From contig NC_052149.1 in assembly GCF_902713615.1 (NCBI RefSeq), forward strand, positions 126,049,256 through 126,113,255: a stretch of DNA of 64,000 nucleotides, in the 5' to 3' direction. The DNA is from Scyliorhinus canicula. Lineage: Eukaryota. The notes beneath the pieces are model-generated. The model searched no databases. It was not told where the DNA came from and was given only the letters and a program-made list of their open reading frames with translations. This document shows positions 1 to 64,000 of the stretch, piece after piece; within the stretch, counting starts at the first letter, position 1, and each line of letters starts with the position of its first letter. The position numbers were made by a program, and so were the translations under genes.

Positions 1-204
1 CAGCTGACACTAGGAAAAGGTCAATACCGTTTTACTGCACCGGGTCTCTCACTGCACCTGACACTAGGAAATGGTCAATAACGTTTTCTCCGTTCCCTCG
101 TGTCAGTCGTAGTGACAGACGTTTTGACTGCACTGCGTCACTCACTACACCTGAGACTAGGAAACGACCAATACCGTTTTACTGCACTGGGTCTCTCACA
201 GACT

Positions 205-1722
205 AGATTGTGTACACAAACTGGATTATGAAGTGTGATGTATCTGTGTACACAGACTGGATTATGAAGTGTGATGTACCTGTGTACACAGACTGGATTA
301 TGAAGTGTGATGTACCTGTGTACACAGACTGGATTGTGAAGTGTGATGTACCTGTGTACACAGACTGGATTATGAAGTGTGATGTATCTGTGTACACAGA
401 CTGGATTATGAAGTGTGATGTACCTGTGTACACAGACTGGATTATGAAGTGTGATGTACCTGTGTACACAGACTGGATTGTGAAGTGTGATGTACCTGTG
501 TACACAGACTTGATTGTGAAGTGTGATGTACCTGTGTACACAAACTGGATTATGAAGTGTGATGTATCTGTGTACACAGACTGGATTATGAAGTGTGATG
601 TACCTGTGTACACAGACTGGATTATGAAGTGTGATGTACCTGTGTACACAGACTGGATTGTGAAGTGTGATGTACCTGTGTACACAGACTGGATTGTGAA
701 GTGTGATGTACCTGTGTACACAGACTGGATTATGAAGTGTGATGTACCTGTGTACACAGACTGGATTGTGAAGTGTGATGTACCTGTGTACACAGACTGG
801 ATTGTGAAGTGTGATGTACCTGTGTACACAGACTGGATTGTGAAGTGTGATGTACCTGTGTACACAGACTGGATTGTGAAGTGTGATGTACCTGTGTACA
901 CAGACTGGATTGTGAAGTGTGATGTACCTGTGTACACAGACTGGATTGTGAAGTGTGATGTACCTGTGTACACAGACTGGATTGTGAAGTGTGATGTACC
1001 TGTATACACAGACTGGATTGTGAAGTGTGATGTACCTGTGTACACAGACTGGATTGTGAAGTGTGATGTACCTGTGTACACAGACTGGATTGTGAAGTGT
1101 GATGTACCTGTGTACACAGACTGGATTGTGAAGTGTGATGTACCTGTATACACAGACTGGATTGTGAAGTGTGATGTACCTGGATACACAGACTGGATTG
1201 TGAAGTGTAATGTACCTGTGTACACAGACTGGATTGTGAAGTGTGATGTACCTGTGTACACGCACTGGATTGTGACATGTGATGTACCTGTGTACACAGA
1301 CTGGATTGTGAAGTGTGATGTACCTGTATACACCGACTGGATTGTGAAGTGTGATGTACCTGTGTACACAGACTGGATTGTGACATGTGATGTACCTGTG
1401 TACACAGACTGGATTGTGAAATGTGATGTACCTGTGTACACAGACTGGATTGTGAAGTGTGATGTACCTGTGTACACAGACTGGATTGTGTAGTATGATG
1501 TACCTGTGCACACAGACTGGATTGTGAAGTGTGATGTACCTGTGTACACAGACTGGATTGTGACGTGTGATGTACCTGTGTACACAGACTGGAGAGTGAA
1601 GTGTTATGTACCTGTGTACACAGACTGGATTGTGACATGTGATGTACCTGTGTACACAGACTGGATTGTGAAGTGTTATGTACCTGTGTACACAGACTGG
1701 ATTGTGTAGTGTGATGTACCTG
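205..1722. repeat. 36-bp minisatellite (TGTGTACACAGACTGGATTGTGAAGTGTGATGTACC)n, about 42 copies
   Basis: Directly visible; gives 12-aa periodic ORFs in several frames. Confidence 0.97.
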
Positions 1723-1910
1723 ATGAGCCAGATATATCTCCAGTACAGGAGGAGTCTACTCAGCCCCTCATGTCTGTGCTAGCTGTATACTAGCGTTATT
1801 CACAACTAACATCTCAGTTTAATGTCTGTTATGGGGAAGTGACTGGAATCTGTGATTGGACACAAAATCAGTCAGAAATATGAACTGATCCGAGAGAGTC
1901 AGCACGGATT

Positions 1911-2025
1911 TAAATGAAAAATGAAATGGAATGAAAATCGCTTAATTGTCACGAGTAGGCTTCAATGAAGTTACTGTGAAAAGCCCCTAGTCGCCACATT
2001 CCGGTGCCTGTCCGGGGAGGCTGGT
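1911..2025 (-). mobile_element. 3' part of a short SINE with (CATTT)n-like tail
   Basis: Near-identical to the 3' part of the element at 29133-29326; related to the tails of the SINEs at 41803 and 51476. Confidence 0.75.
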
Positions 2026-2029
2026 CAAA

Positions 2030-3050
2030 CATGTTTAACTAACCTGGTTAGATTTGTTAATGAGGTCACCAATGTGGTAGATAAGGGAATGTCTGTGATG
2101 TTATATTGATGGATTTCCAGGTGCCAAACAAGAGACTGAATCATATGGAATTTGAGGAAATCAATTTCCATGGATAAGGAATTAGTTCGGAGGGAGGAGA
2201 CAGGGAGCAGGGATAATGGGCGGGATTCTCTCAGCCCGGAGCCGTGCCGGAGAATCCCCGCGACCGCGCCACGCCACCCCGACACCGGCACGTGATCGTC
2301 GCCACTGGCGCCCGTGTGTTTGGTGCGGCGCTGGTTGGGGGCCGCTCTCCGCGGGATGGGCCAAGCGGCCGCTGTTAAAATGCTGAGTCCCGCTGGCATC
2401 GAGCAGGCGTGGATGGCACCGGCGGGACTCAGCATTTTAACTGTGTGCAAGGGTCGGGTGGCGGCCTGTGTGTGGGGGGGGGCTACGACACCGGCGGGGG
2501 GCTCCGACACCGGGGGGCCTTCAATGCGGCCTGGCCCACGATTGGGACCCACCGATCGGCAGGCCGGCCTTTCTGTCCCCCGACCTCTATTCCTACGCGC
2601 CGGCCCCCTGTACTACTGCGCCATGTTGCGTCGGGGCTGGCACATTGAAGGAGGAAGCCGTGCATGAGTGCGTCGGCATCGGCACCACAGCGCATGCACG
2701 GATCCCCCGGCTCACAGTTAGCGCCGGGATTGGCAGCTGGAGTGGCGTGAACTGCTCCATTGCCGTTCTGGCCCTCTGTAGGGGCCAGAATTACTCTTGG
2801 CAGCAGCCTGTTCACACTGTCGTAAAACACGACAGCGTTTACAATGGCGTGGACACTCTGCCACGGGATGGGAGAATCCCACCCCAAGTGTGTGTACTCC
2901 AATCAGCAAGATGTGAATAGTGATGTCCCCAGGGATCTGAGCTGGAGCCTCAGCTTTTCACTGTATTTCTCAATGACTTGGATGAAGGAATAGAGAGACT
3001 TATATCCAAGTTACTGACCACACTAAGTTAGGCAGCTTGGAGGAGGTTAC
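2030..3050 (+). mobile_element. Decayed CR1 RT fragment split by a MITE
   Basis: Degenerate DFQKAFDKV, VPQG and NDLDEG..SK motifs on both sides of the MITE. Confidence 0.6.
2218..2884. mobile_element. GC-rich MITE, Harbinger-like terminal inverted repeats
   Basis: GGGCGGGATTCTC ... GAGAATCCCACCC termini; the same TIR motif recurs across the window. Confidence 0.7.
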
Positions 3051-3059
3051 AGAGATAGG

Positions 3060-3750
3060 GAGGGTGGAGGACAGGGTGGGGTTTGAGAACAAGGATGAGA
3101 ATTTAAAATCGAGGCATTGCTGGACCGGGAGTCAGTGTAGGTCAGTGAGCAGAGGGGGTGATGGGTAAACGGGATTTGGTGTGAGTTCAGATCCAGGCAG
3201 CAGAGTTTTGGATCAGCTGATGTTTACGGAGGGTGGTAGGTGTGAGGCCGGCCAGGACAGCATTGGAATAGTCACGTTTAGAGGGAACAAAGACATGGAG
3301 GAGATTCTCAGCAGCAGATGATGTGAGGCAGGACGGACTCGGGCGATGTTACCGAGGGGGAAATAGGCCGTCTTAGTGATGGAGCGGATGATGTGGTGGG
3401 AAGGTCATCTCAGGGTCAAATAGGACACCATGGCTGTGAACTGTGTGGTTCAGAGTCAGACAGGCCCAGGGAGAAGGATGGAATCAGTGTCTGGGGAACA
3501 GAGATTGTGATGGGGACTGAAGACAATGGCAGATGGAGTTCAATGTGGGGATGTGAAATCATCCACTTTGGACCAAAGAAAGAGAAATCAGAGTTATTTC
3601 TAAATGGTGGGAAGCTGGGAATTGTGGAGGAACAGAGAGATGAGGCCAATGTTGTAAAGAGTCTGGTTGAGCAGCAGACAGTGCTCAGGGAGAGGGATGG
3701 AGTTTGTATCGGGAGCTGAAGACAATGGCTTTGATCTTCCCAATGTGTTT
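3060..3750 (-). mobile_element. L2-type LINE fragment(s)
   Basis: Resembles the antisense L2 RT/3' region also seen at 24020-24340 and 53770-54780; by-eye family recognition. Confidence 0.5.
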
Positions 3751-4467
3751 CCCAGTGAGCCTGGCTCCTCAGTCCTGACTGCCCATAGCTGCTGTTCTTT
3801 TCACTGATTGGACAGTTATTGTTAGAGATTCAGACAACAGCAGAAACCCCCAGTGTAAAAAATAACAGCAAAGACTATCAGATCGGAAGATTGAAACGTA
3901 ACCAACAGAGGAAGTGAAAGAAGGGGCTCAGAGCAGCTGGATGTTTGTTACTGACACAGGAGAAACTGTGAACCGTGTCCATTACCTCGAATCTTCCAGC
4001 ACAGAAGGAGGCCATTCTGCCCATCGTGCTGTGACTTACCCAATTAGTCCCACTCCCCCTCTCTATCCCCATAACCCAGCAAATCTTTCCCTTTCAGGGA
4101 TATCTCCAATTGCCTTTTGTAGACCTGGGTCCACAGCACGAGACTGTCCCTAACCTGGCTCCAAATTGGCATCTCATTCATTCATTGGAAGACAAAATGT
4201 CTTGGCTGGGAAATGGAGCTCAGGGCTCCGAACATTCCCTCTCCCCTCCTGAGGGACACTTCATGCTGGGATATAGTTCCATGGAGCCCCACAGCACAAT
4301 GTGGGGGAGGCCGTGGTGTAGTGGTAATGTCACTGGACTAATAATCCAGAGGCCCAGGCTAATGCTCTGGTCACAGGTTCAAATCCCACCATGGCAGCTG
4401 GCGGAATTTAAATTCAATGAATAAATCTGGAATTAAAAGCTCGTCTCAGTAATGGTGACCATGGAAC

Positions 4468-4870
4468 TGTCATAATATACATCCATGTATATAATGGAGT
4501 GCAGACAGGCAGTGATTGACACACAGGATGACCAGTAGGCACACAGAACACAGCAGCCAATCACCAGACGGGACATGACCACTATAAAGCCAGAGGGCAC
4601 CAGTTTTCCCGCTCTCTCGGGATCCAGCCTCTGAGACAGTCAGAGCTCGTGAGCATAACCAGTACAAACACCATGTGGTAGTCAGTTAGTCTGGTCAGGC
4701 TAGCATCAGGTCTGCAGTCAAGTCAGCATAGTGTCAACCCACAGTTGAACATGTATAATAGTTTAGATGTTAAATAAAATTGTGTTGCATCTCATCAAGT
4801 GTTGGAAGTCTGTCTCTCGCTACACTGCATCAAACGCAGTCCACATAGACCCAGCCAGCCCAACACATCA
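4468..4870 (+). mobile_element. Solo LTR (403 bp)
   Basis: TG...CA ends, TATAAA about 4583, AATAAA about 4774, 5-bp TSD GGAAC/GAAAC. Confidence 0.8.
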
Positions 4871-6153
4871 GAAACCATTGTCGATTGTCGTAAAAACCCG
4901 TCTGGTTCACTAATGTCCATTAGGGAAGTGAATCGGCCGCCCTCACCTGGTCTGGCCTACATGTGACTCCAGATTCACAGCAATGTGGTTGACTCTGAAA
5001 TAGCCACTCAGTTGTATCAAATCGCTGAAAATTCTAAAAGGAATGAAACCGAACAGACCTCCCGACATCGACATAGACCCCGGAAACAACAACGGCAAAC
5101 CCAGCCCTGTCGACCCTGCAAAGTCCTCCTTCCTGGTATCTGGGGACATGTGTCAGAATTGGGGGAGCTGTCCCACTGACTGGTCAGACACAGTCATACT
5201 TTCAGAATTATGCCTCACAGATAATGCGCGCAATTCTCCGGAAACATTTCAAAGTGTTAGCGAGCGGGAATTGCTGCAAAGTTCCCGGCTCTCAGCCCAG
5301 CGAGCCCTCCATCACACCCCCCTCTCCCACCACTGTGAACCACGCTTGTAGCTAACGATGCCCTCTCTGTGTCTCCTCAGGAAAAGCTCTCCCATAACCA
5401 TCGGGAGAGGGCCCAGACTGGTGGACATAAGAATCCTCACCTCTTTGAGGAGCAGGCCCTGGATGTGACGGTGTAGCCGAGGACAGAGTAGTCACCCACA
5501 CGGAGGCTGGCGGATGCTGCTGATGTGAGGAACCACCAGAATCCACCCAGGGACCTGTCAAACGTGAGTTATTATTGCCCTACTGACTGGCCCATCCCTC
5601 CCACTGACCACATGTCCATTCTCCCGCAAGTCCTCCAGCCGATGGCGCCAGCCCTTCCCGTGAGGCCCCCTCTCCTGACTCCGAGCAGAACACCTCAGAG
5701 GAGATCTCCAAGGATACAACCTTTATAATCGTGTCACAGCTGCCATCCCCCCCTCCACCAGTGCAGATACACACACCTCGGTGGAAAACCCATCCCCAGC
5801 CGAGGGTCCCTCAACCCCCATCCAGCACTGGGTTGGTAAACCCAGTGCCCCCGGGCTCTTTGCCTGTGAGTAAAGATGGCTACTCACCTCCTCAGCTCCC
5901 CACAGAAGTCCTTCCGCCAGGTTCACCTTTTTTTTTAATAAACAATTTTATTGAGGTAGTTTTTGGCTTTATAAACAGTTACAGACATCATCAGAAAGAA
6001 AGCAAAAAAGGCAAAAATGTGCAAACATCCACGTACTTTCAATACTTCCTTCGTAACATATTGCACAAGCCCGGTCCCCTCCCACCGGTACTACCTGCCA
6101 TATTTTCCCTCCTACTCTACTCTACCCACTCCCCCCCACCCCCCTGCTGACGC

Positions 6154-9100
6154 TCACTCTCCCGCAAAGAAGTCAATAAATGGTTGCCACCTCCGAGCGA
6201 ACCCCTGCACAGATCCCCTCAAGGTGAACTTAATTTTTTCCATCCCCAGGAAACTCGACATGTCCGCAAGCCACCCCTCAGTCTTCGGGGGCTTTGAGTC
6301 CCTCCACGCCAATAATATTAGTCGCCGGGTTATTAGGGAAGTAAAGGCCAAAACATCGGCCTCTTTCTCCCCCTGGACGCCCGGGTCTTCCGAAACCCCA
6401 AAAATTGCCACCCCTGGACTCATCACCACCCTTGTTTTTAGCACCCGGGTCATGACCCCCGCAAATCCCTCCCAGTACCCCCTAAGCTTAGGGCATGCCC
6501 AAAACATGTGAACATGGTTCGCTGGTCCTCCCGAGCACCTAGCGCATTTGTCCTCTACCCCAAGGAATTTGCTCATCCGAGCCACCGTCATATGGGCCCG
6601 TTGAACGACCTTAAATTGAATCAGCCTGAGCCTAGCACATGTCGCTGTCGAGTTTACCCTACTCAGGGCTTCTGCCCACAGCCCATCCTCCATTTCCCAG
6701 CCTAGCTCCTCCTCCCATTTAAGTTTCAGTTCCTCTGTCTGGGACCCTTCCTCCCTCATGAGCACCTTATAAATACCCGAGACTCTACCCTCCCCTTCTT
6801 CCTTCCTAGAGACTATTCTGTCGAGGATCCCCATTGGCGGGAGGCGTGGGAAAGATGGGACCTGTCTACGAACAAAGTCCCGCAACTGTAGGTATCTAAA
6901 ATCATTTCCCCTTACCAACCCAAATTTCTCCTCCAAGCTCCTCAAACTCGCGAAGCTCCCTTCCAGGAACATATCACCCACCCTTCCCGCCCCTGCTCGC
7001 CGCCATACTCGGAACCCCCCATCCATACTCCCGGGGGAAAACCGATGGTTGTCGCAGATTGGCGCCCAGTCAGACGCCCCCACCTCCCCTACCTGCATCC
7101 TCCACTGGCCCCATATTCGCAGGGTCGCCACCATTACCGGGCTGGTGGAGTACCTGGCCGGCGGCAGCGGTAGGGGAGCCGTGACCAGGGCTGCCAAGTT
7201 GGAGCTCCTGCACGAAGCCGCCTCCACCCGCTCCCAGATAGACCCCGTACCCACCATCCACTTCCTTATCATAGCGATGTTGGCTGCCCAGTAATAATTA
7301 ATCAGACTCGGCAAAGCCAGCCCTCCCTCGCTGCGGTTCCTCTCCAACATCGCCTTCTTCACCCGCGGAGACTTTCCCGCCCAGACAAAGCTCATGATCA
7401 GCCCGTTAACTCTTTTGAAGAAGGACTGTGGGATAAAGATCGGGAGGCACTGAAAAATAAACAAAAATCGAGGGAGGATTGTCATCTTTACAGTCTGCAC
7501 CTTCCCTGCCAGCGACAGCGGGAGTGCATCCCATCTCCGAAACTCTCCCTTCATTTACTCCACCACCCTGGCCAAATTTAACTTATGCAGCCTGCCCCAG
7601 TCTCGTGCCACCTGGATTCCCAAACACCGGAAATTTTCCTCAACCAGCCTAAACGGTAGCCCTCTCAATCTGTTCTCCTGGCCCCTTGCCTGTACCACAA
7701 ACATTTCACTCTTGGCCATATTTAATTTGTATCCTGAGAACTGGCCGAACTTCCTCAGCATTCCCAGTATAGTTCCCATCCCGGCCACTGGATCCGACAT
7801 GAACAGGAGCAGGTCGTCTGCATAAAGAGAGACCCTATGTTCTACCCCGCCCCTCACCATCCCCTTCCATCCCTCTGCGGCTCTCAGCGCAATCGCCAGC
7901 GGCTCTATGGCCAGCGCAAACAGCAGCGGGGAGAGCGGGCAGCCCTGCCTGGTCCCTCGGTACAACCTAAAGTACTCCGACACCTCTCTGTTGGTCCTGA
8001 CGCTGGCCCTCGGGACCTGATATAATAATTTGATCCAATCCACCAATCCCTCCCCGAACCCAAACCGTCCGAGCACCTCCCATAGATAGTCCCACTCCAC
8101 GCGGTCAAAGGCCTTCTCGGCGTCCATTGCCACCACTACCTCCACCTCCCTACCCACTGGGGGCATCATTATCACATTAAGTAATCTTCTCAGGTTGGCC
8201 GCCAGCTGCCTACCTTTCACGAACCCCGTTTGATCCTCCCCAATCACCTCCGGTACACAGTCCTCCATTCTACCCGCCAGTACCTTTGCCAGGAGCTTGG
8301 CGTCTACATTAATCAGGGAGATTGGCCTGTAGGACCCGCACGCCTCCGGGTCTTTACCTCGCTTCAATATCAGAGATATAGTGGCTTGCGACATTGTCGG
8401 CGGCAGGGTCCCTCTGTCCCTTGCCTCATTGAAAACCCTCGCCAAGACCGGGCCCACCAGCTCAGAGAACTTCCTATAAAACTCTACTGGGTATCCATCC
8501 GACCCCGAGGCTTTCCCCGACTGCATGGCCTTAAGGCCCCCCAATACCTCCTCTACTATAATCGGGGCCCCCAGCTCTTCCACTCGCCCCCCCACCTACT
8601 GTTGGGAATGTAAACCCGTCCAGAAACCTTTTCATCCCCTCCGGTTCTTCCGGCGGCTCCGAAGTACACAGCTTACGATAGAAGTCCCGGAATACCTTAT
8701 TCAATTCTGCCGGGTCCTCCACTTTGCGCCCACCCTCGTCCCTCACTCTACCTATTTCCCTGGCCGCCTCCCTCCTCCTGACTTGCTGCGCTAACAGTCT
8801 GCTAGCCTTTTCCCCATGCTTGTACACCACTCCCCTCACCTTCCTAAGCTGTTCCACGGCCCTGCTCGTGGATGGTGCCCCCAGTTCCGCCTGTAGTCTC
8901 TGCCTCTCCCTGAGTAAAACCTCCCCCGGGGACTCCGCGTGCTCTTCATCTATCCGACCCATTTCCCTGACCAATCTATCCATCTCTGCCCGGTCTGCCT
9001 TGGCTCTGTGGGCCCCAATTGAAATCAGCTCCCCCCGCACTACTGCCTTTAGCGCCTCCCACAGGGTCACCGCTGAGACCTCCCCCGTGTCATTCACCTG

Positions 9101-10295
9101 CAGGTAATTTTGCATACACCTCCGAAGCCTCTCGCAGATCCCCTCCTCCGACAGCAGTCCCACATCTAGCCTCCATTGCGGGCGTTGGTAGCTCGCTCCC
9201 CCGAACTACAGGTCCACCCAATGCGGGGCATGGCCTGAAATGGTAATTGCTGAATATTCCGTGTTCTTTACCTCCCCCATACAGTCCCTGCCTAGTACAA
9301 AGAAATCTACCCTAGAATATACTTTATGGACGTGCGAGTAAAACGAGTAGCCCCTTCCTGTTGGCTGTCTGGCTCTCCAGGGGTCCACTGCCCCCATTTG
9401 CTCCATAAACCCTTTCAGCTCCCTTGCCATTGCTGAGAGTCTACCCGTTCTGGGACACGACCGATCCAAAGCCGGGTCAAGGACCATGTTAAAGTCCCCT
9501 CCCATTATTAGCCTGCGAGAATCCAAGTCCGGGATCTTCCCCAGCACTCTTTTAATGATGTCCACGTCATCCCAGTTCGGGGCATATATATTCACCAGCA
9601 CCACTCTTCTCCCCTCCAGTCTGCCCCGTACCATCAGGTATCTGCCCCCCCTGTCTGTGGATATGCCCTCTGCCTCAAATTGCACGCGCATGTTGATCAT
9701 GATTGCCACCCCTCTGGACTTCGAGTCCAAGTCCGAGTGGAAGACCTGGCTAATCCAGCCCTTCATAGAACATAGAACATAGAACAGTACAGCACAGAAC
9801 AGGCCCTTCGGCCCTCGATGTTGTGCCGAGCCATGATCACCCCACTCAAACCCATGTATCCACCCTATACCCGCAACCCAACAAGCCCCCCCTTAACCTT
9901 ACTTTTTAGGACACTATGGGCAATTTAGCATGGCCAATCCACCTAACCCACACATCTTTGGACTGTGGGAGGAAACCGGAGCACCCGGAGGAAACCCACG
10001 CAGTCACGGGGAGGACGTGCAGACTCCACACAGACAGTGACCCAGCCGGGAATCGAACCTGGGACCCTGGAGCTGTGAAGCATTTATGCTAACCACCATG
10101 CTACCGTGCTGCCCGGTTGCTTAGCCTGGTCTGGTCAGACACTTTCAGATGTGTCTCCTGCAACATAATTACGTCCGCCCTCAGGGCCCGCAAGTGCGCG
10201 AACACCCGCGCCCTCTTAACCGGCCCATTCAGTCCCTTGACGTTCCAGGTGATCAGCCTGGTCGGGGGGCACATCCCACCCCCCCCCCCCCCCAC
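6154..10295 (-). pseudogene. L1 ORF2 (AP endonuclease, RT, C-terminal domain), frameshifted and interrupted by a SINE
   Basis: ITWNVKGLN..QETHL, GGDFN, DAEKAFDRV, RQGCPLSP, LYADD motifs over ORFs 10101-10295, 9206-9766, 8531-9163, 7555-8595 and 6154-7554. Confidence 0.92.
9765..10114 (-). mobile_element. HE1-like tRNA SINE with CR1-type (GTTCTAT)n tail
   Basis: tRNA head, V-type core, tail matching the CR1 3' ends at 17000 and 32810; it splits L1 ORF2. Confidence 0.85.
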
Positions 10296-10950
10296 CCCGC
10301 CGGTCAGCCATAGCCTTTCTCGGGCCGGCCCCTGGCCCGTGCGTCGCGCTATTCCTGGCCCGCCCTTTGGCTGCCTCCACCCTCGACCTCCTTTCCAGTG
10401 CCTATTTCAAGTCCCTCCCCCGTCAGCAGAACAACCCCCACCCCCCCAACCCCATCCCCCGATACCCCCACCCCTGCCATCTACTGGCTGTGACTTCCCC
10501 CCCCACCTGACTCCCTTGACTAGCCAATCTGCTAGCCCGGTGACTCAACACTCCGGCGCCTTCCTGTCTCATTCCCATTGTTTCCCCGTCCTCCTCCCCA
10601 CTCCCCGGCGCCCCATCCCCCTCTCCCACCCACTAGGGCAAGCCGGCTCCAGTGTCCTCCGCGAGCTGCACAAAAAGTACAAATCAGCCCAAACAGAAGA
10701 AAAAAACAGAAAAAAGAGGAAAAAGCACAAAAATATATACCCAACCCCCACCCCCCCCCCCCATAAGAAACAAGAGAGACCACAAAAAAACCCAAAAAAA
10801 AGGAAAGAGGGGGGTTAACCCCCCCAAACCAATGTCCATGAACAAAGGAAAAAGAGTCCCAAATGTTCCGCTTGGCCCCTTTGGCCCAGCAAACCGTTGA
10901 GCAGCAGTCCAGGCACATTCGGCGCTCCTTCCCACAGTAATCCTCGGGCC

Positions 10951-11694
10951 CTAATTCGCGTCCTTGGGGCCTCCTTTCGGGACCAGCCCCAGGTCCCTCA
11001 CAAAATCCATCGCTTCTTCGGGCTCGGAGAAGTAGTGGTGTTGACCCTGGTGCGTGACCCATAGCCGAGCTGGGAACAGCAGACCAAACTTCACGTGCTT
11101 CTTGAACAGCACCTCCTTGACATTCTTAAAGGCTGCTCGCCGCCGAGCCACCTCCTGGCTTAGGTCCTGATAAATGCGGAGAACACTGTTGTTCCACGTG
11201 CTGCTCCTGGCGCTCTTTGCCCACCGCAGCACCCGCTCCTTGTCCACGAACCTGTGGAACCTAATCACCATCGGGCGGGGGGGTCCGCCCGGCCGCCCCT
11301 GCCTTGCCTGCACTCTGTGTGCCCCCTCCAGCTCCAGCGGTCGTGGAAAGGCTTCGGCCCCCATCAGCTGCTTCAGCAGGTCTGCTACAAACGCTGCAGC
11401 ATCAGCTCCCTCAGCCCCCTCCAGGAGGCCGACCATCCTCAGATTGTTCCTGCGGACTCTATTCTCCAGCTCCTCCACTCTGTCCAGCAGTCTTCTCTGC
11501 CGCTCTTTCAGGCCATCAACTTCTAGCGCTGCAACCGTCTGCGCATCCGCCTGCTCCTCCACCGCCTCTCCCAGCTCCTTAACTTTAACATCCTGCGCGT
11601 CCAGCCTCTGGTTCAGCTGATCCACCGCTTTCTGGATTGGGTCCAAGCTGTCCCGCTTCAGCGCTTCAAAACTGGACTTCATTACCTGGAGCAT
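10951..11694 (-). CDS. L1 ORF1p (coiled coil and RRM; true start probably further upstream)
   Basis: RRNNLRMVGL.EG, LELEGAHRV, RPMVIRFHRF, RIYQDLS motifs. Confidence 0.85.
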   Translation of the reverse strand: MLQVMKSSFEALKRDSLDPIQKAVDQLNQRLDAQDVKVKELGEAVEEQADAQTVAALEVDGLKERQRRLLDRVEELENRVRRNNLRMVGLLEGAEGADAAAFVADLLKQLMGAEAFPRPLELEGAHRVQARQGRPGGPPRPMVIRFHRFVDKERVLRWAKSARSSTWNNSVLRIYQDLSQEVARRRAAFKNVKEVLFKKHVKFGLLFPARLWVTHQGQHHYFSEPEEAMDFVRDLGLVPKGGPKDAN

Positions 11695-12348
11695 GTTATC
11701 CAGCGCCTACTGGATTGCTAAGTCCGGGGTCCGTGTGTCCGCCATCTTAGGTCCCAGGTAAGTTTCTTCAGTTCCTTGTCTCTGTCCCTTTTTCTCCTTC
11801 TTCTTCTGCCTTCTGGACTCTCGCTGTTCCATGTGCCGCAGCCCGCTCCTCAGCACCTTCGCTGCCGCCTTCCTTCGCCCAGCTCCTTAAATTTTACCTT
11901 CTGGGCCTCTGAAGTGGGTCCAAGTTGTCCTGCTTCAGCGACTCCAAAACTTATTTTCTTCTCCTGGAGGAAGGAAGGTCCGTGGGTCCGCTATCTTACG
12001 TTGCAGGTCAGTTTCCTCTGCTCCTTGCCTCCGTGTCTCTCTCTCTCTCTCTTCCCCTACCTGCTGGCCTCCCACGGTTCCATCGATGTCAGCCCGCTCT
12101 CCTGCTCTTTCGTGGCAGCCATTTTTCCCCCCGTGGTCCCGCTATCGCGGGGAATCAGCTCCAAAGCCCCGCCGGAGTGAGAGCCCGCCGAATGTGCGGC
12201 TCACTCAGGCATCGCCGCCACCGGAAGTCCAGGTTTACCTTTTTAAATGGAGTACTAATCGGCGTCAGCGTGACCACTTACTGGGGAGGCGGCTGAATGA
12301 CGGGAGGCTGTTGGATATGGGGTCGCTCCCGATAATTGTATGGAAATG

Positions 12349-12575
12349 GGGCAGTGCGGTGGCGCAGTGAGTTAGCACTGCAGCCTCACGGCGCCGAGGT
12401 CCCAGGTTCGATCCCGGCTCTGGGTCACTGTCCATGTGGAGTTTGCACATTCTCCCCGTGTGTGCGTGGGTTTCACCCCCACAACCCAAAGATGTGCAGG
12501 CTAGGTGGATTGGCCATGCTAAATTGCCCCTTCATTGGAAAAAATGAATTGGGTACACTAAATTTTTTTTAAAAA
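12349..12575 (+). mobile_element. tRNA-derived SINE
   Basis: A/B boxes, V-type core, 19-bp direct repeat AATTGTATGGAAATGGGGC on both sides. Confidence 0.88.
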
Positions 12576-14483
12576 ATTGTATGGAAATGGGGCTTACGTG
12601 GTGATAATTGGTTTCTTGCCGCGCTCCGGCGAGACCCTGATTTGGCCTATGGGAGCGGCCGGTTACATCGCAAATTGTTTGGCACCTGGCACGGATCTCA
12701 TTTTTGTCCTCTCCCGCTATTCACCGGCCTTGTTTGAGCGAGAGCGTAAAGAGGCTGGAGAATTGTGCCCAATGTCCCAGACAATATCACCATTCCCTGG
12801 GTATGTCCTGTCTCACCAGCAAGGACAGACCCAGCAGAGGTGGGGGCAAAGTGGTATACTGTCGGGAGGAGGTGCCCTGGGAATCCTCAACATCGAATCT
12901 GGACCCCATGTAGTCTCATGGTGTCAGGTTAAACATGTGTTAAATATGATTACCATACCCCACATCTCCCTCAGTTTATGAGACAGCACCACAATGTTGA
13001 ACACCACTTGGAGGAAGCACTGAGGGTGGCATGGGTGCAGATTATACTCTGAGTGGGGACCTTCAATGTCCATCACCAAGAGTGGCTCAGTAGTACCACC
13101 ACATGCCAAGCTGGCCAGAGTCCTAAAGGACATAGCTGCTGGACCTGGGACTGCAGCAGGTGGTGAGGGAACCAACAAGAGGGACAAACATACTTGGCCT
13201 CATCCTCAACAATCTACATTCCACAGATACATCTGTCCATGACAGTATCGGTAGGAGTGACCACCACATAGTCCTTGTGGAGACAAAGATCCATCTTCAT
13301 ATTGAGGACACACTCTATTCTGTTGTGTGGCACTACCACAGTGCTAAATGGGATAGATTCAGAACAGATCTAGTAACTCAATACTGGGTATCCATGAGGT
13401 GGTGTGGGTCATCAGCAGCAGCAGAATTGGACTGAACCACCATCTGCAACCTCATGACTCTGCATATCTCCCACTCTACCATTATCACTGAGCCAGGGGT
13501 GCAACCCTGGTTTAATGAAGAGTGCAGGAGAGCACGCCAGGAACAACACCAGGCAATCTGGTGCACTACAACACAGGACTACTTGTGTATCAAACAGCAC
13601 TTTCAGCAAGTGACAGACAGAGCTAAACGATCCCACAACCAATGGATAAGATCTAAGCTCTGCAGTCCTACCACATCCAGCTGTGAATGTTGGTGGACAA
13701 TTAAACAACTCACTGGAGGAGGAGGCTCCACAAATATCCTCATCCTCAATGATGGAAGAACCCAGCGCATTCGTACTAAAGACAAGGCGGAAGCATTCAC
13801 AACAATCTTCAGCCAGAAGGGCCGAGTGGATGATCCATCTCGGTCTCCTCCTGAGGTCTCCATATCACAGATGTCAGTCTTCAGCCAATACGATTCACTC
13901 CACGTGATATTAATAAACGGCTGAAGGCACTGGATACTCAAAGCCTATGGGCCCTGACAATATTCCAGCAATAATATTGAAGACTTGTGCTCCAGAACTT
14001 GCTGCCCCCCTAGCAAGGCAGCATTTGACCGAGTGTGGCATCAAGGAGCCCAAGCTAAACTGGAGTCAATGAGAATTGGGGGCAAAACCATCCGCTGGTT
14101 GGTCTCATACACGGCACAAAGGAAGATGGTTGCTGTAGTTGGAGGTCAATCATCTCAGCTTCAGGACATAACTGCAGGAGTTGCTCAGGGTAGTGTCCAA
14201 GGCCCAACCATCTTCAGCTGCTTCATCAACGTCCTCCCTTCCATCATAAGGTCAGAAGTGGGGATGTTTGCGGATGACTGCACAATGTTCAGCACCATTC
14301 ACGACTCCTCAGATAATGAAGCAGTCCTTGTCGAAGTGCAGCAAGACTGGACAGTATCCAGAGTTGATTTGACAAGTGGTAAGTAACATTAACACCACAG
14401 AAGTGCCAGGCAATGTCCATCTCCAACAAGAGAGAATCCAACCATTGCCTCTTGACATTCAATGAATGGTGTACCATCATTGA

Positions 14484-17020
14484 GGGGAGGCCATATTGGA
14501 TTTAGTACTTGGTAATGAACCAGGGCAGGTGATAGATTTGTTAGTGGGGGAGCATTTTGGAGGTAGTGACCACAATTCTGTGACTTTCACTTTAGTAATG
14601 GAGAGGGATAGGTGCGAGCAACAGGGCAAGGTTTATAATTGGGGGAAGGGTAAATACAATGCTGTCAGACAAGAATTGAAGTGCAGAAGTTGGGAACATA
14701 GGCTGTCAGGGAAGGACACAAGTGAAATGTGGAACTTGTTCAAGGAACAGGTACTGCGTGTCTTTGATATGTATGTCCCTGTCAGGCAGGGAAGAGATGG
14801 TCGAGTGAGGGAACCATGGTTGACAAGAGAGGTTGAATGTCTTGTTAAGAGGAAGAAGGAGACTTATGTAAGGCTGAGGAAACAAGGTTCAGACAGGGCG
14901 CTGGAGGGATACAAGATAGCCAGGAGGGAACTTAAGAAAGGGATTAGGAGAGCTAAGAGAGGGCATGAAAAATCTTTGGCGGGTAGGATCAAGGAAAACC
15001 CCAAGGCCTTTTACACATATGTGAGAAATATGAGAATGACTAGAGCGAGGGTAGGTCCGATTAAGGACAGTAGCGGGAGATTGTGTATTGAGTCTGAAGA
15101 GATAGGAGAGGTCTTGAACAAGTATTTTTCTTCAGTATTTACAAACGAGAGGGGCCATATTGTTGGAGAGGACAGCGTGAAGCAGACTGATAAGCTTGAG
15201 GAGATACTTGTCAGGAAGGAAGATGTGTTTCGCGTTTTGAAAAACTTGAGGATAGACAAGTCCCCCGGGCCTGACGGGATATATCCAAGGATTCTATGGG
15301 AAGCAAGAAATGAAATTGCAGAGCCGTTGGCAATGATCTTTTCGTCCTCGCTGTCAACAGGGGTGGTACCAGAGGATTAGAGAGTGGCGAATGTCGTGCC
15401 CCTGTTCAAAAAAGGGAATAGGGATAACCCTGGGAATTACAGACCAGTTAGTCTTACTTCGGTGGTAGGCAAAGTAATGGAAAGGGTACTGAGGGATAGG
15501 ATTTCTGAGCATCTGGAAAGGCATTGCTTGATTATGGATAGTCAGCACGGATTTGTGAGGGGTAGGTCTTGCCTTACAAGTCTTATTGAATTCTTTGAGG
15601 AGGTGACCAAGCATGTGGATGAAGGTAAAGCAGTGGATGTAGTGTACATGGATTTTAGTAAGGCATTTGATAAGGTTCCCCATGGTAGGCTTATGCAGAA
15701 AGTAAGGAGGCATGGGATAGTGGGAAATTTGGCCAGTTGGATAACAAACTGGCTAACCGATAGAAAACAGAGAGTGGTGGTGGATGGCAAATATTCAGCC
15801 TGGAGCCCAGTTATCAGTGGCGTACCGCAGGGATCAGTTCTGGGTCCTCTGCTGTTTGTGATTTTCATTAACGACTTGGATGAGGGAGTTGAAGGGTGGG
15901 TCAGTAAATTTGCAGATGATACGAAGATTGGTGGAGTTGTGGATAGTGAGGAGGGCTGTTGTCGGCTTCAAAGAGACATAGATAGAATGCAGAGCTGGGC
16001 TGAGAAGTGGCAGATGGAGTTTAACCCTGACAAGTGTGAGGTTGTCCATTTTGGAAGGACAAATATGAATGCGGAATACAGGGTTAATGGTAGGGTTCTT
16101 GGCAATGTGGAGGAGCAGAGAGATCTTGGGGTCTATGTTCATAGTTCTTTGAAAGTTGCCACTCAAGTGGATAGAGCTGTGAAGAAGGCCTGTGGTGTGC
16201 TAGCGTTCATTAGCAGAGGGATTGAATTTAAGAGCCGTGAGGTGATGATGCAGCTGTACAAAACCTTGGTCAGGCCACATTTGGAGTACTGTGTGCAGTT
16301 CTGGTCACCTCATTTTAGGAAGGATGTGGAAGCTTTGGAAAAGGTGCAAAGGAGATTTACCAGGATGTTGCCTGGAATGGAGAGTAGGTCATACGAGGAA
16401 AGGTTGAGGGTGCTAGGCCTTTTCTCATTAGAACGGAGAAGGATGAGGGGCGACTTGATAGAGGTTTATAAGATGATCAGGGGAATACATAGAGTAGACA
16501 GTCAGAGACTTTTTCCCCGGGTGGAACACACCATTACAAGGGGACATAAATTTAAGATAAATGGTGGAAGATATAGAGGGGATGTCAGAGGTAGGTTCTT
16601 TACCCAGAGAGTAGTGGGGGCATGGAATGCACTGCCTGTGGTAGTAGTTGAGTCGGAAAAGTTAGGGACCTTCAAGCGGCTATTGGATAGGTACTTGGAT
16701 TAGGGTAGAATAATGGAGTGTAGGTTAACTTCTTAAGGGCAGCACGGTAGCATTGTGGATAGCACAATTGCTTCACAGCTCCAAGGTCCCAAGTTCGATT
16801 TCGACTTGGGTCACTGTCTGTGTGGAGTTTGCACATCCTCCCCGTGACTGCGTGGGTTTCCTCCGGGTACTCCGGTTTCCTCCCACAGTCCAAAGATGTG
16901 CAGGTTGGGTGGATTGGCCATGAAAAATTGTCCAAAATTCTATGATTAACCTAGGACAAAAGTTCGGCGCAACATCGTGGGCCGAAGGGCCTGTTCTGTG
17001 CTGTATTTCTCTATCTCTAT
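14484..17020 (+). mobile_element. 5'-truncated CR1 (HER1-like) LINE; ORF2 remnant with one premature stop at 15378-15380
   Basis: ORFs 14496-15380 and 15384-16703 with DFSKAFDKVPH, VPQGSVLGP, FADDTK; tail GGGCCGAAGGGCCTGTTCTGTGCTGT. Confidence 0.93.
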
Positions 17021-18002
17021 TGAATCCCCCATTATTAACATCCTGGGATTTTACCATGAACCAGATACTGAACTGGACTAGCCATATAAATAGCAAAGTC
17101 ATCATAATCCCAGATGACCATAGGCTGCTTTCCCCTTAGACAGAGAGATCTGGCTGGTGGTGATTTAACCTGAGGGACACCACACCTCAGGCGAGCGACA
17201 ATGTTCAGAATTCAGGATCAAAATGCAGGAATGCCCTCCCCAACAGCATTGTGGGTGTACCTACACCTCAGGGTCTGTAGCGGTTCAAGAAGGCAGCTCA
17301 TCACCACATCCGCTGGGGCAATTAGGGATGGGCAATAAATGCTGATCCAGCCAGTGACACCCACATCACATGAATGGATTCATTAAAAAAATCTAACATC
17401 AGCCTCTTCCCCATTCTGTTTGGGGCAGTTTGGACCCTTTCATCAGGATATTTGACTGAAGGAGCAGGGAGTGTGGCATTGGTACTAATTAATGTTCTGA
17501 CCCGTATCTGTAAAAGCAGAGAGGTCAAAAAGGCAAAGAATGGAATGAATGGGAACCGTTACTTTATTGCAGAGATAAACATAATTAAGCTCGTTTGACC
17601 AGTTGGAACAATTAAACATTGAAATGTAAGGGGGACTGTCTTTGGAGTGAGTTGAGCCATATGGCCATGGGATACAAAAACCTTTGTATTAATATTGATA
17701 GTGACTTGTGCTAATGATTATGTCAAAAATAACCTCCCGACCTCGAAGAATAATTCCATATATGTACATGTTCTGGATCCTTGCAAAATCATAGGTGTAT
17801 CTAGGAATTTAAAGGGACCACCTCTAAGCTGTGATTGTATAAAGAGACAGTCCATATTTTGGACTTTGGCACTTCTCGAAGGTGGTTACCCGACTGCTTA
17901 GAGATTTGTCCCGGCCGTAAATAAACGAATATTCGTTACTGACGTGTTCGAGTGTTTTACTTCTGGACTGACGATCAGATACGTGAAAGCGCAATTCACA
18001 TT

Positions 18003-18022
18003 TGGTGGCCCGTACGGGGATC
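18003..18022 (+). other. ERV primer-binding site, tRNA-Ile(AAU)
   Basis: TGGTGGCCCGTACGGGGATC is complementary to the vertebrate tRNA-Ile 3' end GATCCCCGTACGGGCCACCA. Confidence 0.88.
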
Positions 18023-18257
18023 TCCAGAGGGGTCTGCGCAACTAACCGGCGTAATTGGCTGAGCTCGTTCAAAGTAGAGGACGAATTTGGCCCCCAACGT
18101 GAGTAAAAATTTGTTTTCCACCTTGGTATTCGCCTACTACCAGTTTGATCGTTGCTCAGCCTTGCCGTTGGTTTGTCGAGAAGCCTCTGCGAGATCCAGG
18201 TCAGTCCAGCAAACCCGTTTTAAAGAGGGTAAGTGAGTGAACCCTGTGGTTATCGTC

Positions 18258-18835
18258 TCTAGGGGCAGCCTGGGACTGCCGCCGTGATTCCAGGCAGCGT
18301 TCGCTGGAGTTACGGGCGGGGTTGCCAGGACTGCTGGGGGCAGCCTGAGGAGCCGCCGTGATTCCAGGCAGCGTTCGCTGGAGTTACGGGCGGGGTTCTC
18401 AGGATTGCAAGGGGACGGTTAACGGGCTGTGGGCAGCCTGGGACTGCTGCCGTGATTCCAGGCAGCGTTCGCTGGAGTTACGGGCGGGGTTGCCAGGACT
18501 GCTGGGGGCAGCCTAAGGAGCCGCCGTGATTCCAGGCAGCGTTCGCTGGAGTTACGGGCGGGGTTCTCAGGATTGCAAGGGGACGGTTAACGGGCTGTGG
18601 GCAGCCTGGGACTGCTGCCGTGATTCCAGGCAGCGTTCGCTGGAGTTACGGGCGGGGTTGCCAGGACTGCTAGAGGCAGCCTGAGGAGCCGCCGTGATTC
18701 CAGGCAGCGTTCGCTGGAGTTACGGGCGGAGTTCTCAGGATTGCTAGGGGACGGTTAACGGGCTGTGGGCTCCGGACGGGACTGCCGCCGTGATTCCAGG
18801 CAGCGTTCTCTGGAAGTTACGGGCGGGGTTCTCGG
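18258..18835 (+). repeat. GC-rich higher-order tandem repeat in the ERV leader (74+94 bp dimer, 7 monomers)
   Basis: GCCGTGATTCCAGG core at 18281, 18355, 18449, 18523, 18617, 18691, 18787. Confidence 0.9.
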
Positions 18836-19027
18836 AGCCTATCCCCCGGTGTAACCCATACCTTCACTGAAGAATTTTACCTACTTACCCCTTAATAGCA
18901 TTGGTGTCCTGGGTCCTGTGTTATTAAGGAAGTGAAGTAAGCTAATAACCACTTAAAATCTGGTCTTCTTGAGTTGTATTAGCTGTTTAAACTCGGCTGC
19001 TTTCCTTGTCTTTCTCCAGCAGGCTGC

Positions 19028-19060
<33 letters not shown>

Positions 19061-20294
19061 GTTGCTGTTGCAGAGTGCTGCTGCTTATTCTCCCTGGGTT
19101 TATATTCTCTTTCGAAGAGTTATTAAGTTTTAACGACTGTATTGTATATGGGCTTGTTTCACTTTGATAGTTTAAAAGTATCTTTGATGTAAACATCTTA
19201 CTACAACTCGTTATTCATTTCAGGCATATTGTCTCCTCTCAGATTTGATTTAAAAAATGCTTTTGTTTCAATAGTTAACTTTTATTTCTGTGGTTTCAAA
19301 TCGTTTAATTTTCCAATTGTCCCCAGTTCATAACTTTGCCTTTGATTTTGACTTAAATGATGTTTCTCGTAGCCAGGTCATCTCCAATTTTCTTTTAATT
19401 AACTTGATGTTCGTAGAATTTTACCCCTGAAATTGACACTAAATTCGACTGAGCATCTTCCATTCTTTCCAGCTGTTTACTAAGAGAGTTTATTTCAATT
19501 AAGGTGTGAAACTTTGCTCTTAGCTGTATGCTAAAATTTAACTTGGTTGTGACTTGAAAGACTTGCCTGTTTTAAACATTCGTCACTTAATGCAATTGAA
19601 ACTCTCATCCATGCTTTTTCAGATGCTTTCTGAGATAGTTACATTCCATGAAGGTGTGAGCCATTGTTTTAGCTTACCACATGAAGCCCGTGTGTCTGCT
19701 GAGGCCTGATTGTGAGCAAGAATCTGCATTTTATAACCCTGCTCTTTGCAGCTGCTATTAACCTTTTGTGGGATCTTTCCCTGTACCCTCTCAAACCAGA
19801 TATTGCCAGACTTTCATGTTTCAAATGACACATTTTTCTGTATTATCAAGAACCCACCGCAAAGAAATTAATTGCCTTGTGGAGGGAATACTGTCAGTTA
19901 ATGAAAGATGCATCTATACTGGCTAGCTGGCAGGCAAATGCCTCAAAATTGGGTATTGGCCTCACTGAAGGGGGGAATTGCTAAAACAGTAGAGGTCTTA
20001 AAAAGGGAATGTAAACAATATAAGAAACCTGGCGCCGGTCAGCAATGCGAAGCAAGGTTGGGAGGAGGGGGACGATGGGGATGAGGAACATCTGTTCAAT
20101 TGCGGGGGACGTCAGAAGCCTCCACAGCCCCCACAGCCACCTCCGCCACCGCCCCTGGAATGTGATCAGTATTATGAGTAACTCAGTATGTTCAGAACTA
20201 CATTGGTCTCAGAATAAACAGATAAAGGATTTGTGCTGGGCAGTTTCGAAACTGCTGCGTTGAAATTGACACTGCATGGCTCCGCAGGGTCCTA

Positions 20295-22295
20295 GTGCCC
20301 GCTGATCACAAACAGTCACTAGCAGAACCACACAGCCTGCAATCGGCTGCTAATATTACCCTCCAACAAGATATTACTGTCTATAGTTCCCATTCTGTTA
20401 CGGCCCTTTTGGGACAGCTACAGACTCAGCATTTCACGATGGCTCGTCAGAATAGATATGAGATTGCTCTCCTTAATAACCCGAAAGTCCAGTTTGCCCA
20501 CTGCACCACTATCAACCCTGCTGACTTTTTGACGCATCCTCCCACAGACATGCTCGACCCAACTCATGACTGTCTGCAACTGTTGCAGGAAGTCTCCTCG
20601 GTTCGAGACGACCTCTCCGATATACCCATCCCGAGTGCAGATTGTTCCTTTTTCACCGATGGAAGTTCTTCCGTCGGCGAAAGGGGGGATAGACAATCTG
20701 GCTATGCAATCATCGATCAAGACGGTGACGTAGTAGAAGCAGCAGCATTTGAAGTTCCCTTTTCTGCCCAACAGGCAGAATTGTTTGCGTTAATATGAGC
20801 ATGCATATTGGCACAGGGGAGGAAGGTTAATATTTATACAGATTCCCGATACGCCTTCGGGGTAGTACATGATTTCGGGCAATTATGGAAAAACAGAGGA
20901 TTTCTAACCTCCGCTGGTACACCCATCTCACACCAGCAGTTAGTAACCCAGTTATTGCAGGCCCTTATGCTCCCAGACAAGATAGCGGTGATAAAATGCG
21001 CAGCGCATACAAAAGGCACAGGACTGGTGGAAACGGGCAACAGGAGAGCGGACGAGAAGGCAAAAGAAATTTCTAAATCTGGCAAACTAATGGTGCCTAG
21101 AATGATGAGGCAGACTAAAACCCCCTCGGGAAAGTCCCCCTCTGAAAAACCTATGCCAACCATTGCTGACATAACCCAAATGCAGGAGGACGCTCCTGCA
21201 GCTGCTGTAAATATGTGGAAAGACTTAGGATGTATATATGATATCGAAAATAAGCTGTGGGTCACCCCGGTAGGACAAACATGTATGACCGATGCATTAG
21301 CAGCCTGGGTGACCGAATGTGTACACTTTGCAACTCACTGTGGAGCTCGTGCCACAGGGGACATATTGTTAAAAAGCTGGTGGCACCCACGACTGCAAGA
21401 AATGGCCCAACAAATTAGCAGTCGGTGCCTAATCTGTCAACAGCACAACCCCGGTAAGGCCGTCCCCTGTGATCCTGGCACAACCCCCTTACCTGAGGGT
21501 CCATTTGAGACCCTGCAAATGGATTACATTGAGTTGGAAAGATGTCAATGCTATAAATATGTGTTAGTCATTGTGGACACTTTTAGCAAATGGATCGAGG
21601 CCTACCCGACTACGGATAACAAGGCCTCGACAGTAGTTAAGGTGTTAATGCGAGAAATTGTTCCGCGATTCGGAATTCCAGCCCGGCTGAGCTCTGACAA
21701 TGGTCCCCACTTCATAGGTCAAATCAATAAGGAATTCTGTGCTCTGCTAGGAATAAAGCAACAGTTTCATTGTGCCTACAGACCACAAGCCGCTGGAGTG
21801 GTGGAAAGGGCTAATCAGACTCTAAAGACTAAACTCGCTAAACTACAAGCAGACACTGGGGCCACTTGGCTCAAACTCCTGCCTTTAGCACTCTTCCAGC
21901 TACGTGCCACTCCCGCAGGAAAAACTCGCCTAAGCCCAGCGGAAATACTATATGGCAGACCCTTTCGAACGCCTTGGGACAGCAGTGTTCCACGGAATGT
22001 TCAATTCCATTACATGACTACCGAGATGGCTAATTATATATTAACACTAACTAGAATTTTGAAAGGATTACACTCCCGAGTTCGTGCCACCCAGGAAGAA
22101 GTCCCATCCATTACTCATGACGTCTCCATCAACCCTGGGGATTATGTCCTAATTCGAAATTGGACACGTAAAGGTTTGGAACCTCGATGGGAGGGTCCCC
22201 TACAGGTTCTACTCACTACCCCCACTGCAGTAAAAGTGGAGGGCCGGAACGCATGGGTACATATGCACCATTGTAAGTTAATTAAGTATCCATGA
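20295..22295 (+). pseudogene. pol: ERV pol 3' half: connection and RNase H (stop at 20796-20798), then integrase open to its stop
   Basis: FTDGSS, SAQQAEL, NIYTDSRYAFG; HHCC zinc finger, D..D(SDNG)..E triad, WEGP C-terminal motif. Protease and RT core are absent. Confidence 0.92.
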
Positions 22296-22339
22296 TGTTC
22301 TAAACTTTTCCTTTAAGTCCTAGGAACACGAGTACCAGG

Positions 22340-23217
22340 ATGAAGTCCCTCTTCACCGTCACAATACTCGCCACCCTGCTCTCTCTCGCTGCATCCGGAA
22401 GAAGGAGATGCCCGTATGGAAGCCGACGTCCACCCCTGTGCCGAGAAGGGACCCCACGATGTGGAACAACGACAGATCTCCGATGGATCACCACGGCTAT
22501 CAAAACCTGCCCAACCACCGTTCATCCCAACGACCAGAAGCCCCGATTCCGGACTACGTACATGGTTCTGATCTACGATCGCCGCACATGCCGGTGGAAC
22601 CACCGGTGCATTGATAAGGACAGGGTACAAATTTTACCATCAAGGACTACTCACCCCTACTCGCCTTCCAGAAGGAAGCGGGCAACGCACCATGTAACGG
22701 CAAATTCTTTTCTGTTTATGTCCTATGTCTATGCTAAGAAAGTGGGTGTCTCCTCTTGCTGGGTATGTACACAGGTCCCGACCCATGCCCATGGAGGCGT
22801 TCCCTTGATATCTGTTCCTTTCTCGATCGAACAGACGGCTGCATGGGTTATATTCCAGACAGTTCAGAGAATATCACGCGTCTGGTAACCCATATCAGAG
22901 ATGGAGTACAGCGCTTGCGACTCACCGGTCAGGCTGACTGGTGGAGCTGGAAGTGGTCCAATTCTTGGGCCACTTACCTATTCCATGGGCTCATTATCTT
23001 CGTTACCATCTGTTTGTTGCTCTGTATCATAGCTACTGGTGTGAAATGCCTATGCAACCGTTTGGGTGCCACTGCATTACCACAGATGCTTCAGAGATCC
23101 GCCCTAGACGAAAAAGAAAAACTGGTTCCACCTACCCCTGACCTATATGAGGAAGTGGCATCCTGCCGGAGCCTAGTAGAGGAGGAGTACCTCCGCCTCG
23201 CTCTCATTTCCATCTAA
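22340..23217 (+). pseudogene. env: Internally deleted env: signal peptide and N-terminal ORF 22340-22888, out-of-frame TM C-terminus to 23217
   Basis: Hydrophobic leader, RRKR, NSFL..CWVC..P; then YIPD..NIT, a W-rich membrane-proximal region and a hydrophobic anchor. Confidence 0.8.
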
Positions 23218-24347
23218 AGTATCCTGAGTGTTATGTGATCAAGGAATGATCAAAGGGGGGAATGTAGAAGTGGATTTCATTTGGAACTTCGCTGATAGGG
23301 TTAATATAACAGTTCTGAAAAGCTCTGTGAAAGAGATGTCAACAGGTCAAGGGATGAAATAAAGGGAGTGTGTCTGACCGTATCTGTAAAAGCAAAGATG
23401 TCAGAAGGTTATGGGATGGAATATAGGGAGTGTGGCATTGGTACTAATTAATGTTCTGACCCGTATCTGTAAAAGCAGAGAGGTCAAAAAGGCAAAGAAT
23501 GGAATGAATGGGAACCGTTACTTTATTGCAGAGATAAACATAATTAAGCTCGTTTGACCAGTTGGAACAATTAAACATTGAAATGTAAGGGGGACTGTCT
23601 TTGGAGTGAGTTGAGCCATATGGCCATGGGATACAAAAACCTTTGTATTAATATTGATAGTGACTTGTGCTAATGATTATGTCAAAAATAACCTCCCGAC
23701 CTCGAAGAATAATTCCATATATGTACATGTTCTGGATCCTTGCAAAATCATAGGTGTATCTAGGAATTTAAAGGGACCACCTCTAAGCTGTGATTGTATA
23801 AAGAGACAGTCCATATTTTGGACTTTGGCACTTCTCGAAGGTGGTTACCCGACTGCTTAGAGATTTGTCCCGGCCGTAAATAAACGAATATTCGTTACTG
23901 ACGTGTTCGAGTGTTTTACTTCTGGACTGACGATCAGATACGTGAAAGCGCAATTCACATCACTACTTTGTCTAATTCTGTCCCCAAACAAAATCCCCAC
24001 ACAAAATGAATTTACTTAGTGCCTTAATGTACAAAACATCCCAGGATGATACGCAGAGCGGCAGTAAGAGGAGCGGGGGAGTTGGGGGTATTTAAGGAAG
24101 ATTAATCGAAGGCTTGGATTGAAGGATGGAGTTTGATGGAGTGGAGTGACCTAGAGAGGGGGAGGGTTTGAGGGTGAGAGTTCAGAGATCAGGCCCTAGG
24201 CATCTGAAGGCTCTGCTGTCAATGGTGGGATGAAGGAAGTAGCGATGGGCAGGAGACCAGAGTCAGAGAATGGAAGGGTGAGGGAGGGAATGTGAGTCTG
24301 CAGCAGGATGCAGAGGAAGGGAGGAGTGAGGCCGTGGAGGGAATTGG

Positions 24348-24870
24348 AGGTCAGTGAGGTCAGGGGTAAGAGGTCAGTGAGGTTAGGGGCAATAGATCAG
24401 TGAGTTCAAAGGTAACAGGTCAGTGAGATCAGGACTAACAGATTAGTGATGTAGGGAATAACAGGTCAGTGAGGTCAGAATTAACAGGTCAGTGAGGTCA
24501 GAATTAACAGGTCAGTGAGGTCAGAATTAACATGTCAGTGAGGTCAGATTTACCAGGTCAGTGAGGTCACAATTAACAGGTCAGTGAGGTGAGGGGTAAC
24601 AGATTAGTGATGTAGGGAATAACAGGTCAGTGAGGTCAGAATTAACAGGTCAGTGAGGTCAGGGGTAACAGGTCAGTGAGGTCAGAATTAACAGGTCAGT
24701 GAGGTCAGGGGTAACAGATTAGCGATGTAGGGAATAACAGGTCAGTGAGGTCAGAATTAACAGGTCAGTGAGGTCAGAATTAACAGGTCAGTGAGGTCAG
24801 GGGTAACAGATCAGTGAGGTCAGAATTAACAGGTCAGTGAGGACAGGGGTAACAGGTCAGTGAGGTCAGG
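24348..24870 (+). repeat. 23-bp minisatellite (TTAACAGGTCAGTGAGGTCAGAA)n
   Basis: Period 23 measured at 24481/24504/24527; about 22 units with variants. Confidence 0.92.
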
Positions 24871-25052
24871 GGGGTTCTGGAATGGCACGTGGGATGCAAA
24901 TCTTCTGCCTGTTGTGCTCTCGCTTGAGCTCATCCACCTTTGAGGAAGTCAGAAGGTGGAAAAAGGGGAAGCTGTAGATGTGATGTACACGGAATTCCAA
25001 AAGGTATTTGGTCAGGTGCCACACAAAATATTACTGCACAAGATATGGGGCT

Positions 25053-25163
25053 GGATTCTTCGCCGCAAGGTCATCATGGGTGGGGCGCGGACCCTGTAAA
25101 GGTCCTTTGACCTCGGGCGGAATGTCCGGTCACCGGGTGGGTGTGGCTGGAGAATCCCGCCCA
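25053..25163. mobile_element. Short MITE inside a CR1 fragment
   Basis: GGGGCTGGATTCT ... AGAATCCCGCCC inverted termini. Confidence 0.6.
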
Positions 25164-25719
25164 TGATCCCATGGTATACAGTGTAATATCTGAATATGGA
25201 TGTAGGATTTTTTGGTCAACAGAAATCAGGGAGTGGGGTAAATGCTTTGTTATGCGTTGGCAAGCTGCAACTACAGATCACGTTAGTCTGCAGGTCCAGC
25301 AAGTGATCAGGAAGGGAAATGGAATGTTGGTGTTTATTATAAGTGGAACAGAAAATAAAAAAGGGACATTTTACTGCAGCTGTACAGGGATAAAAGTTCA
25401 GAAGAACGAGACATGATCTTCAATAAAGATATCCTGAGGGGACTAATAGAGTGAATGAGATTGTTCCCTCCTCTCAGGTAGAGGGAGATGAAAACACAAA
25501 GAAACAAAGAGAGAAATAAAGTGAGGGAGAAAGAGAGATAAAATCAGGGTGAAAGAGAGAGAGACAGAGAGAGAGTCTGAGGGACAGGTATCAACGGAGG
25601 GAGAGAGAGGGGGAGATCAAGCAGATACAGTGAGACAGGAAGAACAAGACAGAGAGACAGAGAGAGGGGGAGCGCCAGAAACTGAGGGACTGATACTGAG
25701 GGAGTGAGTGAGAGAGAAG

Positions 25720-25820
25720 AAGAGGAAGTGAAGGTGCTGACGTGGTGTCTCTGCCTCATACCATTTACATACTGAGGAACGGGCAGTCAGACTCTCACAG
25801 GCTGCAGCTTTATAAAGCAG
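25720..25820 (+). promoter_or_regulatory. Ig light-chain V promoter: PU-box, variant octamer, TATA
   Basis: GAGGAAGT 25722-25729, ATTTACAT 25763-25770 (1 mismatch to ATTTGCAT), TTTATAAA about 25810, ATG at 25877. Confidence 0.7.
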
Positions 25821-25876
25821 AGCCCAGTGAAGGGAGAGTTTATCAGTAACCAGGCACAGGGACAGGAGCAGACACC

Positions 25877-25925
25877 ATGATTTCAGCCATCCAGCTGATC
25901 TGGCCTCTGGCATTCTGCATCGCAG
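25877..25925 (+). CDS. IGKV: Ig kappa-type V leader exon (MISAIQLIWPLAFCIA-G)
   Basis: ATG, hydrophobic signal peptide, phase-1 GT donor at 25926; typical shark NS4-like leader. Confidence 0.93.
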
Positions 25926-26111
25926 GTACAAATCTCTCTCCTTCCACCTTGAATATTTTCCTGCTCTCCATTTCAATCCAATTCTACTGACTTGTGATTG
26001 AAGGGAAAATGCTGAAAGCAGAGGAACAGTCAGTGTCTCCAACAATATCTCATTGTACAGGCTCTTTCTGTGACAGTTCTTACTTCACTCTGTTTCTCTA
26101 TTACCCCTCAG

Positions 26112-26407
26112 GTATCAGTGGAGACATCATCATGACCCAGTCTCCCCCGGTGCTGTCATTGAGCCTGGGCCAGACCGCGACCATCACCTGTACGGCCAGC
26201 CAATCTGTCAGCTATTATGTTGCTTGGTATCAACAGCGAGAAGGTCAGAAACCGGCTCTGCTGATCTACTATGCAACAACTCGATTCACAGGAACATCCG
26301 ACCGATTCACCGGCAGTCAATCTGGAACACAATTCACCCTGACAATCAGCAATGTACAGAATGAGGATGTCGCTGATTATTACTGTCAGCAAGGTTACAC
26401 CCCACAA
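26112..26407 (+). CDS. IGKV: Germline V segment, shark kappa (NS4/type III-like), open frame
   Basis: AG acceptor; [45 protein letters not shown] with both Cys and the Trp conserved. Confidence 0.97.
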
Positions 26408-26435
26408 CACAGTGATACAGAGCCTTACAAAAACC
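26408..26435 (+). other. 12-bp-spacer recombination signal sequence
   Basis: CACAGTG + ATACAGAGCCTT + ACAAAAACC, consensus heptamer and nonamer. Confidence 0.98.
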
Positions 26436-26781
26436 TCAATAAACACTTTCCGACCTCCTCTCCTGACACGGAGCACAGTTTTATATAATATATGAACAGT
26501 TTTATATAAACACAAGTAAGGAATCTGAACACATTATTTTCACTGTCCACTACACACTCCAGTCACTGAAGGCCTCAGGTTTTTTACTCTCCATGTCCAC
26601 GGTATGAAGAGCAGCTGAAAGATTTATCATTCAAAATTGGACTTCTCAAATCTCCCAACAAAACACAGAGACATTGAGAGAAACAGAGAGAGAAAGAGTG
26701 AGAGAGAAAGACATGAGTGAGTGAGAGACACAGAGAGAGACAGAGAGAGGGTGAGAGTGAGTGAGTGAAGCAGAGAGCAGA

Positions 26782-26820
26782 GGTTTTTGTACAGCCCCTG
26801 CACTGGAAGCTGTCAGTGTG
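26782..26820 (-). other. 23-bp-spacer recombination signal sequence of J
   Basis: GGTTTTTGT + 23 bp + CAGTGTG (reads CACACTG on the minus strand). Confidence 0.95.
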
Positions 26821-26855
26821 GCTTACGTTCGGTAAAGGAACCAAGCTCAGACTGA
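26821..26855 (+). CDS. IGKJ: J segment (LTFGKGTKLRL)
   Basis: FGxG motif; phase-1 donor GTAAGT at 26856 is in frame with C. Confidence 0.96.
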
Positions 26856-28107
26856 GTAAGTAAACCCCAATCCTCCGTTATTAACCCTTTCAATACTGAA
26901 ACTTTCTCAAACACAAATGCTGAATAGTTGAAGGTGTTAGTGAGGAGCTGCAGTGAATGAAATGGTTCATTGAAGAACACTGTGTAGAACAGGGTGCCCA
27001 GCTGTATTTCTTTAGTTCCATTCCCCCCTTTAAGCAGCAAGATATAAGTAAGCAGCTTTTACCCACCGTGTGGAGGAGATCTGGACGTTTGCAGACTGTG
27101 TTCACATTCCTGGACCATGGAGTGAAATCACTCACTAGACTCCTGTCAGTCTGTGTGTGACAGACACGGGCAGAGTTTGATGTGAGCTCTGGCTCCCTGT
27201 CACACTCTCTGATATAACTGATCACAGCAGCAGCAGCAGCCCAGTGAGACACCGAGGTCCCACTTCCCCCAGCTTTAACTCTGCTCTCTCCACTCCCTGC
27301 TTATCTCTTAGCAAAGTTCTGATGACAAACAGGTCCAGCAGGGCTCACAATCCAGTGGCTTCAGTGTTCCAGGCTTTTGGGGAGACTCTCAGTTACTTTC
27401 TCTTTGGGTCGAGTTCAGTCTGATATTTATTCCTGATCCAATATTCCTGAAAATCCCTGGAGATATTTTTATTGTTTGATGTGATGTGTGATCTCTGGCT
27501 GGGCCAGCATTTATTGCCCATCCCTAATTGCCCTTGAACTGAGTGTCTTGCTCGGCCATTCCAGAGGACATTTCAGAGTCAACACATTACTGAGGATCTG
27601 GAGTCACTTGTAGGCCGGACAAGGTCAGGATGGCAGGTTCCCACTTCAGACCCACACATCCCATAAATTAACTTTTGAAAATGGCCCAAACTCCACTTTC
27701 CTGCCTGACTCCATAACCCTTGACCCCCGTCAATCAAAAATCTGTCGAATTCAGCCTGGAATATATTGAATGTCCCAGCATGCACTGCTCCCTGGGAAAG
27801 AGAATTCCAAAAACTAACGACCCTCTGAGAGAAGAAATTCCTCCTCATCGCCACCTTAAATGGAGATTCCTTATTTTTAAACTGTATCCACTAATTCTAG
27901 GTTCCCCACGAGGGGAAACATTCTCTCAGAATCCACCCTGTCAAGCTCCCTCGGAATCTTATATGTTTCAATAAGATCACCTCTCATTCTGCAATGAGTA
28001 CAGACCCAACCAGCTCAACCTTTCCTCATCAGACATTCCATTCCTCAGTGGAATCAGTGGTTACGGGGATAGGGTGCAGGAGTGGTCCTAAGTAGGGTGC
28101 TCTTTCG

Positions 28108-28343
28108 AGGGCTGCATGGTGGCACAGTGGTTAGCACTGCTGCCTCACGGCCCCTAGATCCCAGGTACGATCCCGGCTCTGGGTCACTGTCCGTGTGGAG
28201 GTTGCGCATTCTCCCTTTGTTTGCGTGAGTTCCACCCCCACAACCCCAAAATGTGCAGGGTAGGTGGATTGGCCACACCAAATTGCCTCTTAATTGGAAA
28301 AAATGAATTGGGTTTGATAAATTTATTTAATAAAAAAAGAAAA
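28108..28343 (+). mobile_element. tRNA-derived SINE (same family as 12349-12575)
   Basis: A/B boxes, core, flanking direct repeat TAGGGTGCTCTTTC. Confidence 0.8.
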
Positions 28344-29132
28344 TATAGGGTGCTCTTTCCACTCGATGGGCCGAATGGCCTCCTTCTGCACTGTAAATTC
28401 TATGATTCTCTGAGACCAAAACTGTGCCCAGTACTCACAGTGTAGTCTCCCCAATGTGCTGTATCGATGGAGCAAGACTTCCCTACTTTTATACTCCATC
28501 CCCCTTGTAATAAAGGACAACATTCCATTGACCTTCCTCATCACTTGCTGTACCTGCAGGTTAACTTTCTGTGATTCATACACAAGGACACCCAGATCCC
28601 TCTGTACCACAGCTTTCTGCAGTCTCTCTCCATGTCAATAATATTCTGATTTTCTATTCTCCCTAACAAAGTGGACAAGCTCACATTTCCCCACATTATA
28701 CTCCATCTGTCAAATGTTCTCCCCACTCACTGAACCTATCAATATCCCTTTTCAGACTCTGTATCCTCCTCAAAACTTGCTTTCCTACCTATCATTTTAT
28801 CATCAGCAAATTTAGCTACAATACTGTCATTGCCTTCATCCAGCTCATTAATATAGATTGGAGAATTAAAACCCCAAACAACAGCCATCTTCCTTTGTGC
28901 TGGGTATGACTCCAGCCAGCGGAGAGTTTTCCCCCTGATTCCCATTGACTCCAGTTTTGCTCGGGCTCCTTGATGCCAAACCCGGTCAAATGCTGCCTCG
29001 AGGTCAAAGGGCAGTTACTCTGTCCTCACCGCTGGAGTTCAGCTCTTTTGTCCATGTTTGAACCAAGGCTGTAATGAGGTCAGGAGCTGAGTGACCCTGG
29101 CAGATTCTTAACTGAGCGTCAGTGAGCAGGTT

Positions 29133-29326
29133 ATGAAATGAAAATGAATGAAATGAAAATCGCTTATTGTCACGAGTAGGCTTCAATGAAGTTACTGTGA
29201 AAAGCCCCTAGTCACCACATTCCGGCGCCTGTCCGGGGAGGCTGGTACGGGAATCGAACCGTGCTGCTGGCCTGCTTGGTCTGCTTTAAAAGCCAGCGAT
29301 TTAGCCTGGTGAGCTAAACCAGCCCC
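29133..29326 (-). mobile_element. Short SINE with (CATTT)n tail
   Basis: GGTTCGATTCC B-box on the minus strand; splits the Deu-LINE fragment with a short TSD-like repeat. Confidence 0.75.
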
Positions 29327-29549
29327 TCAGTTATTGCTGAGTAAGTGTTGCTTGATAACACTGTCGTTAACAACACCAATAATTTTGCTGATGATCGCGA
29401 GATGGTTGACGGACAGTAATTGTCCGGATCGAATTTGTCAGCTTTTTGTTGACTGGACACACCTGGGTAACTGGTCGATGCCAGTTATGTATCTAAACTG
29501 GGGCAGCTTGGCTGGGGGGTGTGACCTGGACACAAGACCGCCAGAAATA

Positions 29550-29885
29550 CATAGAACATAGATATAGAACAGTACAGCACAGAACAGGCCCTTCGGCCCT
29601 CGATGTTGTGCCGAGCAATGATCACCCTACTCAAACCCAAGTATCCACCCTATACCCGTAACCCAACCTTACTTTTTTAGGACACTACGGGCAATTTAGC
29701 ATGGCCAATCCACCTAACCCGCACATCTTTGGACTGTGGGAGGAAACCGGAGCACCCGGAGGAAACCCACGCACACACGGGGAGGACGTGCAGACTCCGC
29801 ACAGACAGTGACCCAGCCGGGAATCGAACCTGGGACCCTGGAGCTGTGAAGCATTTATGCTAACCACCATGCTACCGTGCTGCCC
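29550..29885 (-). mobile_element. HE1-like SINE
   Basis: Near-identical to 9765-10114. Confidence 0.88.
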
Positions 29886-31530
29886 CTAAATAGGAGCAGG
29901 ATTTCTCCAGTGTTGCTATTCAATTTTCCCACCAGCAGCACATCACCGCCATCGGGTTTCACAGCGGCATCGGGTGGTTGCTGTGGCAAATCCCATTGAC
30001 AATTGACGGACAGATATAATCCTGCCGCCAGTGAATGGCACGCAGCCAATAATCACGCAGCTGGTGAACCGGACGTTCCCGCACAGGAGCAAGGATAGAT
30101 TATTCTGACCCCTGGACACAGAGGCTAATCGTAATCTCAGTCTTGACCTGAGCCCAGGGCTGGGCAGCAAGGTTTGAAGTGAAACCTAGAACCTTCTACA
30201 CTGGCAGCCAATCAGTATCCTTTGTGAAGTGTGTTGATCCACGTCTGCTCCAACGTTCTGGGATAAATTTCTCCGGTTCTGTGTGTGATTTGAGGTTTGT
30301 TAATGTTCAACCTGTTCCCCCAGAAATAGTTCGAGCTTCCTAATAGTTTAATAGGATTAAATGGGACACTGCATCTTTAAATACTCTCACTATTAACCAT
30401 TTCAGTGCTGAATTTGTAGTGAACTTCTTTACAAATGTCTAAGTAACATTCCAAAATGATTTAACCAGCTTAACATCAAACCTTTACCTCCTGACACTGA
30501 ACCAATTTGAAATCCAATTTGTCACTTTCACTTGGATTCCATCAGCTTTTAATTTTCAGACACGTCTGTCTTTGGAAACTTGGCAAAATCCTTGGAAAAC
30601 CCATGTTGTCAACATCAAACTCACTCCCGTCATCAACCCACCTCGTTCCCTCCTCATCAAATTCAAAATCGCTCCCTCAGCCTATCTCTTCCTCCCTTTT
30701 TAAACAATGGTACAACATTATCATCCAGCAGTCCTCCGACACCACGCCTGTAGTCAGGGAGGATTGGAAAATAATGGTCAGATCCTCCGCTATTTCTTCC
30801 CTGAGCAGCCTCGGATACATTTCACCCGGGCCTGGGGGTTTCTTCCCTTTCAATGCTGCCAAACACATTAATATCTCCTCTCTCACGATTTTTATCACAT
30901 CCAATATTTCACAATTCTTCTCCTCCTGAACACCAATGTCTGCTTTGTCCCTCGCATTAGTGAAAACTGATGTAAATAATTCATTAAGAACCAACTCCAT
31001 GTTTTCTACCTCCACACACAAGTTACATTTTGTTCTCTAATTGGTCCCACTCATTCATTAGTTATCCTCTCACAATGTCCCTCACTAATGCTTTGTGTGA
31101 ACATATTTATTCTGAACTCTCTCTATCTCCAGCTTGAATATCCTCCCCCTGCTCTGTCACTGTTTCCTGTCCATTTTGGCAAATCCCAGTTTCGTAAAAT
31201 TGCCCTTTCCCCAATTTAAAACTTTTCCTCTTGGTCTATCTTTACCCTTTTCCAGAAATTACTCTAAATCTAACTGAATGATGATCACTATTACCCAAAT
31301 ACTCTCCCATTGATTCCCCTTCACCTGCCCAGATTCAATTGCTAAAACTGTCTAAAACTGCTCCTTCTGTTGTTGGGATTGTTTCGTACTAGTTAGAAAG
31401 GTTGCTCAGAATGGATTGTCAGAATTCCAGACCACCTATATATTGATACATGTCTTGATTCCAGTTAATATATTGGAAGTTGAAAACCTTTATAATGGCA
31501 GCGATTAAAATTCCTTCTCTTCTCTTTCAG

Positions 31531-31859
31531 GCCGTGAGAATTCACAACCCACACTGACCCTGCTGCCCCCCTCCCTGGAGGAGGTCAAGACCAAGGGCAC
31601 TGCCACCCTGGTGTGCCTTGCCAATCACTTCTATCCCGATGAGCTGGTGGTGGAGTGGAAGAAGGATGGTGCAGCCATTTCGGACGGGGTTCAGACCAGC
31701 AACTACCTGCGAGCTTCGGACAACACCTACAGTGTCAGCAGCCTGCTGACCCTCTCTGGCTCTGCCTGGGAGTCCAACGCCAGCTTCTCCTGTGCCCTCA
31801 CCCACGTGAGCCTCTCCTCTGCCCTCAGCAAGAGCATCAGGAGATCAGAATGTGCGTAG
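31531..31859 (+). CDS. IGKC: Ig light-chain constant exon, shark kappa type
   Basis: Polypyrimidine-CAG acceptor; (S)RENSQPTLTLLPPS..TATLVCLANHFYP..W..YSVSSLLTL..FSCALTH..RSECA*; AATAAA at 32358-32363. Confidence 0.97.
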
Positions 31860-32807
31860 AGTGTCAGAGACAGTCCACAGAGGAGACACAACTTTAAATA
31901 GAACAGGGGTGAGCTGGGAGGGCAAAGGTCATTGTCAGCACTGAATTACAACCTTCTCGGGACTGGGTCTGAGACACTTCTGAGGGTCAGGGGTTAAGAC
32001 ATGTTTTTGGGACAGTGCAGAGGGATATTTACTCTGCATGTAATCCCATGCAGCATTTGTCCTGGGAATGTTTGATGGGACAGTGCAGACTCGTGATGCC
32101 AAGTAAAACCTCTCTAAGATGCTGAAGACTGTCAGCTGTACCAAAATAACGTGACCCCTGAAGTCTCTGCTTCGGGAAACCAGACCTCCTTCCTGCTCAC
32201 CCTGCAGTTACAATTTAAGGTTTAGTCACCGTTTAAAGGGACAGGATTCTCATGTCATTGAGAAAATCTCTATATTTTCCCTGTGAATTTCTCCAGCTTT
32301 CTCTGGCTGGGCTGTTTATTCAAGTCTTTCTTCTGACAATGTAAATCTGTAAAAGGTAATAAACATTAAGAATATTCAGTATGTGTCTCGAGTGTGCTTT
32401 GGAAATGTCCCTCCTCCCCATCAGCTGATTGGCTTCATTTCAGCAAGTGATTGTCATGATTGGCTAGTTGGCCTGTCAATCAATGACACATCAGCAGAAC
32501 ATTGGATTCAAAGACAATTATCAATCATTTTAAAATGATCAGTTTTATCTGTTTTGTGAGGGTCACAAAGAATCCAGCACAAGTTGAAGGATAGAAGGAA
32601 ATAACATTTATTTACAATAACATATCTATACAACAGCAGCAGCAACTCCCTTGCTGCTCACTCCTCTCTAGCTGGTTCCAAACTGGCCAGCTTTATTTAT
32701 GCAGCGAATCTGCTTATGATTTCTGCCCCAACCCCCTCATTGGGGAATCTCATACTCCCATAGGATTGTGGGATTGCCATTAGTCCCCAGCCAGTGGGAA
32801 GCAGGCA

Positions 32808-35800
32808 TAGAACATAGAACATAGAACGATACAGCGCAGTACAGGCCCTTCGGCCCTCGATGTTGCACCGACATGGAAAAAAAAACTAAAGGCCATCTAA
32901 CCTACACTATGCCCTTATCATCCATATGCTTATCCAATAAATTTTTAAATGCCCTCAATGTTGGCGAGTTCACTACTGTTGCAGGTAGGGCATTCCACGG
33001 CCTCACCACTCTTTGCGTAAAAAAACCCACCTCTGACCTCTGTCCTATATCTATTACCCCTCAATTTAAGGCTATGTCCCCTCGTGCTAGCCACCTCCAT
33101 CCGCGGGAGAAGGCTCTCGCTGTCCACCCTATCTAACCCTCTGATCATTTTGTATGCCTCTATTAAGTCACCTCTTAACCTTCTTCTCTCTAACGAAAAC
33201 AACCTCAAGTCCATCAGCCTTTCCTCATAAGATTTTCCCTCCATACCAGGCAACATCCTGTTAAATCTCCTCTGCACCCGTTCCAAAGCTTCCACGTCCT
33301 TCCTATAATGAGGCGACCAGAACTGTACGCAATACTCCAAATGCGGCCGTACTAGAGTTTTGTACAACTGCAACATGACCTCATGGCTCCAGAACTCAAT
33401 CCCTCTACCAATAAAGGCCAACACACCATAGGCCTTCTTCACAACCCTATCAACCTGGGTGGCAACTTTCAGGGATCTATGTACATGGACACCGAGATCC
33501 CTCTGCTCATCCACACTACCAGGAATTTTACCATTAGCCAAATATTCCGCATTCCTGTTATTCTTTCCAAAGTGAATCACCTCACACTTCTCCACATTAA
33601 ACTCCATTTGCCACCTCTCAGCCCAGCTCTGCAGCTTATCTATGTCCCTCTGTAACCTGCAACATCCTTCCACACTGTCTACAACTCCACCGACTTTAGT
33701 GTCGTCTGCAAATTTACTCACCCATCCTTCTGCGCCCTCCTCTAGGTCATTTATAAAAATGACAAACAGCAACGGCCCCAGAACAGATCCTTGTGGTACG
33801 CCACTCGTAACTGAACTCCATTCTGAACATTTCCCATCAACTACCACTCTCTGTCTTCTTTCAACTAGCCAATTTCTGATCCACATCTCTAAATCACCCT
33901 CAATCCCCAGCCTCCGTATTTTCTGCAATAGCCGACCGTGGGGAACCTTATTAAACGCTTTACTGAAATCCATCATCAACTGCTCTACCCTCGTCTACCT
34001 GTTCAGTCACCTTCTCAAAGAACTCGATAAGGTTTGTGAGGCATGACCTACCCTTCACAAAACCATGCTGACTATCCCTAATCATATTATTCCTATCTAG
34101 ATGATTATAAATCGAATCTTTTATAATCCTCTCCAAGACTTTACCCACCACAGACGTTAGGCTCACCGGCCTATAGTTACCGGGGTTATCTCTACTCCCC
34201 TTCTTGAACAAAGGGACCACATTTGCTATCCTCCAGTCCTCTGGCACTATTCCTGTAGCCAATGATGACCTAAAAATCAAAGCCAAAGGCTCAGCAATCT
34301 CTTCCCTGGCTTCCCAGAGAATCCTAGGATAAATCCCATCCGGCCCCGGGGACTTATCTATTTTCACCTTGTCCAGAATTGCCAACACTTCTTCCCTACG
34401 CACCTCAATGCCATCTATTCTAATAGCCTGGGTCTCAGCATTCTCCTCCACAATATTATCTTTTTCTTGAGTGAATACTGACGAAAAGTATTCATTTAGT
34501 ATCTCGCTTATCTCCTCAGCCTCCACACACAACTTCCCACCACTGTCCTTGACTGGCCCTACTCTTACCCTAGTCATTCTTTTATTCCTGACATACCTAT
34601 AGAAAGCTTTTGGGTTTTCCTTGATCCTACCTGCCAAAGACTTCTCATGTCCCCTCCTTGCTCATCTCAGCTCTCTCTTTAGATCCTTCCTCGCTTCCTT
34701 GTAACTATCAAGCGCCCCAACTGAAACTTCACGCCTCATCTTCACATAGGCCTCCTTCTTCCTCTTAACAAGAGATTCCACTTCTTTGGTAAACCATGGT
34801 TCCCTCGCTCGACCCCTTCCTCCCTGCCTGACTGGTACGTACTTATCAAGAACATGCAATAGCTGTTCCTTGAACAAGCTCCACATATCCAGTGTGCCCA
34901 ACCCTTGCAGCCTACTTCTCCAACCAACAGATCCTAAGTCATGTCTAATGGCATCATAATTGCCCTTTCCCCAGCTATAACTCTTGCCCTGCGGGGTATA
35001 CTTATCCCTTTCCATCACTAACGTAAAGGTCACCGAATTGTGGTCACTGTTTCCAAAGTGCTCACCTACCTCCAGATCTAACACCTGGCCTGGTTCATTA
35101 CCCAAAACCAAATCCAATGTGGCCTCGCCTCTTGTTGGCCTGTCAACATATTGTGTCAGGAAACCCTCCTGCACACATTGTACAAAGAATGACCCATCTA
35201 ATGTACTCGAACTATATCTTTTCCAGTCAATATTTGGAAAGTTAAAGTCTCCCATAACAACTACCCTGTTACTTTCGCTCTTTTCCAGAATCATCTTCGC
35301 CATCCTTTCCTCTACATCCCTAGAACTATTAGGTGGCCTATAGAAAACTCCCAATAGGGTGACCTCTCCTTTCCTGTTTCTAACCTCAGCCCATACTACC
35401 TCAGAAGAAGAGTCCCCATCTAGCATCCTTTCCGCCACCGTAATACTGTCCTTGACTAGCAGCGCCACACCTCCCCCTCTTTTGCCCCTTCTCTGAGCTT
35501 ACTAAAACACCTAAACCCCGGAACCTGCAACAACCATTCCTGTCCCTGCTCTATCCTTGTCTCTGAAATGGCCACAACATCGAAGTCCCAGGTACCAACC
35601 CATGCTGCCAGTTCCCCTACCTTATTTCGTATACTCCTGGCATTGAAGTAGACACACTTCAAACCACCTACCTGAACACTGGCACCCTCCTGCGAAGCCA
35701 AATCTGTGCTCCTGACCTCTATACTCTCAATCTCCCGTACCCCAAAACTACAATCCAGGTTCCCATGCCCCTGCTGAATTAGTTTAAACCCCCCCAAAGA

Positions 35801-37431
35801 GCGCTAACAAATCTCCCCCCCAGGATATTGGTGCCCCTCAGGTTCAGATGTAGACCATCCTGTCTATAGAGGTCCCACCTTCCCCAGAAAGAGCCCCAGT
35901 TATCCAGAAATCTGAATCCCTCCCGCCTGCACCATCCCTGTAGCCACGTGTTTAATTGCTCTCTCTCCCTATTCCTCATCTCACTATCACGTGGCACGGG
36001 CAACAACCCAGAGATAACAACTCTGTTTGTTCTCGCTCTGAGCTTCCATCCTAGCTCCCTAAAGGCCTGCCTGACATCCTTGTCCCCTTTCCTACCTATG
36101 TCGTTAGTGCCAATGTGGACTACGACTTGGGGCTGCTCCCCTCCCCCTTAAGGACCCGGAAAACACGATCCGAGACATCACGTACCCTTGCACCTGGGAG
36201 GCAACATACCAAACGTGAGTCTCTCTCGCTCCCACAAAATCTCTTATCTGTGCTCCTGACTATTGAGTCCCCAATTACTAATGTTCTACTCCTTTCCCCC
36301 CTTCCCTTCTGAGCAACAGGGACAGACTCCGTGCCAGAGGCCCGTACCCCATGGCTTACCCCTGGTAAGTCGTCCCCCCCCACAAGTATCCAAAACGGTA
36401 TACTTGTTACTCAGGGGAACGACCGCAGGGGGTCCCTGCACTGACTGCTTCTTCCCAGTCCCTCTTACAGTTACCCATCTATCTCCAGTCTTTGGTGTAA
36501 CTACTTCCCTGAAGCTCCTATCTATGACCCCCTCTGCCTCCCGAATGATCCGAAGTTCATCCAGCTCAAGCTCCAGGTCCCTAACACGGTTTTTGAGGAG
36601 CTGGAGTTGGGTGCACTTCCCACAGATGAAATCAGCAGGGACACTGACGGCGTCCCTCACCTCAAACATTCTGCAGGAGGAGCATTGTACTGCCTTCCCT
36701 GACATCACCTCTAGATTTAAAAAAAACAAGAAAAAGAAAAAGAAAGGAAGAGCTACCTGATATTACCTCAAACCCTGCTCCCGCTTAAAGGTAAGCAAAT
36801 TTAAAGGCACTCACTCACCTTCACGACAGGCCCCTGCTCCCGCTTCCCAACCACCGTGGGGTGGGGGGGTTGGTTAGAGGAGGAGGTAGAGTGGGAAACA
36901 CTCACAAAGTGTTTCCGGTTTAACTGTCACTTGCCAACAGCCCCTCCACAAACCACCTTCAACTTAGGCTGACCGCACTGCACGTATGCAAATTTCCCCA
37001 GAACAGCTGATCAGTAGCTCTGCTCTGCTGCCCTCTGCTGGATGCTTGCCTTCACTCAAACTCCTTGGGTCTCCTTCGCAGGTTCACCTTCAACTTAGGC
37101 TGACCGCACTGCACGTATGCAAATTTCCCCAGAAGAGCTGATCAGTAGCTCTGCTCTGCTGCCCTCTGCTGGATGCTTGCCTTCACTCAAACTCCTTGGG
37201 TCTCCTTCGCAGGTTCACCTTCAACTTAGGCTGACCGCACTGCACGTATGCAAATTTCCCCAGAACAGCTGATCAGTAGCTCTGCTCTGCTGCCCTCTGC
37301 TGGATGCTTGCCTTCACTCAAACTCCTTGGGTCTCCTTCGCAGGTTCACCTTCAACTTAGGCTGACCGCACTGCACGTATGCAAATTTCCCCAGAACAGC
37401 TGATCAGTAGCTCTGCTCTGCTGCCCTCTGC
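32808..37431 (-). mobile_element. Full-length CR1 LINE, frameshifted
   Basis: ORF1 zinc finger/zipper (CSSC..CGKC) and SGNH esterase (GDSIVR, DGLH); ORF2 FNARSI, GDFN, FADDTK; (GTTCTAT)n tail; tandem 5' UTR. Confidence 0.94.
36950..37431 (-). repeat. 131-bp tandem repeat (about 3.7 copies) in the CR1 5' UTR
   Basis: ATGCAAAT at 36986, 37117, 37248, 37379. Confidence 0.93.
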
Positions 37432-37560
37432 ATGTTATAACAATCTGGAATCTCTGAGTTTCCAAGATTCAAATCAGAAAAGAGACTGAAAGTTGCTGGG
37501 ATTAAATCATCACAATCACAATTCTCCAACCCATATTCCCCACCTCCCCCTTCTCCCATA

Positions 37561-37815
37561 TTCTCCCTGTGTCTGTGTGGGTTTTCTTTGGGTGCTCCGG
37601 TTCCCCCACAGTCCAAAGATGTGCAGGTTAGGTGGATTGTTCATGCTAAATTGCCCTCAGTGTCCAAAAAGGTTAGGTGGGGTTACTGGGTTACGAGGAT
37701 AGGGTAGAGGCATGAGCTTGGGTGGGGTGCTCTTTCCAAGGGCCGGTGCGCACTCGATGGGCTGAATGGCCTCCTTCTGCATTGTAAATTCTATGAATTC
37801 AATGAAGTCTATGAA
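37561..37815 (+). mobile_element. 5'-truncated SINE
   Basis: V-type core and TTCTATGA tail; absent from the paralogous flank. Confidence 0.7.
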
Positions 37816-38599
37816 TTGTATATGGCCTTAACTCCTCACGTGGTATCACTACTCCCAGTGTTTCAATCACAGATAAGACCATCTCTGATCACTTCCTTAT
37901 ATCACTCCCCACCCACATCCCCCTTTCACACCCCAACCCTACCCCTTTCTGTATCCATCCCTGGAAAAACCTATTCCCCAATTCACTTCCAACGGCACCT
38001 TCAAAATGCCAACTATCTGTCTCTGGCCCTCCGATCACCACAACATTTCTGCAGCGACTGATTTACTCAGGGAGCAATGTGACTGGGAATGAACAGGCTC
38101 CTGTTTTGGGAGTGTTTAGTGGGGTGTTTCCCGGAGCCTGCAGTGCTGAATATGATCCCGTTATTAACCAGGATTCTGGGATATTTGGGCCTTGGTGAGG
38201 AAGGAGCCTCCGAGGCCGCACTGACATCCACTTACTGCGAGCTGAGCCCGTCAGTGCAGGGAGAGATCAGGGGGTGATCTTTAAATGCTGCCCCCATCCC
38301 TCAACTCCCACTGTGGCCTCCGGATTCCCCAAATTACCGATTAGGGGGTTCTCGACCCACCCCCATCCACCCGGCAAAGGCAGGGAACGCACGGGGCCTG
38401 ATCCCAGGCTCGGACAACCTGCTACCCGGGCAGCATGGCAGTGCCAGCCTGACACCCTGGCAGTGCTCATGCCATACTGGTCGTGCCCCATGGACATCTT
38501 GGCAGGTCCAGTGTGGCATTGCCAGGGTGACCAGATGGCATTTCCAGAGTCACCAGGTGGCACTGCCAGCGTGCCAGGCTAGCACTGCTAAGCTGTCTC

Positions 38600-39130
38600 C
38601 AACACCCTCCCACCATCCCAGAGATACTCACCTCAGCGGGGCACCTTCGGTTTGTGTAGATCGGCCTGTCATCTGCAAATGTTCGTAGGAGGACATGCAC
38701 CCCGTTGATCTCTCCTTGACCCGGGGTATCCCGGCGATGTATCGTGGTGGGCACGGGCCACATTGAAATGGATATATTGTGGCTTCTGGGGATATAGGGC
38801 CTCCGTGACAGCGCGGATGCACCTTTGCACCGAGCTCTGTGAGATCCCAGACTGGATCCCACTCGTGCCTGGAAGGACACCATGGCGTAAAGGTACAGGG
38901 CGACCGTCACCTTGACGACAACTGGGAGCGTGTGTCCTCTCCTATTGATGGTGCCTGGAGCACCATGATCTGGCAGAAATTCCGCACTGTCCCCTGATCA
39001 GCCGGAGCCTTCGACAGCATGCCTGGTCCGGCATGTCCTCGAATGTCAGGTGCTGCCGGTACACATGAGGCCCCATGTGGCACCTCCTTTGCACCTCCTC
39101 CTCCTCCTCCTCCTCCTCGGCCTGTTGTGT
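38600..39130 (-). pseudogene. Harbinger transposase N-terminal remnant within a Harbinger element (about 38070-41080)
   Basis: VYRQHLTFEDMPDQACCRRLRL, VKVTVAL, GEINGVHV (IDG.H-like); right TIR GAGAAACCCGCCC near 41080. Confidence 0.65.
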
Positions 39131-39414
39131 GGCCAGCACTCCATCCTTGGGTTTGGATTTGTTTTATTGTCACGTGTACCGAGGTACAGTGAAACGTATT
39201 GTTCTGCGCGCAGTCCAGACAGATCATTCCATACATGAAAAATAACATAGGACATACATAAATACACAATGTAAATACATAGCCACAAGCATCGAGTGAA
39301 GCATACAGGAGTGTAGTACTACTCATTAGAGAAGATTTGTGAAGAGATCAGATCAGTCCATAAGAGGGTCATTCAGGAGTCGGGTAACAGTGGGGAAGAA
39401 GCTGTTTTTGAACC

Positions 39415-39629
39415 CAGTAAGAAGTCTTACAACACCAGGTTAAAGTCCAACAGGTTTGTTTCAAATCACTAGCTTTCAGAGCACTGCTCCTTCCTCAGGT
39501 GATTCACTTGAGGAAGGAGCAGTGCTCCAAAAGCTAGTGATTCAAAACAAACCTGTTGGACTTTAACCTGGTGTTGGAAGACTTCTTACTGTGCTCACCC
39601 CAGTCCAACGCCGGCATTTCCACATCATG
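39415..39629. mobile_element. Penelope-type palindromic element with hammerhead motifs
   Basis: 88-bp inverted arms centred on 39503, 38-bp tail, 11-bp TSD GTTTTTGAACC. Confidence 0.8.
39464..39504 (-). ncRNA. Minimal type I hammerhead ribozyme
   Basis: AAUCAC-CUGAGGA-A-GGAGC(AGU)GCUCU-GAAA-GCUA-GUGAUU: 6-bp stem I, intact core, stem II, palindromic AGCU stem III. Confidence 0.72.
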
Positions 39630-40142
39630 GTTTTTGAACCTGTTAGTGCGTGTTCTCAGACTTTTGTATCTCCTGGTCGATGGAAGAAGTGGAAAGAGTG
39701 AGTAAGCTGGGTGGGAGGGGTCTTTGATTATGCTGCCCGCTTTCCCAATGCAGTGGGAGGCGTAGACAGAGTCAGTGGATGGGAGGTGGGTTTGTGTGAT
39801 GGACTGGGCTGTGTTCATGACTCTGTAGATTCTTACGGTGTTGGGCCGAGCAGTTGCCACACCAGGCTGTGATGCTGCCAGATAGGATGCTTACTATGGT
39901 GCCTCTGTAAAAATTGGGAAGAGTTAATGTGGATATGCCAAATTTCCTTTGTTTCCTGAGAAAGTATAGGCACTGTTGTGCTTTCTTGGTCACAGCCTCG
40001 ACATTGGTGGACAAGGACAGCTTATTGGTGATGTGCACACCTAGGAATTTGAAACTGTTAACCATCTCGGCACCATCTCCACCTCTACACCATTGATGCA
40101 GACAGGGGTGTGTATGATACTGCGCTTCCTGAAGTCAATGAC

Positions 40143-40442
40143 TGATGGAACCATCAATTCACCAGACACGTGTTTCCGATATGAATCTAGGCTTTAATCA
40201 ACTTACTTCAGAGCCAGCCTGTTACCCGTTGATGAACTCTTAGTGAACTCAGGCTGACTCTGGACAAGGGTATTTATACAGCTGCACTAGGGGGAGGAGT
40301 CATGGGCGGAGCCAAGGGTTGAGCCCAGTACAAGTTCCTGAGTACTCCCAGCGCTACTCCTCCTAGTGGTAGGATAGCGCTAATGCGCTTACAAAGACAG
40401 TGTGAATTAACATATATACATATATATATTACATTCACCACA
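40143..40442 (-). mobile_element. Solo LTR (300 bp) inside Rex1
   Basis: TG..CA, TSD ATGAC/ATAAC, TATAAAT and ATTAAA on the minus strand. Confidence 0.78.
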
Positions 40443-42097
40443 ATAACCAACTCTTCAGTTTCGCTGACATTGAGGGAGAGATTGTTGTCATTGCACCAGT
40501 CCACGAGGTTCTCTATCTCCCTCCTGTACTCTGAGTCATCGTTGTTGAAGATCCGACCCACTATGGTTGTGTCATCAGCAAACCTGGACATGGAGTTGGA
40601 GCCAAACTTTGCCACGCAGTCGTGTGTGTATAGGAAGTATAGTAGGGGGCTAGGTAGGCAGCTTTAGAGGGCCCAGGTATTGAGGACAATCGTGCAGCCC
40701 CCCCCCCCCCCCCTCCACCAGCAGTAGAACCGGCATCGAAGAGGTGGTGCCCCTCCGGGTCCGAACCCCTCTCTCTCCCTCATCAGCCACGGCGCCTGTT
40801 TCACGATTGTTAAAAGCACAAGTGAACCTCGCCGTCAGGAACTCCCCCCGATGGAGGCGGAGAATCGCGGAGTCCTGGAGAATACCGGGTCAGGCACGCT
40901 GATATGCCAATGCCATTTTCTCTAAGTGAGGAATGGAACACAATGACGCTGCTGTTGAGGCACCTGGAGAATTGCCATTTTGTGTGAAACCGGCGCGCGC
41001 CACAATTTCAGAGTCAAAACTGATTCCCCACCGAATTGCATTTCGCGATTTTGGTGTTGGCCGACAGAGAAACCCGCCCAACATCTGTCCTTCCTGCAGT
41101 AACTGACTGCTTAACTAATAATGCAATGCCTCCTCCTCATTTACCCCCACCCCTGTCTCGCCTGAAGATTTTATATCAGCTGCCAATCCTGCCCCTCCCT
41201 CAACCACATCTCCGTGATGGCAACTATATCACAATTCCACGGGCTGGATTCTCCGCCGGCGGATGCTTCATTTTGCCGGCAGCCCGGAGGTTTCCCAACG
41301 GTGTGGGGCTGCCCACAATGGGAAACCCCATTGTTTAGCTGGCGTAACGGAGCATCCAGCCAGTGGGGTGAAACAGAAATCTGGGGCGGGATTCTCCAAC
41401 CCCCGCCGGGTCGGAGAATCGCCGGGGGGGGGGGGGAGGCAGCGTGAATCCTGCCCCCGCCAGAATTCTCTGGCACCGGAGATTCGGCGGGGGCAGGAAT
41501 CGTGCCGCGCCGCTCGGTGGGACCCCCCCCTGGCCTGCGATGGGCCGAAGTCCTGTTGGTTCTATGCCAGTCCCGTTGACGTAGATCAGACTAGGTCAAA
41601 CCACAAGGATGTTAGTCCCTCAGTGGTTGAGATGTCGACTGTCCCGCTTGCACAGGTCCCACTTTCACCACAAATGGTCCCAGTGATCTAGGAATTTACA
41701 CCCCTCCCTCCTGCACCAGCTGTTAAACCACACGTTGATCTGCATTATTCTCCTATTTCTGTGCTCACTCGCACCTGGCACTGGGAGTAATCCAGAGATT
41801 ACAATAATAATAATAATAATCTTTATTGTCACAAGTAGGCTTACATTAACACAGCAATGAAGTTACTGTGAAAATCCCCGAGTCGCCACATTCTGGTGCC
41901 TGTTTGGGTACACTGAGGGAGAATTCAGAATGTCCAAATCGCCTAACAACACATCTGTCGGGACTTGTGGGAGGAAACCGGAGCATCCGGAGGAAGCTCA
42001 TGCAGACACAGGGAGAACGTGCAGACTCCACACAGACAGTGACCCAAGCCAGGAATCGAACCTGGGACCCTGGAGCTGTGAAGCACGCAGTGCTACC

Positions 42098-45000
42098 TGT
42101 GTTGTTCCTCGTGTCTTAATAAAGCTCGCAGTCTCAAGTGTGGAGAAGATGCTTTATTGTGGGTTCGTTCAGTTTCCAGAGCTCGACCTAGAACTACCTT
42201 CCAGTGCTAACTCCCAGCTTTGCTTGTTCTGTGTGTCCTGCTTACCAGCCCCTGCTGTGAAGAGTGTGTCCTCACTTCCTGTCCTGATGTATTTATATGG
42301 CTCTCCCGTGCTCCCTCTAGTGGTCGCTCAGTTGTGTTGCATCTGGTTAACTTGTGATCACCACATCCCCCTTTTTCTCTTAAGATATTTTCTGAACATC
42401 GTTAAAGAAAATTGTATATCCTGTCCCAGTGTATTTATAGCTCTCCCGCTCGTGTTTGCTCTGTTGTTTTTTTTTTTAATCTGGTCAATCTACGATCACC
42501 ACATCCCCCTCTTTCTCATTACATAGTTTCTGTACATCATTAAGGAAAATTATACAAAACAGTAACTTATGATATGCGTATCTATACAAGTGATGATGCT
42601 ATTGCCTTAGTTAACAAAGCCAATGTATTTATATGTCCAAACTTAATAAACACATTTATGAGTCCAAACTTGATGAATTTGTTCAGAGCTTTTTTTTTTT
42701 TTCTTTTTGTTGTTGATGACGTGGTGATATTGATATTGCAAGTCCGCTGTGAATGTTGTTGGTGTTCCTTGTTATCTTAAGTACCCAATGCGTCATCCCG
42801 AGGTGTTTGCATGGTCACATCACTGATGTTGACTGGCATGGACTTTTTTCTGTGCTTGTGGTGTTGATTTATTGTCTCATCCGCCTTGGATGCTGGTGTG
42901 CTTTGCCATTGTGTACAAGTCGTTGTTTCATTGCTGTTGTTTCTGTCGTTCCTGTTTTTGTTGTTTCCGTTGCCGTACTTGTCGCTGTTTTTGTCGTTTC
43001 CGTCTTTGTTGTTGTCGCTATCTTTGCTCCTGACTTTGTTGTGTTTGTTGCCATTCTTGTTGTTTCTGTCTCTGTCGTTGTCGCTATCTTTGTTCCTGAC
43101 TTTGTTGTGTTTGTTGCCATTCTTGTTGTTTCTGCCTCTGTCGTTGTCGCTATCTTTGTGCCTGACGTTGTTGTTTGTCTTGTTGCGCTTCATGTTGCTT
43201 TTATTCTTGCTGTTGTCGTTCTCGTTTCTGCTGTGCTTCTTGCTATTGTTGTTTGTCTTGTCGCGCTTCATGTTGCTTTTCTTCTTGCTGTTGTCATTCT
43301 CGTTTCTGCTGTGCTTCTTGCTATTGTTGTTGGTCTTGTCGCGCTTCATGTTGCTTTTCTTCTTGCTGTTGTCGTTCTCGTTTCTGCTGTGCTTCTTGCT
43401 ATTGTTGTTGGTCTTGTCGCGCTTCATGTTGTTTTTGTTCTTGCTGTGTTTCTTTTGACTTTTGTTTTTCTTGTTATACTCTATGAGTGTCCCGAGTGGA
43501 TAATTTGAGTCATTGAGCATTCCGTCTCGCGAGTGGTGCGAATGATCTGATGTGCAGGTGCAGGTGACATCAATCAGTTGTGGAGAATTGGATTCCGCAT
43601 CTTTGCTTTCTTGGTGCTCGTCTTCTGGAGTCAAAGTCTTCTCGATTACATTTGACGCGGTGTCTGTGGACTCTCGGCGCTCCTCTTCTGGAGTCCAAAT
43701 CTGCATGATTTCAGTTGACGTGGTTTCTCTAGACTCTTGGTGCTCCGCTTCTGGAGTTAAAATCTTCATGATTTCTGTTGATGTTATCTCACTGGACTCC
43801 AGGTGCTCCTCTTCTGGAGTCAAAATCTGCATGTTTTCTTTCTGTTTGATGTCTCTGGACTCCAGGTGCTCCTCTTCTGGAGTCAGAATCTGCATGGTTT
43901 CTTTCGGCATTGTCTCTGTGGACTCCAGGTGCTCCTCTTCTGGAGTCAAAATCTGCATGTTTTCTTTTGGCATTGTCTCTCTGGGCTCCAGGTGCTCCTC
44001 TTCTGGAGTCAAAATCTGCATGTTTTCTTTCGGCATCGTCTCTCTGGACTGTTGGGTGGCCCGACTCTGTGCTTCTGTACAGACAAGCTGAGAACTGTCA
44101 GTCTCACTGTGATCCTGTACGTCGAGTGCGAGCACCTTGTCACTGTTTTCGCTCTGTGCTTCGGTACAGACAAGCTGAGAACTGTCAGTCTCACTGTGAT
44201 CCTGTACGTTGAGTGTGATCACCTTGTCACTGTCTTCGCATGCAGTGGGCAGAGGTGCATTGTCTTCTTCTTGTTCCTGTGAGCGTGTTGGACTTTCATA
44301 GTCGGCTCTTTCTTCTTGTTCCTGTGAGCGTGTTGGACTTTCATAGTCCGCTCTTTCTTCTTGTTCCTGTGAGCTTGGTAGACTTTCATAGTCTGCTTGC
44401 GGTTGCTCAGGTACAGCGGGTTTACCTTCATGGTCTTGTTCATGCTTGGTGTCCGCCCGGGAGTGTTTGCTTGCATCCCTGTTGGCGTCTTTCATCACTC
44501 GCACTGTGGAGCCTGTCATCGCTCGCTCCGTGGAGTCTTCCTGTGCTCTCTGTGTGGCGTCGTCTTGGTCTTGGGTATTGCTGTCATCCAATGTATCGAC
44601 GAGCTGCCATGGCACCATGGTGTTGGATTCATCCACCATGAGTAGAGTGGTGTTGAGCTTTGCAACGGTGTCGCTGATGCTGTGATCAGCATGTCCAAAT
44701 AACTCCTCCATGTCTGAGTAGTATTCTTTGAAACCCATTTCATCTTCGTTGGCTTCTTCTACCACGAGTTGATTCATGTTGAACTTTGCGACCGTGTCGC
44801 TGATGCTGTGATAAGCATATCCGACTGACTCAGCCATGTCTGAGTAGTATTCTCCGAAAACCAAATCATCCTGGTTGGATTCTTCTACCACGAGTTGATT
44901 CGTGTTGAACTTTGCGACCGTGTCGCTGATGCTGTGATAAGCATATCCGACTGACTCAGCCATGTCTGAGTAGTATTCTTTGAAAACCAAATCATCTTGG

Positions 45001-46576
45001 TTGGATTCATCTACCACGAGTTGGTTCGTGTTGTGCTTTGCGACCGTGTCGCTGATGCTGTGATAAGCATATCCGACTGACCCAGTCAGGTCTGAGAGGT
45101 AATCGTCGAATAACAAATCATCTTTTGTTGTTTCGGAATTCTTTTTGTTCGCTTCACTGTGTGTGGTGAAGGCAGCTTTTTCCAAGGTTTTGTGCAAGTT
45201 GTTTTTCACTGTTGGTTTAAGTTCAGGCATTTTTCTGTGTTCTGAGGCAAGAAAATTTGGTTTTACCACTTTAAGTGTCTTGTTTTCAATTTTCGGGCAT
45301 TTCCCTTTTAAGTGGGCGTGGTCAGGATTCTCAGACGTCATGACGTCACGCGTTGGAACGACTTGCACATGCGCAAATCGGCTTTCTTTCCTTGTGCGGT
45401 TCGGTGTCCATTGCGCATGCGCGGCTTGCGCATGCGCATGACGGTCCGCGACGAAGACTTTTTTTGACTGCGCATGCGCGGCTTGCGCATGCGCATGACG
45501 GTCCGCGACGAAGACTTTTTTTGACTGCGCATGCGCGGCTTGCGCATGCGCATAACGATCGGCGCCGCGATCTTTTGTAAACTGCGCATGCGCGACTTCC
45601 GGTTCCGGCGCATGCGCGACTTCCGGTTCCGGCGCATGCGCGACTTCCGGTTCCGGCGCATGCGCAGACGCGATTTGTAGTTCTTTGTTTACCATAGACT
45701 GCAAAATGTGCTCCAACGCCATTTTATCGCGGATTTCAGCGTTTTTTCTTTCTAAAAGTTGTAGGTTACCTTTTCTTTCCGATCTGGACTGGATTTCAGC
45801 GTTTTGGCTTTGTGAAAAATTCCTGTTATTTCTTCTTTTTGATCTGTACTGTGCATTCGCGATTTCCTGATCTTTTTGTGATTTTTTAAGTTTTGCATCA
45901 CTCAGTCTCTGTGCAGTTTGGACTGTGAGCATGCCTTGCTGTTCAAATTTCTCACAGTACTCTTCAAATTTGTTTAGTAACGTTTGTAAGCTGTTCCTGT
46001 CTTCACCTTTTGAGTATTTAAATCCATTATACACTTTCCTATTGACAGGCCCTTCGATGAGAATTGCTATTTTAATTTTGTCTGAGGCTTCTGCAACATC
46101 ATTAGCTACATTACTTACATTACCAGTCGTGTCCAGCTGAGGTGGGTATCCATGCCACATCCTCGAATTAGCGATGTCTTCCCCAGTCGAATGTCCAGCA
46201 GGAGATCTCCATGCCATTCTTGGTTGAGATTTCCATGCCATTTTGTGCTTTCTGTATCTGCAGCTGAGTTGTCCTGTCGTAAGCGTCTGAAATCACTCCT
46301 AGGTACCATGTGTTGTTCCTCGTGTCTTAATAAAGCTCGCAGTCTCAAGTGTGGAGAAGATGCTTTATTGTGGGTTCGTTCAGTTTCCAGAGCTCGACCT
46401 AGAACTACCTTCCAGTGCTAACTCCCAGCTTTGCTTGTTCTGTGTGTCCTGCTTACCAGCCCCTGCTGTGAAGAGTGTGTCCTCACTTCCTGTCCTGATG
46501 TATTTATATGGCTCTCCCGTGCTCCCTCTAGTGGTCGCTCAGTTGTGTTGCATCTGGTTAACTTGTGATCACCACA
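42098..46576 (-). mobile_element. Young pol-less LTR retrotransposon (Gypsy-derived, non-autonomous)
   Basis: 268-bp LTRs 42098-42365 and 46309-46576 with no difference seen, perfect TSD CTACC, PBS TGGTACCTAGGAGTG (Leu-like), PPT AAAAGGGGGA. Confidence 0.94.
42777..46241 (-). CDS. 1154-aa gag-derived, tandem-repeat-rich protein of unknown function
   Basis: ATG 68 bp after the 5' LTR; N-terminus resembles a Gypsy gag start (PPQLDTTGN, ASDKIKIAIL, LLNKFEEYC); no protease, RT or integrase motifs. Confidence 0.7.
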   Translation of the reverse strand: MAWKSQPRMAWRSPAGHSTGEDIANSRMWHGYPPQLDTTGNVSNVANDVAEASDKIKIAILIEGPVNRKVYNGFKYSKGEDRNSLQTLLNKFEEYCEKFEQQGMLTVQTAQRLSDAKLKKSQKDQEIANAQYRSKRRNNRNFSQSQNAEIQSRSERKGNLQLLERKNAEIRDKMALEHILQSMVNKELQIASAHAPEPEVAHAPEPEVAHAPEPEVAHAQFTKDRGADRYAHAQAAHAQSKKVFVADRHAHAQAAHAQSKKVFVADRHAHAQAAHAQWTPNRTRKESRFAHVQVVPTRDVMTSENPDHAHLKGKCPKIENKTLKVVKPNFLASEHRKMPELKPTVKNNLHKTLEKAAFTTHSEANKKNSETTKDDLLFDDYLSDLTGSVGYAYHSISDTVAKHNTNQLVVDESNQDDLVFKEYYSDMAESVGYAYHSISDTVAKFNTNQLVVEESNQDDLVFGEYYSDMAESVGYAYHSISDTVAKFNMNQLVVEEANEDEMGFKEYYSDMEELFGHADHSISDTVAKLNTTLLMVDESNTMVPWQLVDTLDDSNTQDQDDATQRAQEDSTERAMTGSTVRVMKDANRDASKHSRADTKHEQDHEGKPAVPEQPQADYESLPSSQEQEERADYESPTRSQEQEERADYESPTRSQEQEEDNAPLPTACEDSDKVITLNVQDHSETDSSQLVCTEAQSENSDKVLALDVQDHSETDSSQLVCTEAQSRATQQSRETMPKENMQILTPEEEHLEPRETMPKENMQILTPEEEHLESTETMPKETMQILTPEEEHLESRDIKQKENMQILTPEEEHLESSEITSTEIMKILTPEAEHQESRETTSTEIMQIWTPEEERRESTDTASNVIEKTLTPEDEHQESKDAESNSPQLIDVTCTCTSDHSHHSRDGMLNDSNYPLGTLIEYNKKNKSQKKHSKNKNNMKRDKTNNNSKKHSRNENDNSKKKSNMKRDKTNNNSKKHSRNENDNSKKKSNMKRDKTNNNSKKHSRNENDNSKNKSNMKRNKTNNNVRHKDSDNDRGRNNKNGNKHNKVRNKDSDNDRDRNNKNGNKHNKVRSKDSDNNKDGNDKNSDKYGNGNNKNRNDRNNSNETTTCTQWQSTPASKADETINQHHKHRKKSMPVNISDVTMQTPRDDALGT

Positions 46577-47402
46577 CTACCCACTGTGCTACCATACTGC
46601 CCAACCCGAGGTGGTCTGTACTCTCCCCGCCAGGGAGAGTGGGAGTGTGTTCCACCTCTGTAGATCCTTTTTAATTTCCTCCACCTGGCTGGTCAGGTTT
46701 CCCTTGTGGATCTGTGTCCAGTCTCTGGCTATCTGGATCCCCAGGTATTGGAATCTATTCTGGGTTGTTTTAAATGGGAGCCTCTCCAGCTCTGTCCCTC
46801 CTCCCTGTTTGGGTTCACTAGGAATGCCTCACATTTTCCCAGGTTAAGTTTGTAACCCAAGAAGGCTCTGCGTTTTTTCAGGATCTGAATAATTGTCTCC
46901 AGTCCCTCCTGTGGCTTCGAGACAGAGAGGAGCAGGTCATCCACATAGAGTGAGACTCTGTGCTCTCTGTCTCCTCTCCAGATTCCCTTCCAGCTTTTTG
47001 CATCCCACAGGGTTATCACCAGGGGTTTGATTGCTCGTGCGAACAGGAGCAGGGACAGTGGGCATCCCTGCCTTGTATTCAGAGCTGGCATCTTGAGAAT
47101 GTTGTATCGGAGTCTCACCCAGTCGCCCGTCTCCAACCTCACATCCATGTAATATGGAGCGTGGTCGGAGATGACGATCACGGGATATTCTGATCCTATG
47201 ATTCCTGGAAGTACCAATTTCCCCACTGCAAAAAGTCGATACGGGTGTACACCCTGCGCACCTGCAAAAAGAACATGAATTCCTTTTCTCCCAGGTGTAG
47301 GAACCTCCACAGGTCCACCGCCCCCATCTGCTCCATGAACGTTCCCAATTCCCGAGCCATGCCAGTCTTTTTCCCCGTGCTGGGGTTTGATTGGTTGGTC
47401 AG

Positions 47403-50400
47403 TGTAGTTGTAGTACCCTCAATAACGTCGCAAGAGAGTAGAACGGTAAAGAAGGCTTTAATAAGCTAAGAACTAGCCTGATGCTGAGACGGGTACTTAC
47501 TGGGTGCCGCCTGCAGGGCGGCCCCTTATATACAACTCCCTGGTGGGCGGAGCCGGAGGCGGAGTCCCCCAGGGTTCCAAGCCCGGTCTTAAAGGGGTCA
47601 TCACCTTACATGATGATAAGGGTACGGTAATACAGTAACCATTCATCACATTCACCCCCTGTTTAAAAAAACCAAGTCCGGCGGGGGTGAAGTGGAATCA
47701 CAAGTCTATTTGTTTCGGCGGCCAGATCATCCTCATCGACCTCTTCAGCTCGGGCAGTGGTGCGGTGGACACAGATGTCTTAGTTGACGGTACATCCGGG
47801 AGCACGGTGGTCGGAGCTTTGGTCGGGTTGGGGTAGGGGTCCGGGGCGCAGGGGGAATAGCTGGGGCTGGGGGTAGCGGTGCCAGCGCCGGTGGGGGGTG
47901 GAGAGGGGGGGCGCTAGGGGGCACGCGCGGTCGGTGTCCACCGACATGGAGGGGGACCGGGGAGGGGGGCAGTAGTAGGTGCCAGGTCCCACAGGGGAAC
48001 CATGAGGGGGTGGCGTCTGCAGTGGGGGAACCAGCGGGTGCCAGATCCTGGAGGGAAACCGTGTCTTGCCTGCCGTCGGGGTGCTCGACGTAGCCGTATT
48101 GGGGGTTCGCATGTAGTAGTCAGACCCTCTCGACCTCAGGGTCCGTTTTACGGCTCCACGCCTGCCTCCGGAGAAGAACAGGTTCCGGAGTTGTCAGCCA
48201 AGGTGGAGAACCCGGAGGTGGACTTCCTGGGGAAGACAAACCAGCCGTTGTGAGGGGTCTCATTCGTGGCCGTGCAGAGGAGCGACCTAATGGAGTGTAG
48301 GGTATTGGGTAGGACCTCCTGCCAGCGGGTAGTTGGGAGACTTCTTGACCGTAGGGCCAGAAGGACAGCCTTCCAAACTGTCGCGTTCTCCCTCTCCACC
48401 TGCCCGTTTCCCTGCGGGTTATAACTGGTTATTCTGCTTGAGGCGATGCCCTTACTGAGCAGATACTGACGCAGCTCATGGCTCATGAACGATGTACCCC
48501 GGTCACTGTGGATATCAGCGGGGAAACCGAACAGCGTGAAGGTGCTGTGCAGTGGCCGAGGTCATGTCGGGACAGGGGACGGCGAATGGGGAGCGGGAGA
48601 ACTCGTCGATGACGGTTAGAAAGTAAGTATTGCAGTTGGTGGATGGGAGGGGGCCTTTGAAGTCCACGCTTAGTCGCTCAAAGGGCCCCGAGGCCTTTAC
48701 GAGGTGAGCCTTGTCTGGCCGGTAGAAGTGCGTTGCACTCCGCACAGATCTGGCAAGCCCTGGTCATGGCCTTGACCTCCTCGGTTGAGTAAGGTAGGTT
48801 GCGGGACTTGATAAAGTGGGCGAGCCAGGTAACCCCCGGGTGACAGAGGTCATTGTGGATGGCTTGCAGGTGATTCTCCTGCGCGTTGGCGCACGTGCCG
48901 CGGGACAGGGCACCTGGGGGTTCGTTGAGCCTCCCTGGACGATACTTGATATCGTAGGTGTAGGTAGAGAGTTCGATCCTCCACCTCAAGATTTTATCAT
49001 TTTTAATTTTGCCCCGTTATGCATTATCAAACATGAAGGCTACCGACCGTTGGTCGGTGACGAGGGTGAACCTCCTACCGGCAAGGTAGTGCCTCCAGTG
49101 CCGCACAGCCACCACAATGGCTTGCGCTTCCTTCTCGACAGAGGAGCGTCGAATCTCGGAGGCGGTGAAAGTCCGGGAGAAGAAAGCTACTGGTCTGCCT
49201 GCCTGGTTGAGGGAAGCAGCCAGGGCGAAGTCTGACGCATTGCTCTCTCCCTGGAAAGGGATGGTTTCATCCACCGTGTGCATAGCAGCATTGATGATGT
49301 CGGCCTTGATACGGCTGAAGGCCGACCGGGCCTCAGCCATCAGGGGAAATGTTGTGGTCTTTATGAGTGGACGGGCTTTGTCCGCATATTTGGGGACCCA
49401 CTGGACGTAATAGGAGAAAAGTCCCAAGCACCGTTTGAGGGCCTTGAGGCTGCGGGGGAGGGGAAGTTCCTTAAGGGAGCGCATGCGATCGGGGTCGGGA
49501 CCTAGGACCTCGTTTTCCACGATGTAGCTAAGGATGGCGAGTCGGGTTGTGTGGAACATGCATTTTTCCTTGTTGTAGGTCAGGTTGAGGGCTCGGGCTG
49601 TCAGGAACTTTTTGAGGTTGGTGTCATGGTCCTGCTGATCATGGCTGTGAGGCCGTGTTCCCAGCAGCCAGGTTATTTCTGTACTCCTGCTGCTGGGCAC
49701 ACTTCTTGCTGATTAAAGCTTTTTGTTTCGGACTACACCTATGTTTCGCGTCCATTGATTGTGCATCAAGTGGAAAATACCCGGTATTGAGCGATCCGAT
49801 TTACCTATTCTGCTATGCGAGGAAGGGTGTACGCACGAGCTGTGTGAAACGGTTTATTATCTGGCTATAATCCATGACCATCCGTTTCATTTCCCCGGAC
49901 AGGACTACCACCACTTGTGCTCTCCAGTGACTCTTGCTGGCCTCGATGACCCCCTCTCCCAGTAGCCGCTGGACCTCTGACTTGATAAAAGTCATGTCTT
50001 GGGCAATATACCGCCGGCTCCTGGTGGTGACGGGCTTACAGTCGGGAGTGAAGTTCGCGAATAGAGAGGGGGGTGCGACTTTCAGCGTCGCAAGGCTGCG
50101 TGCCGTGAGGGGGGGGGGGGGGCAGGGGTCCGCTGAACTTCAGTGTCAGGCTTCGGTGGCTGCATTGGAAATCCAGCCCGAGCAGCAGGGGGCGCAGAGG
50201 TGAGGGAGGATATAAAGTTGAAATGAGCGTATTTGGCGCCCTGGATTGTGAGATCCGCAATACAATATCCCGTGATTTGGACCGAGTGGGACCCGAAGGC
50301 TAGGGCTATGGTTTGGTAAACGGGATGGGTGCGCAAGGAGCAGCGCCTTACCGTTTCTGGATGGATAAAGCTCTCCATGCTCCCGGAGTCGAAGAGGCAT

Positions 50401-51392
50401 GGAATGTCGCCCCCATTGACCTGGACCTGCATCATGGAATTCTGCAGGTGCTTTGGCCGCGTTTGCTCTAGGGTGATAGCTCCAAGTTGCTGGTAGTCCG
50501 AGTCCTCAGCCGAGTCAGATTCGCAAAATGGCAGCTGCCGTTGGTCGCACATGTCGGGTCGAGGAGATGGCCGCTGCCAAGATGATCGCCCCCATGATTC
50601 GCACGAGGCAGATGACGCGTCAGAAGGGGATGTGTCCGGTCAGTGCGCAGCCTCGTTGCGAGGCCTGCGGGCCTGTGAGCCTGATTTTCGGGCCTGATAA
50701 TCCGTTTGTTTCTGGCCCTTGAGCCTGGCCAGGCAGACCCTCGTGAAAAGCCCCTTCTTCCCGCAGTCGCTGCAGATGGCGGAGTGGGCTGGGCAGCGTG
50801 GACGTGGGTGCTGGCCCTGCCCACAGAAATAGCACGGTGTGCCCCCGGTCTGAGCGGGTCGCTGCACGGTGCAGGCCCGTAGCATGGCCAAGTCTGGGGA
50901 AGTCCGAGGGGGGCTTGCAGGTTCCGTGGGGTACGTGCCCAGATTGTGGCGGGCCATTTCCAGTGAGGTGGCGAGCGTTACCGTGTCCTGGAAATCTTTT
51001 CCTTAATTTTCGAGTAGTCGCTGCCGGATGTAGGTGGAACGGATGCCGGACACGAAAGCGTCTCGGATGTGCAGGTTCACGTGGACTTCCCCCGTCACAT
51101 CCTGATGATTGCAGTTTCTGGCGAGCGCGGTGAGTTTTTCTATGAACTCGTCTAGCGTTTCCCCTGAGCGCTGCCGGCAGGTAGAGAGCAGATGCCGGGC
51201 ATGTACCTCATTTATGGGTTTGACGAACCTCTTGCGTTGGATCTCGACCGCCTCGTCATAAATAGTCGCCTTCTCCATTGAGGCAGAGATTCTGTGACTC
51301 ACCTGGGCGTGGAGTAGGCGCAGCTTGCGTGGCCCTAGGTGGGAGTCTCCGAGGATTCCAGGTAGGATTCCCCTAGCCCTCGTCCGTAGCAT
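47403..51392 (-). mobile_element. Decayed Ty3/Gypsy retrotransposon lacking its 5' LTR
   Basis: gag with CCHC knuckles, protease DSGS, RT/RNase H, integrase (SVDFKGP, HSD.G, GQVEREN), PPT and 3' LTR 47403-47650. Confidence 0.9.
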
Positions 51393-51475
51393 GAATGATA
51401 TGTCTGTCCCACCCAGCCCTTCCTTACCAGCAGTCAGTCCTTTTCCCTCAGGTATGTCTCCTCGAGGTAGACTAT

Positions 51476-51786
51476 GGGTGGCATGGTAACACAGTGGTTA
51501 GCACTGCTGCTTCAGAGCGCCAGGGTCCCAGGTTCGATTCCCTGCTTGAGTCACTGTGCGGTACCTGCACATTCTCCGAGTGTCTGTGTGGGTTTCCTCC
51601 GGGTGCTCCGGTTTCCTCCCACAAGTCCTGAAAGATGTGTTGTTAGGTAATTTGGACATTCTGAATTCTCCCTCCTTGTACCTGAACAGGCGCCAGAATG
51701 TGGTAACTAGGGGCTTTTCACGGTAACTTCATTGAAGTGTTAATGTCAGCCTGATTGTGACAATAAAGATTATTATTAATTATAAA
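51476..51786 (+). mobile_element. tRNA SINE with (TTA)n tail
   Basis: A/B boxes, core, tail GTGACAATAAAGATTATTATT. Confidence 0.85.
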
Positions 51787-52908
51787 TCATTATGTCAGCC
51801 TTCAGGCTTCTGAGGGGGCGAAGTCTCTGGATCTTTTCACTGGGCCGTTAAGTCCCTTTACGTTCCAGGTAACAATCCTGGTGGGAGGTTTCTGACCCCC
51901 GTGGTCCTGCGGGATCACCCATACTTACCTGTTGGATGCGCCCCTGCAACCCTGGGTTTCCTTTTGAAAGGGGGCCGTCCAAAATGGCCCTGGTCGCTGC
52001 TCTCACCATGACGTCGGCCCCCTGTGCTCCAGGGTTTCCCTTTGTCCAGGGGGAACCCAACGCAGCCGTTAACTATGTGTATGCCACGTGGGTGTGCCCC
52101 TGTGCTCCGGGGTCTCCCTTTGCCAAGGGGCCCTCCCGAGTGGCTGCTTGCGGCACCATCTTGGTTCCTCGCCCTGTTCCACGCCTGCTGAGGCCTGTGT
52201 CTTCTCTCTGCCAAGCCTTTCCTGTCTTTCACTCCCTTTCTGTTCTGCGCAAACCCTCCCCATCCCCGTTCCCCCCCCCCCCTCCATACCCCCCCACCAC
52301 CCCATCTCCCTTCTGCCCTGTCCACCCCTCCCCCTTTAGCCAGATACTCCCTCCCCCCTGGGAGGTGCGCTGCGGCATCCCTTACTGCCTGTCTTCCCGT
52401 GCTAGCTCTCCTCGCTAGTACGGTGCCTCCCCTCCCAGTGCTGATCTAGCCCTGTCCCTATTCTGCCTACCTGTCTCTATCCCGTACCTCGCCCCCTTCC
52501 CTGCTTCCCCTATTCTTGCTCCCTTCTCTCTGTTTCCCATCTTCAAACTGAAAACCAAGACGAAAACGAAAACGAGGCAGCATAGTCCCGCGCAAAAACA
52601 CAGTCCATATTACAGTCCTTGGGCTGGATTATCCGATCCCCAACGGCGGAATCGCCTTTGGCAATGGGCCAGAGAATCCCCGATGACGACACAATTGCCG
52701 CTTTCGTGATGTTCCGCCCCCCCCCTCATTGCCTGAGGCCAGCCCCACGATACTCCATCCCCGACCCACCGAGTTCCCGACTGCGTGGGACACATGTGGC
52801 TTCACCCGTCGGGAATTCAGCGTGGCGTCTGTGGACTCAATCGAGCGCCGCTACAGTCGGGTTCCTTCCCTCAATCCCCTCCGTCAGACCTGTGGTAATC
52901 TCTACGAC

Positions 52909-53133
52909 TGTATATAAGTGTGTGCTTGCATTAGGGGATGTATGACAGTACCTGTATTACAGGTTTTCAGGTAAGCCCCTGCCGGCTAGCTCCACCCACA
53001 GGGAGCAGTATAAATATTCATAAGTTTCCCTGAGATGCCATTCTACAGCTGCAGCCGGAGGAATAGCATCTCACTGTAATAAAGCCTCTCTTGTACCATA
53101 TCGAGTCTTTTGTGTGCAACTGTTAGTGCCACA
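52909..53133 (+). mobile_element. Solo LTR (225 bp) in L1 ORF1
   Basis: TG..CA, TATAAA, AATAAA, TSD CGAC/AGAC. Confidence 0.7.
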
Positions 53134-53769
53134 AGACCCATGATGTGGACATTCTGCCGCCAGGACCTGTTCTCCTGGTCTTCGACCTTCCCCTTTAAGT
53201 TCCCCAGGGCTGCCACCAACCTCTTCACCTCGGCCTCCAGAGCTACGATCTTGTCGCTCGGGTCCGTTGACACCTTCTCCAGGTACAAGTTTGTCCTATC
53301 CTGTGCCTCCACCTTCTGTCCCAGGCCTTCTATCGTGCACTGAAAGGTGGCAATTGCTTCTGTAACCACCTCCTTCACCACCACCTGGAACTCCATTTTG
53401 ATCGCTTCCTTCATGCCGGTCAGTTCCTTTTTATGACGCTCTTCTATCCGTCCCCCTGTGTAGGGGAGGGGGGTGTGGTTGTCCACTCCTGCTCTGCCGT
53501 TCGGATCGCTGAGCTTCCCCTGTCCTGGTTTGCCTGGGTCTCCACTTCACCTCGTGGGGCCGCCGGTCCGCTCGCCAGTTGCTCCTACCCCTTTCCTCTG
53601 CTTCTGCCTTCTCGTTGGCCATTCAAACTGCTGTTTGACGGCTACTTCTATTCCCACTCATCGCTGTTCCTGCAAAAACGCAAAACAATTTGTTACGTTA
53701 GGTCCAGCTGAGAGGAGAGCCACCTGATGTGTGTCTGCTCAGCACGTCACCACCACCGGAAGTCGGGTG

Positions 53770-54780
53770 AGGTGGAATTTCGGGGCTTCAGCGTACATGT
53801 GAAAACTAACGCTGTGTCTTTGGATCATGTCACCCAGGGGCAGCATGTAAATGATAAATAGGAGGGGCCAAGGATTGATCCCTGGAGGACACCACAGGTA
53901 ATGGTGCTGGAACAGGAAGAGAAGCCATTGTAAGTGATTCTCTGACTGGGATTAGATAGATAAGAATGGAACCAGGTGAGAGCAGTCCCACCCAGCTGGG
54001 CAACAGTGGAGAGGTGTTGGAGGAGGATGGTGTGGTCACCGTGTCCAAGGCTGCAGACAGCTGGAGAAGGATGAGGAGGGAAAGTTTCCCTTTGTCACAG
54101 TCACACACAGTGTCATTTGTCACTTTGAGAAGAACCATTTTGTAATGTGACAGCAGAAACCTGATTGGAGGGATTGAAATGTGGAGTTCCCGGAAAGATG
54201 GGAATGGGTTTTGGAGGAGACACCACGTTCAAGGAATAAAAACAGTTCAATGGGAATAGAATCGAGCGACAGGAAGTGGGTCTCATGGACAAGATGAGCT
54301 CAGAGAGGGCATGAGGGGAGATAGGAGAGAAACTAGAGAAAGATGTGAGTTCAGGGCCCGGGCAGGGGGGAGAATTAGAGGAAGTTTGTACTGACGGGCT
54401 AGTGGAAGGGAGGGACGTGGCCGAGGCAGCTGATTGGATCGTCTCAATCTGAGTGACAAAGATGTCCATCAGCTCCTCCCACTTGTTGTTGGAGGTGAGG
54501 GTGGAGGGGACAGGGGAGAGGGGGTTTAAGAAGATGGCCGACAGTGGAGAAAAGAAGCTGGGGTTATCTTTACATTCCAGGATGATCCTGGAATAGTGAG
54601 CAGTTTTAGCAGATGGGAGTAGGAGGCGGGAATGTTTGAAGTGGTCCAGCCGGATCTGACAGTGGATGGAGTGACAACTGGATGACTTTAGGAATATTGG
54701 ATTCTAAGTATTGGGCAATTTAAGGGTTAAAGGTCTGGGGCTAGAGTGTGTTTGACTGCAGTGGTCATATATATTTTTTT
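53770..54780 (-). mobile_element. L2 LINE RT fragment
   Basis: LLKVTND..LILLQLSAALDTV motif and upstream L2-like sequence. Confidence 0.75.
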
Positions 54781-55174
54781 TAATAATCCTGTTTTGCTGG
54801 ATCTGGGTGCACTCAGCTGCCAGAAAGTGAAATTGACAAAGGAATGTGTTTTTCAGTCTGGGCTAATAGACTGTGTTTGACTGTGAAAGTTACTGGGGAG
54901 ATAATGGCCGGGTTTCTCCAAAAACGCGGCTGAGTGTTGACGCCGGCGTAAACACCAGAGTGTTTCACGCCAGCGTCAATGGGCCTCTTGGCCCAGCGAT
55001 TCTGTGGCCTACAGGTAGCCAGCACGGGGCCGGAGTGCTCTGCACTCCTCCAGCCGCTGATAAGCGGTCCTACGCTACTGGCCGCGGGTCCGCGCATGCG
55101 TGCGGCGGCCACTTCCGCGCTGGCGCCAAGTGACATGGCGGAGCCACACAGCAGGCCAACACGGAAGAAGATAG

Positions 55175-58100
55175 TGTGACGGTTGAGGAGTATTTATCTA
55201 AGATCTGCCTGAGTAGTCGAGGTTGTAAGCTACTAGACAAGGTCTTGTGAATATCTAAAGTAAGACTCGCTATATGGGAGATCTATTTATAGTAGACACA
55301 ATGTGCCTTGCGTTCACTACCTTTGGTGTACAGGAGAGACTGTGCCTTAGATGACTATCTTATCCTTAACGTGACTAAATAGTTCTAATTCCTGAGAGCT
55401 AGGCATGGGAAAGTGACCCTCCAGATAGCCTCAGAGGGTGAGAATATGATGAGTCTTAGTTAAATGTCACTCTTATTTATTAAAATAGACACGGATCTGT
55501 ATGGCAAAATATATACGCAATTTATTTGAAGATAAAAGGGTAATACAAGAGTTTTGATAAATGATACAGTTTGACAGATACAGGATACGTGATGAGTTAG
55601 CCTGTGACCTTCTTAACTACATAATTGATTAAGCTACAAACATTTCATACTCACAACGACTAGTAGTTGTCTCGGAATTTTATGCTCAATCACGAGCAGA
55701 ATTCTACGAGTCGAGATAGCAGTTTAAACACCCAATAATATCCTAAACAGCTCTCCAAGCGAAACTCTAACTTTCGCAGCTTTTGCTTGAATATTTATAT
55801 TGTTTTTACACTCAGGGAGAGGTAGGGAGTTTGAGGGGAGTTTTAGCATAGCCCCTGCTTCTGAAAAACAAGTTAACTCCCCACAGTTATTTCGAGACAA
55901 AGAACAATCTCTCTCTTAGTTGGCAAGGCCTTAGTTTCAGAGAGGCCTAACGGGGCACCTGTTTCTAAATATACGAGGTTGATACCTCTGGTAGCTATCT
56001 CCAGAAAAACAGCAGCCTCCCTTCTTGGCGAGGTCTCTTGCCAAGCAGCAGCCTCCCTTAGTGACAAGGCCACGAGACAGGCAATAACCTCCCTTAGTGA
56101 AAAGGCCACGAGACAGGCAATAACCTCCCTTAGTGACAAGGCCACTAGACAGGCAATAACCCCCCTTAGTGACAAGGCCACTAGACAAACAATAACCTCC
56201 CTTAGTGACAAGGCCACGAGACAGGCAATAACCTCCCTGAGTGACAAGGCCACTAGACAGGCAATAACCTCCCTGAGTGACAAGGCCACTAGACAAGCAA
56301 TAACCTCCCTGAGTGACAAGACCACTAGACAGGCAATAACCCCCCTTAGTGACAAGGCCACTAGACAGGCAATAACCTCCCTTAGTGACAAGGCCACTAG
56401 ACAGGCAACAACCTCCCTTAGTGACAAGGCCATGAGACAGGCAATAATCCCCCTTAGTGACAAGGCCACTAGACAGGCAATAACCTCCCTTAGTGACAAG
56501 GCCACTAGACAGGCAATAACCTCCCTTAGTGACAAGGCCACTAGACAGGCAATAACCTCCCTTAGTGACAAGGCCACTAGACAGACAATAACCTCCCTTA
56601 GTGACAAGGCCATGAGACAGGCAATAACCTCCCTTAGTGACAAGGCCACTAGACAGGCAATAACCTCCCTTAGTGACAAGGCCACTAGACAGGCAATAAC
56701 CTCCCTGAGTGACAAGGCCACTAGACAGGCAATAACCTCCCTTAGTGACAAGGCCACTAGACAGACAATAACCCCCCTTAGTGACAAGGCCACTAGACAG
56801 ACAATAACCTCCCTTAGTGACAAGGCCACTAGACAGGCAATAACCTCCCTGAGTGACAAGGCCACTAGACAGGCAATAACCCCCCTTAGTGACAAGGCCA
56901 CTAGACAGACAATAACCCCCCTGAGTGACAAGGCCACTAGACAGACAATAACCTCCCTGAGTGACAAGGCCACTAGACAGGCAATAACCTCCCTGAGTGA
57001 CAAGGCCACTAGACAGGCAATAACCTCCCTGAGTGACAAGGCCACTAGACAGGCAATAACCTCCCTTAGTGACAAGGCCACTAGACAAACAATAACCTCC
57101 CTGAGTGACAAGGCCACGAGACAGGCAATAACCTCCCTTAGTGACAAGGCCACTAGACAGACAATAACCTCCCTTAGTGACAAGGCCTCTAGACAGGCAA
57201 TAACCTCCCTTAGTGACAAGGCCACTAGACAAGCAATAACCTCCCTTAGTGACAAGGCCTCTAGACAGGCAATAACCTCCCTTAGTGACAAGGCCACTAG
57301 ACAGGCAATAACCTCCCTTAGTGACAAGGCCACTAGACAAACAATAACCTCCCTTAGTGACAAGGCCACTAGACAAGCAATAACCTCCCTTAGTGACAAG
57401 GCCACTAGACAGGCAATAACCTCCCTTAGTGACAAGGCCACTAGACAAACAATAACCTCCCTTAGTGACAAGGGCACTAGACAGACAATAACCCCCCTTA
57501 GTGACAAGGCCACTAGACAGGCAATAACCTCCCTTAGTGACAAGGCCACTAGACAGGCAATAACCTCCCTTAATGACAAGGCCACTAGACAGGCAATAAC
57601 CTCCCTTAGTGACAAGGCCACTAGACAGGCAATAACCTCCCTTAGTGACAAGGCCACTAGACAGGCAATAACCTCCCTTAGTGACAAGGCCACTAGACAG
57701 GCAATAACCTCCCTTAGTGACAAGGCCACGAGACAGGCAATAACCTCCCTTAGTGACAAGGCCACTAGACAGGCAATAACCTCCCTTAGTGACAAGGGCA
57801 CTAGACAGGCAATAACCTCCCTTAGTGACAAGGCCACTAGACAAACAATAACCTCCCTTAGTGACAAGGCCACTAGACAGGCAATAACCTCCCTTAGTGA
57901 CAAGGCCACTAGACAGGCAATAACCTCCCTTAGTGACAAGGCCACTAGACAGGCAATAACCTCCCTTAGTGACAAGGCCACTAGACAGACAATAACCTCC
58001 CTGAGTGACAAGGCCACTAGACAGGCAATAACCTCCCTTAATGACAAGGGCACTAGACAGGCAATAACCTCCCTTAGTGACAAGGCCACTAGACAGGCAA

Positions 58101-59212
58101 TAACCTCCCTTAGTGACAAGGCCACTAGACAGGCAATAACCTCCCTTAATGACAAGGGCACTAGACAGGCAATAACCTCCCTTAGTGACAAGGCCACTAG
58201 ACAGACAATAACCTCCCTGAGTGACAAGGCCACTAGACAAGCAATAACCTCCCTTAGTGACAAGGCCACTAGACAGGCAATAACCTCCCTTAGTGACAAG
58301 GCCACGAGGCAGGCAATAACCTCCCTTAGTGACAAGGCCACTAGACAAGCAATAACCTCCCTTAGTGACAAGGCCACGAGGCAGGCAATAACCTCCCTTA
58401 GTGACAAGGCCACTAGACAGGCAATAACCTCCCTTAGTGACAAGGCCACGAGACAGGCAATAACCTCCCTTAGTGACAAGGCCACTAGACAGGCAATAAC
58501 CTCCCTGAGTGACAAGGCCACTAGACAGACAATAACCTCCCTTAGTGACAAGGCCACTAGACAGGCAATAACCTCCCTGAGTGACAAGGCCACTAGACAA
58601 GCAATAACCTCCCTTAGTGACAAGGCCACTAGACAGGCAATAACCCCCCCTTAGTGACAAGGCCACTAGACAGACAATAACCTCCCTTAGTGACAAGGCC
58701 ACTAGACAGGCAATAACCTCCCTTAGTGACAAGGTCACTAGACAGACAATAACCTCCCTTAGTGACAAGGCCACTAGACAGGCAATAACCCCCCTTAGTG
58801 ACAAGGCCTCTAGACAGGCAATAACCTCCCTTAGTGACAAGGTCACTAGACAGACAATAACCTCCCTTAGTGACAAGGCCACTAGACAGGCAATAACCTC
58901 CCTTAGTGACAAGGCCACTAGACAAGCAATAACCTCCCTTAGTTTTCGAAGCTTATTTCCAGACAAGGCCATGAGACTTAATGAGTTCACTGCATCTGGA
59001 CTCTTACAAAGATAATACATATTAAAAAACATTTTTGCGATAAGTAATGGTTTAAATTGATAATGGACTGATCAAACAACAGTTTTTAATATCGGGTTAA
59101 ATAGATGATTTTACAGAGCATCAGCTCTGATCAGCTTTTAATATAAAGTGAATATATGATTTAATATAAAATGAGTTCTGATCAGCCTTTAATATAGGTG
59201 GATACCACCACA
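55175..59212 (-). mobile_element. 4.0-kb solo LTR with an expanded internal array
   Basis: TGTGACGGT..ACCACCACA inverted ends, TSD ATAG/GTAG, minus-strand TATAAAT about 55800 and AATAAA about 55480. Confidence 0.75.
56045..58945. repeat. 36-bp minisatellite (AGTGACAAGGCCACTAGACAGGCAATAACCTCCCTT)n, about 80 copies
   Basis: Directly visible; 12-aa periodic ORFs. Confidence 0.97.
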
Positions 59213-61258
59213 GTAGGCCAGGCCCCTCATATCGCGCACGCCGATTGGTGGCCCCGGATCGCTGGCCTGGCCGTTGTGGAGGACTCCCCCCCCCCCCCCC
59301 CCCCCCGCCGGAGACTGATCCCCCTGCCCCCCCCACCAGGAGGGCCACCGCAGCCGCGACGCCGAGCTCCCGCCAGGTGGAACCATACGTGAACCACGTC
59401 GGTGGGAACTCGGCCGGTCGACCGTGGAGGATCGCCACGGGGGCCTCTTTCAATGGCCCCTGACCGGCGCCGCATTGACCGCGTGCACGTGACTGGCGCT
59501 GATTCTCCGGTCGCCGGAGGTTCACATCCCGCCGTCAGACCCGATCTCCATTCTCTGTCCCTGTGCCGAGCGTGATTTCGGCGCAGAGAAACCCGGCCAA
59601 TGTGCTTTGCAGCCTGCAGACATAATTTGCTTTTTTTAGATTCTGTCGACGAGGTCATTGCTGTGTGGAGCCACGGAAGGCAGAGAGACATTTTGTAAAG
59701 TTGTGCAGGATCAATATTCATTTGGAGAAACTTTGCAGAGAGGAGTTGAATTCTGATCTGCCTGGCGCAGAGTCCACAATTCTCCCACATTCAGATGGAT
59801 TGAGCGCTGTGTGTCTCTTTTCTTGTTGTTCAAAGGGAATTGAGTTGTTTAAGGGGTAAGTGTGAGCTGTTATTTTGGGATGTGAAATTTAACAGCTAGT
59901 ATTGTATTCATATTAAACTTTTGTATTGAAATGACCAAATTCTATTTCTTCATGCAACCACTCCTGGTGGAAATCATTCTTTCCGCAGAGTCTGACAAAT
60001 AAACTTAAATATTGGATCCAGTTTCAGAGCCGCTGTTGGAGTCGAGTCTGGGATCATTTTAATGGATAAACCAGTTCTCCACCACATCCTTTCAAGTCTG
60101 CGTCACTTGGATTAAGTGAGTGGAGATGAGGCCGTAGCAGGGGGAACGGTCAGGGTGAGAGAGAGGAATGGTTTTATTGGGAACAAGGATATCAAAGGTG
60201 GAGGTGAGGGTGAGGTTGGGTAAATCAGTCGCTGCAGAAATGTTGTGGTGATCGGAGGGCTAGAGACAGATAGTTGGCATTTTGAAGGTGCCGTTGGAAG
60301 TGAATTGGGGAATAGGTTTTTCCAGGGATGGATACAGAAGGGGGTAGGGTTGGGGTGTGGAAGGGGGATGTGGGTGGGGAGTGATACAAGGACGTGATCA
60401 GAGATGGTCTTATCTGTGATTGAAACTATGGGAATAGTGAGACCACGTGAGATGATCAGGTCAAGGGGGAGGTGGGAATATGGGTTGGAGAATTGTGATT
60501 GTGATGATTTAATCCCAGCAACTTTCAGTCTCTTTTCTGATTTGAATCTTGTAAACTCAGAGATTACAGATAAAACTGATCATTTTAAAATGATTGATAA
60601 TTGTCTTTGAATCCAAGCTTCTGCCGATGTGTCATTGATTGACAGGCCAACTAGCCAATCATGACAATCACTTGCTGAAATGTAGCCAATCAGCTGATGG
60701 GGAGGAGGAACATTTCCAAAGCACACACGAGACACAGACTGAATATTCTTAATGTTTATTACCTTTTACAGATTTACATTGTCAGAAAAAAGACTTGAAT
60801 AAACAGCCCAGCCAGAGAAAGCTGGAGAAATTCACAGGGAAAATATGGAGATTTTCTCAATGACATGAGAATCCTGTCCATTTAAACGGTGACTAAACCT
60901 TAAATTGTAACTGCAGGGTGAGCAGGAAGGAGGTCTGGTTTCCTGAAGCAGAGATTTCAGGGGTCACGTTATTTTGGTACAGCTGACAGTCTTCAGCATC
61001 TTAGAGAGGTTTTACTTGGCATCACGAGTCTGCACTGTCCCATCAAACATTCCCAGGACAGATGCTGCATGGGATTATGTACAGAGTAAATATCCCTCTG
61101 CACTGTCCCAAAAACATGTCTTAACCCCTGACCCTCAGTAGTGCCTCAGTCCCGAGAAGGAGAGAGTTGTAATTCAGTGCTGACAATGACCTTTGCCCTC
61201 CCAGCTCACCCCTGTTCTATTTAAAGTTATGTCTCCTCTGTGGACTGTCTCTAATACT

Positions 61259-61587
61259 CTACACACATTCTGATCTCCTGATGCTCTTGCTGAGGGCAGA
61301 GGAGAGGCTCACGTGGGTGAGGGCACAGGAGAAGCTGGCGTTGGACTCCCAGGCAGAGCCAGAGAGGGTCAGCAGGCTGCTGACGCTGTAGGTGTTGTCC
61401 GAAGCTCGCAGGTAGTTGCTGGTCTGAACCCCGTCCGAAATGGCTGCACCATCCTTCTTCCACTCCACCACCAGCTCATCGGGATAGAAGTGATTGGCAA
61501 GGCACACCAGGGTGGCAGTGCCCTTGGTCCTGACCTCCTCCGGGGAGGGGGGCAGCAGGGTCAGTGTAGGTTGTGAATTCTCACGGC
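61259..61587 (-). CDS. IGKC: Second Ig kappa-type constant exon (inverted paralog; its J and V are presumably beyond the window)
   Basis: 5 differences in 329 bp from 31531-31859; intact acceptor, stop and AATAAA (60755-60760). Confidence 0.96.
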
Positions 61588-61993
61588 CTGAAAGAGAGGG
61601 AAAGGAATTTAAATCTCTACCATTATAAAGGATTTAATCTTCCTGAAGATTACCTGGGATCAAATCAATGTCAGTGTATATGTCTGTGCAGATGATCTAG
61701 AATGGAAAATCCATTCTCGGGAACTTCTTTCACCTGTACCGAAAAATCCCAACAAGAAAAGAGGCAGCTTTGGACAGTTTTCGCGATTAAATCTGGGCAG
61801 GCGAAGGGGTATCAGTGGAAGAGTATTTGGGTAATAGTGATCATAATTCAGTTAGATTTAGAGTAGTCATGGAAAAGGATAAAGATAAACCAAGAGTAAA
61901 AGTTTTAAATTGGGGAAAGGCCACTTTTACAAAACTGGGATTTGCCAAAATGACTTCTACGTTATTATTACTTATTTTTTCTGTTCGGTGAAC

Positions 61994-62301
61994 CCAGGTT
62001 CGAATCCCATCACAGCAGATGGCTAAATTTGAATCCAATCAAAATTGAATTCAATGTTTAATGATGACCCTGAAATGACTGTTGATTGTTGTAAAAGCCC
62101 ATCTCGTTCCCTAATGTCCTTTTGGGAAAGAAGTCTGCCGTCCTTACGTGGTCTGGCCTACATGTGATTCCAGGCTAACAACAATTTGGTTGACATCTGG
62201 GAAAACACTTCTGAAATGCAGCCACTTAGAGGGCAATTAGGGATGGGCAATAACTGCTGGCCCAGAAAATGACACCCACACCAATGAATACATTTAAAAA
62301 A
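61994..62301 (+). mobile_element. DeuSINE (SacSINE1-like)
   Basis: B-box GGTTCGAATCC, Deu domain, tail GGGCAATTAGGGATGGGCAATAA, A-rich end. Confidence 0.75.
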
Positions 62302-63772
62302 CAATTCACCCAGCAACGTGGAAAATTGCCCAGGTTTGTCCTGCACACACCAAACAGGACAAATCCAACCCGGCCGATTACTGCTCCATCAGGCTACTCT
62401 CGATCATCAGTAAGGGATGATCAACAGGGCTATCAAGTGTCGTTCAGTCTTGGGGTCACTCAGCTCCTGACCTCATTACAGCCTTGGTTCAAACATGGAC
62501 AAAAGAGCTGAACTCCAGCGGTGAGGCCAGAGTAACTGCCCTTTGACCTCGAGGCAGCATTTGACCAAGTTTGGTATCAAGGAGCCCGAGCAAAACTGGC
62601 GTCAATGGGAATCAGGGGGAAAACTCTCCGCTGGTTGGAGTCATACCCAGCACAAAGGAAGATAACTGTGAATATTGGAGGTCAGTCATCTCTGTCCTCG
62701 GACATCCACACAATCCCTACAGTGCAGAAAGAGGCCATTTGACCCTTTGAGTCGGCACCAGCCCTCCAAAACAGTACCGCACCCAGGTCCACTCCCCCGG
62801 CCAATCCCCACAGACCAATCTAACCTTTGGATTCTAATTCACAATTCAACCTGGCTAATCCACTTAACCTGAATTTTCTTGGACTGTGGGAGGAAACCGG
62901 AGCACCCAAAGAAAACCCATGCAGACAGCGGGAGAACGTGCAAAATCCATAAAGTCACCCAAGGTTGGAATTGAACACATGTCTCCGGCGCTGTGAGGCA
63001 GAAGTGCCAACCACTCTGCCACCATGGACATTACTCACGGGTTCTTCAGGGGAGGCTCCGAGGCTCAACCAGCTTCAGCTGCTTCATGAATGACTTTCTT
63101 TCTGTCATGAGGTCAGACGTGGGGATGTTCATTCATGACTGCACAATGTTCAGCACAATGTTCAGCACCATTCACAACTCCACAGACACTGAAGCAGACC
63201 TTGCCCTATTACAACAAGGCCTGGACAAAACCCCGGTTTGGGCTGGCAACTGGCAAGTAACATTTGTGCCAGACAATGACCATCTCCAACAAGAGAGAAT
63301 CTAACCATTAACCCTTCACATTCAAAGGCAGTACCTTCACTAAGTTCCCGATTATCAGCATCCTGCAGGTTACCAATTACCAGAAACTGAACTGGACTAA
63401 CCATATAAATACTGTGACGACAAGAGCAGGTCAAAGATGAGGAATCCTGTGGCAGGTAACTCACCTCCTGACTCCCTAAAGCTTATCCACCATTTACAAG
63501 GCACAAGCTGGGAGTGTGATGGAATACTCTCCACTTCCCTGGATGAGTGCAACTTCAAAAGCACTCAAGGAGCTCAACACCATCCAGGACAAAGAACCCC
63601 CACATGATTGGTACCCCACCCACAAACATTCTCTCCCTCCACCACTGATGAACAGTGGCAGCCGTCTGTACCATCTACAAGATGCACTGCATGATCTCAC
63701 CAAGGTTCCTTGGGCAGCAGCTTCCAAACCCACAACCACGACCATCTAGAAGGACAAAGGCAGCAGATACAT
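62302..63772 (+). mobile_element. Deu-LINE RT fragments with an antisense SINE (about 62712-63022)
   Basis: AAFD.VW.QG and MF..DCTMF motifs; the SINE core reads on the minus strand. Confidence 0.65.
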
Positions 63773-64000
63773 GGGTCGGGATTCTCCAGAAACGTGGCTA
63801 AGTGTTGGCGCCGGCATAAACACCGGAGTGCTTCACGCCGGCATCAATGGGTGTCTTGGTCCAGCGATTCTGTATCCCACAGGGAGCCAGCACGGCACTG
63901 GACTACTCTGCGCTGCTCCAGCTGCCATACGCAGCTCTGCAATGCTGGCCGCGGGTCCACACATACGTGTGGCGGCCGCTTCCACGCCAGCACTGCACAA

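Follow-up and report, generated by a model that had tools for sequence, protein, structure and literature searches.

Opposed immunoglobulin kappa units in a shark genome: likely two independent V-J-C miniclusters placed tail to tail

Within a 64-kb window of the Scyliorhinus canicula genome (the whole stretch of DNA that was analysed), we find a complete immunoglobulin kappa V-J-C unit on the plus strand and an intact C exon on the minus strand, and we consider it likely that they belong to two miniclusters of the shark Ig kappa (type III/NS4-like) kind that are paralogous to each other and self-contained, and that lie tail to tail after an inverted segmental duplication and each work alone. 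The ‘cluster’ type of organisation, with each V-J-C unit taken to be autonomous, has its textbook case in the antibody genes of sharks; distance between the units and their common polarity have been offered as part of the reason for this autonomy. Functional nurse-shark kappa clusters, as described by Iacoangeli et al. in 2015, are reportedly at least 100 kb apart. The two kappa units reported here lie much closer together and have opposite polarity, so that the explanations from distance and from polarity both fail at this site, and whether RAG respects cluster boundaries becomes a question that can be tested directly with long-read repertoire data.

Results

A complete kappa minicluster on the plus strand

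Cluster 1 consists of V, J and C segments, a single one of each, all on the plus strand, at 25877-31859. The sequence at 25763-25816 (+) reads as a putative V1 promoter, in which an octamer-like element (ATTTACAT, 25763-25770, one mismatch relative to ATTTGCAT) and TATAAA (25811-25816) are located 60-115 nt 5' of the ATG. The leader exon (25877-25925) encodes MISAIQLIWPLAFCIA plus one nucleotide and is followed by a leader intron of 186 nt (25926-26111) and by an intact, stop-free V exon (26112-26407) with Cys23, WYQQ and YYC, encoding a kappa-type V domain (Pfam V-set, E=3.6e-18). Its top solved-structure matches were antibody light-chain variable domains, one entry being named kappa. A protein search showed 80-92% identity to ‘immunoglobulin kappa light chain-like’ proteins of six shark species, the relatives being kappa-like proteins of Cetorhinus, Scyliorhinus, Chiloscyllium, Heterodontus and Hemiscyllium together with a nurse-shark light chain; among the matches of this V-region search were kappa chains from other sharks and none from the present genome. 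Look-up of the Cetorhinus and Hemiscyllium kappa genes returned no neighbouring genes within 10 kb. The assignment to kappa, as opposed to sigma or lambda, is drawn from these domain and named-relative matches.

Directly behind the V exon lies a 12-RSS (26408-26435, CACAGTG/12/ACAAAAACC) whose heptamer and nonamer are perfect consensus, and J1 is preceded by a 23-RSS (26782-26820) composed of the nonamer GGTTTTTGT, a 23-nt spacer and the heptamer CAGTGTG, with one mismatch to consensus. Each of the two patterns matched once in the window, with zero matches expected in shuffled sequence, and 346 bp separate the two signals. A looser scan of the whole window revealed no further RSSs, which leaves V1 and J1 no other recombination partners within it. 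The J1 segment (26821-26855) encodes LTFGKGTKLRL with the FGXG motif and is followed by a GT donor at 26856; the J1-C1 intron (26856-31530; 4,675 nt, GT..AG) is largely transposon-derived. The C1 exon (31531-31859) encodes a C1-set domain (Pfam, E=2e-21) with the C-terminus ...RRSECA and a stop codon at 31857-31859, and its 3'UTR with the first conserved 3' flank block (31860-32552, AATAAA at 32358-32363) matches its cluster 2 counterpart at 95.5-96% identity. The original prediction of a complete plus-strand V-J-C thus stands, with intact V, J and C segments and both RSS types, while the ends of the segments were corrected to 26407 for the V coding sequence, 26821-26855 for J and 31531 for the start of C1. 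Searching with V, J and C peptides (tblastn) located V at 26123-26404, J at 26822-26857 and C at 31534-31860 (+) and 61584-61258 (-), and no V, J or C segments beyond this one V, one J and two C in the 64 kb.

Expression of the kappa gene family

The kappa gene family is expressed, and J is spliced to C. The J1-C1 splice (26855>31531) was covered by 12 raw RNA reads and seven contigs, V-J coding joints (26386-26399 > 26822-26825) were present in RNA-like contigs, and in contigs of run X1 the end of the leader abutted the V exon directly (loose end at 26109). RNA depth reached ~67 over the C1 exon, on the strand expected for a plus-strand gene; RNA from paralogs at least 95% identical also maps to cluster 1, which makes the origin of the splice, the V-J joints and this RNA from the exact copy uncertain. 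The very high read depth at 28100-29900 corresponds to repeats. By its layout, RSSs, domains and VJ-C expression, cluster 1 is a shark Ig kappa (type III/NS4) minicluster.

An opposed C exon with mirrored flanks

The C2 exon (61259-61587, minus strand; …PPSPEEVR…, ending …SECV) lies 29.4 kb from C1, measured from stop to stop (61259-31859), and was found intact and on the opposite strand, as had been predicted. It retains its reading frame, its splice acceptor (AG at 61589-61588) and, within its 3'UTR and 3' flank (60217-61258, -), a poly(A) signal (AATAAA at 60760-60755); only this C exon and its flanks make up the visible part of cluster 2 inside the window. A protein search with C2 gave three matches, two of which were pieces of shark light chain recorded in assemblies of Aeromonas and Salmonella, where they are most likely contaminants.

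The flanks of the two exons mirror each other in three blocks, all of them real as originally described: 31172-32552 versus 61952-60566 (92%), 37443-37552 versus 60571-60463 (97%) and 37835-38069 versus 60451-60217 (96%). In cluster 1 the first and second blocks are split by a LINE insertion (32553-37442, minus strand) that has no counterpart in the cluster 2 flank and that carries endonuclease and reverse-transcriptase ORFs at 32945-35468, with 131-bp monomers forming its 5' end (36954-37431). The remaining shared 3' flank (37443-38069, +) comprises the other two blocks around an insertion of 282 bp that only cluster 1 has. The copies are separated by an unshared spacer of 22 kb (38070-60216) containing LTR elements, retrotransposon fragments and a 36-bp satellite (56052-58943), in which no host gene was found. 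A further 217-bp match (28881-29097 versus 62669-62453, 96%) was considered as shared J-C intron and set aside as uninformative because of its overlap with a reverse-transcriptase-like ORF and its transposon-like appearance.

We regard it as very unlikely that no second functional cluster exists, that is, that C2 is an orphan C exon from a partial inverted duplication, lacking a J2 and V2 that could be used, or that its inverted placement is an assembly error. The stretch at 61588-64000 (-), presumed to be the 3' part of a J2-C2 intron, is homologous to cluster 1 only at 61588-61952 (79%), and this fading of homology past 365 bp, along with the absence of any J, V or RSS from the 2.4 kb upstream of C2 (tblastn with the J peptide and RSS scan over 61588-64000), is what an orphan exon would show. 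However, 4.7 kb separate C1 from J1 upstream of it, and a J2 at a like distance from C2 would fall beyond the window; C2 has also kept an open frame, a splice acceptor and a poly(A) signal. A 2.9-kb satellite and several transposons between the copies could have misled the assembler, but the window is without N, which places both copies on one gap-free stretch, and the copies have diverged (79% identity in the intron and 92-96% in the flanks) and carry transposon insertions private to each. They are consequently old paralogs, and neither a duplicated nor a collapsed haplotype.

The C exons differ at exactly five positions (C1 31550, 31576, 31588, 31733 and 31855), the number originally given; three of these alter the protein (L>P, K>R and A>V) and two are silent. 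The further proposal that such bases are diagnostic of C2 transcripts did not hold, since 44-66% of the RNA reads on C1 carry other variants at 31553, 31597 and 31782 that match neither C1 nor C2, making the five sites unsafe as unique markers. The 3'UTR block at 31953-31974 distinguishes C1 from C2 far better.

Geometry of V-J joining between the units

Under the 12/23 rule, the opposite orientation of the two units makes inversional V1-J2 joining legal. If J2 lies on the minus strand, its 23-RSS would have the same direction as the V1 12-RSS, and a V1-J2 join would proceed by inversion; the product would be V1-J2-C2, and V2 would come to lie, in deletional orientation, ~0.8-0.9 kb upstream of J1-C1. 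This geometry, as originally proposed, follows from the RSS types and orientations. The functional claim built upon it was overstated: swapping would add diversity solely in the choice of J. With two Vs and two Js, two joins are possible whether or not partners are swapped, and making the second does not undo the first, so the pair gains no editing capacity. The window holds no spare downstream J and no isolated RSS of the deleting-element kind, as mammalian-type editing would call for, and a fused heptamer-to-heptamer RSS pair, the germline trace of a past swap, was found neither in the V1-J1 gap nor elsewhere in the window. The original interpretation was therefore borne out in its geometry and background, and not in its functional claim or its C markers.

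Discussion

The reading that we favour is that of two autonomous miniclusters. An inverted segmental duplication would have produced the two copies, which different transposons then invaded, and the opposed orientation would be a by-product of the expansion of the locus. Transcription would begin at the V promoter of each unit, RAG would pair the V 12-RSS with the nearby J 23-RSS and delete a 413-bp interval, and the VJ exon would be spliced to C over the 4.7-kb intron. Cluster 2 should accordingly possess a V and a J of its own, and V1 would join mainly J1, V1-J2 joins probably being rare compared with those to the 0.4-kb local partner and bringing no further attempts at rearrangement. Autonomy is favoured by the intact V, J and C of cluster 1 with their closely spaced canonical RSSs and by the lack of other partners in the window; against it speaks the perfect V1 RSS, which is of the kind that in mouse Igk allows orientation-independent capture (PMC13190342).

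An appreciable level of partner swapping, with V1-J2 or V2-J1 inversions making up at least a few percent of the rearrangements at this pair in developing B cells and giving hybrid V1-J2-C2 chains and re-formed V2...J1-C1 units, appears to us improbable. The RSS types and orientations allow it, the V1 signal is a perfect consensus, the RSS-to-RSS distance to the opposed cluster is estimated at ~40 kb and no host gene was found along it, and zebrafish IgL provides a precedent (PMC3014032); at ~40 kb, the distance argument made against inter-cluster joining in sharks (PMC3014032) does not apply. On the other hand, each RSS has a compatible deletional partner a few hundred base pairs away, no V1-C2 hybrid was observed in RNA tables that are unphased between V and C, three consensus CTCF motifs located 5 kb downstream of C1 could insulate the units, and the joining described for sharks in reviews is confined to single clusters (PMC5192425). 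Similarly doubtful is the broader conception of the shark kappa locus as a dense, mixed-orientation V-J-C array of more than 1 Mb with a unit every 30-50 kb, in which RAG joins neighbours by inversion where they are opposed and by deletion where they are in tandem. If it were true, such joining would make the ‘autonomous’ miniclusters behave as a proto-translocon, in which secondary rearrangement and true editing could take place.

With independent miniclusters as the preferred reading, the present finding is a real structure together with the idea of V-J partner swapping that it raises. A swap between opposed clusters would add little. Were swapping to occur, the line between cluster and translocon organisation would be blurred, with a bearing on the origin of receptor editing; were it absent, autonomy would be enforced by a cause other than distance or polarity, such as extreme local proximity or insulation.

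Among known systems, cluster 1 most resembles the Ig kappa (type III/NS4) miniclusters of nurse and horn shark, with a V 12-RSS, a J 23-RSS and a V-J gap of ~0.4-0.5 kb (PMC2193156), and shares with NS4 miniclusters a promoter of the octamer type, a kappa-like V, a C whose last residue but one is Cys and the 186-nt leader intron, which has the same length in nurse-shark NS4 genes (PMC2193156). Literature searches turned up no account of shark IgL clusters that lie in opposite orientation. The shark clusters that have been reviewed are spatially distant and rearrange only internally (PMC5192425, PMC3014032), whereas here opposed C exons lie within a few tens of kilobases; the estimated RSS-to-RSS distance is far shorter than the spacing of nurse-shark heavy-chain clusters, which are 82 to >200 kb apart (PMC5192425). 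The background of the original prediction, intra-cluster joining in sharks and inversion in zebrafish IgL, agrees with the reviews (PMC5192425, PMC3014032), and, as far as data are available, V(D)J joining in sharks takes place inside clusters (PMC5192425, PMC3014032, PMC12227049).

Zebrafish IgL, where inter-cluster inversion does occur in a similar layout (PMC3014032), shares with the present locus the opposed polarity, confirmed here for the C exons and their flanks, a scale of tens of kilobases, the 12-RSS on V and the 23-RSS on J (Zimmerman et al. 2008, PMC3014032), and in both cases inversion would retain the intervening segments for later use (PMC3014032). In zebrafish, hybrid cDNAs have been cloned, clusters often contain several Vs, and a V frequently points the opposite way from its own J (PMC3014032); here, in contrast, each unit would have one V and one J of the same polarity, and no hybrid product was seen. 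The RSS rule and the strong consensus V RSS are shared with mouse and human Igk, where inversion is a normal mode of joining (PMC13190342). In mouse Igk, strong RSSs permit diffusional, orientation-independent capture, inversional capture needs a platform dedicated to diffusion, and the partners preferred in linear scanning are deletional ones (PMC13190342). Editing in mammalian Igk draws on several Js and many upstream Vs so that a new join replaces the old one (PMC13190342), whereas a pair of one-V/one-J clusters can only add a second join and never replace the first. Finally, like mouse lambda, the locus would consist of duplicated V-J-C units on one chromosome, and in the mouse joining takes place almost always within the unit (PMC3014032); the mouse lambda units share one orientation and their rare cross-unit joins are deletional, while cross-unit joins between the opposed shark kappa units would be inversional.

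A probable inverted pair of kappa miniclusters

The window, in which no N was present, carries on its plus strand a light-chain minicluster with all of its parts (cluster 1; segments V1, J1 and C1). A putative V1 promoter, recognized by sequence as an octamer-like ATTTACAT (25763-25770) and a TATAAA (25811-25816), precedes the leader exon (25877-25925), a leader intron of 186 nt, the length found in nurse-shark NS4 kappa genes (PMC2193156), and the intact exon of a kappa-type V domain (26112-26407). This exon is followed by a perfect recombination signal of the 12-RSS type (26408-26435), while J1 (LTFGKGTKLRL; 26821-26855) is preceded by a 23-RSS (26782-26820) and followed by a 4,675-nt intron, the C1 exon (31531-31859, terminal ...SECA) and an AATAAA (32358-32363), all on the plus strand. 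The two RSSs are 346 bp apart in deletional orientation. Pfam assignments were V-set for V1 (E=3.6e-18) and C1-set for C1 (E=2e-21); the solved structures matching V1 best were variable domains of antibody light chains, and V1 shared 80-92% identity with proteins annotated as immunoglobulin kappa light chain-like from Cetorhinus, Scyliorhinus, Chiloscyllium, Heterodontus and Hemiscyllium and, within the same range, with a nurse-shark light chain. Low-complexity, purine-rich GA/GAGA-type tracts lie immediately 5' of the V1 promoter (25480-25720) and in the V1-J1 gap just ahead of the J1 23-RSS (26640-26770). Two direct repeats of 536 bp with 100% identity (17466-18001 and 23425-23960) represent LTRs; the very young retroelement to which they belong lies 1.9 kb 5' of the V1 leader.

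The original prediction had paired this plus-strand V-J-C with an intact minus-strand C and mirrored flanks, and both exons were recovered together with three blocks of inverted homology (31172-32552 versus 61952-60566, 37443-37552 versus 60571-60463 and 37835-38069 versus 60451-60217). The C exon of the opposed copy (C2 of cluster 2; 61587-61259, minus strand) shows an AG acceptor and an AATAAA (60760-60755, minus strand), and its open frame ends ...SECV; it differs from C1 at exactly five bases, comprising L>P, K>R, A>V and two silent changes. Two insertions private to cluster 1, a LINE of 4.9 kb and another of 282 bp, break up the homology. The copies are 79% identical in the intron directly 5' of C, compared with 98.5% across the C exon and ~96% over the 3'UTR and the flank beyond it; this unevenness indicates old paralogs rather than a duplicated haplotype and, as a pattern in sequence, suggests either that gene conversion or homogenization has acted on the C region or that the 3' flank is constrained. 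Near 32420-32500 this flank contains a CAGCTG E-box together with repeated ATTGG boxes. In the whole window a single V, a single J and a pair of RSSs occur, and no further V, J or RSS; since the cluster 1 intron spans 4.7 kb, the J and V of cluster 2 (J2 and V2), which are not in the window, are expected just past 64000. That C2 is instead an orphan or a misassembly seems very improbable, and we regard two independent miniclusters, produced by inverted duplication, as the likely reading. The database proteins closest to the C-kappa domain of this shark (86-90% identity) are annotated as hypothetical and assigned to Aeromonas veronii and Salmonella enterica; their contigs measure 507 and 990 bp, and shark cDNA contaminating the bacterial assemblies is the most likely source.

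Repeats between the clusters

Between the ends of the homology lie 22 kb (38070-60216) that hold LTR elements, retrotransposon fragments and a 36-bp satellite, and no host gene was found there. The satellite (56052-58943; 80 copies, 94% matches, open in three reading frames) is separated by 1.3 kb from the point where the cluster 2 flank homology stops. A 273-bp direct-repeat pair with 99.6% identity (42094-42365 and 46304-46576) flanks a repeat-built minus-strand ORF of 1,154 aa (42777-46241), the whole being a young LTR-like element within the spacer. The LINE, 5 kb downstream of C1, has a 5' end made of 131-bp monomers (36954-37431), each with an Ig octamer ATGCAAAT and a CAGCTG E-box. Perfect CTCF-consensus matches occur once per monomer (37027-37041, 37158-37172 and 37289-37303), three in the window versus 0.02 expected; judged by its motifs, this transposon-borne CTCF/octamer array between the clusters could be a candidate insulator or promoter.

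Expression of the kappa constant region

RNA data from the same organism (two raw runs and two contig runs) were aligned to 26100-32090, to which paralog reads of at least 95% identity also align. The J-C splice 26855>31531 (GT..AG) was seen in 12 raw reads and seven contigs, C1-exon reads had the strand expected of a plus-strand gene, and RNA depth was ~67 over the C1 exon and ~4 over the V1 exon. Contigs also showed leader-to-V splicing and V-J coding joints (26386-26399 > 26822-26825) with junctional letters unlike the V1 germline end. At 31553, 31597 and 31782, where C1 and C2 are identical, 44-66% of RNA reads carried other letters because paralog reads also align there; kappa C paralogs or alleles other than these two therefore predominate among the transcripts of the sampled tissue. 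One contig was C1-type across 401 nt, with 31865 the sole exception. The five C1/C2 differences, proposed as diagnostic, are thus not unique markers in this multi-cluster genome.

Possible inversional joining and its payoff

The V1 12-RSS and the 23-RSS of a minus-strand J2 would share direction, so their joining would invert the intervening DNA, as originally predicted; the product would be V1-J2-C2, with J1-C1 flipped to ~0.8-0.9 kb from V2 in deletional orientation and the signal joint between them. The observation and the geometry stand, whereas the functional benefit was overstated. Two joins are available from two Vs and two Js, with or without partner swapping, and the second join leaves the first undeleted, so that swapping adds no receptor editing; the combinatorial diversity attributed to it reduces to J choice, the sole gain. 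True editing of the replacement type would require joins among more distant array units. Appreciable swapping between the two clusters is unlikely: the perfect consensus of the V1 RSS and an estimated V1-to-J2 RSS distance of ~40 kb favour it, but every RSS has a legal deletional partner at 346 bp. At mouse Igk, linear scanning favours deletional partners, and inversional capture depends on a dedicated diffusion platform as well as on strong RSSs (PMC13190342).

Reviews place shark V(D)J joining within clusters (PMC5192425, PMC12227049), and the literature searched yielded no description of opposite-orientation shark IgL clusters. Inversional inter-cluster IgL joining is documented in zebrafish (PMC3014032). 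The usual reasons given against inter-cluster joining in sharks are distance and shared polarity (PMC3014032, PMC5192425); given the signal quality, estimated spacing and opposed layout found here, these arguments do not apply to the present pair.
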